In this document: positions 1 to 64,000 of the stretch, one piece after another
How positions within the stretch are numbered: the stretch's first letter is position 1
Layout: every line of letters begins with the position of its first letter
Assembly (NCBI GenBank): GCA_038231435.1
Contig: JBBRLJ010000027.1
Location: 14,517-78,516 of the forward strand
DNA from: Planctomycetota bacterium
GTDB lineage: Bacteria > Planctomycetota > UBA11346
Length of the DNA stretch: 64,000 bases
Reading direction: 5' to 3'
The notes under the pieces: generated by a model
What the model was told of the DNA's origin: nothing
Databases searched by the model: none
What the model saw: the letters and a program-made list of their open reading frames with translations, nothing else
Translations under genes and position numbers: made by a program

Positions 1-661
1 GCTGTTTCGTCGCGTCCAAGGTGCGTCCTGAGCCCAGCATCAGCCCGTCCTGCGGCTTCGGCGATTCACCGGCCGATCCGCCAGCCCGGATCGACTCGAC
101 GCGGAACGATTGCGCGGCGTCCGACTTGCCGGCGAACAGCATCGCCCTGGTGACCTTGGTGGGGTCGAGCGCGTACGCCGGCTTGCCCCACGAAAAACCG
201 AAGATCACCGTGACCGTGCCGGTGGCACCGGGCTCGAGATAGGCGACCTCGCCGTTCCACGGGTTCTTCTGCCAATCGCCATCGTTGTCGACGCGCAGGC
301 ACATGGACATCCGCTTCGCGCTGGTGTTCACCACCCGCGCTTCGACGTAGCCGAACGCGGAGAGATCCCACGCCGCGCCCTCGGGCTTGATCGCGATGCC
401 CGGGTAACCGTCTTGCCCGGGCTTGATCGCGACCTCGATCTGGGCGCCCTGGGCATCGACCCGGCGCATGAAGGTCACCTCCGTGGAGCTCGCCGATATC
501 CGCTGCTCGGACGCCGCCGAGCCGAGATCGATCAACGCCTGGCCGCCATCCTGGGTCGCCGCCTGGCAGGTCGCGCTGCCAGACATCAACATCAGGAGCA
601 GGAGGACAATCGGAGGAAGCCATGGCCGGTGGTGGCTGGGGAGGGAGTTCGAGGCGTGCAT
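1..661 (-). CDS. Exported carbohydrate-active protein, N-terminal part only (signal peptide + CBM-like beta-sandwich as found ahead of GH16/agarase-type catalytic domains); runs off the window edge
   Basis: Not in the ORF track because it has no stop in the window. Manual translation from ATG 661 (AAGGAG upstream): MHASNSLPSHHRPWLPPIVLLLLMLMSGSATCQA...GYPGIAIKPEGAAWDLSAFGYVEARVVN...LRVDNDGDWQKNPWNGE...VTVIFGFSWG; open to position 1. Confidence 0.7.
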   Translation of the reverse strand, partial: MHASNSLPSHHRPWLPPIVLLLLMLMSGSATCQAATQDGGQALIDLGSAASEQRISASSTEVTFMRRVDAQGAQIEVAIKPGQDGYPGIAIKPEGAAWDLSAFGYVEARVVNTSAKRMSMCLRVDNDGDWQKNPWNGEVAYLEPGATGTVTVIFGFSWGKPAYALDPTKVTRAMLFAGKSDAAQSFRVESIRAGGSAGESPKPQDGLMLGSGRTLDATKQ

Positions 662-675
662 CCGTAGGCTCCTTT

Positions 676-707
676 GTGCATGGGCTCGAGAGTGCATGGA
701 CTCGAGA
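676..707. repeat. Tandem 16-bp direct repeat
   Basis: GTGCATGGGCTCGAGA (676-691) followed directly by GTGCATGGACTCGAGA (692-707), 1 mismatch. Confidence 0.85.
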
Positions 708-730
708 TCGTCCGCTACGCAGATCTCTAC

Positions 731-745
731 AGACGTATATACAAC
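731..745. promoter_or_regulatory. Putative GntR/HutC-subfamily-type operator, copy 1
   Basis: AGACGTATATACAAC with palindromic GTATATAC core; 14/15 match to the reverse complement of 894-908. Confidence 0.55.
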
Positions 746-893
746 ATGTTGACCGCCATTCCAGCCCGCGCGGGCGATATGGGCTGTCGTCTGATTTTAA
801 CCCATGTTTTCAGAGCACTTTGTGTGTTTTTGTGAGCTAAACTGTAGCATCCACCGCTACGGGGCTGTCCGGTTCCTGTCTGGCCGTCGTCTA

Positions 894-908
894 GTTGTAT
901 ATACATCT
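894..908. promoter_or_regulatory. Putative GntR/HutC-subfamily-type operator, copy 2
   Basis: GTTGTATATACATCT (contains perfect palindrome TGTATATACA) just upstream of cassette 1. Confidence 0.55.
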
Positions 909-941
909 ATGGCTACCGTGTCCCCCTCCTGCCCTTGCCAC

Positions 942-1538
942 ATGCGCCTGGCCGTCCGCCGCGCCATGGCCCCGCGACCGGGTTTGCCCAGCTCGACCCG
1001 CGCGGCGCTCGCGGCGCGAAGCGCCTTCACCTTCATCGAGGTGCTGATGACGGTCTCGATCCTGGTGGTGCTCATGGGCCTGCTGCTGCCGGTCCTGAGC
1101 ATCGTCCGCGAACAGGTCCACCGCACGCGGGCGCGCGAACAGATCGCCGAGATCCACATGGCGCTGCAGCACTACGCCTCCGAGGAGCGCCGACACCGCT
1201 ACCCGACGCAATCCGACGACCTGTCACTGCGCTACGATCCGACCCGGGCAACGATCGAAAACCTGAACGCGCTGATACAAGGCGGCTACCAGATCGACAT
1301 GACCACCATCGACCGCAGCGTGTCGCCGCAGGTCATGCTCGATCCCTGGAAACGGCCGTACCGCTACCAGGTCGACAGCGACCTGTTCACCCTGCCGGGC
1401 GCGCAACGGCCCAAGGATTCGACCATCTGCCCAGCGTGGAACTCCAAGGGCGTGCGCCCGTTCGGGTACGTGTGGTCGTTGGGCAAGAAGGGCCAGGACG
1501 ACGGCAGCCAGTGGATCTACCAGAAGGACACCCAATGA
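942..1538 (+). CDS. Prepilin-type N-terminal cleavage/methylation protein, GspG-like (cassette 1, gene 1); start could be 909, 942 or 966
   Basis: RSA|FTFIEVLMTVSILVVLMGLLLPVL; LDPWKRPYRY; YVWSLG; stop overlaps next ATG (ATGA). Confidence 0.85.
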   Translation: MRLAVRRAMAPRPGLPSSTRAALAARSAFTFIEVLMTVSILVVLMGLLLPVLSIVREQVHRTRAREQIAEIHMALQHYASEERRHRYPTQSDDLSLRYDPTRATIENLNALIQGGYQIDMTTIDRSVSPQVMLDPWKRPYRYQVDSDLFTLPGAQRPKDSTICPAWNSKGVRPFGYVWSLGKKGQDDGSQWIYQKDTQ

Positions 1539-2767
1539 GCACCAAGCGCGGCTTCACCCTCATCGAACTGCTGATCGTGATCTCGATCCTCGCGATCATC
1601 ACCAGCTTCCTGTCGTCGCTCATCGGCATCGCCAGACGGCAGGCGATGATGACGAATACGCGCGCGATCCTGATGAAGGTCGATCAGGCAGTGCGCCTGT
1701 TCCGCAACGAGACGAAGATCTACCCGCACCAGACCGACCTGTCGCAGGCGGACACCGATCCCTCGCAGTGGACCAACAACCTGGCATTCCGCCTGGCGTG
1801 GAAGCCGGCGGACGCGGCCGAGCGTTCGAGCTACATGGCCAAGTTCCAGGCGGATCTGTCCGAGATCAACCGCCGCTTCGTGTATCTCGACGGCAACCGC
1901 GCCAATCCCATGAACGGCAGCCACGCCTTCCACGTCGAGAATCCGGGCACCACGGGCCGGACCAACATCATGATCTCGCCGGGGACCTTCGGCATCGTGC
2001 CCGACGCCAATTTCACCATCCAGAATGGCGGAGCCCAAGGCGCCATCGTGCGCGGCGACATGGCGCTCACCCAGGGCTTGGTGCTGTCGCGCCTGGCGGC
2101 CGAGATCACCTGCATGCGCTACATGTCCGGTTGCCTCGACCGCTCCGCCACCGTTCCATCCCCGCTCGCCACGCTCGAGGCGCCGCAGGGCATCCTGCCG
2201 ACCGATCTCGACAGCCGGGGCGCCAGAAAGTATCCCTTCGAGGATACGCGGTACGCCATCCTGAACTACGGTCCCATCGGCTACCGCTACGTCCCGTACA
2301 ACCGCGAGAGCGACGTCGGCTTCGGCAACGACAAGCGCGGCCCGGTGCTGACCGCGGCCACCGCGCAGGCCAGCGGCTTCCGCGCCGATTACCTCGCGGA
2401 TGCGCTGCGCAGGCGCGTCCCCGGAGGACGCATAGGCGAGATCGATGAATCCGGATCCGCCATCCTCGATGCGTACGGGCAGCCCTTGATCTACGTCTGC
2501 TCCGTGGCCCCCGGCGCGCGCGCCTACACCCACGCATCGGACGAGGGTGGATCCACCGCCGACGAGCACCGCTATGGCATGGGCCCGAGCGGACGCGAGG
2601 CCACGACCTCGATGGATTCGGATGTGCGCACCACCGCCGACGCGCCGTTCACGCTCGAGTTCGAGCTGTGGAGCGCCGGTCCGGACGGCAAATTCTCCCA
2701 CCGGCGCGACGATCCGGTCAACCGCGACAACATCGCGCTGCTGCGCTACACCAAGGGCCTGCGGTGA
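1535..2767 (+). CDS. Prepilin-type protein, GspG-like with a large insertion (cassette 1, gene 2)
   Basis: MSTKRG|FTLIELLIVISILAII; ILDAYGQPLIY; ELWSAGPDGK...DNI C-terminal GspG-like motif; ATGA coupling. Confidence 0.9.
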   Translation: MSTKRGFTLIELLIVISILAIITSFLSSLIGIARRQAMMTNTRAILMKVDQAVRLFRNETKIYPHQTDLSQADTDPSQWTNNLAFRLAWKPADAAERSSYMAKFQADLSEINRRFVYLDGNRANPMNGSHAFHVENPGTTGRTNIMISPGTFGIVPDANFTIQNGGAQGAIVRGDMALTQGLVLSRLAAEITCMRYMSGCLDRSATVPSPLATLEAPQGILPTDLDSRGARKYPFEDTRYAILNYGPIGYRYVPYNRESDVGFGNDKRGPVLTAATAQASGFRADYLADALRRRVPGGRIGEIDESGSAILDAYGQPLIYVCSVAPGARAYTHASDEGGSTADEHRYGMGPSGREATTSMDSDVRTTADAPFTLEFELWSAGPDGKFSHRRDDPVNRDNIALLRYTKGLR

Positions 2768-4209
2768 GGTTGCGAGCGGTGAAGGGCTCTGCGTCGGAAG
2801 GCCGAGCACTGATTCGCTCACCGACGCCACGCTCTGGAGGCTTCAGCCTGCTGGAGCTGCTGGTGGTGATCAGCGTCATGCTGGTGATCTTCGGTCTGAT
2901 CGGATCCTCGTTCGCCCGCAAGGATTCGCGCCGCCAGGCGGTGATGACCTCGGCCGAGGAACTGGCCGCGACGTTCCGACGGGCGCGTGCGATGGCGGTC
3001 GACCGCAAGGCGACCTTCGCAGTGGTATTCAACATCCAGAACGATCCGGATTCGTCGGGTCGCGTCTTGAACAACCGCAGCGGTGGGCACTGGTACCGCA
3101 TCCTGCGGCCTCCGAGCACCGGCGACCAGAACACCATCGACAACATCCCCGATTTCCCCACGTCGATCTTCGGACCGTACACGGTGTGCGACTACAAGGC
3201 CAACGTCACCTCCTGCTGGATGGACGACACGCACGTGCTACCAGCGCGGAAAGTACGCTTCCTGTCGTTGACCGACATGGACTGGGGCGATTTCACCGGC
3301 CAGGACTGGCAGAGCTACGGTCGCAGGCCGGGCGCGGGCGGCAGCCAGACCTTTCCGCGGCCGTGGTTCGGCTGGTGGGACGGCGCCACCAAGCGACTCT
3401 ACCCGTGGGGCGGCTACGATCCCGCCATCGCACCGAGCGGCTTCTACTTCTGGGGCAATGCGAACGCGCCGAGCGGCTATTACAACATTCAAGGCGTCCG
3501 CGATCCCATCGCGCCCACTGTCTGCCGCAACACCTGCGATCGCTATCTCGACCATTGGGTGGTGTGCAACACCAACCCGCCGCGCAACCCCGAGGGCGTC
3601 GGAACCGATCTCCTGTACGCCAACGGCTCGCCCAGGCCGCTGCTGAACGCCGACTGGCGAGACGCCTCGCTGCTGTTCCTGAGCGACGGCTCGGTGCGCT
3701 GGGGCGGCTGGCTGCCAGCCCGCCATCTCCGCGATTATTCCGGCCCGAACCAGCGCGGCGTTCCCGAGCGCTGCAACGCCCAGCCCGGCGGATTCGGCGG
3801 CCCGAATCATCATACCAAAACCGAGGCCAGCAACTTCGACCAGGACAGCGGCGGCTGGTTCATCACCCTGGCTCCCGATGCCGACACCGACAAGGACACC
3901 TTCGAAACCGCCAAGGACGCGCTCGATTCGCTGATGCCGATGGTCAGAGTGTTCGTGTCGAAATTCGGCGAGGTGCGCGTCATCCCGGTGTCGCGCACGC
4001 CGAAGTTCGCTGGCACCGCGCCGTTCCCGACCACGGCCAACTGGTACAACACTGGTTCGAACGTCCAGCGCGAGTTCGGCATGGACCGCGTGGTCGACCG
4101 TAGTGTCAGCGCTTCCGATGGCACTGGACTCGGCAGGGTCGTCGGCGCGCCCATCACCGACTTCATCACCCCGGACATGCTCGCCAAGCGCCAGGTGTGG
4201 ATGAGATGA
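2764..4209 (+). CDS. Prepilin-type protein, GspH/FimT-like (cassette 1, gene 3)
   Basis: GTGA overlap; GG|FSLLELLVVISVMLVIFG; SAEELAATFRRARAMAV..K.TFAVVFN typical of FimT/GspH. Confidence 0.88.
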   Translation: MRLRAVKGSASEGRALIRSPTPRSGGFSLLELLVVISVMLVIFGLIGSSFARKDSRRQAVMTSAEELAATFRRARAMAVDRKATFAVVFNIQNDPDSSGRVLNNRSGGHWYRILRPPSTGDQNTIDNIPDFPTSIFGPYTVCDYKANVTSCWMDDTHVLPARKVRFLSLTDMDWGDFTGQDWQSYGRRPGAGGSQTFPRPWFGWWDGATKRLYPWGGYDPAIAPSGFYFWGNANAPSGYYNIQGVRDPIAPTVCRNTCDRYLDHWVVCNTNPPRNPEGVGTDLLYANGSPRPLLNADWRDASLLFLSDGSVRWGGWLPARHLRDYSGPNQRGVPERCNAQPGGFGGPNHHTKTEASNFDQDSGGWFITLAPDADTDKDTFETAKDALDSLMPMVRVFVSKFGEVRVIPVSRTPKFAGTAPFPTTANWYNTGSNVQREFGMDRVVDRSVSASDGTGLGRVVGAPITDFITPDMLAKRQVWMR

Positions 4210-4847
4210 CCAGCGCGTACCCACCAGACCTGCCCGCGCGGATCCCCACGCCTTCGCCCACGAGGGCGTTGCGATCCGGCTTCACCCTCATCGAGATCAT
4301 CGCCAGCGTGCTGCTGTTCTCGTTGGGCGCGATGGCCGTGATCGGCGTGGTGATGTACGGACTGTCGTCGGCGATGAAGGCCCAGGCCGGCGCCACCGCG
4401 TGGGCGACGGCGCTGGCCGTGGTGAAGGATCCGCTGCCGCTCGGCGCGGTGTCCGCGTCCAATGGCACGCTCACCCCGTGGACCTGGACCTCTTCGGGCG
4501 CGTCGTGGAGCGCCAACGACGGTTCCGCAGATCCCGCGTGGACATACACCTCGTGGCCCCTGAATCTGGCCTCGGACGTGCTCGTCCCCGACATGGCGGA
4601 TCCCATCGCCAACAATCCGGCGATCTTCTCGCTACGCGGCGCGCCCGCGGTCGGCTGCGCGCACGGCTGGCTGAACGGCTACTACGTCGAACGCCGCGAG
4701 CAGTCGCGTGCCTCGGACCGCATCGGCCGAGCCACGCGCATCGTCGAAGTGCGCGTCGACGTCTACTGGGCATCCTACGGAGCGGCGAGCGACGGGCGCC
4801 GCCTCGCGACCGTGACCGACCGCGTCGTTCGGCAAGGCGACCTGTGA
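4206..4847 (+). CDS. Prepilin-type protein, PilV/GspI-like (cassette 1, gene 4)
   Basis: ATGA overlap; SG|FTLIEIIASVLLFSLGAMAVIG; C-terminal IVEVRVDVYW strand. Confidence 0.88.
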   Translation: MTSAYPPDLPARIPTPSPTRALRSGFTLIEIIASVLLFSLGAMAVIGVVMYGLSSAMKAQAGATAWATALAVVKDPLPLGAVSASNGTLTPWTWTSSGASWSANDGSADPAWTYTSWPLNLASDVLVPDMADPIANNPAIFSLRGAPAVGCAHGWLNGYYVERREQSRASDRIGRATRIVEVRVDVYWASYGAASDGRRLATVTDRVVRQGDL

Positions 4848-5890
4848 TGGATCCATCGAAGCCCGGTGCCGATCGCCTCGGCCGTGTCCCGACCAGGGGC
4901 CTGGGCCTCACGCTCATCGAACTGCTGGTGTCGATCGGACTGGGCGTGGTCCTCGTCGGCTTGGCGTACTCGGCATTCACCCGCGTGAAGGCCAGCACCG
5001 AGCGCGCGACCGTGCGGGTGGACCTGCACGCCTCTGCGTCGGTCCTACGCTCGCACATGCAGCGGGATTTCGGCAACCTCGCTCCGAGCCTCGCGTTCTT
5101 CGCGCGCAGCCGGCCGCAAGTCGTCGACGCATCCAACCCGTCGCGCAAGACCGATACCATCGAGGTGGTGTTCATGCTCACCACCGCGCCGCTGGTCAGC
5201 CAGTCGAATTTCGGGGAACAGTTCAAGTCCGACTACCACTGGGTGCGGTGGCGCTTCGTGCGCGCGTGGCGCGACGTCGCCGGTACGTGGAAACCGATCG
5301 GCGGCCGCCTCTACCGATCGAGCAGCAGGCCTTCACGCTCGTGGAGGACCCTGTCCAACGCCACCGCGTTCAAGGCGCCGGGGCCCCTGATCGATCCCGT
5401 ACCGGGATACCAGCAATGGACGAGCTACGCGGGCCGCGAGTGGTTCAACATGCCGCGACCGCTGCGCGACGCGTCGCAGGGCATCGAGTCGCTCGAGAAC
5501 AACCGCTACGGCATGGACACCACCGTGGTCGATCCCACCTCGGCCCCCCTCAACCGCACCACCGCCGCGTACGGCGACATCGGCGATCTCACCGATCTCG
5601 ACAGTACCGAGGAATTGGTGACCGACCGCATGCGCGACTTCGCCATCGGCTGGGTCGATGCCCATGGCGCCGTGACCACCCTCTCCACTGGAGTCGCCGC
5701 CGACCACCGCATCGACGGTCTGTACGTCGACGTCACCGGCCCCGCCGGGAATCCAGCCCTCGCCCAACTCGCCCGCCGTCCGCGAGTCATGCGCGTCGCC
5801 TTCGGCCTGGCGGATGGCAAGACCGGCATCGCCCAGGATTTCTCGTTCTCGGTGGCGACGCCGGGGCTCCAGCCCCAGATCGGACAGTGA
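4847..5890 (+). CDS. Prepilin-type protein, PilW/GspJ-like (cassette 1, gene 5)
   Basis: TGATG overlap; LG|LTLIELLVSIGLGVVLVGLAYSAF; MQRDF; C-terminal RPRVMRVAFGL...QDFSFSV. Confidence 0.88.
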   Translation: MDPSKPGADRLGRVPTRGLGLTLIELLVSIGLGVVLVGLAYSAFTRVKASTERATVRVDLHASASVLRSHMQRDFGNLAPSLAFFARSRPQVVDASNPSRKTDTIEVVFMLTTAPLVSQSNFGEQFKSDYHWVRWRFVRAWRDVAGTWKPIGGRLYRSSSRPSRSWRTLSNATAFKAPGPLIDPVPGYQQWTSYAGREWFNMPRPLRDASQGIESLENNRYGMDTTVVDPTSAPLNRTTAAYGDIGDLTDLDSTEELVTDRMRDFAIGWVDAHGAVTTLSTGVAADHRIDGLYVDVTGPAGNPALAQLARRPRVMRVAFGLADGKTGIAQDFSFSVATPGLQPQIGQ

Positions 5891-5969
5891 GTCCGGCTCT
5901 TCCACCCTCGCGATCGATTCCAGATGCCTCAGCTATTTCCGCTATTTTCCGCTGCAGCACGGAGCCCTC

Positions 5970-8900
5970 ATGCCACATCCCGACACCATCCAGATGCCGA
6001 CGATGCCTCGCCACGGCACCATCCTGCTGATCATGCTCGGCCTGATCATGGTGATGATCATGGTCGCGTTCGGCTTCGTCAGGTCGATGCAGATCTCGCG
6101 CGGCACCATCCAGATGCAGCACAAGGACGAGTTGGCGTCGCTCGCGGCGGACATGGGCATGAGCCATGCCATCGCGGTATGCATGCAGGAATACGCGATG
6201 GACTCCGAGAAGGTGGACGGCGCGACGCGCACCGGCACGGCGGTGAAGACCCGTCCCGACGGTCCGACCAGCAACGTGTTCAACATCATGTCGCCGCGCG
6301 TGAACACCCAGCTGCCGATCCAGCCGCCGCAGGCGTACGACCTGGCTCCCGACGTCCCTTTCAATGACCTGTTCAACAACTTCGGCGGGAAGTACCACTG
6401 GTGGACATCCAAGGTCTCCGGATTCACCTCGGGCTTCACCATGAGGCGCGGTTATGCCCGCCTGTTCGAAGCCAACCGCTTCGACTTCGACGGATCCAAG
6501 GTCTACGATCCGGCGTCTTACGACGATTTCGATCCCAACCGCCCGCCGCTCTTCCTCAAGGCGGTGCAGCCGGTCCCCGGTGGCGTCAGCACGCCGTTCC
6601 CACCGGTGGACCCGTTCCTGCGCGGATCCTACGCTCCTGGCCGCTCGGCCCCCGTGCACCCGCTCGACCACCCGGTGTGGCTCGACTCCGAGTTCCTCCC
6701 GGTGAAGGACGTCAACGAGGCGCGCTACCGGCTGCGCTACGCGGTCACGGTCACCGACATGTCCGCCGCGCTGTGGATGAACACCGACATGCCCTGGCTG
6801 GACGACGCCACCAAGGCGAAGGTACGCAAAAGCTACAAGGACTCGATCGAAGCCGTCGGCGTCCAGCTCGTCTCCCTCAACATCCAGAACGGCACGGCGG
6901 AGATCAAGACACGGTACCCGCTCACCCTCGAGAGCATCTTCCTCGGCTACGGGACGATCGGGAATTCGCAATTCCCTGACCGCGACGGCAAGCCAAAGGA
7001 TTGGCCGACGCGCACCACCGATGGCTTCGCCACGCCGCTCGCGACCCCGGCGCACATGGCCTACCGCTCGAATTACGTGTTCTGGGGTTCGGACATCGCG
7101 CGCGAATTCTACTGCGTCCTCGGCAGCCCATACATGCGGTGGTTCGATCCGCCGGGCACGTGGCTGGGCAGTCCGCTGGCATCATACACGGATCTCGGCT
7201 TCTCGGTGCTGGGCTACGGCAGCGACTGGCCGCACGCGGGAGAAGGCGCCGGCGCGCGGGCCGATGATTTCGCGCAGCGCGCGGGCACGCCCTTCGGCCA
7301 CCCTTACGAGAGCTACGCTCCGCCGCGGGCGCGCGGCGAGGCCCATCCGTGGACCGTGAACGTCCTGACCGTGCCGGCGCGCGTCCTCCAGGCGATGGTC
7401 AGCGCGTACGTGCCTCCGGCCATGCGCGGGGTGCTCATCTCGAGCGAGGACCACATCCCCTTCTACGAATACGTCGACGGCTCGCTCAACGTGAACCGCA
7501 ACTGGGGCACCGCCGGGCAGATCCGCTACGGCGCTTCCACCTGGACCGGCAATTCGTGGAGCATCAGCGTCGCCGATGCCGTTGCCTCAGGCTTGAGCGT
7601 AGCGGGGAGCGGCATCGACCTGTTCACCGACTCGCTGACCCCGTACGGCCAGGTGCCGTTCAGCTACCCCGCGCCGGCGAACCGCGATTATTGGGGTTCG
7701 GATCCCGCCGCGCGTCCCGATCCGACACCAGCGGCGGACATGCGCACCAATGCGCAGCGTTATCCCGGCGCAGCGTTCTTCAGCCGCGCCGACGAGATCG
7801 AGGCGAACCGCATGACCCAGTGGAAGAACGTCGCCGCGGATCCGCGGCAGGTCGAGAGCGAAGGCTCGGGGAGCAGGATCCCGGCTGCCGGGGTAGGCGT
7901 CGACCATCTCGCCCGACATATCGTCTTCTACATTCCGGACACGCCGGTCCCGACTCCGGGATCGAGCCGGAACTACCTGACGTCGAATGCCGGACTCAAC
8001 GCCAACTGGGCATGGGATTTCACGCCCGCCATGCCGCTGGGCAGCATCTGGGGGCCGCCGGGCAGCTGCGCGGGCATGAGCCTGTACCTGCCATCGAGCG
8101 AGACGCTCGAGCTCCCGGGCGCGGTACCGATCGCCCCCAATGGCGAGGTCTACCCGAACTACCCCACCGACGGGACCGGTCCGGCCCTGCTGAGCGCGCC
8201 GCTCGCCGCGCGTCCAGGCGTGCAGACGCCCACCGGTTGGCGCGTCATCCGCCACGCCGGCAGTGGCTCGACCGATCCGGTCACCACCGCGCGCAATTCC
8301 TATTGGCAGCGCCTCACGCTCGCGTTCCTGCACGCCGTGGTGGTCGCGCAGACCGCGAATCTGGCGTGGGCCGACCCGCAGGACAACCGCAGCCAATCCA
8401 TCTGGCAGCCGATCGGCGGCGGGTTCACCGGCGGACCGACCTACAACACCAATCCCAATTCCACAGCGACCATCGTGCGCAAGGCGCCTGGCCTGGATCC
8501 GAAGGCATCCGACTTCGACGCGCTCGAGCAGATCGATCGCCAATTCCTCGCGAACCTCGGCGAAAGCTTCGAACACGCCGGCGCCGAGACACCCACAGTC
8601 GCGCTCAGGGAGCGCCCACCGCGCTACCTGCGCTATCAATGCCAGTCCATTCCCTATCCCGGACCAGCGACATTCGATATCGGCACCCTGACCAACGTCG
8701 CCGAGTACCGCGTCACCAACAACATCCGCACGCTGTTGACCCCGGTCGACGGCACGCAGCTGACCGCGAGCAGCCGCGACGACCAAGCTCCGGGCGCGGT
8801 ACCGCGCAGCCTCTGGCTGCTCGACGAATGGAACGCGCTCAACGATCCCACCTACGTTCCCGGTACCGCGGTGGGTACCCAGCCGACCGCGCTCGCGCGC

Positions 8901-9392
8901 GCCAGGGCGAAACTGATGGAGCGCACGCTGAACGATTGGCGCATGAGCTTCCTCGGCGCGACCAGGGAATACGCCGCGAGCTTCCGTCCCAAGGACTTCG
9001 ACGGCGACCACATCGTCTTCTGCAGCGGCTACCTCAACGGCAGCGCGGCGGATCCCGACACCGGGCTCTCGTGCTGGGAACCGGCGACCGCGGTCGGCGG
9101 CAGCGACGGCCCCGGTGTCTCTGATCAACGCCCGCTGACGATCTTCTCGGTCACCGGCAGCCTCGCCTTCATGCGCAGCCATCACTACAAGATCGAGGTG
9201 CGCGGCGAACTGTTCGACAACGCGCTCGACAAGGCGGTGAACGAGAAATACCTCGAAGCGGCGATCCTGATCGACCCGGACAACAACATCGTGCGCGGCG
9301 GCCTGCCCAGCGGGCTCGAGGATACCACGATCATGATGCAGAAACCGGTCCACAACTATTATCGAGGCTATCTCGACCAGTCGTACCCGTGA
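5970..9392 (+). CDS. Giant (~1140 aa) PilX/GspK-like pilin lacking Glu5, putative tip adhesin (cassette 1, gene 6)
   Basis: GGAG RBS at 5961; RHG|TILLIMLGLIMVMIMVAFGF; A..AA..G..HA helix; DFDGD motif; C-terminal YKIEVRGELFD. Confidence 0.82.
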   Translation: MPHPDTIQMPTMPRHGTILLIMLGLIMVMIMVAFGFVRSMQISRGTIQMQHKDELASLAADMGMSHAIAVCMQEYAMDSEKVDGATRTGTAVKTRPDGPTSNVFNIMSPRVNTQLPIQPPQAYDLAPDVPFNDLFNNFGGKYHWWTSKVSGFTSGFTMRRGYARLFEANRFDFDGSKVYDPASYDDFDPNRPPLFLKAVQPVPGGVSTPFPPVDPFLRGSYAPGRSAPVHPLDHPVWLDSEFLPVKDVNEARYRLRYAVTVTDMSAALWMNTDMPWLDDATKAKVRKSYKDSIEAVGVQLVSLNIQNGTAEIKTRYPLTLESIFLGYGTIGNSQFPDRDGKPKDWPTRTTDGFATPLATPAHMAYRSNYVFWGSDIAREFYCVLGSPYMRWFDPPGTWLGSPLASYTDLGFSVLGYGSDWPHAGEGAGARADDFAQRAGTPFGHPYESYAPPRARGEAHPWTVNVLTVPARVLQAMVSAYVPPAMRGVLISSEDHIPFYEYVDGSLNVNRNWGTAGQIRYGASTWTGNSWSISVADAVASGLSVAGSGIDLFTDSLTPYGQVPFSYPAPANRDYWGSDPAARPDPTPAADMRTNAQRYPGAAFFSRADEIEANRMTQWKNVAADPRQVESEGSGSRIPAAGVGVDHLARHIVFYIPDTPVPTPGSSRNYLTSNAGLNANWAWDFTPAMPLGSIWGPPGSCAGMSLYLPSSETLELPGAVPIAPNGEVYPNYPTDGTGPALLSAPLAARPGVQTPTGWRVIRHAGSGSTDPVTTARNSYWQRLTLAFLHAVVVAQTANLAWADPQDNRSQSIWQPIGGGFTGGPTYNTNPNSTATIVRKAPGLDPKASDFDALEQIDRQFLANLGESFEHAGAETPTVALRERPPRYLRYQCQSIPYPGPATFDIGTLTNVAEYRVTNNIRTLLTPVDGTQLTASSRDDQAPGAVPRSLWLLDEWNALNDPTYVPGTAVGTQPTALARARAKLMERTLNDWRMSFLGATREYAASFRPKDFDGDHIVFCSGYLNGSAADPDTGLSCWEPATAVGGSDGPGVSDQRPLTIFSVTGSLAFMRSHHYKIEVRGELFDNALDKAVNEKYLEAAILIDPDNNIVRGGLPSGLEDTTIMMQKPVHNYYRGYLDQSYP

Positions 9393-9411
9393 GCTCAGCG
9401 CCGATATCCGT

Positions 9412-10830
9412 CTATTTGATCTCGACCGGCGCGGTGAGCATGCATTTCATGCCGGCCTTCTTGCCGACCTTCACGCCCTTCCACGGCGCGGAAGAGAACG
9501 AGGCCTCGGTGAACGTCGCTGCGTCGGCGACGTCGCGGATCTGCAGCCAGTAATCCCTCAGCGTGGTCGCATCCGCTCCCGCCGCCCAGGTCAGAGGCGG
9601 AGCCAAGGTTGGACTCAGCACGTATCCCGGAGCTCCGACCGCGAAATAGCAGGAGCGGTTGTATTGGTACTCCTTGCGCGCGCTGCGCAGCAGCAGATCG
9701 CGCCGGTTCTGGCCATCGAAGGTGCGGACGTAGCGCTCAGGCTGGAACATCGCGTAGACCACCACCAGCGGATGACCCCAGGCGTCGTTCCATGGCTGCG
9801 ATCCGCTGCGCCCGTTGCGGTACTCGCCCTCGCCGACGGCTCCGCGCTGCAGCACGCCCGCGGCCTGCAGCAGCTGGATGCTCTTGAGCGGCGACATCCA
9901 GCCTTCATCGAAGGGCATCGGTGCGTTGGCGTTCTTCAGCGGATCCGCACCGACGATGTTGATGGCCAGATCGCTGGAGCGGTGGGCGCCGGTGAGCGTG
10001 ACGCCGTCGGTCTGGTTCGGATCGGAGGCGGTCCAATCCCAGATCCGGCTGGTGGCGGGCGCGCCGGTGGTGACCCAGTTGTTCAGCACCGCCTCGGGCG
10101 GGTTCTCCTTGGTCAGGCCGGCGCTGGTGGTCTTCTCGGTGATCTTCGTGGTCGTCGGGCCCGATGGCAGGTTGGGATCGCAGATCGCACCATCGACGCG
10201 CAGCCCAGGCTTCCCCCAGGGGAAGCGCAGGATCGGCGGATTCACGCCAGGACTGGGAAGATCCCAATCGGTTTCCGGCCACTGCGTCGGCCATGCGCCC
10301 GGCTGGCCGGCCGCCATGTAGTCGGCCGCTGACGCCCAGGTCGCGGCGGGCGGCGCGGGTGGCTTGGCGTCGTACACGTCATCGATCAGGCGGCGCCACA
10401 AGGTGATGCGCTCGGGATTCGCGCTGTAGTTGGTCGCATCGAAAGGTGCCTGCGACCACGCCGGGGTGGCGATGGGCGGAACCCATGTCCACTGCATGAA
10501 CCCTGGAGGTTTCGCGCACAGGCTGGTGATCGAGTAGTTGTTGATGTTGGAGATCTGGGCGAAATACGGAACGCCGCCGAGATCGTACGCGATCTGCAGG
10601 CCCACGCCGGGACTGCCATCCGACGCCGCGTATTGCGTCAGACCATTGAGGATGTTCTGCATGCGCGCCATGGTGGCGTGCTCCCTGGCGCGTTCCTTGA
10701 TCATGGTCACGCACGAGATCGTCAGCCCCACCAGCACCATGACGATGGCGACGACGATCAGCAGTTCGAGCAGGCTGAAGCCGCGGCGCTGGCGCACGGC
10801 GTCGCCACGTTGATTCCGGTCAGGTGGCAT
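9412..10830 (-). CDS. Prepilin-type protein, GspG-like with insertion (cassette 2, gene 6)
   Basis: RRG|FSLLELLIVVAIVMVLVG; T.ARMQNILNGL; NDAWGHPLVV. Confidence 0.87.
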   Translation of the reverse strand: MPPDRNQRGDAVRQRRGFSLLELLIVVAIVMVLVGLTISCVTMIKERAREHATMARMQNILNGLTQYAASDGSPGVGLQIAYDLGGVPYFAQISNINNYSITSLCAKPPGFMQWTWVPPIATPAWSQAPFDATNYSANPERITLWRRLIDDVYDAKPPAPPAATWASAADYMAAGQPGAWPTQWPETDWDLPSPGVNPPILRFPWGKPGLRVDGAICDPNLPSGPTTTKITEKTTSAGLTKENPPEAVLNNWVTTGAPATSRIWDWTASDPNQTDGVTLTGAHRSSDLAINIVGADPLKNANAPMPFDEGWMSPLKSIQLLQAAGVLQRGAVGEGEYRNGRSGSQPWNDAWGHPLVVVYAMFQPERYVRTFDGQNRRDLLLRSARKEYQYNRSCYFAVGAPGYVLSPTLAPPLTWAAGADATTLRDYWLQIRDVADAATFTEASFSSAPWKGVKVGKKAGMKCMLTAPVEIK

Positions 10831-10837
10831 CACCGAT

Positions 10838-12364
10838 TCACCAGTTGGCCGGTTCGTGGTCGAGACGCTGGACCCACTTGAAATTGCCGCCGTAGGTCTT
10901 GGGCGCGCTGTACCTCAGCCCGTCGGCGTATCCGCCTTCGCGCAGGTCCGACATCTGGTCCGAATTGAATTCGTCCGGAACCAGGTTCTTGCTGCGATCC
11001 CAGCCCGGCCAGTCCTTGGGTTTCCAGAACGGGATCGGATTGCTCGACGCGTCGAAGCGCTGGTAGACGTGGGTGCCGCCCCACGAATAGCGCTCGGGCA
11101 CGAAGCCTCCGCCCTGGAGCGCAGACCATTCGACGCGGTACCACTGCACCTGCGTCGCGGTGCGCATGGCCTTGAAGCCAGACTCGCCGATGTTGGCGAA
11201 GGTCGGCGAGTTCGCCGCGAACTCCTGGCCCTTGGTGACCGATCCAGGCAGCGAGTTCGCCGCCTCCCACGCGGTCAGGTCGGCCTGGTCCCAGAAACGG
11301 TAGCCGCGAGTCGGCCCCACGCCGCAGGCGATGATGAAGACGTTCCAGTTCTTCAGCGCGGGATTCTTCTTGTCGTACATCAGCACGTAATCGTACGCTG
11401 GCACGCCATCGCCATCGTGATCGGCCTGGACCTCGCGGTAGATGCGGAACCAGCACAGGTTCTCGGTGCCGTCGCGCACCTCGAGCTGCACCGCGAGCGG
11501 AGGTCCGCCAGAGCCGTCGTCGATCAGGTGTCCCCAGTCACCTACCGCACCGACCGACGCGACCTTGCCGGAGATGAAGGTCGGCTTGCCCGAGCCGGGA
11601 TACGCGGGATTCGACCATTCGTCGGCGGCGGGCTGCGGATCGAGCACGCCGCTCGCGCCATTGGCGGGATCGAAGATGCCGTCCGTCCACGCCTGCGGCC
11701 AGTTGCGCGTCGTCGGCAGCCCAGTGAGCGCGTCGATGCCGGCCGCGCCGGGCAGTGGCGCCGTGACCCATGGCGCCTCCCAGCCTGGAGCGCCGTACGC
11801 GGGAGCGCCCGCTGGCACGCCGACCGGATTGTACGACACCTTCAGCAGCGTCGCGTACGGCGGCTGCTCGGGCACCGCCATCGGACAGCGGATCACCGAA
11901 CCCGGGCACGGCCAGGTGCGCAGGTTGCTCGCCGGCAGCTGCAGATCGGTGGGCGACGGCAGGTACGGGCCCCAGCTGCCGCTCCACCAGCTGGGCGCGG
12001 GAGCGGCGGTGGTCCCGGCGGCGCGCATCGGGCGCGGTCCGAGCGAGCCGTCGCGGATGTCCGTCCAGCCGTAGGTCTCCTGGCCCCAGCCCAGCCGCGA
12101 TTCCTCCTGCAGGAACATCATGCCGGCGTGCAGCATCAGGCGGGCCTGGCCCTCGCCGACGATCGCGCGCGTCTCCTGGCTGTCGGCGCGCATGCGCAGC
12201 ATGAAGCTCATGGCCACGCCCAGCAGCACCATCGACAATCCGGTGACGATGATCAGCACCACGCCGCCGCGCGTGCGCGGGACGCGCAGGCGGGCACCGG
12301 CGAGGACGACCTCGTCCGTCGGCAAGCGCCACGATGCGGAGAATTCACGGGATTCACGGAACAT
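10838..12364 (-). CDS. PilX/GspK-like pilin lacking Glu5 (cassette 2, gene 5)
   Basis: RG|GVVLIIVTGLSMVLLGVAMSF...QARLMLHAG; DHDGDG Ca-binding-type motif. Confidence 0.8.
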   Translation of the reverse strand: MFRESREFSASWRLPTDEVVLAGARLRVPRTRGGVVLIIVTGLSMVLLGVAMSFMLRMRADSQETRAIVGEGQARLMLHAGMMFLQEESRLGWGQETYGWTDIRDGSLGPRPMRAAGTTAAPAPSWWSGSWGPYLPSPTDLQLPASNLRTWPCPGSVIRCPMAVPEQPPYATLLKVSYNPVGVPAGAPAYGAPGWEAPWVTAPLPGAAGIDALTGLPTTRNWPQAWTDGIFDPANGASGVLDPQPAADEWSNPAYPGSGKPTFISGKVASVGAVGDWGHLIDDGSGGPPLAVQLEVRDGTENLCWFRIYREVQADHDGDGVPAYDYVLMYDKKNPALKNWNVFIIACGVGPTRGYRFWDQADLTAWEAANSLPGSVTKGQEFAANSPTFANIGESGFKAMRTATQVQWYRVEWSALQGGGFVPERYSWGGTHVYQRFDASSNPIPFWKPKDWPGWDRSKNLVPDEFNSDQMSDLREGGYADGLRYSAPKTYGGNFKWVQRLDHEPANW

Positions 12365-14387
12365 AATAGGGGCCTGGGGTCGGTCGCGTGTCGTAGAAAT
12401 CGCCGATCGGCAGATCGTTCCGCGCGCCGTTGCCAGGCGTCGGCGCGTAGCGGTGCCCCGGCAGGGTCGGACCGGCGGGTTGGAACTGCAGGGCGGGCGA
12501 ATACAGGCGCCAGTGCTGGCGCGCGCCGCGGAAGGTGGTTCCGAAGGGCATGCAGCACAGTTCGGTCTTCTTGCCCGAGATCGGATCGTCGATGGTCACG
12601 CGGATCACCGTCAGATCCTGCGAGCCAGCGACGCGCCCATAGCGCATGATGCCGGTCTTCATCCCCGGCGCCTGCTTGGGCTTCGACTCGGTGTCGATGG
12701 CCCTGGGCAGCGCGTACCATTTGGTCTTCGGCGCCATCGAGGTTCCGACCGGGAAGTCCGCAGGCTCGGCGCGCTCGAAGTCGGTGGTGTTGTACGGCAG
12801 CCACACGGTGGTCGACATCGACGACGAATCCACGCGCGTGAGATCGCCGCGTTCGGTGACGGTGTGGAAATGGTTCTGCGAGCCTTCGAGGAGCTGGGCC
12901 TCGTATTCCGAGCCCTGCCCGGCGTCGTAGTCGCCGGTCCCCAGGAAGACCACGAATGGGTTCTTGTACTGGAAGTGGTCGAAATTGTAGTTGTACCAGT
13001 TGGAAATGAAATCCGCGCCCTGCGCCGGCCAGCATGGGCGCAGCGGGATCGCCTCGATGGCGCGCGCGTTCTTGCCGCCGTTGGCGGGCGATGCGATGAA
13101 GCGCTCGCCCATGCGCACGGCGAGATCGCATTCGCCGAAATTGAAGCAGTAGTCGCCATCGAGGTAGTATTTGCAGTACTCGCCCTGGTCGGGAGCACCG
13201 CTGGTTCCCGGGGTCCCGCCGTTGACGCGGTAGTTGCACGGTGCGATCGGGACGGTGTTGACGTCGGGCGTCTGGCCCTGGCGATCGCCGAAGAGCAGCG
13301 GCGTGCCCGGGGTCATGTACTGGTAGGCGCCGAAATAGTTCAGGCGCTGCCAGATGCCCGTCCACATCAGCGGCTGGTACATGCCCCAGCCGTTGTCGAT
13401 CGGCGCGTCCACCGGATTCGGCAGTGTCTCGACGGTGGCAACCAGCGGATTCGCGTATTCGAACTGCTTGACCACGCTGCCGGTGGTTGGCGTTCCGCCC
13501 TGGGCGACGGCGACTCCGGGCGGCGTGTTCGCGGGATAGCGCGCGGTGGTGTTCGCGACGTCGCGCATGTCGCTGGCGCTGACCAGTGCATAGTCTCCGA
13601 TCGCCAGGCGCGGGTAGCCCTGGCGGTAGCCGCCGTAGTGCTTCACCCGGTAGGGATTGGCGACGCGGCGCTCGGGCACGCGCATCGCCTGGACCGGTAC
13701 GCGAGAGATAGACCTGGGATCGCTGGCGAGCAGCGCGTTGGGGTTCGGCACGAAGTCGTTGCGGTTGTAGGCATCCGTCCAGTGGTCATCGTGGATGATC
13801 TCGTCCCAATCCGGAGTGGTCGGCGACGCGGCGTTGTAGTAGTCGGCACCGCGCGCCGGATCATTGACGTCGCGCTCGTTGGTGTCGGTGCGCGGCGCGA
13901 AGCGCACCGGCTGGAATGGCCGGCGCCAGCCGCTCTCGACCAGGCTGTTTTCATGGACCAGCACGCGCACGTCCGTCGCGCCCACGAAGCCCGCGTCGTT
14001 GGTTGAATCAACGGTGTCGTCGGTCGCCGGATTGTCGCGCTGGGTCTGCTGGCGCATGAAGCCCTTGTTGTAGGGCGCCTGGTCGTCGGCGTGCGAATGC
14101 CAGTAATCGACATCCAGCATGGCCACCTGGAATCCAGCGCGCAGCAGGCCGTTCTCGGTGCTCAGCACGTTCGCCGCGGCGATCGCCTTGGTCACCATGC
14201 GGAAGCACGACACCGCGGTGAGCACGATGACCGCGGACAACGCCACGCCGATCATCATCTCGATCAGGGTGAAGCCCTGACGCGAACCCACCGGACGCGC
14301 GACGATCCGCGCGAGGGACGGCACCACGCGGCCGAGGCACGCGCGGTACCGCTTGGCGGGGTCAATTGCCATGGTGTCAATTGCCAT
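12354..14387 (-). CDS. Prepilin-type protein, PilW/GspJ-like, ~675 aa (cassette 2, gene 4); alternative start 14372
   Basis: RQG|FTLIEMMIGVALSAVIVLTAVSCF; overlaps neighbouring genes. Confidence 0.85.
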   Translation of the reverse strand: MAIDTMAIDPAKRYRACLGRVVPSLARIVARPVGSRQGFTLIEMMIGVALSAVIVLTAVSCFRMVTKAIAAANVLSTENGLLRAGFQVAMLDVDYWHSHADDQAPYNKGFMRQQTQRDNPATDDTVDSTNDAGFVGATDVRVLVHENSLVESGWRRPFQPVRFAPRTDTNERDVNDPARGADYYNAASPTTPDWDEIIHDDHWTDAYNRNDFVPNPNALLASDPRSISRVPVQAMRVPERRVANPYRVKHYGGYRQGYPRLAIGDYALVSASDMRDVANTTARYPANTPPGVAVAQGGTPTTGSVVKQFEYANPLVATVETLPNPVDAPIDNGWGMYQPLMWTGIWQRLNYFGAYQYMTPGTPLLFGDRQGQTPDVNTVPIAPCNYRVNGGTPGTSGAPDQGEYCKYYLDGDYCFNFGECDLAVRMGERFIASPANGGKNARAIEAIPLRPCWPAQGADFISNWYNYNFDHFQYKNPFVVFLGTGDYDAGQGSEYEAQLLEGSQNHFHTVTERGDLTRVDSSSMSTTVWLPYNTTDFERAEPADFPVGTSMAPKTKWYALPRAIDTESKPKQAPGMKTGIMRYGRVAGSQDLTVIRVTIDDPISGKKTELCCMPFGTTFRGARQHWRLYSPALQFQPAGPTLPGHRYAPTPGNGARNDLPIGDFYDTRPTPGPYYVP
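14361..14387. repeat. 12-bp direct repeat (period 15) spanning the stop/start junction
   Basis: GTCAATTGCCAT at 14361-14372 and 14376-14387; encodes MAIDTMAIDP. Confidence 0.85.
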
Positions 14388-17300
14388 AGTGAAGCCGCAG
14401 GACCGGGTCGTAATAGAGCATGTCCGACACGTGCACGGCCTTCATGCGCGATCCCCTGGGAACCGCGCCGAGATCGAGCACGCCGTTGCCATTGCGGTCG
14501 GCTCCCCAGTGCCCGAGGTGCTCGTCGGCGGTCACCCGCTGGCCGTCGGTGGGCAACGGGTCGGCGGTGGTCGGCGTCGGCAGGACGTTGGACGTCGGCG
14601 CATCGTGCAGCCCGGGGCCAGGCTGTCCGAGCGCGCCGACCCAGTTCTGGTAGAGGAAGCCAGCGCTCTCGCCGCCGACCACATCGACGTAGCGCCGCGA
14701 GCGCTCGGGGCTGGTCCACATGTACAGCGATTCGGGATGCCCGAGCAGCGGGCTGTGCCCGTACTCGACGAACGGCGTGATCGCGTCGTACGCCGGGCCG
14801 GGATTTCCCGGACGCAGGTAGCGGCCGTGCTTGGCCCAGTCGATCGGCGCGCTCGGGGCGGTCTCGGCGTCCTCGTACTCCTTCCAGTCCACCGACCAGA
14901 AGGTCAGCGAGCGGCAGCGGTGGAACGCGCGGAACGGCCGGTCCAGCCAATAGTGCTTCTGGTCGGTGTCGGCCGCGGGTTGGGCCAGCTCGTGGTTGTA
15001 AGCCATCTGCTCGAAATAGTCGGAGCGTTCGCGCCCGGGCCCGAAATGCGAGAAGCCGTGCTTGCCGTTCGCCGGAGCGTTGGGGTAGAACCAGGTGTCC
15101 GGAACCGGATTGCTGGCGGTCATCCAACGGTAGTAGGACTCCGACGCCGCGCTGCCCGCTGCCCTGGCGGGATTCAGCGGCGTGCGCACCGCGTTGTTTC
15201 CACCCGCGGGATTGGCCGCGTCGTAGAACAGGTCGTACATCGCCAGCGGCTTGTCCATCATGGTCTGATGGTTCGCCGGCTTCGGAGCGCCGAGATCGTT
15301 CGGCATCTCGGCGGCGTAGGCGGCCGCCCACTGCATGCACATTTCGTAGACCTTGCGCGCGAACAGCAGGTCGTGCTGGTTGGCGACGCGGCGCACCAGG
15401 GTGCCGCGGTGCAGCGACACCGGATCGAGATCTGCGCCGACATTCTCGCGCGCGTCGTTGAACTGCAGCGGGTAGCTCGGCAGCGCCGGGGTGACGTACA
15501 CGTAGATGAAGTTCGTGGTGTCCGACGGGAAGGTCGCGCCGAGCTGGTGCGGCGTTACCGGTCCACCGTTCTCCTGGTAGGTGCCGCCGGCCTCGACCTT
15601 GAAGACATGGAAGGTCTGGCACTTGTACTGCAGGTTCGGGTACTTGGTGTTGGTGTTGGTGCCCGCCCACCACCAGCCGGGAGCGTCGGGGTCGTAGCGG
15701 CCATCCCACACGTTGTGGGTATCGTTCTGGTCCCAGATGTCGGGCATCGAGCCGCACCACAGGTTCGGGCAGTTCTCGCCGCCCTTGCCGTACTTGTACC
15801 ACCACTGCATGTAGCTGGTCTGGAAGAGCAGCTCATCGCCAGCGTACACCAGCCACTTGTGGTTGGTGTCGTTGCAGAGCTTGATCTTGCTGAAGGTAGC
15901 GCCCGCGGTCCCGGGAGGCGTGTCCTCGGCCACCACCATGGCGTCCTTGGTGATGCCCTGGCCGATGACGTTGTGCGAGACCGGCCACGGCTGGACCTTG
16001 CCCGCCGGCACATTGCCGGGGAACAGGTAGCCTTCGTACGGCCACGGGTACGCCCACGGCTTGACGCTCGGATCGATGATGCTTGCGTCCCAGGTCGGCC
16101 CGACCGGGGGCGAGGCCGCCGGATCGTCGGTGCAATAGAGGCTGACCTCGTTGGTCTGCGGCTCGTTGTGCCGCGCGTACGTCCAGTTCAGGCATTCCCA
16201 GGACACGCGCATGTTGTCGACGACGCCCTTGTACGAGCCGGTGGCGATGTTCTCGCCGAACGGCGGGGCGTAGCCAGTGACCATCATGGCGGCGTGCGCG
16301 AGGTAGCTCAGAGCCAGGACCTGCGCCGGATGCGGCGGCCAATCGGCCGCGTCGAGATCCTTCGGCATGATGACCTGGAACTTGTCGAGCTCGGTCGGCG
16401 GATATTCATAGCGGTCGCAGTCGACCATGGTGCCGCCCTCGGCGTCGTTCACGAGCGCGGCGGCATCGGGATTCTTGCGCAGGATCGCGGCGGCGCTCGC
16501 CGGCGGATTGGTCGGCATGACCGCTTGCCAGAGATCGATGGCGCGGTCGCGATAGTTGGCGCGCATCTCGTAGGTCGCGGGCGGATTGGCGGTCTGGGGG
16601 GCGCGCGCCTTCCAGGTGAAATTGCGCAGGTTCAGGTGCTCCTGCGTCTCGCTCGGATCGTTGGCGTCGGGGCTGATGCCGGCGTTGGGCGCGCGGCTGT
16701 GATTCGCCATGTACCCGCCCGGCGACGCGATCGGGATGTTGGCGAAGACGTTCGCGTAGTCGGCGTAGCTCACCGGCCATTTCTTCGGCATCCACGGCTT
16801 CTTGTGCAGCTCCATGTAATTGATGTTCTGCAGACCCTCGTACGACGGGAAATCCGGATTCGCGAGCAGCGCGCGGATCGGCAGCCAACCCGAGCGGTGA
16901 TAGGCGTTGGTGCCGGCGGCGACCGCCGCCAGCGGATCGGAATCGAACGGATATCCGATGGCCGCGGCCGCCGGGCCGTAGACGCTGCGCGGCTGCGCCA
17001 CCGCCGCCTCGTCCCCACCCGAGATGCGCTGGAAACAGCACCAGGCCCAGTCCGCGCCGTGCGACGCGTACAACGGTTCGTTCGCCGGTGAGATGCCATT
17101 GCCGGCCTTCCACAGATTGCCCATCTTGTTCGCGAAGAACCGCCAGTTGCGGCCCTGCGAAAATCCATTGCCGAAGTATTTCGCGTTGCCCGCGTTGGCG
17201 CCATTCGGGTTGGTGTAGTCGTCGTTCGCGTTCGGCTCGTCGACCGGATTGTTGTTGCGCGGATCCCCTGCCGGCAGGCCGGGCCACTTGTCCTGCTCCT

Positions 17301-18414
17301 GGCCCGGATGCATCGGCCTGCCGAACACCACCGGCTCGTAGCGGCCGTGGCCACCGTCGTCGAACGAAAGCATCGCCAGGCACCACGACCAGTCGCCGGT
17401 GGTGCCGCCCGAGACTGATTGGCCGGAAACGTGGAAGCCCGACCACGGCAGGCCGCCGTACACCGCGCCCGTGGGCGTCGGGCCGAAGGTACCGGGGTTG
17501 GGCCACTGGTCCTGCCAGTTGCCGCTCGCGGGCCACGACTGAAATCCGCCGCGATTGTTGCCGCACAGCCAAGTCGGCTGGCTGCCCCAGCCGATCCAGC
17601 CCGCGACCTGGGGATACCAATAGCCGGACTGGCCGCCGGCGTCGTAGTTGTAGCCCGCTGGCGACGGAGCGATCGGCGTGGTGTCGTACAGCGGCATGGC
17701 GCCGCCTTCGTTGCCGCCGACTGCCACCATCCTGCGCGTCTCGCGACCGCGCGCCTGCATGCCCAGCCATTCGGGCGGGAATGGATAGACCTCGTACCAC
17801 GGCAGGCTCTCCGCCGGATCCGATGACAGCGCGTTCTGCTGCGGCAGGCTGGTCACCGCGAACACCAGCTTCTGCACCTCGGGCGCCGCGGTGACCTGCA
17901 TGGTCTTATCCATCGCCGCGCCCTGGTTCAGGCCCATCATGAAATTCGGGTCCGGATAATAGAGCATGCCGCCCTGGTCGAGGACCTTCTGCACCTCGTC
18001 GTGGTCGGAGTCCAGGCGCCTGGCGATCTCCATCGGCACCGGCAAGACGCCGGTGAGCCAGCCCGCCTGCTGTTCGAGGTTGGGCTGGAATGGCGAGGCG
18101 TGCACGAGCTGATCGCGGATCTGTCCTGCCCAGCCGGTGAACGGTGCCGCGGCGGTGCTGGTCGCGTCTGTGCCGGGGATGCCGTCGTAGCGCGGCGCCA
18201 GTCGCGACACGCCCTCGAACTTGTCGACGGGCGTGTGGAAATTATTGATCAGGGTCATCGCGGTCGAGGCCGCGTACATCTGGCTGCGCGCCATCTGCTG
18301 CGCCTTGATCCCGACCGGGAGCAGGGCGAGCGTAGCGAGGATCGCGGTCGTCAAGATCAGCAGGCTGATCATCACCTCGAACAAGGTGAAGCCCAGCGCG
18401 GCGACCCGCGTCAT
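14377..18414 (-). CDS. Giant (~1345 aa) PilV/GspI-like prepilin-type protein, putative adhesin (cassette 2, gene 3)
   Basis: MTRVAALG|FTLFEVMISLLILTTAILATLALLPVGIKAQQMAR...A; long W/Y/N/G/P-rich body; C-terminal DRNGNGVLD. Confidence 0.87.
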   Translation of the reverse strand: MTRVAALGFTLFEVMISLLILTTAILATLALLPVGIKAQQMARSQMYAASTAMTLINNFHTPVDKFEGVSRLAPRYDGIPGTDATSTAAAPFTGWAGQIRDQLVHASPFQPNLEQQAGWLTGVLPVPMEIARRLDSDHDEVQKVLDQGGMLYYPDPNFMMGLNQGAAMDKTMQVTAAPEVQKLVFAVTSLPQQNALSSDPAESLPWYEVYPFPPEWLGMQARGRETRRMVAVGGNEGGAMPLYDTTPIAPSPAGYNYDAGGQSGYWYPQVAGWIGWGSQPTWLCGNNRGGFQSWPASGNWQDQWPNPGTFGPTPTGAVYGGLPWSGFHVSGQSVSGGTTGDWSWCLAMLSFDDGGHGRYEPVVFGRPMHPGQEQDKWPGLPAGDPRNNNPVDEPNANDDYTNPNGANAGNAKYFGNGFSQGRNWRFFANKMGNLWKAGNGISPANEPLYASHGADWAWCCFQRISGGDEAAVAQPRSVYGPAAAAIGYPFDSDPLAAVAAGTNAYHRSGWLPIRALLANPDFPSYEGLQNINYMELHKKPWMPKKWPVSYADYANVFANIPIASPGGYMANHSRAPNAGISPDANDPSETQEHLNLRNFTWKARAPQTANPPATYEMRANYRDRAIDLWQAVMPTNPPASAAAILRKNPDAAALVNDAEGGTMVDCDRYEYPPTELDKFQVIMPKDLDAADWPPHPAQVLALSYLAHAAMMVTGYAPPFGENIATGSYKGVVDNMRVSWECLNWTYARHNEPQTNEVSLYCTDDPAASPPVGPTWDASIIDPSVKPWAYPWPYEGYLFPGNVPAGKVQPWPVSHNVIGQGITKDAMVVAEDTPPGTAGATFSKIKLCNDTNHKWLVYAGDELLFQTSYMQWWYKYGKGGENCPNLWCGSMPDIWDQNDTHNVWDGRYDPDAPGWWWAGTNTNTKYPNLQYKCQTFHVFKVEAGGTYQENGGPVTPHQLGATFPSDTTNFIYVYVTPALPSYPLQFNDARENVGADLDPVSLHRGTLVRRVANQHDLLFARKVYEMCMQWAAAYAAEMPNDLGAPKPANHQTMMDKPLAMYDLFYDAANPAGGNNAVRTPLNPARAAGSAASESYYRWMTASNPVPDTWFYPNAPANGKHGFSHFGPGRERSDYFEQMAYNHELAQPAADTDQKHYWLDRPFRAFHRCRSLTFWSVDWKEYEDAETAPSAPIDWAKHGRYLRPGNPGPAYDAITPFVEYGHSPLLGHPESLYMWTSPERSRRYVDVVGGESAGFLYQNWVGALGQPGPGLHDAPTSNVLPTPTTADPLPTDGQRVTADEHLGHWGADRNGNGVLDLGAVPRGSRMKAVHVSDMLYYDPVLRLHYGN

Positions 18415-18415
18415 C

Positions 18416-19123
18416 TCACAATTCCTGGGAGACCGTGAATCCCGCGTGGTAGATGGCGAAGGACGAAGCATAGCCGTGGCGCGATGGTCCCACGGAATAG
18501 TCCTGCGTCCACAGCTGGATCCTCGGGCAGACGGTCGCCGTGAGCGCCGCGTCGCTGGCGACGCCCATGCTGCATGGCGGGGAGACCTGTCCGCGTCCCA
18601 TGGCGACGTTGTCGGGCGACAGCGGCAGGCCGGTGCCGTACTGCGCGTAGATGATGATGGTCTGATCGGCGGTGGTGGGCGCGTCGGTGTTGGAGCCGCC
18701 CGCCGGAGTGCTGGCCACGATCACATTGCGGTTGAACTTGAAGAACGCCGCGGCGGTGCCCGACGCGCTGTAGGTAGACTGGTCCGAGGGATCCTCGCCG
18801 GCCATGAAATACTTGGGAGTGCCCGTGGCGACATTGTCGAAGATCAGCGCGACCGAGGCCTGCTGGCCGGCGGACTGCCTGATGGCGATGCCGAAATGAT
18901 AGGGTGAGGCGCCGGCGGGGATCGCCGTGGTCATCGCCAGGATGCGCGCCTGGCGCCAGCACATGGAGATGTCATTCACCGCGGAATTGATGTTCCCGTG
19001 GCGGATCGAGGGCAGCACGGTTGGGACGGCGATGCCCATGAGGGTCATCATGATGCCGATCACCATCAGCAGCTCGATGGCGGTGAAGGCGGCGCGCGAA
19101 GCCTGGGTGCGTTGATTATTCAT
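18416..19123 (-). CDS. Prepilin-type protein, GspH/FimT-like (cassette 2, gene 2)
   Basis: MNNQRTQASRAA|FTAIELLMVIGIMMTLMGIAVP; SAVNDISMCWRQARILAM. Confidence 0.88.
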   Translation of the reverse strand: MNNQRTQASRAAFTAIELLMVIGIMMTLMGIAVPTVLPSIRHGNINSAVNDISMCWRQARILAMTTAIPAGASPYHFGIAIRQSAGQQASVALIFDNVATGTPKYFMAGEDPSDQSTYSASGTAAAFFKFNRNVIVASTPAGGSNTDAPTTADQTIIIYAQYGTGLPLSPDNVAMGRGQVSPPCSMGVASDAALTATVCPRIQLWTQDYSVGPSRHGYASSFAIYHAGFTVSQEL

Positions 19124-19781
19124 CGTTGTTCTTCCAGCTGCAGAGGTCGTCCGAGTCGATGGGACCGCCGAGATTCTTGTTCCGCCCGCTCGACCAGACG
19201 CCAAACGACATCGCGCCGTACACGTGAGCGGCATAGGCGATGTGCAGGGGCCGGTGCCAGCGGTCGATGACCTGGCGCAGGGCGTTCACCTGGCCGGTGG
19301 CGAGCGGGATGCCGCTCATGTCGATGAAGCCGGTGTACGAGGGCTTGGCGCGGCTGGCGAGGGTCGTGCCGGCGGCGTAGAGGCGCGGATCGCCGTCGAT
19401 CATCGCCGGGTCGGCGAGCTGATCGGCGTCACCAGCGAGCGGGGCGATGGTGCCCATGGCCCAAGCCGGGTAGAGGTTGCCGTCGGCGCCGGTCACCGCG
19501 GTCACGTGGACGTCTTGGATCTTGGCGGCGACGGCCTGCACCAGCTGGGTGGTCGCGCTGATGTCGGCCTTGGCGCGCAGGCTGGCCATGACCGGGTAGG
19601 ACATGCCGGCAAGGGCGAGGATCACCGCGATCACCACCAGCATCTCGAGGATGGTGAAGCCGGGGCGCGCGCCGACGAGAGCGGGCAGCGCCAGCACTGC
19701 CACGACACCCACGAGCGAACGGTGGCCGCCGTGCGCGATCGCTTGAGCCGAGCCTGCAGTGACGTGGTCGCCGAGAACCAT
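19116..19781 (-). CDS. Prepilin-type protein, GspG-like (cassette 2, gene 1); start uncertain
   Basis: RPG|FTILEMLVVIAVILALAGMSYP; VIDRWHRPL; FGVWSSG...DDLCSW. Confidence 0.85.
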   Translation of the reverse strand: MVLGDHVTAGSAQAIAHGGHRSLVGVVAVLALPALVGARPGFTILEMLVVIAVILALAGMSYPVMASLRAKADISATTQLVQAVAAKIQDVHVTAVTGADGNLYPAWAMGTIAPLAGDADQLADPAMIDGDPRLYAAGTTLASRAKPSYTGFIDMSGIPLATGQVNALRQVIDRWHRPLHIAYAAHVYGAMSFGVWSSGRNKNLGGPIDSDDLCSWKNNDE

Positions 19782-20061
19782 GGAAGCGTCTCCGACACTC
19801 ATTCCCGGGGACCCCCCCGCGCAGGCCGCTCGATCGGATCGACGGTTGATCTTGTGTGACGCACCGACGCATCGCATTTTCCTTAACAATCTGATGTAAC
19901 TGTTGTTATGATATTTTATAAGATTCTCCTACCGGCCCGATCGCAGTCGCTTGAGGGTCTGAGTGGAGGACGAGAACGAGCCTTGGCAGGGCTCACGCTC
20001 TCCGACTCCCCGCCCGGTCGTGCAGTCGAGACGGCGTTTCACGCGAGCCTCGGCGAGACTC

Positions 20062-22563
20062 ATGGAATCCAGGCATCGCATCGCTGCGTGCGGCCTAGGC
20101 TCCGCGCCCATGCGGATCGTTGTCATCGTGCTGATGATCGTGCTCGCCCTCGCGGCGACCTCGCTGATCGCGTTCATCGTCGCCAAGCACGATCAGTTAT
20201 CGACGCACGCGCGCGACACCGTGCCGCGGTCGGTGCGCGAGCCGGATGCGCATCCGCCGAAGCCGCCTACGACGCCGCTCGACGCGACGCGTCCATCCCA
20301 GAAATCCCCTGCGCTGGAGAGCGCGACCGACGAACGCTCACGCCTGGACAAGGTGGTGTGGGCGACCGAGGTGAAGGCCCAGGAATACGAAGAGGCGTTC
20401 GTCGCCCTGTGGGATGCGATGCGCGCGAAAGGCGAGGACCAGCACGAACTGCTGGCGACTTTCCCGTTCACCGAGTTGCTGATCAAGCACTTCGGCGCAC
20501 CAGAATCGCATCGCTGGGTCGAGATCGCGCGCATGGACGGCGCCGCCAAGCCGCTGGACCAGAGGGCCTGGCTCGACCTGGTGTCGGGATTCGCGCGCGA
20601 TGGCTACCGGCTGAAATACGTGGAATTCCACCATTCCGCGTTCGATCTCGAGCCCTCGGGCGTGGCCCGTTCGAAGATGTCGCTCAAGCTCTTCATCATC
20701 CACCCGCAGCGCAAGGAACGCCACGTCATCAGCGGATCCCTGCGCGTCCTGTGGTCGGACGCGGTCGACGCCAAGGGCATGCATATCGCCAGATCGATCG
20801 ATGCGACGGAGATGACGCTCACCAGCCGCACCGGCGACGATGCCTTCGCCGAGGAGTTCGTGACGATTCCGGAGAAGCACACGGCGCCATTCCAGTCGGC
20901 GCTCGAGCCGACGCTGGTCTACGACCTCGATGGCGACGGCAAGGACGACATCGTGCTGCCACGCTGGAACAAGGTCTACATCAACCAGGGCTCTTCCGGA
21001 CATGTGGCCTTCGACCTGAGGCCATTGGCGGCTCATCCGCTCGTGGAGGTTCCGGGCGGGCTCCTCATCACCACCGGCGTTCTCGCCGACGTCACTGGCG
21101 ACGGCAACGTCGACCTCGTGCTCGCCGGCATCGATCTGCCACCGATGCTGTTCGAAGGCGGTCCGGGTGGAACCTTCCCCACCGCGCCCCATCCCATCGT
21201 CGATCTGCCGAAGGAGGCATTCAGGCTGCCGATGGGCATGACCGCCGGCGATGTCGATGGAGATGGCAGGGCCGACCTGTGGATCGGGCAGTACCGCCGG
21301 CCGTTCGATGACGCGTCGATGCCGAATCCCTATTGGGACGCCAACGATGGCTATCCGTCCTTCCTGCTCATCAACAACGGCGACGGTACCTTCCGCGACG
21401 CGACTGCGGCGGCGGGTCTGTCGGCCAAGCGCCATCGCCGGAACTACAGCGCGTCGTTCGTCGACCTCGACGACGACGGCCGGCTCGATCTGGTGACGGT
21501 GAACGATTTCTCGGGCGTCGACATCTTCCGCAATCTCGGCAAGGGCGTCTTCGCGGACGCCACCGACGAGACCGTGGACCAGCGCCACAGCTACGGTATG
21601 TCGCACGCCTTCGCTGATTTCAACGGCGACGGCAGGCTCGACCTGTTCGTCGCGGGCATGGGCTCGACCACCGCCCGCCGGCTGGAATACATGAAACTCG
21701 GACGGGCCGACTTCCCAGAGCATCAGAAGATGCGCATGCCGATGGGTTACGGCAACCGCATGTACCTCGGCGGCGCCGACCACCGCTACCAGCAGGCCCC
21801 GTTCAACGACCAGGTCGCGCGCACCGGCTGGTCGTGGGGCTGCACCGCGCTCGACGTCGACAACACCGGAAACATCGACCTGTTCGTGAACAACGGCTTC
21901 ATGAGCCGCAAGACCGCCAAGGACTACTGCTCGCGGTGGTGGACCCACGACATCTACCAGGCGAGCGAACCGGCGAAGCCAGACATGCTCGCGACCGTGA
22001 TGAACGAGCTCGAGCAGGGTTCCGGCAGCTCGTGGAACGGCTTCGAGCACAAGGCCCTGCTGATGAATGAAGGCGGCACCTCCTTCATCGACACCGCCTT
22101 CGCGATGAACCTCGCCTACGAGTGGGACGCGCGCGCCGCGGTCAGCGCCGACTTCGACGGCGACGGCATGGTCGACGTGATGACGGTGAACTCCCAGTAC
22201 AACAGCGCTTTCCTGCCCATCGATCCGGTGCTGCGCGTATTCCGCAACCAGATGCCCAACACCAACCACTGGATCGGGGTGCGCCTGAGGGAAGAGCCCG
22301 GTCACTGCGCGATGGGCGCAAAGATCACCGTGCGCGCTGGCGGCCGTGAGCATGTCGCCGTGCTGGTGTCGGGCGATTCCTTCCGTTGCCAGCATCCGCT
22401 CTGCAAGCATGTCGGCCTCGGTCTTGCCGCGAGCGTCGACGCCGTCGAGGTCCGGTGGATCGATGGAGCGAAACGCGTCATCGAGCACCCCGCCATCGAT
22501 CGCGAGCTGACGATCAGCGCTGGGCCGGATGCGCCCCCGGCGGCTACTTCGACGGATCGCTGA
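20062..22563 (+). CDS. CRTAC1-family protein: N-terminal TM/signal, FG-GAP (VCBS-like) beta-propeller repeats, C-terminal ASPIC/UnbV domain
   Basis: Repeated D.DGDG..D motifs (YDLDGDGKDD, DVDGDGRADL, DFNGDGRLDL); GWSWG; HWIGVRL...GAKITV...HVGLG...VEVRW. Confidence 0.9.
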   Translation: MESRHRIAACGLGSAPMRIVVIVLMIVLALAATSLIAFIVAKHDQLSTHARDTVPRSVREPDAHPPKPPTTPLDATRPSQKSPALESATDERSRLDKVVWATEVKAQEYEEAFVALWDAMRAKGEDQHELLATFPFTELLIKHFGAPESHRWVEIARMDGAAKPLDQRAWLDLVSGFARDGYRLKYVEFHHSAFDLEPSGVARSKMSLKLFIIHPQRKERHVISGSLRVLWSDAVDAKGMHIARSIDATEMTLTSRTGDDAFAEEFVTIPEKHTAPFQSALEPTLVYDLDGDGKDDIVLPRWNKVYINQGSSGHVAFDLRPLAAHPLVEVPGGLLITTGVLADVTGDGNVDLVLAGIDLPPMLFEGGPGGTFPTAPHPIVDLPKEAFRLPMGMTAGDVDGDGRADLWIGQYRRPFDDASMPNPYWDANDGYPSFLLINNGDGTFRDATAAAGLSAKRHRRNYSASFVDLDDDGRLDLVTVNDFSGVDIFRNLGKGVFADATDETVDQRHSYGMSHAFADFNGDGRLDLFVAGMGSTTARRLEYMKLGRADFPEHQKMRMPMGYGNRMYLGGADHRYQQAPFNDQVARTGWSWGCTALDVDNTGNIDLFVNNGFMSRKTAKDYCSRWWTHDIYQASEPAKPDMLATVMNELEQGSGSSWNGFEHKALLMNEGGTSFIDTAFAMNLAYEWDARAAVSADFDGDGMVDVMTVNSQYNSAFLPIDPVLRVFRNQMPNTNHWIGVRLREEPGHCAMGAKITVRAGGREHVAVLVSGDSFRCQHPLCKHVGLGLAASVDAVEVRWIDGAKRVIEHPAIDRELTISAGPDAPPAATSTDR

Positions 22564-25500
22564 CCGGCGGCGTCGCGACGTCGGGTTCGGTGACCTGCAA
22601 CACCGCGCCGGGCTTGAACGGCCCCTCGACCCGCTGCGCTCGGTTGCCCGGCCACACCACCGTCACCGCCGTCACCTCGCCATCGGCTCCGAGCCCGAAC
22701 AGCGGCGCGGTCTCGTCCTGCGACAGGTAGTTCGAACCGCAGCTCACCTGCTTCGACTGCGAGCCCCCGTCCGCGCGGGTGACGGTGATCACCGCGCCGA
22801 TGCCGTAACGATTGCTGCGCACACCATGCAGCCTGACCTTGATCCAGCGATTGGCGTTGGCACAGGAGTTGGCGAGCAGCGTCGGCGGAGCATCGAAATT
22901 GCTCACCACCAGGTCGACGCGGCCAGTTCCCGTCAAGTCCGCAGCCACGGCGCCGCGGCTGTTGCCGCGGTAGGACTCGTCCCCGGCCTCGTCCACATGG
23001 AAGAACTTCGCGCCGTGGCGGATGAACATCTGCTTGGCCTGGTCGGCCGCTGGCGTCTGGTCCACCCAGCCGTTGCTCAGCCACATGTCGTCGTCGCCGT
23101 CGTCGTCGTAGTCGAGGAAGTTGCCGCTCCACGACCAGCCGCGGTCGCCTGGCTCGAACATCTCGTCATCCACCGGCGTGAAACGCGCGCCGTGATCGTT
23201 GCGGAAGAGCTTGTTGCCGGCGATGTAGAACGTGGATTTGAGAATGCGTTCGTTGATGTTGATCTGCGAATCCGCGCGCGGGAACACGAAGCCGATGCTT
23301 TTCGAGAACATGTCGATCTGGGTGATGTAGATGTCCATCCAGCCATCGCCGTCGACATCGACCACGCTGGCGTTCATCGAGCTGCCGCGGTCGTCGACGC
23401 CGTAGCGGTGGCCGCATTCCTCGAACGTGCCATCGCCGCGGTTGAGGAACAGCTCGCTGCGTCCGTAGTCGTTCGCCACGAACAGATCCATGCGCCCGTC
23501 CCGGTTGGCGTCGATGGCGGCGGTGGCGAGCGTCCAGCCGGTGCTGCCGACTCCCGCGCGATCCGTGACGTCGGCGAAGACCCCGCCGCCCTGGTTGTGG
23601 AACAGCCGGTTCTTCACGCCGTTGCGACCATCGAGGGTCGGCTTGCTGCCGCCGTAGTGGCCGACATAGCAGTCGAGCAGCCCGTCGCCGTCGTAGTCGA
23701 GGAACACGGCATCATGGGCGTTCGCATCGGTGACGATGCCGCAGGTGGCGGTGACATCGGAGAACCGACCATCAGCCTCCTGATGGAAGAGCCGCGACGG
23801 CTTCTCGGAATGCACGATGAAGAGATCGAGTCGCCCATCATTGTCGTAATCGACGAACAGGGCGTGATGGGCGTCGGCGCAGTCGCTGTCGGTGATCCCG
23901 AGCGCCTCTGTCCGGTCCTCGAAGTGCCGCCCGCCGAGATTGCGCAGCAGGCGGTTGCCGCCATCGCCTGGCAGGAACAGGTCGGGGAGCCCGTCCCCAT
24001 CCGCGTCTCCGACCGCTACTCCCGAACCCATGAAGTCGACGAGCCTGCCCGGGCCGTCCTTAGTGATCGCGACGCGCACCGCGCCCGCTCTGGCTGGGAA
24101 TCCCGCGGATGCGCTGGCGTTGCGGAACAGCGGCAAGGGGTAGGCAGCCGCCACCGATGCCTTCGCCTGCATGTCGGCCGCGGTCCATCCCGCCGGTGGC
24201 GCGGCGTTGACCACGAACTGAGATCCGTTCAGGATCTTCTCGCAGATGTCGGTACCGACGACCCGCTTGCCCTGATTCTGCGCGACCGCGTCGCACTCCT
24301 TCATGAAGAAGAAGGCCAGCTCAGAGAGGCGGTCTGCGATCATCTCCAGCGCGAACGGATCGGCGGGCACCGCGTTGGGCGCGTCCCAGGCCTTCTTCAT
24401 CAAGGTCCAGTGCAGGGTCGTGTCGCGCAACGCGTCGAGCTCCCAATCGAGCAGCACGGTGCTGCGCCGCTTGTCCGGCACCTGCTGTGATGGCAGCCCC
24501 ATGATGTCCACGGTGACGTCGCCATTGGGGCCGATGGTGCGCGGAAAGAGCTCGTCGAGCACGTTACGGGTCCACGCCAGGGTGGCGTAGCTGTTCGCCG
24601 GAACGCCCGTGAGGTCGGGCGTGAGCCCGTTGATCGAGGCAGAGAAGGCATTGCGTCGCATCGGCTGCACGCCGTAGGCCAGGAAGCGCGCGTAGCGCTC
24701 CAGCCGTTGCTCGAGTTCGCGGAACGAATCGTGATCGAAAGGCACTGTCATCATGCGATTGACGAGCTCGAGCTGGCGCGCATCGGCATCAGCCGCGTCC
24801 TTCCAGACCTTGCCGTTCCACACCCGCAGGGCGGCTATCTTGCCGGCAATCGTCCGGCGCGTCAGCGCGAGCAGATCGGGGTCAACTGCGCGCGATCCAA
24901 CCGCGACGGCCGGCAATGCCGTGCCCGCACCTTCGGACAGCTTGCTGGATGCCTGGTCAGGGCTCCGGGAATAGCGCGGAGCCGCTTCCGCGAATGCATC
25001 GCGCACGTCCCCCGCCTCGATGCGCAGGTGCCCACGCGACTTCGCCAGGTCGCCGCTCGCCGTCAGGAAGGCGGTGGTGATCTGCGTGGCGACGGCGGCG
25101 AGATGGTTCATGCCGCCCACCGACAGCGGCGAGATATCCGGATCCCGGCCTTCGAACAATCCGGTTCCAGTGATGGCGTCGGCGATGATGGCGTAGAGGT
25201 AGCGTTTGTTCTCGGTCACGCGGTGATAATCGCGGCTCATCACCGACTGCACGGGATCGCCGGAAAAGACCGGCTCCGCAGCCGTCATCAAGGCGACGGC
25301 CTTGCGCACGTCCTCGGGCACCACCGCGTCGATCGCGGCCGCATGGATGATGCCCTGGTCGGCGTGTTCGGAGGCGGCGCGCCACACCTGATAGACCAGG
25401 GTCTTGCACGCCTCGATCTTCAGCATGGCGATCTCGTCGGACATGGGCTTGCCCGCGAAATGCTGGTCCATCATCCGTACCGTGGTCCAACAGGTCGCGT

Positions 25501-25702
25501 CCTTGCCGGATTCCTGGCCTTCGACAACTCCCATCAGGCGATCGAGGCCAGACTTGAGTTCGGATGTGCGTTCAGCGACTGGATTCGCCGCGAGCGGCGC
25601 GGTGCGCGTCACGGGTGGGGCGTCCGCCTGACGCACGTGCGTCATCAGCATGACGCTCGCCGCGGCGGCCAGGATGAAGAGCGCTACCGCGCCCTTCCTC
25701 AT
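22544..25702 (-). CDS. Exported CRTAC1-family FG-GAP/ASPIC-UnbV protein with a ~450-aa N-terminal all-helical, histone-fold-like region
   Basis: Signal-like N-terminus MRKGAVALFILAAAASV; FG-GAP motifs (GDADGDGLPDL, DYDNDGRLDL, DYDGDGLLD); SNRYGIGAVITV...YLSQ...LFGLG...VVWPG; N-region LAAVATQITTAFLTASGDLAKSRGHLRIEAGDVRDA. Confidence 0.88.
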   Translation of the reverse strand: MRKGAVALFILAAAASVMLMTHVRQADAPPVTRTAPLAANPVAERTSELKSGLDRLMGVVEGQESGKDATCWTTVRMMDQHFAGKPMSDEIAMLKIEACKTLVYQVWRAASEHADQGIIHAAAIDAVVPEDVRKAVALMTAAEPVFSGDPVQSVMSRDYHRVTENKRYLYAIIADAITGTGLFEGRDPDISPLSVGGMNHLAAVATQITTAFLTASGDLAKSRGHLRIEAGDVRDAFAEAAPRYSRSPDQASSKLSEGAGTALPAVAVGSRAVDPDLLALTRRTIAGKIAALRVWNGKVWKDAADADARQLELVNRMMTVPFDHDSFRELEQRLERYARFLAYGVQPMRRNAFSASINGLTPDLTGVPANSYATLAWTRNVLDELFPRTIGPNGDVTVDIMGLPSQQVPDKRRSTVLLDWELDALRDTTLHWTLMKKAWDAPNAVPADPFALEMIADRLSELAFFFMKECDAVAQNQGKRVVGTDICEKILNGSQFVVNAAPPAGWTAADMQAKASVAAAYPLPLFRNASASAGFPARAGAVRVAITKDGPGRLVDFMGSGVAVGDADGDGLPDLFLPGDGGNRLLRNLGGRHFEDRTEALGITDSDCADAHHALFVDYDNDGRLDLFIVHSEKPSRLFHQEADGRFSDVTATCGIVTDANAHDAVFLDYDGDGLLDCYVGHYGGSKPTLDGRNGVKNRLFHNQGGGVFADVTDRAGVGSTGWTLATAAIDANRDGRMDLFVANDYGRSELFLNRGDGTFEECGHRYGVDDRGSSMNASVVDVDGDGWMDIYITQIDMFSKSIGFVFPRADSQININERILKSTFYIAGNKLFRNDHGARFTPVDDEMFEPGDRGWSWSGNFLDYDDDGDDDMWLSNGWVDQTPAADQAKQMFIRHGAKFFHVDEAGDESYRGNSRGAVAADLTGTGRVDLVVSNFDAPPTLLANSCANANRWIKVRLHGVRSNRYGIGAVITVTRADGGSQSKQVSCGSNYLSQDETAPLFGLGADGEVTAVTVVWPGNRAQRVEGPFKPGAVLQVTEPDVATPPVSDPSK

Positions 25703-25750
25703 GCGGGGCTCCCCTCGCGGAGATGTTCCCAGGCAGGGGTGCCCACGGAC

Positions 25751-26311
25751 TCAGGGACCAGTCTTGAGCGCAGGCATGGTGCCCTGCTCGGCGGACGGCG
25801 CGCCTGCCGAGAACGATGGCAGGCCCTGGGTCTCGACCACGGTGAGATCGGGCCTGACGTAGAAGCCGCGCGTGCCGATGGCGACGTCGTCCTCCGGGGT
25901 CGCTGAACCGGCGGCGGTGGTCGCCGCCTCGGGCCCCGCCTTCACCGTCGAGACCGCCGCGGCCTTGATCACCTTCAGGTAGATCCTCCAGGTGCCGACC
26001 GGCGCGTCCTTGGCGATGAGCTTGCCGGGATTCGCCCCCGGCGTCGCCATCGCGTGACCGCCGAGGAATTCCGCGCGCGGGTGGTCGAGTTCGAGCTTGG
26101 CCGGATACTTCGCCTTGGCGAAGGCGAGCGCGGCATCGATCGCCTCCTTGCGGTGGCGATCGCTGTCGAGCATCTCAGGCGGCGGCGGCGGCACGAGCGC
26201 GGGCGGATGCACCGCGACCGGCTTCGCGGCCTGCTGGCCGCAGCCAGCGCAGCCCGGAAGCGCCACGCAGGCGATGACCAGGCCGATCACGAGATGGCGG
26301 GCGGTGAGCAT
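25751..26311 (-). CDS. Hypothetical lipoprotein
   Basis: Hydrophobic N-terminus ending ALPGCAGC; Pro-rich linker; same strand and 48 bp upstream of the 22544-25702 gene. Confidence 0.6.
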   Translation of the reverse strand: MLTARHLVIGLVIACVALPGCAGCGQQAAKPVAVHPPALVPPPPPEMLDSDRHRKEAIDAALAFAKAKYPAKLELDHPRAEFLGGHAMATPGANPGKLIAKDAPVGTWRIYLKVIKAAAVSTVKAGPEAATTAAGSATPEDDVAIGTRGFYVRPDLTVVETQGLPSFSAGAPSAEQGTMPALKTGP

Positions 26312-26433
26312 GCCGTGTGGAGTACGCTGGAGACCGGTGCGGGCAAGGTGGACATCCTCGCGACGATGCGCGGTGCGAGATACGCGGTCCGTCGCATCTG
26401 GTCGGCGACCCGCCGGGGACGCGCCACCCTGTG

Positions 26434-28539
26434 CTAAGCCGGACGCGCGGTTCCCACCGCCCTGCTGATCACCGTCACGGCGTAGGGCGGCAGCCGCAGT
26501 GGACGCTGAGCGGGTTGGCCGCTCTCCAGTTCGATGCCTTCTCCGGCATCGACCGTCGCGAGAGCCGCGGTGGTGTTCAGCACGAACACGAAATCGACGC
26601 CGTCGCCGTGGCGCACGCAGGCCGACACCCCCTCGGGCAGTTCTCCGGGCACCGCGCGCGAGAGACCCAGGTCGCGCGCCAGCCAGCCGTAGAAATCGCG
26701 GTGGAAGCGCTCGTCGTTGCGACTGGTGATGTAGAAGGCCTGACCCGCTCCGCGGCGATTGCGGGTGAGCGCGGGGGTGCCGGCGTAGAAGTCGCGACCA
26801 TAGGTGGCGAGCGCCTCGGCGCCTTCGAGATGCACGATGTCCAGCAGCTGGCGCGCGGCGTACTCGCCGCTGAGACCGGGCGTTCCGGGCTTGGGCACCA
26901 GCGAGTTCGGCTCGTCGTCGAAGGTCGCGTCGGTCTCTTCGACCCGGATGCCCAGGGTCGCGGCCAGCGGCCGGTCGCCGAGGAAGCAGCGGTCGGTCTC
27001 GTCGACGAGGCCGCTCCAGTAGGTCATCACCAGCGTGCCGCCTCGGCTCACGAACTCATCGAGGCGCTTGGCGGTGTGCGGCTTGAGCAGGAAGAGCATC
27101 GGCGCGACCACCACGCGGTAGCGGTCGAGATCCACATCCATGTCGATGACGTCGGTGGCGATACCCTGGCGCCAGAACCAGCCGTAGTGCTCCTTGCAGG
27201 TCTCCTCGTAGTCGCGCTTGCCGGCCGGCGTCACGTCGCCATCGATCGCCCAGCGGTTCTCCCAATCGTAGATGACAGCCACCTCTGAGCGCACCACGCT
27301 ACCGACCACCGGCGCGAGCTTGCGCAGGGAATCGCCGACCATCGCCACCTCGCGGAACACGCGCGCATCATTGCGACCATCGTGGCCGACCACCGCGCCG
27401 TGGTATTTCTCGGCGCCACCGCGCGACCTGCGCCACTGGAAGTAGAGCACGCTGTCCGAACCATGCGCAACTGCCTGCAGGCCCGCCATGCGCAACACGC
27501 CAGGCCGCTTGAGGCGCTGGGTGGCGATCCAGTTCACCGTGCTCGGCGTCGTCTCCATGAGCAGGAACGGCTGATCGCGTTTGAGCGAGCGCATCAGATC
27601 GTGCTGGAAGGCGATGCTGATCGCGGTGCGCAGGTCGTAGTGCTGATCGTAGAGCGGGTAGCCGTCCCACGAGATGACGTCGAGATGCTTGGCGAAGCGC
27701 GCGACGTCGAGATCGACATAGGTGCCCATGAGGTTGGTCGTCACCGGCGCGGCGCTGTGCGGGCGGATCGCCGCGATCTCGAGGGCCATGCAGTCGGCCT
27801 GCTGGTCGCTCTGGAAGCGGCGCCAATCGAGATTCATCGAGTTGTCGGTGTATTCGCCGTAGCCGCCCGACGGCACCCACTCGCCCGGCGGATCGATCTG
27901 CGCCCAGTCGCTGTAGGTGTGGCTCCAGAACGAGGTGGTCCAGGCGGAGTTCAGCGCGTCGAGCGTGCCGTGGCGCTGGCGCAGCCAGCCGCGGAAGGCC
28001 TCCGCGCACAGACCGCAGTAGCAATAGCGAACATATTCGTTGTGCACGTGCCAGAGCACCAGCTCGGGCCTGCGGCCGTAACGCTCGGCGAGCGCGCCGG
28101 CGATGCGCGCGGCGCGCATGCGGAAGGCTGGCGCGGTCGGGCAGTAGTTGACGCGCACGCCATGCAGCGGCGGGCGCCGGTCGCGATGCATGCGCACCAC
28201 CTCCGGGTGCAGCTGCGACAGCCACGCCGGATGCGCCGCGGTCGGGGTGGCGAGGATCACATGCTTACCGGACTTGGCGAGTCCATCGAGGCAACGGTCG
28301 AGCCATGCGAAATCGAAACGGCCGTCCGCCGGCTCCAAGCGTGCCCAGGCGAACACGCCGACGGTGGCGGTGTTGCAACGCGCATCATCCATCAGCCGCA
28401 GGTCGTCGGCCCACACCGATTCCGGCCACTGGTCGGGGTTGTAGTCGCCGCCATGGAGCATGTCCCTCACCCCCATCGGCGAACGACCCACCGCGCCGGT
28501 GGTTGAGCGAAGGGTTTGCGCGATCGGATCCGTGGCCAT
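26434..28539 (-). CDS. Beta-galactosidase, GH42
   Basis: HGGDYNPDQW; VGVFAWARLEP; ILATPT; WHVHNEY (acid/base); FLLMETTPS (nucleophile); YFQWR.SRGGAEKYHG; trimerisation domain. Confidence 0.95.
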   Translation of the reverse strand: MATDPIAQTLRSTTGAVGRSPMGVRDMLHGGDYNPDQWPESVWADDLRLMDDARCNTATVGVFAWARLEPADGRFDFAWLDRCLDGLAKSGKHVILATPTAAHPAWLSQLHPEVVRMHRDRRPPLHGVRVNYCPTAPAFRMRAARIAGALAERYGRRPELVLWHVHNEYVRYCYCGLCAEAFRGWLRQRHGTLDALNSAWTTSFWSHTYSDWAQIDPPGEWVPSGGYGEYTDNSMNLDWRRFQSDQQADCMALEIAAIRPHSAAPVTTNLMGTYVDLDVARFAKHLDVISWDGYPLYDQHYDLRTAISIAFQHDLMRSLKRDQPFLLMETTPSTVNWIATQRLKRPGVLRMAGLQAVAHGSDSVLYFQWRRSRGGAEKYHGAVVGHDGRNDARVFREVAMVGDSLRKLAPVVGSVVRSEVAVIYDWENRWAIDGDVTPAGKRDYEETCKEHYGWFWRQGIATDVIDMDVDLDRYRVVVAPMLFLLKPHTAKRLDEFVSRGGTLVMTYWSGLVDETDRCFLGDRPLAATLGIRVEETDATFDDEPNSLVPKPGTPGLSGEYAARQLLDIVHLEGAEALATYGRDFYAGTPALTRNRRGAGQAFYITSRNDERFHRDFYGWLARDLGLSRAVPGELPEGVSACVRHGDGVDFVFVLNTTAALATVDAGEGIELESGQPAQRPLRLPPYAVTVISRAVGTARPA

Positions 28540-28716
28540 GAAGCACCTCGACGGCACGCTACATGGCACTCATGCCCCCTGCCAGGGATGCCCGATGTGC
28601 GGCAGGATGCGAGCCGCGTACTTGTCCACTATCCGCCCATACGTAGGTTTCCGGCCCGACTCCTGCCGCCAGGCCCACGAGGCATGGCGCGCACGCATCC
28701 CAGACCCGGAGCATCC

Positions 28717-30009
28717 ATGCGCAGTCCCGCGCTTCCGCTCATCGCCCTCGTGCTCGTCCTGCCCAGCGGTTGCGGCAAGCCGGATGCACCCGCGCCGCAG
28801 ATGATGCCGCCTCCGCCGATGGTCGGCTCGGCGCGGCCGCTGAAGCAAGAGCTGCCGGTGGTGCGCGAGGTGACCGGCCGCCTGGAAGCCGTCCAGTCGG
28901 TCGAGCTGCGGCCGCGCGTGGGCGGCATGATCGAACACGTGCTGGTGAAGAACGGCGCCGAGGTCAAGGCGGGCGACGTGCTCGTCACCATCGACGAGAC
29001 GCCGCTGCGCATCACCGTCGCGCAGTCAGAGGCCGCGTTCGCCCGTTCGGAGACCGCGCTCGCGCTCGCGCGCCAACAGCACGAACGTGCACGCCAGCTG
29101 GTCGAGCAGCACGTCTCGCCGCAGCAGACGCTCGACGATCTGACCGCCGCGCTGCGCTCGGCGGAGGCCAACCGCGCCGAGAGCGCGGCGCTGCTCGACT
29201 CCGCGCGGCTGAACCTCAGCTACGCCAAGTTGACCGCGCCGATCGACGGGCGCATCGGTCAGATCCTGACCACCGAGGGCAATCTCGTCCAGGGCGGAGG
29301 CCCGGTGCCGGCGACGCTCATCACCTCGCTGGTGAGCCTCGATCCGATCGATGTGGTTGTCGACCTGGACGAGGCGACCTGGACCGTCGTCGGCGAACGC
29401 TTCCGCGCCGCGGGCGCGGCCGATGGCGCGCACGGTGCCGATCAGGTGCCGGTGGATCTGGGCATCCCTGGCGAAGCGGGCTATCCGCACCACGGCTACA
29501 TCGCCTACGCCGACAATCGCGTCGATCCGGCCAGTGGCTCGATCCGCGTCCACGCGCGGCTCAAGAATCCCGAGCGCGTGCTGACCCCTGGCGCGTTCGC
29601 GCGCGTGCGCGTCGAGATCGCGCCGCCGCGCCCGGTGCTGCTGATCAACGACCAGGCAGTGCAGAACCAGCTGGCCACCCGCTACGTCTTGGTGATCGGC
29701 GAGCACGGCGTCACCGAATTCCGCCCCGTGCAGCTCGGAGACCGCTACGGCGTGCTGCGCGTGGTGCTCTCTGGCGTCGGCCCTGAGGACACCATCGTGG
29801 TTAGCGGCTTGGCGAAGGTCTTCTTCCCGGGCATGCCGGTGAATCCGGTGCCGACCTCGATGGAGAGCCCGGCGGTGGTCGAAGCGCCCGCCGGCACCGA
29901 TGCCGGCAAGGGCGGCGGCGGCAAGGCCGCGCCTGGCGATGCGCAGGCCAAACCCGGCGCCCCTGGCGACAAGCCCGGAGACAAGCCGGCTGACGGGCAC
30001 GGGAAATGA
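28717..30009 (+). CDS. RND efflux periplasmic adaptor (MexE/AcrA-like lipoprotein)
   Basis: LVLPSGC lipobox; VELRPRVGG; V.AGDVLV.ID; LSYAKLTAPIDGRIG; DNRVDPASGSIRV; LTPGAFARV. Confidence 0.95.
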   Translation: MRSPALPLIALVLVLPSGCGKPDAPAPQMMPPPPMVGSARPLKQELPVVREVTGRLEAVQSVELRPRVGGMIEHVLVKNGAEVKAGDVLVTIDETPLRITVAQSEAAFARSETALALARQQHERARQLVEQHVSPQQTLDDLTAALRSAEANRAESAALLDSARLNLSYAKLTAPIDGRIGQILTTEGNLVQGGGPVPATLITSLVSLDPIDVVVDLDEATWTVVGERFRAAGAADGAHGADQVPVDLGIPGEAGYPHHGYIAYADNRVDPASGSIRVHARLKNPERVLTPGAFARVRVEIAPPRPVLLINDQAVQNQLATRYVLVIGEHGVTEFRPVQLGDRYGVLRVVLSGVGPEDTIVVSGLAKVFFPGMPVNPVPTSMESPAVVEAPAGTDAGKGGGGKAAPGDAQAKPGAPGDKPGDKPADGHGK

Positions 30010-33000
30010 GGCTTCCGCAATATTTCATCGACCGCCCGATCTTCGCGGGGGTGCTGTCGATCTTCATCATGCTGATCGGCGCCGCGGCGCTGACCCGGCT
30101 GCCGATCTCGGAATATCCCGAGGTGGTGCCGCCAACCCTGGTGATCGCCGCGCGCTATCCGGGCGCCAGTCCCGAGACCGTGTCGGCTACCGTGGCCGGG
30201 CCGCTCGAGCAGCAGATGACGGGCCTGAACGACCTGCTCTACATGCTCTCGCAGAGCAGCGCCGACGGCGGCATGAGCTTGACGCTGACCTTCAAGAAGG
30301 GCACCAACCTCAACGACGCCCTGGTCGAAGTGCAGAACCGCATCCAGCAGGCCAGCCCGCGCCTGCCGGACGAGGTCAGGCGCTTCGGCGTGGTCGCGCA
30401 GCGCCGCGGCGACCTGCTGATGGTGATCAATGTCCTCTCGGAGGACAACAGCTTCGACACCCTGACGCTGGTCAACTATTCGAAGCTCTTCATCCGCAAC
30501 CGCCTGGCGACCGTGCCAGGCGTGGGCGATGCGGTCGTCTTCGGCGCCGGCGACTACAGCATGCGCGTGTGGCTCGACCCGGCGAAGCTCGACGCCCGCG
30601 GCCTGCAGCCGGGCGACGTGATCAACGCCATCCGCGGCCAGAACGTCCAGGTCACCGCGGGCACGCTCGCTGAGCCGCCCACCACCGGCGTGGCCCCCAT
30701 CCAGCTCCAGCTCATCACCCAGGGCCGCCTAAGCGACGCCAAGGAGTTCGAGGACATCATCGTCTCGCGCGGCGCCCAGGGCCAGCTGGTGCGCCTGAGC
30801 GACGTCGCGCGCGTCGAGCTCGGCGGCAACACCTACGCCATCGCCAGCTCGCTCGACAACAAGCCGGCGGCCGCGATCCCGATCTTCCAGGCCCCCGGAT
30901 CCAACGCCCTGGCGACCTCGACCGCGGTCCGCGCGATGATGGACGAGATCACCAAGACCATGCCCAAGGGCATGGCCCCTTACATCATCTACGATCCGAC
31001 CACCTTCGTGCGCGCCTCGATCACCGAGGTGGTGAAGACCCTGCTCATCGCCATCGGGCTGGTGGTGCTGGTGGTCATCCTCTTCCTGCAGACCTGGCGA
31101 GCCTCGCTGATCCCGCTGGTCGCGGTGCCGTCCTCGCTGATCGGCACCTTCGCGGTGATGTACTGGCTCGGCTTCTCGATCAATTCGCTGTCGCTGTTCG
31201 GGCTGGTGCTGTCCATCGGCATCGTCGTCGACGACGCGATCGTGGTCACCGAGAACGTGCTGCGCAATCTCGAGAACGGGCTGCAGCCGCGCGCCGCGAC
31301 CAAGCAGGCGATGCGCGAGGTCTCGGGGCCGATCGTCGCCTCGGCGCTGGTGCTGAGCTCGGTGTTCATCCCCACCGCGTTCATCAGCGGACTCAGCGGC
31401 GCCTTCTACCAGCAGTTCGCGCTCACCATCGCCATCTCGACCGTGATCTCGGCCTTCAGCTCGCTGACCCTGAGCCCCGCGCTCGCGGCGCTCCTGCTCA
31501 AGCCGATGGTGCACGGCCAGCGTCCCGGCGGGCCGTTGCTCGGCTGGTTCTTCGGCGGCTTCAACTGGCTGTTCGGCGCCACCTCCAGCGGCTACGTGCG
31601 CGCCGCGGCCACCGGCATCCGCTTCCGGCCGATCATGCTGGTCCTCTACGCCTGCCTGATCGGCCTCGGGGTGTGGCTGTTCATGCGCACGCCATCGGCG
31701 TTCGTCCCGGCCCAGGACAAGGGCTTCCTGATCGTGATCGTCAAGCTGCCCGACGGCGCCTCGCTCGACCGCACCAAGGAAGCGGTGCGGCAGATGACCG
31801 AGCTCGCGCACAAGAACCCCGCGGTCAAGAATGTCATCGTCTTCGCGGGCATGAGCCCTGCCTTCGCTTCGATGTCCAACTTCGCGCTCGGCTTCATCCG
31901 CCTGAACGAATACGAGGAGCGCACCACGCCCGAGCTCTCGGGCCCGGCCATCGCCGGAGCCCTCAGTGGAGCGTTCTCGCAGGTGCCCGACGCGCTGTGC
32001 TTCGCGTTCTCGCCACCGCCGGTGTTCGGATTGGGCCTCACCGGAGGTTTCGACCTGTTCCTGCAGGACCGCTCGGGCATGGGCCTGCCGGCGCTGTACG
32101 CCACCGCCCAGCAGGTGCTGGGCGGCATGCGCCAGTCGAAGCTGCTCGATCCGGGCCAGAGCCGCACGCTCTTCACCATGGGCGTGCCGCGCATCCAGGT
32201 GGACGTCGACCGCGAGAAGCTCGTCGCCCAAGGCGTGCCCATCGCCAACGTCTACGATGCGCTCCAGGGTTACTTCGGCTCGGTGTACGTGAATGACTTC
32301 AACCGCTTCAACCGCACCTGGCAGGTGACGGTGCAGGCGGATTCGCCGTTCCGCATGTCGCCGAACGACGTGACCCGCATCAAGGTCAAGAACAACGCCG
32401 GGCAGATGGTGCCCCTGTCGTCCTTCGTGGCCCTCAGCGAGGTGGCGGGTCCAACCCAGGCGAACAACTACAATACCTACCCCTCGATCGACATCTCGGG
32501 CGCCGGCGCGCCCGGCGTCAGCGGCGATCAGGCGATGGCCGAGACGACCTCCATCCTGCAACGGACCCTGCCACCCGGCGTCGGCTACGAATGGACGGGC
32601 CTCACCTACCAGCAGATCCTGGCGGGCAATTCAGCGGTCTACATCTTCCCGATCTGCGTGCTGCTGGTGGTGCTGGTCCTGGCCGCGTTCTACGAAAGCA
32701 TCGTACTGCCCCTGGCGATCGTGCTGATCGTGCCGCTGTGCCTGCTCTCGGCCTTCATCGGCATCAACCTCGCTCATGGCGACAACAACATCATGACCCA
32801 GATCGGCCTGATCGTGCTGGTCGGCCTGGCCTGCAAGAACGCCATCCTGATCGTCGAATTCGCGAAGGACGCCGAGACCCTGCATGGGCTCGATCCGATC
32901 TCGGCGGCGGTCGACGCCTGCCGCAAGCGCTTCCGGCCGGTGCTGATGACCTCCCTCGCCTTCATCATGGGCGTGCTGCCCCTGGTCAACGCCTTCGGGG

Positions 33001-33152
33001 CGGGCGCTGAACTGCGCCGCGCCACGGGCGTGACGGTGTTCTCCGGCATGATCGGCGTGACCTTCTTCGGCCTGCTGCTCACCCCGGTGTTCTACGTGGT
33101 TCTGCGCAAGATCAGCGGCCGCAAGCTGCACGTCCACGACGAGACTGACTGA
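30006..33152 (+). CDS. RND efflux permease, HAE1 family (MexF-like)
   Basis: FIDRPIFA; LPISEYPEVVPP; IGIVVDDAIVV.EN; GLACKNAILIVEFA; RFRPVLMTSLAF; 1048 aa. Confidence 0.96.
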   Translation: MRLPQYFIDRPIFAGVLSIFIMLIGAAALTRLPISEYPEVVPPTLVIAARYPGASPETVSATVAGPLEQQMTGLNDLLYMLSQSSADGGMSLTLTFKKGTNLNDALVEVQNRIQQASPRLPDEVRRFGVVAQRRGDLLMVINVLSEDNSFDTLTLVNYSKLFIRNRLATVPGVGDAVVFGAGDYSMRVWLDPAKLDARGLQPGDVINAIRGQNVQVTAGTLAEPPTTGVAPIQLQLITQGRLSDAKEFEDIIVSRGAQGQLVRLSDVARVELGGNTYAIASSLDNKPAAAIPIFQAPGSNALATSTAVRAMMDEITKTMPKGMAPYIIYDPTTFVRASITEVVKTLLIAIGLVVLVVILFLQTWRASLIPLVAVPSSLIGTFAVMYWLGFSINSLSLFGLVLSIGIVVDDAIVVTENVLRNLENGLQPRAATKQAMREVSGPIVASALVLSSVFIPTAFISGLSGAFYQQFALTIAISTVISAFSSLTLSPALAALLLKPMVHGQRPGGPLLGWFFGGFNWLFGATSSGYVRAAATGIRFRPIMLVLYACLIGLGVWLFMRTPSAFVPAQDKGFLIVIVKLPDGASLDRTKEAVRQMTELAHKNPAVKNVIVFAGMSPAFASMSNFALGFIRLNEYEERTTPELSGPAIAGALSGAFSQVPDALCFAFSPPPVFGLGLTGGFDLFLQDRSGMGLPALYATAQQVLGGMRQSKLLDPGQSRTLFTMGVPRIQVDVDREKLVAQGVPIANVYDALQGYFGSVYVNDFNRFNRTWQVTVQADSPFRMSPNDVTRIKVKNNAGQMVPLSSFVALSEVAGPTQANNYNTYPSIDISGAGAPGVSGDQAMAETTSILQRTLPPGVGYEWTGLTYQQILAGNSAVYIFPICVLLVVLVLAAFYESIVLPLAIVLIVPLCLLSAFIGINLAHGDNNIMTQIGLIVLVGLACKNAILIVEFAKDAETLHGLDPISAAVDACRKRFRPVLMTSLAFIMGVLPLVNAFGAGAELRRATGVTVFSGMIGVTFFGLLLTPVFYVVLRKISGRKLHVHDETD

Positions 33153-33164
33153 GCAACACCACGG

Positions 33165-33193
33165 AAAAGCCCACGGCCGCCTGGCCGTGGGCT
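33165..33193 (-). terminator. Intrinsic terminator hairpin between convergent genes
   Basis: 11-bp stem AGCCCACGGCC/GGCCGTGGGCT, 4-nt loop, short T-run on the minus strand. Confidence 0.7.
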
Positions 33194-33217
33194 CGCGAGG
33201 CGTTCCTCTTACGCGGT

Positions 33218-33835
33218 TCAGACGTCGGTGGGAGTCGTCGAGGTGCGGGTGCTGCCCTGGCCGCTGCTCTTGCCAGAGGTAGAGGACTTGTTCTTGTCGC
33301 GATTCGCGCCGCTCTTGGGAACGCTCGACTCGCCGGTGTAGGCGATGTCCTTGGCGCCGCCCTGCTTGAAGATCTCCTTCACGCGGCTGATCTCGTCGCC
33401 CTTCTCGGTATGCACCGAGATGAGGATGTTGCCTTCGCGGATCATGCCCTCGTAGCGCTTGGCTTCGTACTCCGGGATGCCAAGGCCGATCAGGGCGCCG
33501 GTGAGTCCGCCGACCGCGCCGCCGACCGCCGCGCCACCGAGCGCCGCCATGATCGGCCCGGCGGCGATGAACGGACCGACGCCGGGGATCGCGAGCGCGC
33601 CGATGCCGACGAGCCAGCCGAGCGCGCCGCCGAGCAGGCCACCCGTCGCGCCGCCGGTCGCCGCGCCCTCGGGCGCCTTGGTGTGCTTCTCGTGGGCGAA
33701 GTCCTTGCCGCTGCGCTTGTCGGGGAACAACGCCGAGATGTCGCTTCCTGCGAAGCCTGCGGCGCGGAGCTGGTCGACGATGGCATCGGCCTGCTGGGTG
33801 GTGGGGATGATGGCGATGACGGATTTGTTGCTCAT
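33218..33835 (-). CDS. General stress protein (YflT/17M-like) with glycine-zipper membrane segment
   Basis: A..IV.QLRAAGF...DISAL; GAATGGATGGLLGG...IPGVGPFIAAGP...GLGIPEYEAKRYE..IREGNILISVH. Confidence 0.85.
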   Translation of the reverse strand: MSNKSVIAIIPTTQQADAIVDQLRAAGFAGSDISALFPDKRSGKDFAHEKHTKAPEGAATGGATGGLLGGALGWLVGIGALAIPGVGPFIAAGPIMAALGGAAVGGAVGGLTGALIGLGIPEYEAKRYEGMIREGNILISVHTEKGDEISRVKEIFKQGGAKDIAYTGESSVPKSGANRDKNKSSTSGKSSGQGSTRTSTTPTDV

Positions 33836-33875
33836 GGGATGATCCTTGGTGGGTGTGGGTGATGAGTCGACGCGA

Positions 33876-34292
33876 TCACTTCGCGGCGATCTCGAGCTGG
33901 TTGTCGACCTTGGTCACGCCGGCGGTCTTGGTGGCGAGATCGCCGATGCGGCTCTTCTCGTTCTCGTCCTTCACCGGTCCGCGCAGCGTCACCACGCCAT
34001 CCTTGGCAAGGATCTTGACGTTGTGGCCGTTGGTCGAGATGGCGTCGTCCTTGGTCACCGCGCGACGGATCGCTTGCAGCAGCTTGCGGTCGGCTTCGCT
34101 GAGGTTCTGGTCGTCGGCGGTGGGATTCGCGTCGTCGCGATCGCGCTTGTTGACCTTGGTGTTTGCCGGATCGGTGGCGGGCGCGCCGATGGTCGCTGCG
34201 GAGGTGTCGGTGGCGGGCGCAGGCGTGGAGGCGTCGGCCGCATAGGCGTTGCCGAAGCAGGCGGCCACGGCGCACAGGAGCAGATGTTTCAT
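33876..34292 (-). CDS. BON-domain (OsmY-like) periplasmic protein
   Basis: Signal peptide; NTKVNKRDR..TADDQ; DRKLLQAIRRA...NVKI..DGVVTLRGPV...GVTKVDNQLEI. Confidence 0.92.
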   Translation of the reverse strand: MKHLLLCAVAACFGNAYAADASTPAPATDTSAATIGAPATDPANTKVNKRDRDDANPTADDQNLSEADRKLLQAIRRAVTKDDAISTNGHNVKILAKDGVVTLRGPVKDENEKSRIGDLATKTAGVTKVDNQLEIAAK

Positions 34293-34588
34293 GGGTCGTT
34301 CCTTAGGGGTTTCACGGTGATCGAGTGGGAACCATGCCCAAACGACCTTGTGCGCGGAGATCCCGATTGCCAAACCCTGCACCCAGGACCTATCTACACG
34401 ATCCGCCATGCCTTGGCGTGTCCGCGAGGAGCCTCACGAGCAGCGATCCGGGTACGGACACGTCATCCGGTAGAGGCTTTGCGGAATTGGTGCACCGTCG
34501 CCGCCCGCCGTCCGTCAGAGTCTGAACTATACCCCGCATCGGCATGCGCTGATAACGGCTGAATCATCATCACCCACGGGATTCCCAC

Positions 34589-34792
34589 ATGAACAAGCCC
34601 ATCGCCATCGTGTTCCTCGTCGCCGGCATCGTCCTCCTGGTCTTCGGTTTCACCTCGGCCGACTCCATCGGTTCGCACATCACCAAGTTCTTCTCGGGGC
34701 ATCCCACCGACAAGGCGATGTGGCTGCTGATCGGCGGTGCGGTCTGCACGGCGATCGGACTGATCGGCCTCGCGCGCACGGGCAAGGCCTAG
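34589..34792 (+). CDS. DUF3185-family small membrane protein
   Basis: MNK.IAIVFLVAGIVLLVFG...SIGS.ITKFFSG.PTDKAMWLLIGG. Confidence 0.85.
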   Translation: MNKPIAIVFLVAGIVLLVFGFTSADSIGSHITKFFSGHPTDKAMWLLIGGAVCTAIGLIGLARTGKA

Positions 34793-34826
34793 TCTTGCCG
34801 ATCATCCCTCACGCGCCGGTGGCGAT

Positions 34827-35993
34827 ATGAAAGAACCATCCAGCGCCACCTCCGGCGCGCTGGTGCCATCCGAATCGGCGCTGCGTCCGCCGACCCTGGC
34901 TGCCCACGTGGCCCCGGCGATGGTCCAGGCGAAGGCCGCGACCGGCGTCCTGCTGCTGATGCTGATGGCGACGCTCTACATCGGCAAGGCGCTGTTCCTG
35001 CCCATCATCATCGCGGTGATGCTGAGCTTCCTGTTCGCGCCGTTCGTGCGCTGGTTGGCCGATGTCGGCATCCCGCGCATGCTGGGCGCGCTCATCGTCC
35101 TCGGACTGGTCGGAGGGGTGATCGGCGTTGGCGCCTATCAGCTGTCCGGACCAGCCAGCGAATGGATGGAGCGCCTGCCCGAAGCACTGAAGGACGTCAA
35201 AACCAAGCTCCACTCGCTCAAGCATCCGGTGGACCGGGTGAATGAGGCCGCCAAGCAGGTGGAGACCCTGACCACCGCCAAGGATCCGGGACAGCAGGTG
35301 GTGTCGATGGCGCAGCCGTCGAGCCTCGCCTCGCACGTGATGAGCAGTACTGGCGAATTCCTCGCCGGCATGCTGATCACGGTGATCGCGCTGTTCTTCC
35401 TGCTCGCGACCGGCGGGGTGATCCTCGACCGCTTCGTGGCCCTCATACCCGCCCTGCGCAGCGATCACGATCCGAGCAAGATGCTGCTCGGGACCCAGCC
35501 CGAGCTCGATTCCACCATGGTGCTGCGCGAGAGCGAACGCCTCGTCGGGATGTTCCTGCGCACCACCATCGTGATCAATACCGCCCTGGGCGCGGTGCTC
35601 AGTCTCGCCTTCTGGGCGGCCGGCCTGCCCAACCCTCTGCTGTGGGGCGTGCTCGCCGGCATCCTCAACTTCCTGCCGTACGTCGGGCCGGTGATTGGTA
35701 TTCCCATCGTCGGCTTGGCATCGCTGGTGTCGTTCGACACCGTGACCCAGGCGCTGGGCCCACCGCTGATCTACGCCGGCTGCGCGTGCATCGAGGGCAA
35801 CATGATCACGCCCTATGTCCTGGGCAGGCGCCTGGAGATGAGCCCGATCGCGATCTTCCTGTGGATGGCGCTGTGGGCGTGGATGTGGGGCGCCGCGGGC
35901 GCGCTCATCGCCGTGCCCATGCTGGTGATGGTCAAGGCGTTCTGCTCGCGCATCGAGGAGCTCAAGGGCTTCGCGCGCGTGATCGAGCCGTGA
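34827..35993 (+). CDS. AI-2E family (PerM/TqsA-like) transporter
   Basis: PIIIAVMLSFLFAPFVRWL; LWGVLAGILNFLPYVGP; IEGNMITPYVLG; WMWGAAGALIAVP. Confidence 0.92.
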   Translation: MKEPSSATSGALVPSESALRPPTLAAHVAPAMVQAKAATGVLLLMLMATLYIGKALFLPIIIAVMLSFLFAPFVRWLADVGIPRMLGALIVLGLVGGVIGVGAYQLSGPASEWMERLPEALKDVKTKLHSLKHPVDRVNEAAKQVETLTTAKDPGQQVVSMAQPSSLASHVMSSTGEFLAGMLITVIALFFLLATGGVILDRFVALIPALRSDHDPSKMLLGTQPELDSTMVLRESERLVGMFLRTTIVINTALGAVLSLAFWAAGLPNPLLWGVLAGILNFLPYVGPVIGIPIVGLASLVSFDTVTQALGPPLIYAGCACIEGNMITPYVLGRRLEMSPIAIFLWMALWAWMWGAAGALIAVPMLVMVKAFCSRIEELKGFARVIEP

Positions 35994-36126
35994 CGCTCGT
36001 GGCCGACGGGACCTCTTTGGAGGATTCGTGGCCGCGGCGGATCCACCTCGCTTGCACCCCGCCGGCATGACGATGAGATTGCGCATCATTCCGCGCTCTC
36101 CCAACTCCCAGGTGAAAGAAGGCCCC

Positions 36127-36573
36127 ATGCCCCGCTCCCTCATCGCCACTGCCGCGCTCCTCTGCTGCCTGCTTCCCGCGCGCGGCCTCTCCGCCGCCAG
36201 CGCCGACGATCTGGTCGGCACGTGGGTGGTCGATACCGAGGCGACCTGGGACAAGCTCAAGGCGCTCCCCGAGATGGCCGCTGTCGCCGCCAACCAGGTG
36301 GAGACGGTCAAGGCCGCGTTCACCACGCAGTTCTCGACGGCCTCCTTCGAGTTCACCACCGAGAAGCTGGTCTCGACGGTCAACGGCGAGAAGAAGGAGG
36401 AATCCTACACGGTCACCAAGACCGACGGCGACACGCTCTACACCGACGACACCGCGGCCGACGGCAAGGTCAGCCACAGCAAGGTCCTGGTCGCGAAGGA
36501 CAAGCTCGAGTTGACCAACGTCGCCGAGCCCACCCAGACGGTGGTGCTCAAGCGCAAGGCCGCCGGCAAGTGA
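36127..36573 (+). CDS. Exported hypothetical protein (lipocalin-like beta-barrel)
   Basis: Signal peptide; DLVGTW motif; C-terminal VVLKR; strong GC3 codon bias. Confidence 0.7.
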   Translation: MPRSLIATAALLCCLLPARGLSAASADDLVGTWVVDTEATWDKLKALPEMAAVAANQVETVKAAFTTQFSTASFEFTTEKLVSTVNGEKKEESYTVTKTDGDTLYTDDTAADGKVSHSKVLVAKDKLELTNVAEPTQTVVLKRKAAGK

Positions 36574-36582
36574 CGCACGGCT

Positions 36583-36612
36583 CAGCCGATGCCGCGGCCG
36601 CGGCATCGGCTG
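36583..36612. terminator. Perfect 30-bp palindrome between convergent genes, possible bidirectional terminator
   Basis: CAGCCGATGCCGCGG|CCGCGGCATCGGCTG; no U-tract. Confidence 0.5.
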
Positions 36613-36622
36613 CACCGCTTCC

Positions 36623-37051
36623 TCAGAACACCAGCAGCTTCCCGCCCAGATACATCATCTCGCGCGCGTACCAGAACAGCGGGAGCGATACCGCGACGTA
36701 GGCGAGCAGGCGGATGGTGAACGCATGCCGCGGCGGCCTCAGCGTCAGGCTGAGCGTGGTGAGGGCGATGGCGAAGGGCAGCAGCAGCCAGGCGTTCGCT
36801 GAAAAAATATCGTTCAGCCCGAGGGCCTGGGTGGTGCGATCGGTGATGTAGATGCTGCCACGGAGCTCGGCCTTGGTCCATCCCATGAGATGGGCCGCCA
36901 ACACCAGCGGGATGACCGCGTTCCACCTGAGGATGGACAGCGCCGCTTGCGCGCGGGTCCTCGGCCGGGGTTGGAAACCATCACCGGTGTTCACGTCGAC
37001 ATGCATCGCCGCTCCAAGCATCGCATCCTCTAGCATCGCCTCTTCTAGCAT
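36623..37051 (-). CDS. Hypothetical membrane protein (about 3 TM); start uncertain
   Basis: Hydrophobic segments AVIPLVLAAHL, AWLLLPFAIAL, LLAYVAVSLPLFWY. Confidence 0.55.
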   Translation of the reverse strand: MLEEAMLEDAMLGAAMHVDVNTGDGFQPRPRTRAQAALSILRWNAVIPLVLAAHLMGWTKAELRGSIYITDRTTQALGLNDIFSANAWLLLPFAIALTTLSLTLRPPRHAFTIRLLAYVAVSLPLFWYAREMMYLGGKLLVF

Positions 37052-37053
37052 CG
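37003..37053. repeat. Degenerate 15-bp tandem repeat (3+ units)
   Basis: GCATCG at 37003, 37018, 37033, 37048; reads MLEEA-MLEDA-MLGAA-M on the minus strand. Confidence 0.75.
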
Positions 37054-37244
37054 AGGCCTTCCGTGCTTCCGGGCCTGCCCGAGCTCGGGGCCCGGCTCGG
37101 GACGAGTCCAACGTCCCGCCAATCGCAGTGTATATACGAGTGTCCTCGTCAGCGGTTGACCCCGCCTTCCGACCATCCGCGTATGACTGCGGATGCTCGC
37201 ACCCTGCATCTCATCTACTTCATCCCCACATTCCGGAACACTCC

Positions 37245-39221
37245 ATGATCCAGCGTCGCCCCGTGCTCGTCGCCTCCCTCCTCGGATTGGCCCTCGCCAG
37301 CGGCTTCGCCGGCGCTCCCTCGGCGTCCGGGTCCGAGACTACCGGCGGCGCGCCCGTGCTGATCGAGACTTCGGTGATGCCTGATCTGGCCGCGACCAGA
37401 AAGCGTTTCCAAGCAGGGCCGTTTTCCGCGATCTGGCAGCTTCCGGCGATGGCGCCCGCGCGCGCGAAATTCGACGCCTTCCTCGCGACGCTCAAGAGCG
37501 AGCGCGGCATCGATGGCGCCGCCATCCTCGCCGATGCGACGGCGTACCGCGAGCAGGCCTTCGCCGCTTCCGGCACCATGGGGTTCCGCCTCGGGCTGCG
37601 CCTGCCGGCGACCCTCGACGCGCAATGGGCGGCGATGACGGCGAAGCAGCCCGCCGACGCGACTGGCGCGATCACCAAAGACGGCTTCGCGTGGACGCAC
37701 GGCGCGGGCTGGCTGATGGGCGCGAAGGGCGTGCCGGCGAGCGCCGCCGAGATCTCCGCGCCGAGCGCTCCGACCGGATGCGACGGTTTCACCCGCGTCG
37801 ACATCACGGCGATCTGGCGCGCGCTCGAGCTGCCCGAGGCATCCGCGGCCGTCGACGCTCTGCACCTGTCCACCATCGACTACGCCTGCGTTTTCACGCC
37901 CGGTGGATCAAGCGAATCGCTGGACATGCCGCGCTTCCACCTGCCGCTGCAGCCGGTTGATGCCGCCGCGCTGTCGTGCCTGCCCGAGGACGCGATCCTG
38001 GTCGCCGCTGCAGGCATCGACGGCCACAAGCTCTCAGCGATGATCGCGACCTGCGCCACGGCCTCGCCCACGTTGGACACAGGCATCCATTCCGCCGACC
38101 AGGCGCTCGGCGCGATGGCGCTTCCGCCTATCGCCGCCCTGCTCGGGTCGATCTCGGGCACCGCTTATCTCGCGATCACGCGCGGCTCGCCGTTTCCCGG
38201 CGTCACCATCGCCGTGCCGGCGAGCGCGGAGATCGATCGTGCGCTCGACGGCCTCGCTGGCTCGATGAGCACCGATCAGCCGCTCGATCTCGCCGCGGCA
38301 CGGACGACGGCCCAGGTCATCCCCCTGCCGAACGGCGCGCCGGTGATGCTGCAGATCCGACGCACCGCGACGCACTGGGTGCTCTCCAGCGATGCGGCTG
38401 TCATGATGGCGCTCGAGGCGGCTCCCGATCCCGCTGCAAAATCCCTGCTCGATCTCGTGGCCAAGGCGACCGTGCTCGCGGCCGGTACCAGGCCGAACGC
38501 GGTGTTCTACGAGGACAACCGCGCGCTCGCCGAACTGTTGGTGAATACCGGCGGTTTGGCGATGGGAGCCTTAGGCGCAAAGGCCAAGAAGGACCCCGAA
38601 GCGAAGCAGCAGCTCGAGATGCTGCGCATGGTGATGACCGCGCTGTCGGCGGCAGCGCCCAAGTTGCCGAACTCGCTCATGGCGGTGCTCGACCGCGCCG
38701 ACGGCACGCACGTCATGATGGAGAACGGTGCCGTCCCCGCATGGGCATCGGCGATCGGCGCCGGCATGGCGCTGCCCGCGATCGCCATGACCCGCGCCGC
38801 CGCGCGCCGGGCGTCGTGCGGCAACAACGAGCGCCAGATCATCCGCGGCGCCCTGGTCTTCGCGAACGAGAATGACGGCAAGTGGCCCGCGGATCTCGCG
38901 GTCGTGCGCAAGGAATCGCAGCTGCCGGCGGCGCTGTTCACCTCGCCCAGCGATCCGACCGTCGCCGATCCCTACTGCTACGTGCGCCCCGTGCCCGAAG
39001 CCGAGGCGATGCAGCCGGTGCTGGTCGAGGATCCCGCCTGCAACAAGGGCAAGGGCAGCATGGTCACCTTCGGCGACGGTCATGTCGAATACCTCAAGGG
39101 CACGCTGGCGTGGGCCGAGGCGAAGCGGCTGGCCGCGCTGCCCAAGGCCAAGGCGGACGGCATCGAGGCCAAGGACTGGGCAGAGATCAGGGAGCCCGCG
39201 TCGGCACCAGACGCGAAATGA
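37245..39221 (+). CDS. Exported protein with C-terminal DUF1559-like/pilin-like domain and H-X9-DG-like end
   Basis: Sec signal; internal GMALPAIAMTRAAARRASCGNNERQIIRGALVFANENDGKWP; GSMVTFGDGHV. Confidence 0.75.
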   Translation: MIQRRPVLVASLLGLALASGFAGAPSASGSETTGGAPVLIETSVMPDLAATRKRFQAGPFSAIWQLPAMAPARAKFDAFLATLKSERGIDGAAILADATAYREQAFAASGTMGFRLGLRLPATLDAQWAAMTAKQPADATGAITKDGFAWTHGAGWLMGAKGVPASAAEISAPSAPTGCDGFTRVDITAIWRALELPEASAAVDALHLSTIDYACVFTPGGSSESLDMPRFHLPLQPVDAAALSCLPEDAILVAAAGIDGHKLSAMIATCATASPTLDTGIHSADQALGAMALPPIAALLGSISGTAYLAITRGSPFPGVTIAVPASAEIDRALDGLAGSMSTDQPLDLAAARTTAQVIPLPNGAPVMLQIRRTATHWVLSSDAAVMMALEAAPDPAAKSLLDLVAKATVLAAGTRPNAVFYEDNRALAELLVNTGGLAMGALGAKAKKDPEAKQQLEMLRMVMTALSAAAPKLPNSLMAVLDRADGTHVMMENGAVPAWASAIGAGMALPAIAMTRAAARRASCGNNERQIIRGALVFANENDGKWPADLAVVRKESQLPAALFTSPSDPTVADPYCYVRPVPEAEAMQPVLVEDPACNKGKGSMVTFGDGHVEYLKGTLAWAEAKRLAALPKAKADGIEAKDWAEIREPASAPDAK

Positions 39222-39376
39222 CGGCGGACATCGCCGCGATATGACGCGCTGCGCGCAGGCCGACTGCATCACACATGGCGGGAAGGAGGCGCACGATCCG
39301 ACGCTTACCCAGCCGTAACTCCGGAACCCACCATCGAGGCCCAGCCTCGCGGACTCCGCAGCCACCGGGAACAGCC

Positions 39377-41197
39377 ATGCCATCCATGATCGCCACCGTG
39401 AGAGCGCGCATCTCCTCCGTGGGCCTGACGCTGGCCTGCTTGGCGGCCATCAGTTTCGCCGCCGTCATGACCGCGGTCGCGGCAGATGTCACGATCGACA
39501 TCGATGAGACGACGGTCGTCCACCGGACCGACGCCACCTTCAGCGGCACCAACCTGTGCGCGCTGTGGAACCCGACCATGGTCGGGCCGGCGACGCGCAA
39601 GGCAGCGTCGCAACTGGGATTGGACCTGATCCGCTTCCCAGGCGGCGTGCCAGCGCACTGGTGGGATTGGGAGAAGCCGTTCCAGACCGGCGAATCGAAG
39701 TTCACCGCCGAGATGGTGTGGTCGTTCGCGCAGGAATGCGGCGCGAAGGTGATGTTCCAGACCAACACCTGCACCACCAATCCGGCCAAGAACCTCGACG
39801 CGAGCGGCAAGCACCAGGCCGACTGGGTCGCCTACGCGAAGAAGCAGGGCATCGACGTGGCCTGGTGGGAGATCGGCAACGAGCCCGAGAACGACGGGCC
39901 GGGCAAGGAGAACCTCGACAACGTGATGGCGTGGTACAACGGCAAGTTCACCGAGCAGGGCACGGCCATGAAGGCCGTCGACCCGCGCGCCAGGATCATG
40001 GGCCCGTCCTCGACCAACGTCTACTTCTGGTGGAATCAGCACTGCCTGGAGAAGTTCCTGGTCGCGCACGGCAACCTCAAGGGCGATGGACTGACCGACG
40101 GCATCTCGCTGCACTGGTATCCCGAGGGCGGCGCCGGCGCCTGGGAGCAGAAGCGCGCGACCGCCCAAGGCTGGTACGGCGCCATGGATTTCCTGCGCAA
40201 GGCGATCGCGCCGCTCGACGACCGCAACCTGCCGATCTACATCACCGAATGGAACTGGGGCGGCGGCTTCAACACCCCGTACTGCCGCTTCCTCTCGAAC
40301 GCGCTCGGCTGCGCCGACGTCGTCGGCATGTTCCTGAAGACCGGCGTCAACGGCCACACCCACTTCGTCCTGCAGGGCACCCAGGGCTGGGGTCTGCTCG
40401 GCGAGAACTACGATCCGAGCGGCGAGAACAATCCCACGGTTACCTACTACGCCATCGCGCTCGCCGACAAGCTGCGCGGCGAGGTGCTCGCCTGCAAGGG
40501 ATCCGTCGACGAGGGCAACGTCATGAGCGCCTACGCCACGCGCGATCCTCATGGCCGCATCGAGGTCATGCTCATCAACAAGACCGCCAAGACCCAATCT
40601 GTCGCGGTTTCGTTCGCGAAATTCAAGGCCAAGCTCAAGGGCGTCGACGTCTACTCCTTGGCCGGCAAGACGGCGAATCCGAACGAGGAGTCCGCGGTGT
40701 ACAACGGCGTCGCCGCGCCCCGGCCGCAGGCCGATACCCTCCCGCCGCCGCTGACCGAGAACCCGGACGCCAAGAAGGAGTCCGAGAAGAAGATCGACGA
40801 ACGCATGGCAGCGGACGCGAAGAAGGCGGATGAAGCGAAACTGAAGGCCGAGGAGGAACGCAAGAAGGCCGATATCCAGAAGGCGATCGACGACAAGAAA
40901 TCGCCCTACGAAAAGAAGAAGGACGAGGAACGCCGCGTCGCCGATGAGAAGCGCAAGGCCGACAAGAAGAAGGCCGACGACGACAAGGCGAAGGCCCTCG
41001 AGGAGAAGAAGGCGGCCGATGCCAAGAAGTCAGAGGAGCGCAAGGCGCTCGACGAGAAGCGCAAGCATCCCGCCGGGGCTTCTGGCAAGGACCCCGCGCC
41101 TGCGACCGCACCCGAGCCGCCCAAGGCCGACCCGGACTGCACCTATGAACAGAGCCTCGAGCCGATGTCCATGAAGGTGATCGTCTTCTGGCCGTGA
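39377..41197 (+). CDS. Exported clan GH-A glycoside hydrolase (GH51/GH79/GH44-like) with a Lys/Glu-rich insertion
   Basis: IRFPGG; WWEIGNEP (acid/base); ISLHWY; IYITEWN (nucleophile); MLINK and terminal LEPMSMKVIVF beta-sandwich strand. Confidence 0.8.
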   Translation: MPSMIATVRARISSVGLTLACLAAISFAAVMTAVAADVTIDIDETTVVHRTDATFSGTNLCALWNPTMVGPATRKAASQLGLDLIRFPGGVPAHWWDWEKPFQTGESKFTAEMVWSFAQECGAKVMFQTNTCTTNPAKNLDASGKHQADWVAYAKKQGIDVAWWEIGNEPENDGPGKENLDNVMAWYNGKFTEQGTAMKAVDPRARIMGPSSTNVYFWWNQHCLEKFLVAHGNLKGDGLTDGISLHWYPEGGAGAWEQKRATAQGWYGAMDFLRKAIAPLDDRNLPIYITEWNWGGGFNTPYCRFLSNALGCADVVGMFLKTGVNGHTHFVLQGTQGWGLLGENYDPSGENNPTVTYYAIALADKLRGEVLACKGSVDEGNVMSAYATRDPHGRIEVMLINKTAKTQSVAVSFAKFKAKLKGVDVYSLAGKTANPNEESAVYNGVAAPRPQADTLPPPLTENPDAKKESEKKIDERMAADAKKADEAKLKAEEERKKADIQKAIDDKKSPYEKKKDEERRVADEKRKADKKKADDDKAKALEEKKAADAKKSEERKALDEKRKHPAGASGKDPAPATAPEPPKADPDCTYEQSLEPMSMKVIVFWP

Positions 41198-41228
41198 TGC
41201 GCGGCCGCGCCGGCCGGGCGGAAGAGCC

Positions 41229-42212
41229 TCACCAGCGGAAGACGACGGTCAGATTGCGGCGATCGCTCTCGAGCTCGGCGAACACCGCCGCCGCCTCGTC
41301 GGGCGTCCGGGGCCGCCCAGCGACCCGCTCCCATGGCGCGATCCCGCGAGCCATCAGACCGAGCGCCGCTTCGTGGTCTGAGCGCACGGTGGCGCGCGGC
41401 ACCAGGATCGTCAGCTCGCGCGTGAAGGCCGGATCGTACGGCACGGTGAAGCCCTCGGCGTAGCTGCCCTGGACGAGATAACGCGGGCCGCGGGCGTGCT
41501 CATCTCCCCAGGTCGGCTGCCGCCCGAGGGTGATCGCCTCGGCCATCACTCGCGCCGATCCGGTCGCATCGACGATCACGTCGGCACCATCGGGGAAACG
41601 CGCGCGGAACGCCTCGGACAGGCTCGGCGACGGCTCGATGACGCTGATGCCGAGCGCGTGCGCGGTGGCGCGGCGTTCGGGGGACACGTCGCAGGCGACG
41701 ACCTCGGCCCCCGCCTGCGCGTGGGCGAGCGCCGCCATGGCACCGATGGGGCCGAGACCGATGACTGCGACGCGCTCGAGCGGGCGGGGGCGTGACAGCC
41801 GCATGCCATGCCACGCGATCGCGAGCAACGGCGCTAGCGCCGCCGCCTCGGGCGCGATGCCCGGCGGCAGCGACAGGGTCTCGGCGGCGGGGATGACGGC
41901 ATGGGCGCAATGTCCGCCCCACAGCAGATGCACGCCCTCGGCGTGCCGCGTGCCCGACGCCAGCACGAGGTCGCCGAGCGATCGGGCCACCCCGGCACCC
42001 GCAGCGACCACGCGCCCGACGAGGGCGTAGCCCGGAATGAACGGGTAGATGGTTCCCGGCTGCAGGCCGTGCAGGCAACGCAGCTCGGTGCCGGGGCTGA
42101 CGCCTGTGACCAGGGTCTCGATCAGCACCTCGCCAGGCGCGGGCTCGCGGATGTCCACCTCGCGTACCTCGATGCGGCGCGCCGACGGCACCACCAGGGC
42201 TCGGCTATGCAT
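41229..42212 (-). CDS. MDR-family (zinc-binding type) alcohol/sugar dehydrogenase
   Basis: MHSRALVV; GEVLIETLVTGVSPGTE; PGYALVGRV; VAVIGLGPIG; DVIVDATG. Confidence 0.88.
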   Translation of the reverse strand: MHSRALVVPSARRIEVREVDIREPAPGEVLIETLVTGVSPGTELRCLHGLQPGTIYPFIPGYALVGRVVAAGAGVARSLGDLVLASGTRHAEGVHLLWGGHCAHAVIPAAETLSLPPGIAPEAAALAPLLAIAWHGMRLSRPRPLERVAVIGLGPIGAMAALAHAQAGAEVVACDVSPERRATAHALGISVIEPSPSLSEAFRARFPDGADVIVDATGSARVMAEAITLGRQPTWGDEHARGPRYLVQGSYAEGFTVPYDPAFTRELTILVPRATVRSDHEAALGLMARGIAPWERVAGRPRTPDEAAAVFAELESDRRNLTVVFRW

Positions 42213-42238
42213 GGACGTCCGCCTCGCAACACATCGGA

Positions 42239-43627
42239 TCAGCGTGGCGCATCTACGGCTCCGAGCAGTTCGGGGCGGCCGCCGGGCGGGGTCACCTCGA
42301 TGGTGAAGGTCTTGCCAGCGGCCGCGGGAATGCGTTGATCGATCACCAGGGGCGCCGTGGGCGAGCACGGCCACGACGCCACCTCGCTGGCGTCGCAGCG
42401 CAGCGCGGCCGTGCCTTTCGCGAACGCTCCGAATGAACCGGACACGCGCAGCTCGGCTCCGGCGCGCTCGACGCGCAGCGGCTGGGTGGTGACGCCGCCC
42501 GGGGAGACCGCGACGATCGATCCGGCCGCGCGGCACGCGCACAGCTGCCAGGTGACGACCGAGATGGCGCCAGGATCGAGATCCAGTTCGGGGGTCATCG
42601 CCTCGACCTCTACCGAATGCTCGCCGAGCATGTTGACCGCGACCGACGACCAGCCTTCGGGCACGCGGCCCTCGAGCGCGCCGGCTTCGGGGAAGCGTAC
42701 CACCAGCACCGTGCCATCGCCGCCGTCCTGCCAGGCAATCCAGCCGCCATCGCTGTCGCCGCTGATCTTGCCGGACCTGCCGAGGCAGCGGCTGCGCATG
42801 ACGCGCGCCTGCGCGTCCGGCTGCCACATTGCGTCGTCATAGTCCGCGTTCTGGGCCAAGTAGTTGCGGGGCCCGAAGCGGCTCGCACCGTGGCCGCGGA
42901 ACGGCCACACCACGGTGTCGGCCGCCGCGGGATCCGCGCGCACGGTCACCGGCGCGACCGCCACCAGCCATTGCGACCAACGCTGCGGATAAGGCGAGAC
43001 GTTGCTCAGGGTGGTGGTGATCGACAACCGCGCCGCCGCGGGATCAAGGTGGTAGCTGTAGGCGAGCTGCATCCCCGAGCAGCGCCAATGCGGATGGACC
43101 TCCGCCGGACCATGGGCATCGAGGGTGCCGTCTCCGGCCGGGAAGAAGCGGTAAGCGCCGTGATCGATCGCCGGCGGCGGCGGCCACGACCCGATCTGCG
43201 CGTCGTGGCGCTTCCACTGCGCCTGCGGACCCGGCCAGACGCGCACGCCGCCGGTGTCGCGGTATTGCCACATGCTGATGCCGCCGGGGGTCGGATCGCC
43301 GGTGTCGCCAACCGCCGACGCATCGGCCCACAGCAGCGGCTTGCCGCCGAGCTCGAAGCGCAGCAGGCGCGCCCCCGCGTCGGCGCCGACTCCGGCGACG
43401 GCCAAGCCGTTGTCCGCCAGCCAGCCGGCGTGCCCGAACAACGCCGGGGTCGCCGTGAATGCACCTGGTGGAGGCGCGTCGGCGGCGCTCGCGCCCGCCG
43501 AGATCGCTGCCGCGCCCAGGCAGCAGCGCAACAATGCGCGGATGCGATGCGCGTTCGCGCGCGCCAGGCCAGCTGATGACATCGCGCTCATGCCAGGTCT
43601 CCGTGAAGGTAAATCGACCCCGCTCAT
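42239..43627 (-). CDS. Exported hypothetical protein, DUF4380/galactose-mutarotase-like fold
   Basis: ATGA-coupled to GH9; GARLL.F; GG.RVWPGPQ..W; WPPP..ID.G; VEVEA. Confidence 0.6.
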   Translation of the reverse strand: MSGVDLPSRRPGMSAMSSAGLARANAHRIRALLRCCLGAAAISAGASAADAPPPGAFTATPALFGHAGWLADNGLAVAGVGADAGARLLRFELGGKPLLWADASAVGDTGDPTPGGISMWQYRDTGGVRVWPGPQAQWKRHDAQIGSWPPPPAIDHGAYRFFPAGDGTLDAHGPAEVHPHWRCSGMQLAYSYHLDPAAARLSITTTLSNVSPYPQRWSQWLVAVAPVTVRADPAAADTVVWPFRGHGASRFGPRNYLAQNADYDDAMWQPDAQARVMRSRCLGRSGKISGDSDGGWIAWQDGGDGTVLVVRFPEAGALEGRVPEGWSSVAVNMLGEHSVEVEAMTPELDLDPGAISVVTWQLCACRAAGSIVAVSPGGVTTQPLRVERAGAELRVSGSFGAFAKGTAALRCDASEVASWPCSPTAPLVIDQRIPAAAGKTFTIEVTPPGGRPELLGAVDAPR

Positions 43628-46059
43628 GGCCGGGCCGCCAGGTAGCCCCAGAAGAAGCTCACCGGTCCGAGCTGCTGCGAGATCGTAAACTCGTCGAGCG
43701 ACGGCGCGACGAAGATGTCGAGGTCCGACTCCTGCGCCGGCCAGCTGTAGGAATCAGGCACCATCCCATAGGTGAACCATTTGTGCACCCAGTCGTTCGA
43801 TCCGCGGCTCATGTCGCCCGCCTCGTCAGCGCACCCGTAGATGGTGATACCTACCGGAGCGGGTTGGCCGCTGGCCCGGCTGTCGACGTGCAGCGGGTGG
43901 CGTGGCCAGTCGTGACCGACGCCGACGGTATAGGTGCGGTTCTCCGGATTGGCTCCCAAGCCGTAGGTGCAGGCCTGGACGACCGCGGCGAGATGGCGCG
44001 GGTCCTTGGTCAGGAAGTGCGCGCGCGGCAGGTTCTGCGACGCCATGCCCGGAGTGCTGAAATAGCCGACCCAACTGATCATCGGCAGGTCGGTGCGGTC
44101 GGTGATCACGCCGAAGGCGTTGCCGGCGGCGAAGGCGATGGCGTTGTCGGCCACCGAGGCGAACAGCGCGACGGCCTTCTTGCGCAGTTCGGCGTCCGTC
44201 GAGGCCGCAGGCAAGCACGCGTAGGTGAAGGTGGCTTCCGGCTGTTCGACGAAGCGGCCCGGTTTCGCGAGCTCGGTGACCTTGATGAAGGCGTCACGGA
44301 AGCGCGCTTCGGAGGTGAGCGCGTAGAGCTCGATCGCCGCAAATGCGTGCCATCTCGAAGCGGCAGGGCTCGCATCGGTGGCCGCGGCGTCCGGGTGCGC
44401 CTCGGCCCAGGCCCACGCCTCGAGCGATGACGCACGGAAATCAGAGGCCAGGGCCGCATCGATCTTCGCGAGCACCCGCGAGGCCTTGGCGGCGCACCCG
44501 GCGTACAGGATGGTGGTGCCGAGATCCGGGGCGTAAACGCCGACAGCCTTGCCTTGCGAGCTCGTCGCAGCGGGGCGCGCGCCCCAGCCTTCGCCGTATC
44601 CGCCACGCACCGAGCCGTCCGGCAGCTGCAGGCGGCGGAACAGCGCCAGGTTCCATAGCGCCTCGTCGAGCACGTCGGGGATCTTGTTGCCGGCTTCCGC
44701 CGGCGGCAGCGACAGCCGCGTCGACGCGGCGAAGGTCGGGAACATCTCCGCCAGCTCGAGCAGCAGCTCGGTGGCGGCGAGATGCCCGGATAGGGAATCC
44801 CAATCCCCCGCATCCTGGTAGCCGCCCCACACCCCGGGCGCCTCGCGCAGCGCCCCAGCCTTGGACAGCTTGACGAGATCGTCCCCGCGCGCGCCTTCCT
44901 GCCCCGCGCGTTCCGGGATCGTGAGCTGGAAGAAATGCACGCCGTCGTCGGGATGGAAGGGGCGCGGTCGCTTGAGATCCGCCCACGGCGCCTCGAGGGC
45001 GATGCCGTTGCGCTGGTTGACGAAGCCGCGCATCGAGGTGATGAAAGCGCGTGTCCACACGTCCGCCGCGATCTCGAAGGTGTCGCTGCAGCCGATCCCG
45101 GGCACGTGGACGCGGTAACGGCCGGGCTTGTCGAAGGTGCTGAAGTCGAGCCCCCAGACCGCGGTCTTCGCGTAGTCCTTGGCCGCGATCAGCGTCTCCG
45201 TCGCGTCCTTGGCCTTCACCAGCACCGGCTTGCCGGTGAACACGACCTTGCCCTTGTCGTCGCGCAGCTCGAAGGCTTCAAGGCCCTCGTGCTGGTAGCC
45301 TCCGCCGGTGCCGAGCCAGATGGACAGACTGGCGCGCTTGCTCGGGTCGTTCGGCCGGTAGCCGGTATGGATCGCATGCACGGCCTCGCTGCGCGCGTTC
45401 GCGGTGTCGTGGCGATAGGCGACCGATTCCACGGCGGTGTTCAATCCCTGCAGCGCAATGGTGTAGGATCTGCCGTCGATGAGCGGCGTGGGGAGGCGCA
45501 GGTAGATGTGGTGCTCGACGGGCTGGCAGCCGTCGACGCCCGAGTCGGTGGGCTTGCTCTTGCGGTTCACGGCCTTCGGCGGGAGCGGTTTCGCGTAGGC
45601 GGGGTCATCCGTCGAGGTGATGGCGTACGCGGACGGATCGTCGACGAGCCTGGTCTCAAGGGGCTTCCCGATCACGTTGTCGGCGGGCAGGACCCTGGTG
45701 CCGTCCGGGGACAGCGTGCCGAGTCGGGTGCGTTGCCCGGCAACGACACGGTAGATATCCTTCTCGCAGAGCTGGGCGAACGCCTTCCGGCTCTCATCCC
45801 ACATCCACTGCGGCTTGTCCTTGTCCTTCTCGACCGCCTCGTCGCCCGGAGCCGCGGTGTACGGCACGAGCCCCGGGTGCTCGATCGTGTTCGCGCAGAT
45901 GACGATGGCGAGGATGTCGCGCGCCACCGCCGACACGGCGACCACCTTCGGACCGTCAGCGGGGTGCGCGGCAACCACGCTCCAGGCCGCGGCAGGGACG
46001 GCGAATGAGAGGACGGCGAGGTTGGCGATGAAACTCAGGCGAGAGCTGAAGGTGGTCAT
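43624..46059 (-). CDS. GH9 glycoside hydrolase (cellulase-like) with N-terminal Ig-like domains
   Basis: Signal peptide; H.GYRP; LDFS.F.KPGRYRV..PGIGCS; QRNG; GGYQDAGDWD; DVLDEALW; LGANP...TVGVG...HPLH; DEFT. Confidence 0.9.
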   Translation of the reverse strand: MTTFSSRLSFIANLAVLSFAVPAAAWSVVAAHPADGPKVVAVSAVARDILAIVICANTIEHPGLVPYTAAPGDEAVEKDKDKPQWMWDESRKAFAQLCEKDIYRVVAGQRTRLGTLSPDGTRVLPADNVIGKPLETRLVDDPSAYAITSTDDPAYAKPLPPKAVNRKSKPTDSGVDGCQPVEHHIYLRLPTPLIDGRSYTIALQGLNTAVESVAYRHDTANARSEAVHAIHTGYRPNDPSKRASLSIWLGTGGGYQHEGLEAFELRDDKGKVVFTGKPVLVKAKDATETLIAAKDYAKTAVWGLDFSTFDKPGRYRVHVPGIGCSDTFEIAADVWTRAFITSMRGFVNQRNGIALEAPWADLKRPRPFHPDDGVHFFQLTIPERAGQEGARGDDLVKLSKAGALREAPGVWGGYQDAGDWDSLSGHLAATELLLELAEMFPTFAASTRLSLPPAEAGNKIPDVLDEALWNLALFRRLQLPDGSVRGGYGEGWGARPAATSSQGKAVGVYAPDLGTTILYAGCAAKASRVLAKIDAALASDFRASSLEAWAWAEAHPDAAATDASPAASRWHAFAAIELYALTSEARFRDAFIKVTELAKPGRFVEQPEATFTYACLPAASTDAELRKKAVALFASVADNAIAFAAGNAFGVITDRTDLPMISWVGYFSTPGMASQNLPRAHFLTKDPRHLAAVVQACTYGLGANPENRTYTVGVGHDWPRHPLHVDSRASGQPAPVGITIYGCADEAGDMSRGSNDWVHKWFTYGMVPDSYSWPAQESDLDIFVAPSLDEFTISQQLGPVSFFWGYLAARP

Positions 46060-46294
46060 GGAGGTCAGGCATCCTGTGTCTGGCAAGGGCATGCCCATGG
46101 AGCTGGCGGCCTGCCTGGAGTATACCATCGGCCTGGGACGTCCTGCTGGCCTCCCCTGACTTCATCATGCGTGCGCTCACGGCGCGGGGTCTCCGGGGAG
46201 CCTCCCCCTGGGGGGGTGCCTGTCTGTACAGCGGGTCTGGTGCGGTTCCGGCCCGCCGCCAGTGTCCAGTACAGTCGTCGGCGACTCGCGGGAG

Positions 46295-46930
46295 ATGCTT
46301 CAGGGGAGCCTTGCCAATGGTGTCGTCCAGGCGTCAATCGAAGTCGTGGAAGCGGAGCCGGACGACGCAGCAGGCGACATCGAGCCGCACGAGGTCGCCG
46401 CTGGCGGCGGGCTCGACCACGATACCGCCGTCCGCCTGGTGCTCGAGCAGGAACCGTTGCTGGTCGGATTCGCCCGCGCCATCGTCGGCAGCCGCGACGT
46501 CGCCGAGGACATCTTCCAGGATCTGGTCATGCTCGTGATGCGCAAGCACGCCAGCATACCCAATCAGGATGCCGTCTCTGGTTGGACCAGGCGCGCGACG
46601 CGCTTCCTCGCCCTCAAACGGCTGCAGCGCATGTCGCGCGAGCGTCCCGTGATGGACGAGGAGCTGGTCGGGCTGCTCGAACGCGATTTCTCCGAACTGG
46701 GCTTCGATACCGTCGGCGACCAGTATCTCGCCGCGCTCGGGCGCTGCCGCGAACGCCTGCCGGCGAAGTCGCGGGAGATCCTCGAGCTGCGATACGAAGC
46801 CGATCTCGATTGCCAGCAGATCGCGGATCGGCTGAAGCGCCCATTGAACACCGTCTACGTGATGCTCACCCGCCTCCACCGTTCACTCGAAGAGTGCATC
46901 CGATCACGGCTCCGGAGTTCCGATGCCTGA
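46295..46930 (+). CDS. ECF sigma-70 factor; start uncertain
   Basis: AEDIFQD; GW.RR..R; AL..C.E.LP.KSR.ILELRY; IADRLKRPLNTVYVML.R. Confidence 0.9.
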   Translation: MLQGSLANGVVQASIEVVEAEPDDAAGDIEPHEVAAGGGLDHDTAVRLVLEQEPLLVGFARAIVGSRDVAEDIFQDLVMLVMRKHASIPNQDAVSGWTRRATRFLALKRLQRMSRERPVMDEELVGLLERDFSELGFDTVGDQYLAALGRCRERLPAKSREILELRYEADLDCQQIADRLKRPLNTVYVMLTRLHRSLEECIRSRLRSSDA

Positions 46931-48284
46931 TCACCCTACCGATCTCCCGCCGGTTCTTCCAGCGGACCTCCCGCCCGAGGATGCGAGCGGCATCGACGGC
47001 ATGATCGCCTCCCACCTCGACAATTCCCTGGAAGCGCCGCAGGCGAAGCGCCTGTTCGCCTCGCTCAAGGCGGATCCGCGGGCGCGGCGCATGCTGCTGA
47101 CTTCGGCAGTCCAGGCATCGGTGCTCGCGCGCGATGCGCTCGATGACAGCTCGCGTTCCACGGCCAGGTTTCCCGGCGCCGGCGCACGCGAGCCGCGTGG
47201 CGCGCGCCAGCCCATGGCCGGACCGCGCCGGCGAATGATGTGGGCCGCGATCGCCGCTGGCTTGGCAGTCGCGTCCGCAGTGTGGTGGACGCACGCTGAT
47301 CACAGCGAACACCTGCTGCGCTTAGACGCCAGCGTCGCGACCACCGCCATGCGCGGAGGAAGCCCCCTCGATCTGACCGGGGATCCGTGGCTGCGTCCTG
47401 GCGACCACATCGTCGTCGGAGCCGGCGAGGCAAAGCTCTCATGGCCCGACGAAGGCACTTCGGTGACGATCGGCTCAGGCTCGGAGCTCGACGTGGTGTC
47501 CGTCGACCACGCGAAGCAACTGCGGCTGCCGCGCGGGCGGATCACCGCCGAGGTCGCCACGCAGGGATCCGGACGAGGGTTCTCGATCGCCACAGCACGG
47601 GGTGAAATCTCGGTCGTCGGAACGCAGTTCGCCGTGGCCGCCGACGGCCGCGCCACCGCGGTGCACGTGGATCACGGCGTGGTGCGCGTCGCTCCGGCCG
47701 ACGGCTCGCCCGCGACCCCGGTCGAGGCCGGATTCGACGCGGTCTGCGACGGCCAGGGTCCGATCCGCGTCACCGCGGCACCCAAGGCCGACACGCCCTC
47801 GGCGCCCTCGGCGCAGAAGATGGTGCGCGTCGACGCCGCCTCCTTCGCCGCCTACACCGACCGCCTGGGGACCGTGGTCGGCGAGGACATCGTCGCCGCG
47901 AAAGGCAGCGTTCAGACGGGCGACGAGTCGGTGGTGAAGATCCAGTTCCGCGCGCCGGGCGGCGATCTGATGCCGATGGGGGCGGACTTCGCTTTGCATG
48001 CGTCGCTCGACGTGGATGAGCCCACGACGGTCGCGGTGCTGCTGGTGTACGAGCATCCCGAAGCCAGCGGCAGCTGGATGGGCAACGTGCAGGCCGAACG
48101 CCTGTTGACCAAGGGAGCCCACGACCTCGCCTTCACGTTCGGCGACTTTGCATGCAAGGCGGGCGAAGCGGCGACCCCACAGGCTCAGGCGCGGATCTCG
48201 ATGGTGGTGGTCATGGCATACAGCTCGACGGTGAAGCTGGCACTGCACGAGATCGAGCTGCGGGGCAGCGCTCCGCACCGCTGA
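46923..48284 (+). CDS. FecR-domain anti-sigma factor with C-terminal CBM-like domain
   Basis: Overlaps sigma stop; TM segment; L.RG.ITAEV..Q; FSIATARGEISVVGTQFAV; V.V.HG.V.V. Confidence 0.88.
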   Translation: MPDHPTDLPPVLPADLPPEDASGIDGMIASHLDNSLEAPQAKRLFASLKADPRARRMLLTSAVQASVLARDALDDSSRSTARFPGAGAREPRGARQPMAGPRRRMMWAAIAAGLAVASAVWWTHADHSEHLLRLDASVATTAMRGGSPLDLTGDPWLRPGDHIVVGAGEAKLSWPDEGTSVTIGSGSELDVVSVDHAKQLRLPRGRITAEVATQGSGRGFSIATARGEISVVGTQFAVAADGRATAVHVDHGVVRVAPADGSPATPVEAGFDAVCDGQGPIRVTAAPKADTPSAPSAQKMVRVDAASFAAYTDRLGTVVGEDIVAAKGSVQTGDESVVKIQFRAPGGDLMPMGADFALHASLDVDEPTTVAVLLVYEHPEASGSWMGNVQAERLLTKGAHDLAFTFGDFACKAGEAATPQAQARISMVVVMAYSSTVKLALHEIELRGSAPHR

Positions 48285-48306
48285 TCCGAGCCGCCATGGC
48301 GGCGGG

Positions 48307-49152
48307 TCAGCCGCGATGTTCACTCGGCGCACGATGGAAGTGCGCTCTGAACTGGCGCGCGAAGTAGTGCTGGTCGCGGAAGCCCGACTTCTGGGCGACC
48401 TCCCTGATCGAGAGATTGCGGTCGGCGAGGAGCAGCAGCGAGCGCTTCAGTCGTAGATTGATCACATAGCGCATCGGCGAGGTCCCGAAGCAGCGGCGGA
48501 ACTCCGCCGAGAACTGGGACACTCCGAAATCCGCTCGTGCGGCGAGCGCGTCCAGAGCGAACTCCTGGGCTGGATCGCCATCGATGAATTGGCGGACAGC
48601 CAACATGCGTTCTGGAATCGCCGCGGCGTGCGCAGAACCGCCCTGCGACGCGCGAAAGGCTTCGCGCAGCCACAGCGCGATCAGCCCCTCGAGGACCGCC
48701 GGATCGGGATGCCGGAAGCGCCCGATTTCGAGGCGGATCAGCCGCAGGTAGCGCAGCGCGAGCGAAGCGTCGGGCTGCGCGATCGGCTCTTGCAGACCCA
48801 GGCCGCTGGCGCCGATGCAGGTGCGCAGACGCGAGCCATGGCACAGCATCCAGGAATGCGTCCACCGCGCGCGCACGCTGCCGAAGTGGTGGGCGGTGCG
48901 CGGTGGCCACATCACCAGGGTGTGGGCGGGATGCTCGCGCAGCTCGCCGTTGAGCAGGATCTCGACGGGGTCGTGGAAATGGACGAACAGGTGATCCTCG
49001 GTGCCGTACGGCCGATGCACGCGCTTCGGCGGCAACACCTCGGCGATGCCCGAAGCTATCACTTCGACTTCGCTCGCGCCGTCGGAGCCGCTGGCACTCG
49101 ATGCCAGGATGGACACTGAGGCGGGTGATCTGGCGCGGGATTTGGCGTTCAT
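48307..49152 (-). CDS. AraC-family transcriptional regulator
   Basis: Cupin-like N-domain; LDALAA...S.F..EFRRCFGTSPMRYVINLRL; SIREVAQKSGFRDQHYFARQFR. Confidence 0.93.
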   Translation of the reverse strand: MNAKSRARSPASVSILASSASGSDGASEVEVIASGIAEVLPPKRVHRPYGTEDHLFVHFHDPVEILLNGELREHPAHTLVMWPPRTAHHFGSVRARWTHSWMLCHGSRLRTCIGASGLGLQEPIAQPDASLALRYLRLIRLEIGRFRHPDPAVLEGLIALWLREAFRASQGGSAHAAAIPERMLAVRQFIDGDPAQEFALDALAARADFGVSQFSAEFRRCFGTSPMRYVINLRLKRSLLLLADRNLSIREVAQKSGFRDQHYFARQFRAHFHRAPSEHRG

Positions 49153-49269
49153 CGTAAGATAGTCCACATGTTCTGGAACTCACGACCGTTGTAAACGGGG
49201 GAGTGGCGTACGATGGCGGTATCATCCGCTGCGCCGCGCCCGGCGCCGGATCGATCCATGGAGACCGAC

Positions 49270-50121
49270 ATGACCACCGCCATCCCTGCACTTCCAGCGT
49301 GCTCACCCGTACTGCCCAGCCTTGACGACAGCTACGCCGTGAGCTCTGACACCATCGCCGCATTCCGCCGTGACGGGCACGTGATGCTGCCGGGGCTCGC
49401 CAACCGCGACGAGGCTGCCGCCTACCGTCCGGTGATAGCCGAGGCCATCGCCGCTGATGTCGCGGCGCAGGTCCACGACCACGAGCTCAGTCTGGCGGAG
49501 CGACTGTTCCCCGGGATCGGACATCTGTGGAAGCGACACGAAGCGGTGAAGAGGTTCAGCTTCGCGCGCCGCTTCGCCAAGACCGTCGCCGAGCTCTTGG
49601 GCTGCAAGTCGCTGCGCATGTACCACGATGGATCGATGTTCAAGGCGCCTGGCGGGCCCGGAACACCATGGCATCAGGACGGCTTCTACATGCCGGTCGA
49701 CACCGACAAGGTGGTCACGCTGTGGATGCCGCTTATCGACGTGTCGGCGACGATGGGCACGCTGTCCTTCGCCTCCGGATCTCACCTCCACCGCAAGGTG
49801 CAGAAGGAGCCGCCCACCGATGACACCGCAGGGCACTTCGAGAACCTGATCGCCGAGCACCAGTGGCCGGTATGGTCGTGCGGCGACATGTCGGCCGGTG
49901 ACGCCTGCGTGCACAGCAAGTGGACGGTGCACCGCGTACCGCCCAATACGTCTGGACGCCTGCGCGAGGCGTTCTCGATCATCTACGTCGATGCCGAGGC
50001 GCGCCTGCTCGATTCGCAGGATCCGCTCGCCCGGGCGATGATCGGCTACAACCTCGGCGGGCTCCCCGGCGGCTCGCTGCCAGACGAGGCCCTGAATCCC
50101 ACCATCTATCGCGCCGGCTGA
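49270..50121 (+). CDS. PhyH-family Fe(II)/2-oxoglutarate dioxygenase
   Basis: GGAG RBS; FRRDGHV; TPWHQD; TLWMPL; GTLSFASGSH; AGD..H..W.VH...N.S..LR. Confidence 0.92.
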   Translation: MTTAIPALPACSPVLPSLDDSYAVSSDTIAAFRRDGHVMLPGLANRDEAAAYRPVIAEAIAADVAAQVHDHELSLAERLFPGIGHLWKRHEAVKRFSFARRFAKTVAELLGCKSLRMYHDGSMFKAPGGPGTPWHQDGFYMPVDTDKVVTLWMPLIDVSATMGTLSFASGSHLHRKVQKEPPTDDTAGHFENLIAEHQWPVWSCGDMSAGDACVHSKWTVHRVPPNTSGRLREAFSIIYVDAEARLLDSQDPLARAMIGYNLGGLPGGSLPDEALNPTIYRAG

Positions 50122-50172
50122 CGGCGACAGCAGCGTCGTAAAATCCACACCCGGTGCCGGCGTTGCCGGTGC

Positions 50173-53100
50173 TCAGGGGGCCGTTTCGCGCAAGCGCCAG
50201 GCGATGAACTCGCTGGGAACGCCTTCGTCGTCGTGCAGATGCGGCGGCAGCGCGACGATCTCGCGATAATGGACATGGGCGGCCGCGCGGTCGCCGTCCA
50301 TCTCCGCCCGCATCGCCTGGACCAGCAGCAGGTTCGCGCGCATGCGCCGCTTGAACGGCTGGGCCTGGAACGCTTCGTCATTCATCGCGCCGGCGAGGAA
50401 GAGCGCGTAATACGCGGGGCGCTGGCCGCAGGTGAGGCGCTGCTCCGTGGCGATCTCCTTCAACCGCTCACGGATGCCGGGCACGCCATCCAAGGCATCG
50501 AGGAAGGACGGGAGGATCCAACGCGCGAAGAACACCCAGTCGTCGTGGTCGGAGACGCGCTGGTCGATCAGCACCTTGATGAGCGCTCTGGCCTCGGCTT
50601 TATGTCCGTCGGCGTAGCGGTGCAGGGCGGTGATCCATGGATAGTAGTACTCGCTAGGGTGGTCGAGGAGCTCTTCGTAGCGACCCAGCGCCACCAAGGC
50701 TTCGCAGGTCATCCTCTCGGTGGCGGGATGCGCGAGGATCTCGGCTGGGCGTCCGAGCTTGAGCAGCGCGCGATCGACGGCCTGGGGATCATCGGGCGGT
50801 GACGCCAGGATCTCCTCCCAACGCCCGGCGCGCAGCTGCCATTCGAAGAAGTGCCGCAGATGTTCCGGTGCGTCGTCGATCCTGCCCAACTCGTACAAGG
50901 TCTGGCAGAGGGCGTATCCGTCCATGTCGGGATCCTTGCAGAGCTCCTCGGCCCTGCCGCTATCCATCAGCGCGACGGAACGGGCTCCGACCAGATGCGG
51001 ATAGAGCCGCAGCACCTCGTCGTATCGGCCTTGGGCGTTCAGCGCGTCCGCGCATGCGTAATCGTTCTCGATGCGCTCCAGGACAACGTCGTTCGCGCCG
51101 AGGTACGTGAGCAACCGCCCGTAGTTCACGCTGACGTTGTCCATCGGAGCTCCGGACAGTCCGCTCAGCTCCTTGAGCGCATCATAATGAGAGATCAGAC
51201 GGGGAACGATATCGACAGGGTACGGGGCGTCCCCGACCTTCAGGATCGGCTGCGGCGCGAGATCGACTGCGTAACGCTCGGTCGCATCGAAGAACATCCG
51301 CCTGAGCGCCGGATGGCCGCGGCGTTCCTTGATGCTCGCCTCGATCGCTTCGGCGGAAGCGACGTCGCCGTGCAGCCGCAAGACGCGCGCGCGCTCGTAC
51401 CAGGACTGGGGAACCAGGTAATGGGACGGATAATCCCGCTCGAAACGTTCCATTCCGGCGATCCCGGCGGCCTCGTTCCCGCCACGCAGGTCGCACAAGG
51501 CCATGCGAAACAGCGCGTCGGAAGCCATTGTGGAACCACGGTAGGTGTCATGGATCTCGGCGTACTGGGTCCGGGCGTCCACGTAGAGCCGCATGCGGAA
51601 CAAGCGATCGGCGATCGCACTCGCCGGCACCAGCTGAGGTACCGGCCGCGATGAGATCCGGATCGACGAGATGGCAACCTCGCCACCCGAGCACGTGTCA
51701 AAGCCGAATCCGGTCCCGATGGGGGCGTCGATGGTATCGCGGTCGTAAGCGTCGATCAGCGAGGCTCCATCGATGCTCAGCGAGACATGATGCTCTTCGC
51801 GCTCCATGACGAAATGGTAACGGACGCCGATGCGCAGCGGCGCCGGGAGCTTCGCGCGCTGGTAGGCCCCCTCGCTCGCCCGCGTCAAGGTGACCGAGGT
51901 CGGATCGCCGAATCCGCCAACGTGGAAAGTATACCCATCGAGGCGGTTGCCGGCGCTGATGAAGCAATTGAGGTCCATCCGTCGATTGAGCAGCGTGGCA
52001 TCCCACTCGACACGCGCGCCGCCTTGGAATGGATGCGAGAAGGACAGGTCGGTGAACGCCGCCGGGGTCGAGCGGATCACGGTGCCTTCCTGGCCGTACG
52101 CGAAGAACGTCGTGTCGTCGAGCGGCGCCGGGCCGGGCTTCACCGATGCCCACGGCATGGTCTGGCCGACCCAGGCCTTCGACATCTCCACCGCGTCCTT
52201 CCCCGATGACGAGTAGACCAACCGCCAGGCGCTGCGTCGTTTAGCATCCTCGACCAGGACCACGACCACCAGCGCGGTGAGCATCGCCAACGCTACGGTT
52301 CCGAACCAGAACGCGGCGACGTGACGCCGGTACCAGCGCCGGGCGGCCACCATCGTGCTGTCGCGATGGGCGCTGACCGATAATCCGGCCTGGTACGACT
52401 CGAGATCGCGGATCATTCCAGGCAGGTCCGGATACCTGTCAGCGGCGTTCGGGGCCATCGCCTTCATGGCGATGGCGATCAGCGGCTCGGGCGCGGCGTC
52501 GCGGTCGGCCGGGGTGAGCGGATCCATCTCGCCGCGGCACCGCTTGGCGACGAAGGTCTCGGGATCGTCGTTCCAGGTCGGGTAACGCAAGGTCAGCGCG
52601 TGGAACAGCGAGGCGCCGATGCAGAAGATGTCGCTGCGCGCGTCCACCACTTCCCGCCGCGCCTGCTCGGGGCTCATGTAGAGCGGCGTCCCGTAGGTGC
52701 CATCGGCCACCATCTGGCCGCGGAATGCGCAGCCCCAATCGAGCACCAGCACCTCGCCGAATTCTCCGATGAGGATGTTCTCCGGCTTGATGTCCTGATG
52801 CACGATCTCGCGGTGATGCGCGAACGCCACGGCGTTGCAGACATCGATGAAGATAGTGACGATGAGGTTGATGCGCGCGGCGCCGTGGCTGCCGAGGGGA
52901 TGGGCCGGGTCTCCCAATGCCGAGGCGAGCGTCCGTCCGTGCACGTGGCCCATGCTGAAATAGGGCCGCCCATCCTCGGTCACATCGACATCGTACACTG
53001 GGAGCACGTTCGGATGCTGGATCGAGGCCGTGAGGCGGGCTTCGTGCAGGAAATTTCGCAAGGCCTGGGGATCGCGGCTGGCTTCGGCATTGAGGATCTT

Positions 53101-53304
53101 CACCGCGACGCGACGCTCGAGTTCGCCGTCGGCGACCGAGAACACCTCGCCGCTCGAGCCGATGCCTAGCAGATGCTCCACGAGGAAGCGTCGCTCGGCG
53201 GCCATGCCGGCCTCGGGAAACCGGCCGCTCAATCCGGCTCGCGGCAAGAGCGGCGTGGATCCGTGGCCCTCCTGGCTAGATGCACTGTCCTGGTTCACTG
53301 GCAT
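50173..53304 (-). CDS. Membrane Ser/Thr protein kinase (non-RD) with extracytoplasmic ConA/LamG-like and TPR-like regions
   Basis: LGIGSSGEV; VAVKIL; HPNVLPVY; HQDIKPEN; DWG; GTPLYMSPEQ; TM AFWFGTVALAMLTALVVVVL; ALFRMALC TPR-like helix. Confidence 0.92.
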   Translation of the reverse strand: MPVNQDSASSQEGHGSTPLLPRAGLSGRFPEAGMAAERRFLVEHLLGIGSSGEVFSVADGELERRVAVKILNAEASRDPQALRNFLHEARLTASIQHPNVLPVYDVDVTEDGRPYFSMGHVHGRTLASALGDPAHPLGSHGAARINLIVTIFIDVCNAVAFAHHREIVHQDIKPENILIGEFGEVLVLDWGCAFRGQMVADGTYGTPLYMSPEQARREVVDARSDIFCIGASLFHALTLRYPTWNDDPETFVAKRCRGEMDPLTPADRDAAPEPLIAIAMKAMAPNAADRYPDLPGMIRDLESYQAGLSVSAHRDSTMVAARRWYRRHVAAFWFGTVALAMLTALVVVVLVEDAKRRSAWRLVYSSSGKDAVEMSKAWVGQTMPWASVKPGPAPLDDTTFFAYGQEGTVIRSTPAAFTDLSFSHPFQGGARVEWDATLLNRRMDLNCFISAGNRLDGYTFHVGGFGDPTSVTLTRASEGAYQRAKLPAPLRIGVRYHFVMEREEHHVSLSIDGASLIDAYDRDTIDAPIGTGFGFDTCSGGEVAISSIRISSRPVPQLVPASAIADRLFRMRLYVDARTQYAEIHDTYRGSTMASDALFRMALCDLRGGNEAAGIAGMERFERDYPSHYLVPQSWYERARVLRLHGDVASAEAIEASIKERRGHPALRRMFFDATERYAVDLAPQPILKVGDAPYPVDIVPRLISHYDALKELSGLSGAPMDNVSVNYGRLLTYLGANDVVLERIENDYACADALNAQGRYDEVLRLYPHLVGARSVALMDSGRAEELCKDPDMDGYALCQTLYELGRIDDAPEHLRHFFEWQLRAGRWEEILASPPDDPQAVDRALLKLGRPAEILAHPATERMTCEALVALGRYEELLDHPSEYYYPWITALHRYADGHKAEARALIKVLIDQRVSDHDDWVFFARWILPSFLDALDGVPGIRERLKEIATEQRLTCGQRPAYYALFLAGAMNDEAFQAQPFKRRMRANLLLVQAMRAEMDGDRAAAHVHYREIVALPPHLHDDEGVPSEFIAWRLRETAP

Positions 53305-53664
53305 GCGGTCCTCAAGTATACCCTACGCATCCACATACGGCTGGCCCTGGCCACGCATATCCCATGTCGATCAGACCACCTCCGTACGACCCGGCCGGAT
53401 ACTGGCGCAGGCGCGCGTGGCCGCACATCAGCTTCTGGCTCGTCGACATGTTGGCCCCCGCGCCTTTTGTCGCTCCTCTGGTCACGCACTCCGGAGCTCG
53501 GCGCGCGCTCGCGGCTTACGCCGCTCGGGATCGAGCGGGGCGCTGCCTCAGGAGAACTTCCACGACCCACGTGACTTCCGCTGTCCTCTCGTCTTCTAGC
53601 CTTCTTGCATGCATGTCTTGCCACCGTTGAGCTCCCCTTCCCTCGTTGAGCACTGACAACGCCC

Positions 53665-56154
53665 TCACTTCGCCTTACCCTCCTTCGACTTCCCATTCAC
53701 ATCCGAGCGCGCTGGAGCCGCGGGCTTCGCGGTGGCGAGCCCGGGCCGCCCAGCCAGGTATCCCCAGGTCCAGGTGCTCTCGTCCCAGATGTCCACGGTG
53801 AATTCGTTCAGCATGATGAAGCAGTAGGTGTCGGTGTAGGACTCGGTGACCGGCCACTTCTGATAATGCGGCCACATCACCAGGTCGAGGCGCGGCACGA
53901 TCCAGTCGATGCCGGTGACCGGGAAGTTCGCATGGTCCACGATGCCGTACGGCGTGATGCCCTCGGGCGCGGGCTGGCCGCTGGTGCGCGAATCCAGCTT
54001 CAATGGATGACGGATCGAGTTTGGGCCGAGACCGGTGGTGCACACCAGGTTGTCGGGGTTGGCGCCCGAGCTGAACTGGCAGGCGCGCACGCCGGCCGCC
54101 AGGTACGCGGGGTTGTGGGTGAGGTGGTAGGCACGCAAGACCGTGTGGCCATCCCACGGTGTCGAATAGAAGCCCATGAACATCGGACGGTATTTGTCGC
54201 TGCAGTGGATGTCGAACGCATTGCCGTCGGCATAGGCCATGGCCTTCCTGGCTAACATCTCGAGCCCTTGGACCGCGTGCTTGCGCACCTCCGGGTCGGT
54301 GAGCGTCTCGTCGGCCAGGGCATAGGCGAAGGCGGCGTCGCTCTGCGCCGCCTTGGTCCATTGGAACAGGTTCGGCGCGTCCTGGTTCAGGATGGTGTTC
54401 TCCATGAACACGTCGTGCCAGTGCTTGTCCCGCGTGAGGCGAAGCATCTCGATGGCCGCGAGGTTGCGCGCGTCGCGCAGCGTCCACACCAGATCGGCCA
54501 TGGTCTTGCCCTTCTCCTTCATCTGTCGCGACAGTTCGCTCTCGGCAAAGGACATGGCCTTCGCGGCGGAATCGGCGTAGACCTTCGCCACGGCGGCATC
54601 GTAAGGCTTGAGCAAGCGACCCGCGCGCGCGGCAACCGATGCGTAGAGCCACGAATTGCCCGCGTCCGGCGCGGCCATGTACACTGGCAGCACCTTGCTG
54701 TGCCAGCTGACCTGGCCCATGCCACCGTCTCCGATCGTCTCGAGACCGTAGCCGATGCCGCCATCCGGAGTCTGCATGCGACGGAAGCAGTCGATCTCGA
54801 ACAGCGCCTCGTTGAAGAGATCGGGGACGGGGTAGTCGCGCGGGATGTTCAGCTTCAACTTGGCAACGAACTCGGGGCACAGGTCCGCGACTTCCAGCTG
54901 CGCGAGCGTGGCACGCATGTGCGTGACGCGGCGTGGATTCCAATCCCCGGCGTCCATCCAGCCGCCCCAGGCATTGGTCACCTTCTCGGTGGTGGCAAGC
55001 TCCTTCAATCCCTTCTGGACGTCGGCCTCGCCGGAACCCTCCCAGATGCTCTGGGAGTAGGCGGATCGCAACACCACGACCCCGTCATCGGGATGATGAT
55101 CGCGCGGCTTGACGAAGGTAGTGAACGGCGGACCGAGGGCGATGCCGCTGCGCTGGTGCAAGAAGCCGCGCATCTGCACCGTGAACGCGCGTTTCCAGGT
55201 GTCGGTGCCGTCGTCGATGGCGAAGGGATAACCGCAGCCGATGCCATCGACATACAGCCGGTAGCGCCCGGGCTTGGTGAACGCCGAGAAATCCATGCGC
55301 AGCACATCGGTGCCGTTGAAGTTCACCTCCTTCAGCATCAGTTCCACGTCGACGGCACGCTTGGCCATCTCGACCTGCCCGGTGAACACTTCGGCGCCAC
55401 TGGCGTCGTCGAGCAGACGGAATTTCAGGCCCGCGGGATAGCTGTAGGCGCCGCCCTGGTCGGAGCCCGACGCGGGCCCCAGCCAGATCGACAGGTAGCC
55501 GCGCTTGACGGGATCGTCGACGCGGTAGCCGATCTGGGTGGTGTGCACCGCCAGCGAACGCGTGGTTCGCGTGGCGTTGGCGAAGGTCAGCTCCGGTGTC
55601 CGTACGTTCAGTCCGGTGCAAACGACGCGGTAGTGCGCGCCCTCGACCAGCGGTGACGGCAGGCTCAGGAAGAGCACGTGACGCGCCGGTGGTTGCATCC
55701 AGTCGTAGTCGGTGGGCTTGCTCTTGCGATGCACCGCGAGCGGATGCGGGCCCGCGGCGTACGCCGGGTCGTCGCTGGAATGTATGGCGTAGCTGGCCGC
55801 GTCGTCAGCCGGCGCGGTGCGAAAGGCGTCTCCGAACGTGTGCGATGGAGTGATCACCTGGCGCTTGTCGCCGTCGCCCACCACCTCGCCGCAGGCCGCG
55901 CCCGCGCGCATCAGCGTGGAGACCTCGTTGGCCTGGGTGATCTGGTCGCCCGCCTGGGGCACGTAATCCACGACCGCGCCGAGCACGATCGTGCCCGCCT
56001 CGATGGTGATGGCGAGCACGTCGGGCGCGACCAGGCAGGTCCCGGTAACCCGTGGCAGCGGATCGTCTGCGACCACCGCGTCAGCGGCCCACACGCTTGT
56101 GACGCACCCCCAGGCCAAGCAGAGCGGCGCGATCCAGGCGGGACGGATAAGCAT
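53665..56154 (-). CDS. GH9 glycoside hydrolase, paralogue of 43624-46059
   Basis: Signal peptide; TQIGYR; MDFSAFTKPGRYRL; HQRSG; GGWMDAGDWN; GANP...TGLG...HPL; LNEFTV. Confidence 0.9.
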   Translation of the reverse strand: MLIRPAWIAPLCLAWGCVTSVWAADAVVADDPLPRVTGTCLVAPDVLAITIEAGTIVLGAVVDYVPQAGDQITQANEVSTLMRAGAACGEVVGDGDKRQVITPSHTFGDAFRTAPADDAASYAIHSSDDPAYAAGPHPLAVHRKSKPTDYDWMQPPARHVLFLSLPSPLVEGAHYRVVCTGLNVRTPELTFANATRTTRSLAVHTTQIGYRVDDPVKRGYLSIWLGPASGSDQGGAYSYPAGLKFRLLDDASGAEVFTGQVEMAKRAVDVELMLKEVNFNGTDVLRMDFSAFTKPGRYRLYVDGIGCGYPFAIDDGTDTWKRAFTVQMRGFLHQRSGIALGPPFTTFVKPRDHHPDDGVVVLRSAYSQSIWEGSGEADVQKGLKELATTEKVTNAWGGWMDAGDWNPRRVTHMRATLAQLEVADLCPEFVAKLKLNIPRDYPVPDLFNEALFEIDCFRRMQTPDGGIGYGLETIGDGGMGQVSWHSKVLPVYMAAPDAGNSWLYASVAARAGRLLKPYDAAVAKVYADSAAKAMSFAESELSRQMKEKGKTMADLVWTLRDARNLAAIEMLRLTRDKHWHDVFMENTILNQDAPNLFQWTKAAQSDAAFAYALADETLTDPEVRKHAVQGLEMLARKAMAYADGNAFDIHCSDKYRPMFMGFYSTPWDGHTVLRAYHLTHNPAYLAAGVRACQFSSGANPDNLVCTTGLGPNSIRHPLKLDSRTSGQPAPEGITPYGIVDHANFPVTGIDWIVPRLDLVMWPHYQKWPVTESYTDTYCFIMLNEFTVDIWDESTWTWGYLAGRPGLATAKPAAPARSDVNGKSKEGKAK

Positions 56155-56226
56155 GGTGGTTCCTTGCGAGTGGGACGCTGAGCGGCGCTGAGCCGTGACT
56201 ACGGGCGGCTTCCGGGCGTGGGCAGC

Positions 56227-59112
56227 CTACTTGGTGATGAGCGGCGTCACTTCGGTGAGTGTACTCTTGTTGATCAGGTGGTGCCAGCGTTGGAACAGGA
56301 CTTGGCTGTCCCCGAGGCCAGTGCACTGCGCCGGATTCGCGTTCCACGCCGGTTTTGGCGCGCCCATCACGTCGTAGAGCGATCCATCCGGATCGATGGC
56401 GAACACCGACTCGAGATCCGCCTGCGCCACCGGGCGTTGCTTGTATTCGTCGAAGACCTCGCCGCGCACGAAGGCGCGGAAGAAGTGGCTCTGCTGGAAC
56501 ACGAAGTAGCCGCTCAGACTCCAGCGCTTGTCGCCCAGGGCCGGGTCGATCACGCGACCCTTCCCGCTCGTCGGATCCGCCGGAACGTTGCCGTTGGGAT
56601 ACGCGCTGCACCACACGATGCCATCGTCGTCAAAGTCGATGCCCTGGAAATTCGGGTACTGGGGGCTGGCGCCGAAAAAGCTCATGCGCGTGTCGTTGAG
56701 CACGAGTTCCATCTCGCGCATGTTGGCGCCGCTCAGCGGCGTCGGCGCCGCCGACATCATCTTGATATTCCGGTCCAACGAGGTTGCCGGTGGTGCGTAG
56801 AGCTTGCGGATCATCCGCTGCGGCCACCACAGCATGGGCTGATCGTAGTTCGGATGACTAGAATCGGTGTCGCAGTAGACCCCGGTCGACGGAACCATCG
56901 GGCGCGTGCCGGTCGCGAAGTCGCCCCAGTATTCGCCCATGTTGGTGATGAACAGGCGATCGACCTTCTCGACGCTGTCCAGCTGCGATGGCGATTCGTT
57001 GACGCCATCCCCGTTGGCGTCCGCGTCGATGACCGGCATCGCCACCGCCGGCGCCGGACCGCCGGGTGGATTGAGGCAGGGAGGTGGCTGGGTGGTCAAG
57101 CGATGACCGATAGGCCAGGTCACCGCGCCCAGCGTCGGGGCTCCGCCCCAGCTGGCCCCGGTCTCGCCGTGCCACGCCAGCATCGAGGACATCAAGGTGT
57201 GGATCATCGCCACGTTGACGTCCTGCCAGTAGGAATTGGGATACAGGTAGGCATTTCCGGGCGTGATGCTGTAGAAGTTCGCCGCTCCAGGCGAATGGTC
57301 GATCATCTGGCCGCCGGGGAACCGATCCGCTTTCTCGATCAGGTGCCATGGGCCGACGAGGAACATCAGCATCCCGTCGCCGAACAACGGCGAGCTCTTC
57401 ACGAACTCGTTCGAGATGTGGATGTCCTTGCCGAGATCCGGGTTCCAATCGGGTCCGGGAGTTGACGGATCCATGCCCGGGTACGGATTCGGCACATGCC
57501 ATGCGAACGGACTGGTCGCAACGGGGAGAACGTTGCGCAGCTTGCTGCCCGCGTGCACTACCGTCCAACCTGGGAGATCCGGATCGACGACCGAGTTGAA
57601 GGCGAAATTCGGCGAGCCATCGGCGAAGTCGCCTACGTAATCCGAGATGGTCTTGTGCTGGTAGAGATAGCTCCTCGGTTCGACGGGGAGATGCGCGTAC
57701 ACCATCTGCAGCAGAACCTGCGGCGTCATCGTCGGTATGTTGATCCGCCACGGACATGAGGTGTAACCTTCGTCCCACGTCGTCGGCGCGGCGACCTTCT
57801 TGGTGCCGCGACCGTACGGAGAGTAGGTATAGCACGCGAATGCGTTCGACCGGCGCTGCTGGCCGGCTGCGGCTCCTATGACTTCGTAGCTGAGCGTGGG
57901 ACCGCGCCCGCCAACGTAGCAATGCAGATACGCGGAGGCGGGCTGAGAGAACCACGGCGGAGCATCGGTATCGTAGAAGCCATCGGGTTCGCCTGCGGGA
58001 ATGGACGACAGGGATTGGTCGTAGTCGTTCAAGACCACCGGCCGTCCGGCGACGAACTTGGTGATTCCGACGCCTCCGCCGATCGGGTTCTCGCCTTGCC
58101 CGTACTGCTGCGCCCCCATGCCGCGCGCCATGTATCCGAGCGTCCATTCGTACGCACCAGCCTGGGTGCTCATGACCAGGGAGCTGAACGGATCGATCCA
58201 CTCGTCGACCAGGGCCTTGTCGATCTCCCGCGCACCGTTGTCGTCCGCCGCGGTGACCGTCCCTCCGGTCGCAGGATTGTTGACCGGCTTGGAGTAGGTG
58301 CCCGGGAAGTTGATGAACAGGTGGCCCGAGAGATCCTCGATCGCGACCGCGTAGCGCAGCCGGTAGCGCGCCGCAGCGCGCGCAGCATCAAGGGCCGCGC
58401 CAGTAGCGCCCACGCCGAGCGGCTGGAAATCCGAGTCGTAGTACAGCGGCCTGTTCACGTCCGGGGTCCAATTCTCGCCAGCGCGGATCGCCGGATCGGG
58501 GGAGGCCGCATTGGCGGGCTGCGGATGGGTGAGATGGAAGCTGACCGGTTTGCCAACCAAGTCGGAATCGTAGCACCCTGGCTCGATCCACCGGCCAAGG
58601 GTGGATGTGCGCATCTGTCCGTCGGTGATCCCGCCCCGATCCGTCTGCGAGTAGACCTCGAGCAGCGTCATGTCAGCGTTCACGTCGTTGCCGTTCGAGT
58701 CGTACGGCGTGCCCAGTCTGCCCTTCGCCTCGTTGTCCGAATTGATGGCCGTATCCCATCCGGCCTTGTAGCTGTCGATGGCGCGGAAGCCCGTATTCCA
58801 CGAGCTGGTGAGGTCGTTCCCGACCTGGTTCGGAAACCGGTAATGCGACGGCACGCGCGGCGAGCGCGCATAGGAATCGAGCAGCACCGCCATGGCATGG
58901 GCGGAGCCGGCGCGGGCGCTGGTGCGCGCGAATCGCTGCAGCGTCCCCTCGGTCGCGGTGTCGACGGCCGAGCGTCCGACGTACAGGCAGGCAAAGGCGA
59001 GGGAGACGCAGATCGCCGTCAGGCCGATGGCGACCACCAACGTGGTGCCAGAAGCCGTGGGCCTGCTCGCGGTCGTGGAGGAAGCGCGGCCGAACATCGA
59101 AGTGCACCTCAT
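56227..59112 (-). CDS. Giant (~960 aa) PilX/GspK-like pilin lacking Glu5 (cassette 3, gene 6)
   Basis: ATGA overlap; SG|TTLVVAIGLTAICVSLAF; AR..ARAG.AHA; shares ARYRLRYAV, DR.F..N.GE, ND.RMSF.GA, RGE.FD, IDPD with 5970-9392. Confidence 0.85.
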   Translation of the reverse strand: MRCTSMFGRASSTTASRPTASGTTLVVAIGLTAICVSLAFACLYVGRSAVDTATEGTLQRFARTSARAGSAHAMAVLLDSYARSPRVPSHYRFPNQVGNDLTSSWNTGFRAIDSYKAGWDTAINSDNEAKGRLGTPYDSNGNDVNADMTLLEVYSQTDRGGITDGQMRTSTLGRWIEPGCYDSDLVGKPVSFHLTHPQPANAASPDPAIRAGENWTPDVNRPLYYDSDFQPLGVGATGAALDAARAAARYRLRYAVAIEDLSGHLFINFPGTYSKPVNNPATGGTVTAADDNGAREIDKALVDEWIDPFSSLVMSTQAGAYEWTLGYMARGMGAQQYGQGENPIGGGVGITKFVAGRPVVLNDYDQSLSSIPAGEPDGFYDTDAPPWFSQPASAYLHCYVGGRGPTLSYEVIGAAAGQQRRSNAFACYTYSPYGRGTKKVAAPTTWDEGYTSCPWRINIPTMTPQVLLQMVYAHLPVEPRSYLYQHKTISDYVGDFADGSPNFAFNSVVDPDLPGWTVVHAGSKLRNVLPVATSPFAWHVPNPYPGMDPSTPGPDWNPDLGKDIHISNEFVKSSPLFGDGMLMFLVGPWHLIEKADRFPGGQMIDHSPGAANFYSITPGNAYLYPNSYWQDVNVAMIHTLMSSMLAWHGETGASWGGAPTLGAVTWPIGHRLTTQPPPCLNPPGGPAPAVAMPVIDADANGDGVNESPSQLDSVEKVDRLFITNMGEYWGDFATGTRPMVPSTGVYCDTDSSHPNYDQPMLWWPQRMIRKLYAPPATSLDRNIKMMSAAPTPLSGANMREMELVLNDTRMSFFGASPQYPNFQGIDFDDDGIVWCSAYPNGNVPADPTSGKGRVIDPALGDKRWSLSGYFVFQQSHFFRAFVRGEVFDEYKQRPVAQADLESVFAIDPDGSLYDVMGAPKPAWNANPAQCTGLGDSQVLFQRWHHLINKSTLTEVTPLITK

Positions 59113-60179
59113 GGCGTTCCCAGCTTCCAGACGGAGTGCGGCGGAGGGACCCCCGGGATGAGCGGAAAGCTGAACGAAAAGCGTTGCTTCACGTCCTGTG
59201 CGCGCGACATCAGGATCCCCGTCGGCTTCTGGCGCATCGTGAAGGCGATGCGCAGCAGCGCTGGACGTTCGCCCGAGACATCGCGGGGATCCGCCGGATC
59301 GCCGTAGGCGGCGGCGAGCGCGTACGCCCGGGCATCCACGAACAGCCCGTCGAGATCCACCTGCGTCTGCGAGCTCCACGGTGTGCCGAGCCAGGCGGAG
59401 GCGACGCCCGTGGGGTCGCGGCGGCACAGCCCGAGCGTGGGATCGAAGCGGGTCTCCCATCCCGAACAGTCGACCCACGAGAGCGAGAAATCTTCGATCC
59501 CGTACCGTGACGGGATCAAGCGCCGGCTGTTGGCTGTGAGATCGTCGGCATCGCCGCGCCAGGTCGCCACGTTCCGGCTTCGCGTCCAGTAGGCGGCCGT
59601 CATGCCTTCGATGGTGCGGTAATCGTTGTCATTCATGTCCCGCCTCCGGTCGCGGCGCGGCTGCTGCACGAAATCGAGATAGTAGACGATGGGATTCGCG
59701 ATCGGATCGGTGATATTACCCCACCACCACGAGGTCCGCCCACCGCTGGTGCGCGCGAGCAGCAGCTGCGAGCCGGTGCCCGGCGTCTTCGGCCCGTTCC
59801 AGGTCAGCTTGAACCAGTCCTGCTCGCTGAAGTCAGCGTTGCCGTTGTTGGCATACGGACCCCGATCGTTCAGATCCGGCAACGAAGTCCACCAGGTCAG
59901 CTCCACGCTCTCGTCGCCGGTACCCCAGGCGCCGTCGGCTCCAGGGCCGGCCTGGCAATGCCACGCGACGCACGGATGGGTGGCCTGGAATTTGTCTCCC
60001 ACGGTGCGCTCGAAGGTCGCCGCGGTATCGTGCATGCCGATCAGGACAGTGGTGAGCGACAAGGTGCGCGCGATGTGCGTGACCACGCCGGCGAACAGGG
60101 CGAGGAGCGTCACCGAGATCGTGGTCGAAACGAGCAGCTCGATGATGGTGAAGCCGCGGATGCGGGCGCGGTCGCTCAT
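59109..60179 (-). CDS. Prepilin-type protein, PilW/GspJ-like (cassette 3, gene 5)
   Basis: ATGA overlap; RG|FTIIELLVSTTIS; DF..SWVD; LDGLFVD; RPALLRIAF; QRFSFSF. Confidence 0.88.
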   Translation of the reverse strand: MSDRARIRGFTIIELLVSTTISVTLLALFAGVVTHIARTLSLTTVLIGMHDTAATFERTVGDKFQATHPCVAWHCQAGPGADGAWGTGDESVELTWWTSLPDLNDRGPYANNGNADFSEQDWFKLTWNGPKTPGTGSQLLLARTSGGRTSWWWGNITDPIANPIVYYLDFVQQPRRDRRRDMNDNDYRTIEGMTAAYWTRSRNVATWRGDADDLTANSRRLIPSRYGIEDFSLSWVDCSGWETRFDPTLGLCRRDPTGVASAWLGTPWSSQTQVDLDGLFVDARAYALAAAYGDPADPRDVSGERPALLRIAFTMRQKPTGILMSRAQDVKQRFSFSFPLIPGVPPPHSVWKLGTP

Positions 60180-60664
60180 GGCGCGCGCGCGCGCACGATG
60201 CGCTCCTGCAAGCGCGTGACGTGCGCTCCGCCGGTGCCCCAGTACACGTCGACCTCCACCCACGCCCAGCGCCGATCGGCAACGATGATGTCGGAGGTAT
60301 TGGAGGTCTCGGTGCGCCTGCACCAGAAACCATTGAGGTAGCCCTGCGTCGTCATCACGTAGCTGCCCGTCCAGCTGAACGGCGTGCCGCTCTGGCTCCA
60401 GCCATCGTTGTCGGCGTCGCCGACGTCCGCGGTGCATCCCAGTGGCGCATGATCGTAGAGCAGCCCCGTCGCCGTGCCCATACCGGTGTAGCGCGAGATG
60501 GTCTTGCCGGTGTAGCGGTTGGCCATGCCAAGCACGCCGATCACCGCTCCGATGCCCAGGGTGAGCACCAGCAGCACCGCCAGCACTTCGACGAGCGTGA
60601 AGCCGTCCGTCGCCTGTCCGCGATCAGGTGCGCCATCCCGTCCGCGCTTCGAGGAGCCGTTCAC
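60176..60664 (-). CDS. Prepilin-type protein, PilV/GspI-like (cassette 3, gene 4)
   Basis: GTGA overlap; DG|FTLVEVLAVLLVLTLGIGAVIG; GYLNGF; VEVDVYW. Confidence 0.88.
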   Translation of the reverse strand: MNGSSKRGRDGAPDRGQATDGFTLVEVLAVLLVLTLGIGAVIGVLGMANRYTGKTISRYTGMGTATGLLYDHAPLGCTADVGDADNDGWSQSGTPFSWTGSYVMTTQGYLNGFWCRRTETSNTSDIIVADRRWAWVEVDVYWGTGGAHVTRLQERIVRARAP

Positions 60665-62214
60665 GGTTCCTTCCACCACACCCGCTGGCTCATCATCTTC
60701 GGGTCGAGGATGTCGACGATCGGCTGGCCGGTCGGCGTGCCCGGCGTGGGAGTGTTTGCCCAACCCCAACCTGAGCTCGGGCAGAGGTTCAGATAGCCGA
60801 AATGGCAGTGGTTGTTCACGGGGTTCTGCCAGTCCGGGCTCGTGTCCAGCCACACCGCGGGATTCTCTGGCCAATATCCGCCTGGATTCGGACTAGGCGG
60901 AAGGCTCTTGAGGTAACCTTTGCGCTTCTGCACCGCGTACACCGTCACCACGCCGAAGGTCGATATCTCCACGCGCCATGCCGGAGAGATCGAATCGGCG
61001 GCTTCCTCCTCGCTAATGAACGTGTCCTGGTCGAACGGCGAGTCCGGCCCGAGTGTGATGCGGTAGCCGCCGGTGTGCTTGTCGAAGTGCGCGACTTCAG
61101 AGGTCCCCGCGCCGGGATACGGGTCGGTGAAGCAGCCGCGGTTCCCGCCCACCACGTCCACGGCACCTGTCGACTTCGCCCGATCGGGTATGCCGGAGAA
61201 CTCGTTGTAGTAGTAGGCCGTGTTGCTCGTCGGCGGCACCGTCGCCAGGTACGCGCGCCGGGCGCGGTTCCATTCGAGGTATTCGACCTCCCCATTCGGG
61301 CGGAATGAGATGCAGGCATCGAGCCAGTCGGCGTTGACCACCGGCCGCGGCTGGCCTTGCTCCCAGATCGGCCAGTTGACCTCCTTCTCGTATTCGTCGG
61401 TCATGTCGCCGTCGCCATTGATGTCCTTGTCGGCGATGATGTTGGCTCCGGTCCAAGGCGTCGCCTTGGGAAAATCCATCGCGTCCCAATCGTGATTGAC
61501 GGTGCGGCTCGATGGATTCAGGCAGCCTGTGATCGGACCGTCCGATCCTTCGTAATAGAATCCACTCTTGGGGACGGCCGTATCGTAGCCGCCCCACGGC
61601 CACAGGCGCTTGGTCGCGGGATCGAAATAGCCGAACCACGGCCTGGGGTAGGTGGTGTTGGAGTTGGCCCAGTAATAGGTGTTCCATGGCTCGCGACGCG
61701 GGCCTTCCTCGGTGTCGCTCAACGCCAGGAAGCGCACGCGGCCAGGCATGAGGACATGCGGCTCTGAGATCCACGAGCGCGCGACGTCGTCGACGAAATC
61801 CGGGAAATTCGCATACATGCCATGGCAGGTGACGTGGTCGCCGTTGACCAGCAGCTGGCCGTGCGCCAGGGGGATGTTCTCGGCGCTGCCCAGGTACGGA
61901 GCCCTGGTCCGGTGCGAAGGTCCGATCACGCGATAGTAGTGCCCGCCGCTGCGATTGTTCAGCACCTTGCCGCTGCTGCCTGGGGCGTTCTGGATGTTGA
62001 AGGCCACGCCGAAGGTCGTGTGTTCCTTGAGCGCGCGGTGGTGCGTCTCCCTGAGCACCGCGGCCAGTTCCTCGGCGGCCGCGCGCACGTCGGCGCCGCG
62101 CTGCTGCGTGGTCGTCCCCAGGGCGAACAACCCCATGAATGCCAGCGCTATGGCGATAACGACGAGGAGCTCGACCAGCGAGAAGCCCGCCCTCAAGCTC
62201 CTCGGTTCCCTCAT
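60661..62214 (-). CDS. Prepilin-type protein, GspH/FimT-like (cassette 3, gene 3)
   Basis: ATGA overlap; AG|FSLVELLVVIAI; AAEELAA; FNIQN...SSG.VLNNRSGGH. Confidence 0.9.
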   Translation of the reverse strand: MREPRSLRAGFSLVELLVVIAIALAFMGLFALGTTTQQRGADVRAAAEELAAVLRETHHRALKEHTTFGVAFNIQNAPGSSGKVLNNRSGGHYYRVIGPSHRTRAPYLGSAENIPLAHGQLLVNGDHVTCHGMYANFPDFVDDVARSWISEPHVLMPGRVRFLALSDTEEGPRREPWNTYYWANSNTTYPRPWFGYFDPATKRLWPWGGYDTAVPKSGFYYEGSDGPITGCLNPSSRTVNHDWDAMDFPKATPWTGANIIADKDINGDGDMTDEYEKEVNWPIWEQGQPRPVVNADWLDACISFRPNGEVEYLEWNRARRAYLATVPPTSNTAYYYNEFSGIPDRAKSTGAVDVVGGNRGCFTDPYPGAGTSEVAHFDKHTGGYRITLGPDSPFDQDTFISEEEAADSISPAWRVEISTFGVVTVYAVQKRKGYLKSLPPSPNPGGYWPENPAVWLDTSPDWQNPVNNHCHFGYLNLCPSSGWGWANTPTPGTPTGQPIVDILDPKMMSQRVWWKEP

Positions 62215-63191
62215 TTGAGATCTCGGGTGTACCGCTCAGCCGAGATGTTGTCGCGGTTGACGAGATCATCGCGCTGCGACTGAGCCTTGCGATCTGGCCC
62301 AGAGCTCCACAGCTCGGGCGAATTGCGCCACGCCGCGGAGGCGGTGGTCCTGATGTCGCTGGCCAGGCTGGTGGTGACGGCGCGTCCCTGCACCTGCAGT
62401 CCGTAGGCCGATTCGTTGATCGGCGCCGACTGGGTCGTCACCCACTGGCGCGGATCGTTGGTCTGCCAGCTCAGGAATCCCGGCGTGACGTATCCGTGGA
62501 CACCGGGGACGACCGGACTGACGTAGATGAGGGGCTTGCCCCAGCGATCGACGATCTGATTGCCGGAGATCTCGCTCTTGGAGATGTCCCCGGTGAGGTA
62601 GTCGCTGGCGAATCCCGGCGTGGCGGAGCTTTCCGCGGGCGACGGCACCAGCCGGCTCGCGGACTGGTCGTAGCCTCCGAACGCCTTGATGCCCTTGATC
62701 TCGAGCACTCCGGCGAAGATCGCCACCCGCGCACGGGTCGAGGCCAGACGGTTGATGTGGGCCGCGATCTCGGACTGCAGGTGCTCGCAGGCATCCGAGT
62801 CGAGCATATCGATGTGGGTGCGGTTGAGGACCATGGTACCGAAGGACGACGATGCATCGTAGCGACCGGACGCCATAGCGGCGTCGGCGCGCAGATCGGT
62901 CAGCTCTGACGCCGTCATGGCGCGGGTGAGATGGAAGCCGAGGCGGTTCGCCTCGGGGAAGCTGCCGCTGGAGTGATCCTGGTAAGGGTACGCGCCGACG
63001 TCGGCGCGGAAGGCATCGAGGGCGGTGCTCACGCGCTTGAGCAGGCCCTTGGTGTTGGTGATCGCGGCCGAACGCTTGGTGATGTTGAGCATCGGCATGA
63101 GCATGCCCACGAGCAGCATGAGGATGAGGATGACGATCAGCATCTCGATGATGGTGAACGCATTGGTGCGGGGTTGCGCCATCGGAATCAT
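62211..63191 (-). CDS. Prepilin-type protein, GspG-like with insertion (cassette 3, gene 2)
   Basis: ATGA overlap; NA|FTIIEMLIVILIL; IVDRWGKPLIYV; ELWSSGPD...VNRDNI. Confidence 0.9.
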   Translation of the reverse strand: MIPMAQPRTNAFTIIEMLIVILILMLLVGMLMPMLNITKRSAAITNTKGLLKRVSTALDAFRADVGAYPYQDHSSGSFPEANRLGFHLTRAMTASELTDLRADAAMASGRYDASSSFGTMVLNRTHIDMLDSDACEHLQSEIAAHINRLASTRARVAIFAGVLEIKGIKAFGGYDQSASRLVPSPAESSATPGFASDYLTGDISKSEISGNQIVDRWGKPLIYVSPVVPGVHGYVTPGFLSWQTNDPRQWVTTQSAPINESAYGLQVQGRAVTTSLASDIRTTASAAWRNSPELWSSGPDRKAQSQRDDLVNRDNISAERYTRDLK

Positions 63192-63844
63192 CTTTTGTCC
63201 TTGGGATAGATCCACGTCGTCGCATTGGTCCGATCCCCTGCGGTCCCCAGGCTCCAGATGTACGGATGCAGGAGCGGACCGGCGGCCACGACGGTGGTGA
63301 CCGGATCGGGCCTCAAGCCCCATTCGCGTTCGTGCGCGGCTGTCGCGTCCCAGTTCCAATCGCTGAGCGCGCCGGCAGGCAAGGCCACGCTCGGGCGCGC
63401 CACGTCGAACTGGTACGGCCGGCTCCACGGATCGAGCAGGCGGGTCGCGTCATCGCGCCGCTGCTCGGCGCCGAAATACAGGCCGATCGCCGACAGCTGG
63501 GCCAGCGCTCCCTGCCCTGGCCCGGGGATCGCCAAGACGCTGAGGGTGCCATCGCCATTGACCATCGGAAAGCGGTGACGCGGATCGTCCTGCCGGTAGG
63601 TGACCATCGCCTCGGACAGCTGGCTGATTACCTCGGCGGCCGTGTGCTTCTTGCTGCTGGTGCGCACCATGCCCACCGCCGGCAGCAGGATGCCGATGAG
63701 CGCGACGATGCAGGTCACCGCGATCATCAACTCGACGAGCGAGAACCCTGAACGCCCGCGGCTGGACGATCCGCCCGACGCGCCTGCGCTGGACGCGAGC
63801 ACCGACCGCAGTCCTGCTGCAGGTTGTAGCGACGTCAGGCCCAC
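63188..63844 (-). CDS. Prepilin-type protein, GspG-like (cassette 3, gene 1); start uncertain
   Basis: SG|FSLVELMIAVTCIVALIGILLPAV; RHRFP; LLDPWSRPY; YIWSLG; WIYPKD. Confidence 0.87.
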   Translation of the reverse strand: MGLTSLQPAAGLRSVLASSAGASGGSSSRGRSGFSLVELMIAVTCIVALIGILLPAVGMVRTSSKKHTAAEVISQLSEAMVTYRQDDPRHRFPMVNGDGTLSVLAIPGPGQGALAQLSAIGLYFGAEQRRDDATRLLDPWSRPYQFDVARPSVALPAGALSDWNWDATAAHEREWGLRPDPVTTVVAAGPLLHPYIWSLGTAGDRTNATTWIYPKDKR

Positions 63845-64000
63845 TCTCGTCCCCCGGCAGTGTGCTGGTCAAGCGGAACCCGGACTCGGGTGGTTGATTC
63901 GAACGGAGAACGAGAGTCGTCGTGTAGCTCTGCCGGCCCCCTTGACCCCTGCGCTCGCCGGGCCTGATCGCCGTGGGCGAAGGGACCGAGGCATGGGTGA

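Follow-up and report, generated by a model that had tools for sequence, protein, structure and literature searches.

Multi-copy cassettes of pilin-like genes in a Planctomycetota genome are likely exchangeable starter-and-tip complexes for pilus-like fibers

The genome of an uncultured member of the Planctomycetota harbors 13 cassettes of pilin-like genes, 4 of type A and 9 of type B, which on sequence grounds belong to two unnamed families and which likely act as exchangeable starter-and-tip complexes for pilus-like fibers. Minor-pilin tip complexes control the onset of type IV filament assembly and determine what the filament contacts. FimU/PilV/PilW/PilX of type IVa pili (T4aP) and GspH/I/J/K of type II secretion systems (T2SS) form such a priming tip complex, in which the X/K subunit lacks Glu5. 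To our knowledge, known bacteria carry one to three minor-pilin tip sets each. The Verru_Chthon A-D genes make up four-gene, multi-copy cassettes in Verrucomicrobia. Three of the 13 cassettes lie in the 64,000-nt stretch of DNA analyzed here (the window), from which a preliminary description had proposed a multi-copy family; the genome-wide count bears this out beyond the window.

Results

The three cassettes in the window are compact operons of six genes each, and all 18 pilin-like genes are intact open frames, as first described. With the start codons chosen here, genes overlap by 1 to 11 nt at 12 of the 15 junctions, which agrees with the claim that most junctions are coupled; in cassette 3 all five junctions overlap, by 4 nt each. 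Two junctions are gaps, of 1 and 4 nt. Genes 1e and 1f are separated by 79 nt if 1f starts at 5970, and they overlap by 77 nt if it starts at 5814. The overlaps suggest that matched amounts of each protein are made, as would be expected for a complex. The contig ends at the right edge of the window, 156 nt upstream of cassette 3, and the region beyond is outside the data.

Glu5 is present in 15 of the 18 proteins, whose N-termini read [G/A]-[F/L]-[T/S]-x-x-E ahead of a hydrophobic helix; the -1 residue is Ala, not Gly, in 1a, 2b and 3b. In the remaining three (1f, 2e and 3f) the helix is present without Glu5, as in GspK/PilX and as had been claimed for the X/K-like subunits. Each cassette encodes one giant subunit (1f, 1140 aa; 2c, 1345 aa; 3f, 961 aa), as first proposed. 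The protein 3f reaches 1083 aa only as the longest ORF and has 961 aa with the ATG at 59112. The giant is the K-like protein in cassettes 1 and 3 and the V/I-like protein, with Glu5, in cassette 2.

Cassettes 1 (plus strand) and 3 (minus strand) are of type A, with the order gspG-H-I-J-K and a K-like giant, and are paralogous position by position. Their first genes encode GspG-like proteins: the pseudopilin 1a (942..1538, 198 aa, AFTFIE start), in which Pfam T2SSG matched residues 59-144 with 26 bits (cut-off 21), and its paralogue 3a (63188..63844, 218 aa, GFSLVE, N_methyl 23 bits), at 28% over 188 aa. A second G-like pilin follows, with a long C-terminal part in 1b (1535..2767, 410 aa, GFTLIE, N_methyl 32 bits, TIGR02532 32.9 bits); its paralogue 3b (62211..63191, 326 aa, AFTIIE) had an N-terminal TIGR01710 match of 45.9 bits, below cut-off. 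The type A signature protein is the GspH/FimT-like pilin 1c (2764..4209, 481 aa), with N-terminal GspH matches below cut-off, and it is 33% identical over 535 columns to its GspH-like paralogue 3c (60661..62214, 517 aa, GFSLVE). At E<=1e-10 it has 189 database relatives (90%-identity clusters), which carry generic names only. The small PilV/GspI-like pilins are 1d (4206..4847, 213 aa, F26 and E30), with a PilV (TIGR02523) N-terminal match of 18.9 bits, below cut-off, and 18 relatives in alignment A4, and its paralogue 3d (60176..60664, 162 aa, GFTLVE), with a PilV N-terminal match of 27.2 bits. The PilW/GspJ position is held by 1e (4847..5890, 347 aa, GLTLIE start with E25, N_methyl 16 bits, alignment A5), assigned by position, and its paralogue 3e (59109..60179, 356 aa, GFTIIE, N_methyl 19.7 bits). 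The giant GspK-like subunits come last, 1f at 5970..9392 and 3f at 56227..59112, where the start codon overlaps the stop of 3e. The C-terminal 182 aa of 3f, which is included in alignment A3, are 35% identical to 1f.

Cassette 2 (minus strand) is of type B, with a fimU-pilV-W-X-pilE-like order and a V/I-like giant. It opens with the G-like pilin 2a (19116..19781, 221 aa, GFTILE, N_methyl 21.5 bits, and a GspG N-terminal match) and the H/FimU-position pilin 2b (18416..19123, 235 aa, AFTAIE), which had a TIGR02596 N-terminal match of 27 bits against a cut-off of 70 and which aligned with the type A H-like protein over 85 columns in hhalign. The giant in the PilV/GspI position, 2c (14377..18414, GFTLFE, PilV N-terminal match 25.8 bits, below cut-off), has eight paralogues in the genome and just 13 database relatives at E<=1e-10. 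It is followed by the PilW/GspJ-position pilin 2d (12354..14387, 677 aa, GFTLIE, N_methyl 25.6 bits), which has paralogues in the genome, by the GspK/PilX-like 2e (10838..12364, 508 aa) and by a terminal G/H pilin in the PilE position, 2f (9412..10833, 473 aa, GFSLLE, N_methyl 26.5 bits, with GspH and GspG N-terminal matches). The type B K-like protein comprises 341 representative clusters at 50% identity, and T2SSK matched neither the K-like proteins nor any of 96 relatives of 2e.

We scanned the 18 proteins against family models. Pfam identified N_methyl in 12 and T2SSG above cut-off in 1a, and it matched nothing in 1f, 2b, 2c, 2e and 3f. NCBIfam added N-terminal matches of PilV/GspI type for 2c and of Verru_Chthon-D type for 2b, bringing the proteins with N-terminal pilin-type matches to 15 of 18. 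None of the 18 reached the curated cut-off of the GspG/H/I/J/K (TIGR01710, 01708, 01707, 01711), PilV or Verru_Chthon models; the only models passed were TIGR02532 and N_methyl, which describe the prepilin N-terminal domain in general, and, in 1a, Pfam T2SSG. Every other family match was confined to the N-terminal helix, and profile searches against PDB sequences found nothing past that helix. The I-, J- and H-like assignments are made from gene position and N-terminal matches only. The Verru_Chthon matches, of 15-27 bits against cut-offs of 51-256, refute membership of that family, from which the cassettes had already been set apart. The best scores were 27.2 bits for model D (TIGR02596, cut-off 70), 20 for B (TIGR02598, 51.4) and 21.7 for C (TIGR02599, 256.5), each spanning only about the first 40-70 model positions. 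Model A (TIGR02600) matched none of the 18 proteins at E<=0.01, and its sole match in the genome, at C33:43433, scored 17.4 bits (cut-off 332.3) over model positions 1-55.

Structure prediction modeled both K-like families, which are mutually unrelated, as pilin folds with GspK as the best solved match; Foldseek returned no significant match for either model. The model of 1f was of low overall quality, with a mean pLDDT of 55.5 and 513 residues under 50. In it, a predicted pilin scaffold of residues ~17-300 and ~971-1130 is interrupted by an insertion of ~670 aa. Among 18 relatives the scaffold is conserved (majority-residue share 0.52, gaps <=5%) and the insertion is variable (share 0.33, 27% gaps, length 454-761 aa). 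The preliminary description had proposed an adhesin fused into a pilin; the large inserted parts matched no Pfam family even at E<=1, and calling the inserted part a "binding head" is a guess.

The preliminary description had placed all cassettes in a single six-gene family. We found two types instead, with no detectable similarity past the N-terminal helix, and the conserved type A core in relatives is five genes, b to f. Of 16 type A loci in related MAGs, 14 keep the order b-c-d-e-f and two are cut by contig ends; gene a lies directly upstream in 7 of the 14 complete loci. Among 400 sampled genomes both families are confined to the window's own Planctomycetota family. Both are common in metagenomes, and their database names go no further than "prepilin-type N-terminal domain protein" or "hypothetical".

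The cassettes had been described as stand-alone G/H/I/J/K-ordered operons without motor genes. Consistent with this, T2SSE, T2SSF, secretin and A24 peptidase models had no match on the 78.5-kb contig (C27) that contains the window, and the machinery gene nearest to any of the 13 cassettes is 28 kb away. The idea of one shared motor proved too simple. Scattered through the genome are three PilB/GspE-class ATPases (MshEN plus T2SSE), two adjacent PilT-like ATPases, five platform (T2SSF) genes, five secretin genes and one prepilin (A24) peptidase, a count that rests on this assembly of an 87.6% complete MAG. PilY1 (Pfam PF05567) had no match in the genome and was silent in control genomes too; in the annotated neighborhoods no PilY1-like gene lies within or beside the cassettes.

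Downstream of 3f by 72 nt, on the same strand, is a GH9 glycoside hydrolase gene (53668..56154, Pfam Glyco_hydro_9 and CelD_N), possibly co-transcribed with cassette 3. It is followed by the gene for a ~1000-aa transmembrane Ser/Thr kinase (50176..53304, minus strand, Pkinase). Three other cassettes of this genome and 6 of the 14 type A loci found in relatives have a full-length homologue of this kinase beside them, from which we infer that the kinase family is associated with the cassettes. Six of the 13 cassettes have a glycoside hydrolase or carbohydrate esterase within ~5 kb, compared with 1 of 14 random regions; for glycoside hydrolases alone the difference is weak (4 of 13 versus 1 of 14, p=0.14). 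Together, the cassettes tend to adjoin carbohydrate-active enzymes and the ~1000-aa receptor kinase family.

Discussion

The cassettes combine traits of several known systems. Like Verru_Chthon, they are multi-copy PVC cassettes in which prepilin-type proteins (three in Verru_Chthon) accompany one very large protein, there motif-less; unlike it, they have six genes rather than four, occur in Planctomycetota and score below all four cut-offs. The type A order, with a GspG-type gene first and a Glu5-less one last, is that of T2SS GspG-H-I-J-K (GspK-I-J, PDB 3CI0; XcpVWX, 5VTM), and the type A K-like protein may resemble GspK as a predicted pilin fold with an insertion. The cassettes differ from T2SS in lacking flanking gspC-F or gspL-M and any machinery within 28 kb, in having two G-like genes each, subunits all 1.5-4 times larger and 4+9 copies per genome, in the length of the K-like insertion (450-760 aa) and in belonging to no Gsp model by sequence. 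Type B follows T4aP FimU-PilV-PilW-PilX(-PilY1)-PilE, with H-, I-, J- and K-like genes and then a major-pilin-like gene. Several alternative sets per genome are also a feature of the minor-pilin/PilY1 clusters reported for Myxococcus xanthus (PMC7541494). Unlike T4aP and the three clusters of that report, type B has a giant I-like subunit and nine copies, and PilY1 was not found (with controls silent).

That several minor-pilin sets can work on one machine is established in cyanobacteria (PMC13759059), where alternative priming complexes share a motor and where a PilX-type subunit bearing a large additional domain is proposed as a PilY1 substitute. That work describes two sets with assigned functions, compared with 13 here, of different families and known as genes alone. 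Modular pilins with grafted binding modules are likewise established (PilB/PilC of Streptococcus sanguinis, CofB, ComZ; PMC8179133) and join a pilin module to a bulky extra module that, in the cassettes too, would show at the tip. In contrast to the modules described there, the extra parts here match no domain, and in the 1f model the pilin fold is split by the extra part instead of being extended by it. A Verrucomicrobiota isolate, also a PVC bacterium, has 67 pseudopilin paralogues; a PulG-like one lies in an alginate cluster, and alginate induces genes that include a pseudopilin (PMC13274419). Those described are single G-type genes, whereas full G-H-I-J-K sets with giants occur here.

On balance we lean towards reading the cassettes as stand-alone minor-pilin/pseudopilin sets that start and cap type IV-filament fibers, using machines encoded elsewhere. 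One prepilin peptidase would process all cassette proteins. Within a cassette, the H-, I-, J- and K-like proteins would assemble into the priming complex at a platform protein, the G-like pilins encoded with them would lengthen the fiber, and the giant part would sit at the tip of the fiber as a variable binding head. In type A this head would be the K-like scaffold's insertion of 450-760 aa; in type B it would be more than 1000 aa of the I-like subunit. Thirteen sets on few motors would yield fibers of different specificity.

The cassettes might instead be T2SS pseudopilus sets, short periplasmic pistons tuned to groups of exoenzymes such as the neighboring glycoside hydrolases, with no adhesive-tip surface fiber. 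The gspG-H-I-J-K order of type A, the true T2SSG domain of 1a, the GspK fold match of both K-like proteins and the enzymes near six cassettes argue for pistons, as do the PulG-like pseudopilin in an alginate cluster and the alginate-induced pseudopilin of the Verrucomicrobiota isolate (PMC13274419). We nevertheless consider them rather unlikely, given that an extra body of 450-1100 aa on the tip subunit is hard to fit in a secretin channel, that type B is T4aP-like with its terminal PilE-position pilin, that PilT-like ATPases suited to retractile pili are present, and that the enzyme association is weak for glycoside hydrolases alone.

It is improbable that the proteins are not filament subunits at all and that the pilin-like N-terminus is an export signal and membrane anchor of large surface or periplasmic proteins. 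Many of the abundant N_methyl proteins of PVC bacteria may have such a role, and it would fit the ~80 pilin-like N-termini in this genome, of which many lie outside cassettes, the globular parts that belong to no pilin family and the lack of a motor gene nearby. An anchor would not account for the constant H-I-J-K-like order, in which every set has one member lacking Glu5, across 13 cassettes and 14 loci of relatives, for two K-like families modeled as pilin folds nearest GspK, or for overlapping junctions of the kind expected of a complex. Priming of a competence (DNA-uptake) pilus, with the giant subunit acting like Thermus ComZ, deserves very little credence: thirteen diverged copies are ill suited to a single DNA-uptake function, the neighbors point to sensing and to the use of sugars, not to DNA processing, and no competence genes were seen among the annotated neighbors of the cassettes.

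Returning to the cassettes as fiber-starting sets, we offer one narrower version as speculation that is rather unlikely. Each cassette would supply the substrate-specific tip of a retractile fiber and would belong to a polysaccharide-utilization neighborhood, with its giant variable head binding one kind of glycan; a neighboring sugar-type repressor (LacI/GntR) or the receptor kinase would switch on the cassette, and a few shared motors would build and retract the fiber, bringing polymer to the cell. Dextran-binding, pili-like fibers have been seen in Planctomycetes and were photographed in 2017 (PMC5394234); were the glycan-tip version true, the cassettes would provide a genetic basis for them and would be the planctomycete equivalent of the SusD-type proteins with which Bacteroidota capture glycans.

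One genome holds 13 diverged sets, each with a giant subunit three to ten times the normal size, and few motors. If the sets are exchangeable tips, they would form the largest such repertoire among the systems compared and would offer a handle on polymer capture by Planctomycetota.

Results

The window comprises the final 64 kb of the 78.5-kb contig C27, part of a 5.2-Mb MAG of 108 contigs with ~66% G+C, 87.6% completeness and 3.35% contamination. Inspection of the open frames and their possible start codons gave 18 intact genes in three operons, at the positions given in the preliminary description: cassette 1 (942-9392, + strand), cassette 2 (9412-19781, - strand) and cassette 3 (56227-63844, - strand), with genes lettered a to f in operon order. 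In fifteen of the products a brief basic leader precedes the motif [G/A]-[F/L]-[T/S]-x-x-E, after which comes a hydrophobic helix; 1f, 2e and 3f have this helix without Glu5. Ala replaces Gly before the predicted cleavage site in 1a (942-1538), 2b (18416-19123) and 3b (62211-63191), as it does in many paralogues of the source genome. With the start codons as chosen, genes overlap by 1-11 nt at 12 of the 15 junctions; all five junctions of cassette 3 are among these, with 4-nt overlaps. Of the remaining three junctions, two are gapped (1 and 4 nt) and the third is ambiguous. Cassettes 1 and 2 are convergent and end 19 nt apart (9392-9412), with no terminator-like hairpin detected between them. 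Promoter and terminator consensus scans returned no more sites than in shuffled sequence, and no RNA run was listed among the five sequencing runs containing the stretch.

The operons had been proposed to form a single six-gene family, a view that we abandoned in favor of two types. Cassettes 1 and 3 (type A) are paralogous gene for gene, a with a through f with f, at 24-39% identity. Cassette 2 (type B) has only the N-terminal helix in common with them, and profile-profile comparison agrees. We considered types A and B as one diverged family and dropped the idea, because hhalign, run on every cassette position, never aligned more than the first 95 columns. Type A runs G, G, H, I-like, J-position, giant K-like (gene f), which is the order gspG-H-I-J-K; type B runs G, H, giant I-like (2c), J-position, K-like, G/H-like and resembles fimU-pilV-pilW-pilX-pilE. 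Both of these operon orders are well established for the reference systems. The H-, I- and J-like assignments of the cassette proteins are putative, drawn from gene position and N-terminal matches.

A phmmer search of all six-frame ORFs located four type A and nine type B cassettes in the genome, bearing out the suggestion that the cassettes are multi-copy. The type A sites are on contigs C27 (two), C18 and C19, and the type B sites on C27, C11 (two), C9, C7, C12 and C30; the remaining two, on C1 and C26, are distant. Another cassette type lies at C33:41343-50088, where two G-like genes are followed by a 1876-aa giant lacking Glu5 and then a J-like pilin; the first 55 residues of this giant match Verru_Chthon A weakly (17 bits, cut-off 332).

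Family models recognized little beyond the N-termini. Pfam N_methyl was matched in 12 of the 18 proteins, and T2SSG was above cut-off in 1a. NCBIfam matches to the GspG, GspH, PilV/GspI and ComG models and to Verru_Chthon B, C and D covered the N-terminal helix only, with scores far below the curated cut-offs, so there is no strong full-length match to Verru_Chthon cassettes; the sole NCBIfam model passed was the generic TIGR02532 domain. The three K-like proteins (1f, 2e and 3f) matched no family model even at E<=1, and Pfam at that threshold found no lectin, CBM, Ig or propeller domain in 12 of the larger subunits, the three giants included. PDB sequence searches with four profiles of cassette proteins and relatives (A1, A2, A3 and A6) gave N-terminal helix matches or chance rows only. 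In the ESM Atlas, 2c matched unnamed Planctomycetota clusters only.

We modelled 1f with 18 relatives. The model was weak (pLDDT 55.5, pTM 0.67), with confident segments at residues 20-100, 240-300 and 970-1100, and a Foldseek search with it gave no significant match. Structural alignment against 48,161 chains ranked K-type tip pilins first, in a match that unites the N-terminal ~300 and C-terminal ~170 residues; 1f therefore appears to be a pilin scaffold split by a ~670-aa insertion. Across the 18 relatives, the majority-residue share was 0.52 in the scaffold versus 0.33 in the insertion, gaps reached at most 5% versus 27%, and insertion length ranged from 454 to 761 aa. ESM Atlas scores for the insertion were 0.86 or less; its nearest named clusters are T2SSK-type (0.76-0.79), which we take only as a lead.

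We also surveyed the genome for assembly machinery. T2SSE-type ATPases gave ten matches; in Pfam scans covering the three main motor loci, three ATPases fell in the PilB/GspE class, with an MshEN domain, and two PilT-like ATPases adjoin PilB/GspE-class genes. The genome also has five genes each for platform proteins and secretins, and a single A24 prepilin peptidase that includes its N-terminal domain. Motor genes are scattered on C62, C16, C23, C40 and other contigs, most without adjoining pilin genes, and their distance from pilins is a general habit of this genome. On C16, three tandem genes (15824-17457) encode pilins of ~211 aa whose N-termini are identical and of the classic major-pilin kind; these pilins are candidates for the shaft of a T4aP. 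The same contig carries two small pilin-like genes at 34116-34592 and a PilB-class ATPase at 46760. The flanks of all 13 cassettes held no machinery genes, and motor and peptidase genes were nowhere closer than 28 kb to a cassette. A dedicated motor just outside the window was ruled out on the left side, the side this check covers since the right side is the contig end: C27:1-14516 carries a GH16-domain gene, regulators and a transporter, and no motor genes. Thus, of the proposal that one shared motor is encoded elsewhere, the location held, and the single motor gave way to a handful of possible partners.

To follow the cassettes in relatives, we traced the type A H-like protein by pattern scan in one genome per species. 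It occurred at 16 loci. Three Planctomycetota-labelled MAGs, with seven, five and two loci respectively, account for 14 of these; of the other two loci, one is in an unlabelled MAG and one on a 2.6-kb contig from a Lysobacterales-labelled MAG. The order b-c-d-e-f was complete in 14 loci and cut by contig ends in two; gene a lay directly upstream in 7 of the 14 complete loci. The Lysobacterales-labelled contig (L034, 2648 bases) holds genes b to d and the beginning of e, and its presence in a gammaproteobacterial bin is more likely due to mis-binning than to transfer. We further sampled 400 other genomes from the phylum, 23 in the family to which the window belongs and 377 outside it. The type A H-like profile had matches in 8 of the 23 family genomes, one of which matched over the N-terminal helix only, and in 4 of the 377, where every match was confined to that helix. 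For the type B K-like profile the counts were 12 of 23 and 0 of 377. Public protein collections held 189 clusters for the type A H-like protein at E<=1e-10, with generic labels only, and 341 representative clusters for the type B K-like protein at E<=1e-3, 220 of them at E<=1e-30. No informative Pfam family was present in any of the 96 type B K-like relatives aligned and scanned. Giant 2c had only 13 relatives, one with a CBM5/12 domain. The cassette families are thus not rare in these collections, yet are unnamed, and we found no paper describing such cassettes in the limited literature searched on Planctomycetota pseudopilins and Verru_Chthon cassettes.

Genes for carbohydrate-active enzymes and for LacI/GntR-type regulators gather near cassettes in the source genome and its relatives. 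Of the 13 cassettes, six have a glycoside hydrolase or carbohydrate esterase gene no more than ~5 kb away. Upstream of cassette 1 is a GH16-domain gene (L028:13291-14514 on the flanking piece, joined with window 2-697; up to ~641 aa, frames agree), and 72 nt downstream of cassette 3 is a GH9 gene (53668-56154); the other four cassettes have GH78 plus an esterase (C1), GH29 (C26), a GDSL esterase (C18) and a SASA esterase (C9). The window also holds another GH9 (43627-46128), a GH42 (26437-28569) and a GH39-like gene (39275-41194). Such an enzyme gene occurred in 1 of 14 random 10-kb regions (1 of 98 genes), giving Fisher p=0.03 by region and p=0.14 for glycoside hydrolases alone, an enrichment that is suggestive only. 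Type A flanks in relatives carry heparinase-type lyases (3), GH5, GH29, esterases, a CBM9 protein and LacI/GntR regulators.

More striking than the enzymes was a family of ~1000-aa transmembrane Ser/Thr kinases, homologous over their full length, with a kinase domain, one membrane helix and a ~690-aa outer part. Members adjoin 6 of the 14 type A loci of relatives, in three cases on the strand of gene f and 25-46 nt downstream of it. In the source genome, which has ~25 paralogues, they stand beside cassettes on C18, C11 and C1, and one (50176-53304, - strand) is 2.9 kb downstream of cassette 3. The members located next to cassettes include those at L029:16714-19656, L030:13878-16862, L031:9201-12233, L042:16713-19856, L038:192-3239, L037:3-995 and L026:1674-5147 on DNA pieces around cassettes, and at C18:48770-51139 and C11:43050-45509. 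The family occurs next to cassettes of both types. Pfam kinase domains were matched in 10 of 116 flanking genes, a count that includes two shorter kinases outside this family, versus 0 of 98 random genes (p=0.002).

FG-GAP/ASPIC proteins flank three of the nine type B cassettes, cassette 2 among them. The large FG-GAP/ASPIC-UnbV beta-propeller-type proteins are encoded at window 19963-22560 (+) and 22547-25702 (-), L020:12293-14728 and L021:428-3757, and the genes are divergent from the type B operon they adjoin. No PilY1 having been found with a Pfam model that was also silent in its control genomes, a propeller protein is a conceivable partner of type B cassettes. All of these neighbor findings are associations in small samples.

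Discussion

The best-supported reading is that each cassette by itself supplies a whole set of minor pilins or pseudopilins, for either a surface pilus or a secretion pseudopilus. A single prepilin peptidase would process the proteins, which would assemble on one of a few shared machines into a complex that primes and caps the fiber, placing the variable part of the giant at the fiber tip; a binding role for the giant parts is a guess. The principle of alternative minor-pilin sets on a shared machine is known from cyanobacteria (PMC13759059), and modular pilins are likewise known (PMC8179133). New here are the number of sets, the subunit size, the two unnamed families and the lineage.

A bolder reading, on weak statistics, is that the cassettes provide fishing tips, each specific to a substrate; these would be linked to polysaccharide use, with neighboring regulators switching them. 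This reading resembles the PulG-like genes in a verrucomicrobial alginate cluster (PMC13274419), and it fits both the cassette neighborhoods and the dextran-binding fibers that Planctomycetes carry (PMC5394234).

Follow-up and report, generated by a model that had tools for sequence, protein, structure and literature searches.

The known roles of histone folds are to spool DNA and to act as scaffolds, and the locus described here, which lies in a window of 64,000 nucleotides (the whole stretch of DNA analysed), raises the question of what such folds do in a protein that is likely exported. The features that bear on the answer are collected in Table 1.

Table 1. Features of the locus, in positions of the window
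Feature	Positions	Strand	Basis or remark
Pseudopilin-like cassette	9412..19889	-	N_methyl and pilin matches
Convergent partner gene, CRTAC1 family, 866 aa	19963..22563	+	Pfam; different N-terminal domain
Whole gene, 1052 aa, single ORF	22544..25702	-	Leader, four-histone-fold module, CRTAC1-type propeller, ASPIC/UnbV domain
FG-GAP beta-propeller and ASPIC/UnbV domain, residues 526-1038	22589..24127	-	Pfam; Foldseek
Predicted histone fold 4, residues 430-489	24236..24415	-	DPFA.E motif; model and covariation (338-459, 318-474, 382-458)
D423-x2-R426-D427-x3-H431 motif	24410..24436	-	Second half of the invariant site; alignment and seam
Predicted histone fold 3, residues 306-385	24548..24787	-	Remodelled: short alpha2, loop of ~30 residues
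Extra helix ahead of doublet 2, residues 275-296	24815..24880	-	Contains invariant K288 and N296; crosses doublet 1 in the model
Predicted histone fold 2, residues 164-244	24971..25213	-	Clearest of the four; model, phmmer, register against singlet histones
Predicted histone fold 1, residues 72-125	25328..25489	-	Helices 72-83, 89-111, 121-125; bridges 87, 118-119; aligns to 1WWI
Cys71 codon (TGT)	25490..25492	-	Sole family-wide conserved cysteine; 296/304 aligned rows with a residue there
Hydrophobic leader, residues 1-21	25640..25702	-	Putative signal peptide or membrane anchor; Kyte-Doolittle
Upstream lipoprotein-like gene, 186 aa	25751..26311	-	48 bases before the start of the histone-fold gene

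Architecture and family

The full-length predicted model of the 1052-aa protein has a pLDDT of 91.1 and a pTM of 0.88. Its back half has the layout of CRTAC1/ASPIC-UnbV proteins, with six FG-GAP_3 stretches followed by UnbV_ASPIC in Pfam, and the top Foldseek match of the propeller half is murine CRTAC1 (9ETN; E 2.5e-27, target TM 0.71), with conserved calcium-type Asp repeats; unlike CRTAC1, the query has a 430-residue histone-fold module in front. Residues 45-511 have no significant Pfam match. The leader opens with basic residues ahead of a hydrophobic core (Kyte-Doolittle mean 2.62 in the best 12-residue stretch), and a comparable segment, with a mean of at least 2.0, is found in 44 of 51 relatives in the near branch of the family and in 105 of 127 in the far branch, with a lipobox-like pattern in 17 relatives. 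Export, as originally predicted, is thus likely from sequence. One near-branch relative (P0031) has ~15 near-identical 13-residue repeats inserted between the module and the start of the propeller.

The original prediction proposed up to four tandem histone-fold-like units; all four of the segments it quoted are present, to within ~10 bases, and four folds are supported by structural matches and by the model. Single-residue strand bridges occur in the model at all eight L1/L2 positions (87, 118-119, 193, 228, 322, 373, 447 and 482), from which we infer that the L1/L2 strands pair. For fold 2, the best PDB match with phmmer is a weak one to the H2B chain 8UA7 (E 0.052), and H225...D232 occupies the position of the histone R-D clamp. 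Fold 3 is regular in the far branch and remodelled in the query, with sub-threshold CBFD_NFYB_HMF matches at its position in relatives P0091 and P0164. ESM features gave an early pointer to archaeal histone-like clusters (0.90, low recognition). In the model, folds 1 and 2 almost certainly pair as an intramolecular handshake, and folds 3 and 4 very probably do the same.

Several known systems share parts of this arrangement. The predicted handshake of tandem folds 1 and 2 is that of the double histone folds (DUF1931 structures 1WWI and 1R4V, and Methanopyrus 1F1E), to which the query adds a second doublet, extra helices, an export leader, a propeller fusion and an invariant cysteine site; neither the query (E ≤ 10) nor any of 35 relatives (E ≤ 0.5) has a Pfam match to DUF1931 (PF09123) itself. 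Four histone folds per chain are also seen in viral and eukaryotic histone quadruplets, but as described in the portions consulted of PMC13520046 they keep core-histone identity and DNA-binding residues, whereas the query does not and its predicted packing is non-nucleosomal. The histone domain of Son of Sevenless (1Q9C) is cytosolic, eukaryotic and lipid-binding and has one doublet, unlike the query.

A full HMMER scan found 109 representatives at E ≤ 0.001, mostly of ~1000-1100 aa or contig fragments. The far-branch query P0092 retrieved 695 proteins, 120 of these among the matches listed, and its matches span Gammaproteobacteria, Bacteroidota, Verrucomicrobiota, Acidobacteriota and Myxococcota. 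A profile of 62 near-branch N-domains matches all 120 listed far proteins (lowest 75 bits) and no shuffles (highest 4.9 bits). Ten relatives were looked up, and two of them, P0161 and P0185, are UniRef A0A545TSM9 (Aliikangiella coralliicola) and A0A5S9PUU4, both of which Schwab et al. 2024 (PMC11390915) label 'Beta-propeller' in their source data; in the portion of those data consulted, the label has 56 occurrences, two per accession, or 28 proteins. Like that class, the 1052-aa protein has histone fold and beta-propeller in one chain; it is homologous to both accessions over the whole length (24-27% identity), and the near-branch N-domain profile matches them at E 7e-29 and 7e-39. This homology, with the profile matches, indicates that the architecture is already catalogued, as the original prediction had thought possible. 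By sequence, the query is a divergent member of a class that has been listed but not studied: it differs from the listed members in lying in a separate branch (DATCW, not DPKCY) and in its remodelled third fold. The word 'propeller' does not occur in the main text of PMC11390915, and the consulted portions of that paper and its bioRxiv version, PMC13088155, PMC10627809, PMC13520046 and PMC12758564 give no function for the class, although the four folds or the export could already be noted in Supplementary Table 2.

The gene is patchily distributed, being found in 2 of 301 genomes of the phylum and in 2 of 61 relatives, with its own genome, which holds a second copy of 52% identity, counted in both. 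Canonical singlet histones with RKTV motifs are present in 3 of 251 host-phylum genomes (L134, L135 and L136).

The doublet-doublet seam and Cys71

To locate the contact between the doublets, we folded them as separate chains and took covariation from 183 sequences outside the folding alignment. The ipSAE was 0.88, against 0.00 for the best control; 116 of 157 solved complexes and 2 of 215 mismatched pairs reach this mark. Two parts of the same chain often pass such a test, so the value of the result lies in the residue list that it yields; runs share at least 93% of contacts, with a partner pLDDT of at least 82. On the doublet 1 side, the predicted seam comprises the first helix, residues 64-77, L1, the start of alpha2 and alpha1 of fold 2, and this alpha1/L1 face is the one that histones turn to DNA. 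On the doublet 2 side are helix 275-296 and residues 371-379, 390-394, 419-426 and 446-457. Covariation agrees modestly with this arrangement: among the top 30 cross-doublet pairs, five are in the seam (0.9 expected), including the listed contact I96-L375, 25 are outside it, and none is in the four-helix-bundle surfaces (2.3 expected). It is quite likely, from the model, that the extra helix and L1/L2 corner of doublet 2 cover the alpha1/L1 face of doublet 1, so that doublet 1 could not wrap DNA. The intramolecular pseudo-tetramer of the original prediction survives insofar as two doublets pack in one chain, but the predicted seam is not histone-like, since it contains no residue of the alpha2 end or alpha3 of doublet 1 and leaves the nucleosomal four-helix-bundle surface of that doublet unused.

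Cys71, which the original prediction overlooked, is in this seam. Among 310 aligned module sequences, 296 have Cys71, eight have another residue and six lack the position. The near-invariant polar set consists of E64, D68, C71, K288, N296, D395, D423 and D427. In the rows with Cys71, K288 and N296 are each kept in 296 of 296, D395 in 293 of 293, and R426 and D427 in 291 of 291; E64, R167 and E453 vary once each, and H431 is not invariant (283/291). The model places E64, D68, R167, K288, D423, R426, D448 and E453 in the seam as well, with N296, D395 and D427 adjoining it and H431 outside the listed seam; counted over the 13 listed invariant residues, eight are in the seam and four more are adjacent. 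R167 and E453 form a predicted contact that looks like a structural salt bridge.

The eight rows without Cys71 keep D68 in one of seven, D423 in one of eight, and N296 and D427 in two of eight each, whereas W107, L213, P387, W432 and D448 are each kept in all eight and R167 in seven. Over 15 polar positions, 54% are kept without Cys71 and 95% with it, against 83% and 89% over 14 structural positions; since conserved positions were chosen, the 95% is in part built in, and the signal is the contrast within the Cys-less rows. One such row (P0072) keeps most of the polar set. The Cys-less rows fall in five places on a FastTree tree that covers every near-branch row and 21 far rows (115 in all), and longer Cys-bearing branches retain the polar set. 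Given its near-invariance and its loss together with Cys71, the polar set probably forms one functional site; position in the seam and co-loss together are what an active site or a ligand site with inactivated offshoots would show, although they do not prove one.

Tandem pairs of the histone-propeller gene occur at two loci (L087:3187-7395 and L088:423-6629). The first copy at L088 lacks Cys71 and most of the invariant polar residues and stands beside an intact copy, a natural inactive control.

Genomic neighbourhood

The upstream 186-aa gene has no Pfam match and is probably co-transcribed with the histone-fold gene; it is weakly similar to the upstream gene of a close relative (L086; pairwise E 1e-6). 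Further upstream, positions 26434-33152 of the window hold ordinary genes, a GH42 beta-galactosidase (Pfam) and an RND-type efflux pair (read from translations). The partner CRTAC1 family also flanks the paralogue on contig C11 and the far-branch locus L082, and residues ~100-300 of the partner protein form an N-terminal domain without a Pfam match that is common to two C11 genes and L082. The genome has seven to nine pseudopilin-like cassettes (contigs C1, C7, C9, C11 twice, C12, C26 and C30); both histone-fold gene copies adjoin a partner-family gene and a cassette, and all three partner-family genes adjoin cassettes, but the copies are related and so are not independent evidence. The cassette in the window includes a giant of 1364 aa whose sole Pfam family is the N-methyl motif.

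Far-branch context was counted in the best 80 of 238 genome loci. An exported thioredoxin-DUF255 gene is present in 41 of the 80, directly downstream in 37; 40 of the loci, spread over several phyla, have a Peptidase_S74 fibre gene, and 25 have a giant Ig-type adhesin. The C[HY]WC motif is found in 37 of 38 long DUF255 neighbours, and both DUF255 representatives tested also have DsbD_N. In the near branch we have 45 metagenome loci, many of them short (14 with 3 kb on both sides), and these include three DUF255 neighbours and no S74 or adhesin neighbours; Ig-domain and Omp85 genes recur. The query's own genome (87.6% complete) has no S74 match and has two DUF255 genes, both unlinked to the histone-fold gene. 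The neighbourhood theme common to the branches is surface fibres, and the thioredoxin link is mainly a far-branch one.

Two further observations concern these neighbourhoods. The S74 fibre neighbours, in several phyla (L009, L014, L016, L033, L034, L037, L056 and others), share a strongly conserved, unannotated head of ~170 residues with two cysteines, placed directly after the signal peptide. In three Acidobacteriota (L067, L076 and L081), a hydrazine-synthase-alpha-domain gene lies near the locus, at ~11.9-14.5 kb; CRTAC1-like genes beside hydrazine-synthase-alpha homologues are noted in the part of PMC12758564 consulted.

What the module may do

The coverage predicted for the DNA-gripping face, together with the predicted enclosure of a strictly conserved cysteine site, suggests that a fold used elsewhere to spool DNA has likely been turned into a chemical pocket on the cell surface. 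In the mechanism that we propose, the leader, duplicated doublet and propeller, present in sequence across a family of several hundred proteins, would provide the frame; folds 1 and 2 and folds 3 and 4 would form two intramolecular handshake pairs, and these would dock over the usual DNA-binding face so that a pocket forms around Cys71. Cys71 would be the nucleophile, by analogy with the Cys-Asp-Lys and Glu-Lys-Cys triads known from cysteine-nucleophile enzymes, the exported thioredoxin-DUF255 protein would keep it reduced, and the calcium-type propeller would be a docking platform. These last three roles, taken jointly, are put forward tentatively. The step of which we are least sure, that the substrate is a neighbouring fibre, adhesin or pilin product, is doubtful. 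The whole reading, in which two histone doublets, carried on a calcium-type propeller, enclose a thiol-dependent catalytic pocket that acts on surface fibre or adhesin components, is plausible, if short of probable; we would be slower to accept its most specific form, an extracellular enzyme made of four histone folds that has closed its own DNA face into a thioredoxin-fed cysteine site and modifies or cross-links surface fibres. Counting against the reading are the scarcity of DUF255, S74 and adhesin neighbours in the query's own branch and genome, the covarying pairs outside the seam, the position of H431 and the Cys-less row P0072.

Polar residues that never vary at a seam may have a purely structural role, and the module could instead be a rigid, non-catalytic scaffold or adhesion domain whose buried polar network locks the doublets and organises surface fibre or pilus parts. 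Most of the invariant residues are indeed in the seam, histone folds act as scaffolds in SAGA and SOS, and the neighbouring genes encode structural surface proteins. We nevertheless consider a scaffold unlikely: the Cys-less relatives lose the polar set while keeping the core, with R167 and D448 nearly always retained, which suggests that the set is dispensable for the fold, and a lone invariant cysteine is unusual in an exported scaffold.

Distinctly unlikely is that Cys71 and the nearby Asp, Glu, His and Asn residues bind a metal or small ligand, as a sensor, chaperone or redox site, for which the copper site at the H3-H3' interface is a loose analogue. Residues of these types are suitable metal ligands and disappear together, and the linked thioredoxin gene would fit a redox-sensitive thiol; however, there is one Cys only, the histidine varies and lies outside the listed seam, and the invariant K288, R426 and R167 are better suited to an anionic substrate.

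In the original prediction the module is a histone-like pseudo-tetramer that would bind DNA or polyanions outside the cell. This now appears very improbable, even though the histone folds are genuine, part of the doublet 2 face may be free and strong basicity occurs among near-branch members, 42% of whose modules have a net positive charge, reaching +47. Fold 2 has HLRxxxxD in L2 where singlet histones have RKTxxxxD; no basic residue is conserved in L2 of any of the four folds, with K/R at the RKT positions in at most ~30%. Charge, which had been proposed as a check, is mostly negative: the query module is slightly acidic (48 K+R against 57 D+E, net -9), and the medians are -4.5 for 52 near-branch and -9 for 129 far-branch modules. 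The predicted covering of the doublet 1 DNA face and the lack of a nucleosomal bundle argue the same way.

That only folds 1 and 2 are histone-like, the second half being another helical domain or its likeness convergent, is also very improbable, as doublet 1 against doublet 2 scores 96%, bearing out the duplicated doublet of the original prediction, doublet 2 has both handshake covariation and L1/L2 bridges, sub-threshold histone matches cover each of the four folds across relatives, and ESM features of residues 270-500 fall at histone clusters (0.85, a lead only).

Under the catalytic-pocket reading, the class can be tested through predictions and alignment data, namely the seam of non-nucleosomal type and the cysteine site whose residues are lost together. 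A listed but unstudied histone class thereby gains a mechanism that can be tested through one residue, Cys71, with natural Cys-less controls and cultured hosts such as Aliikangiella coralliicola and Gilvimarinus. If the reading is right, it would bear on the roles of bacterial CRTAC1-like propellers and of DUF255 proteins, and an exported four-fold family with a conserved cysteine pocket would extend the histone fold to surface chemistry.
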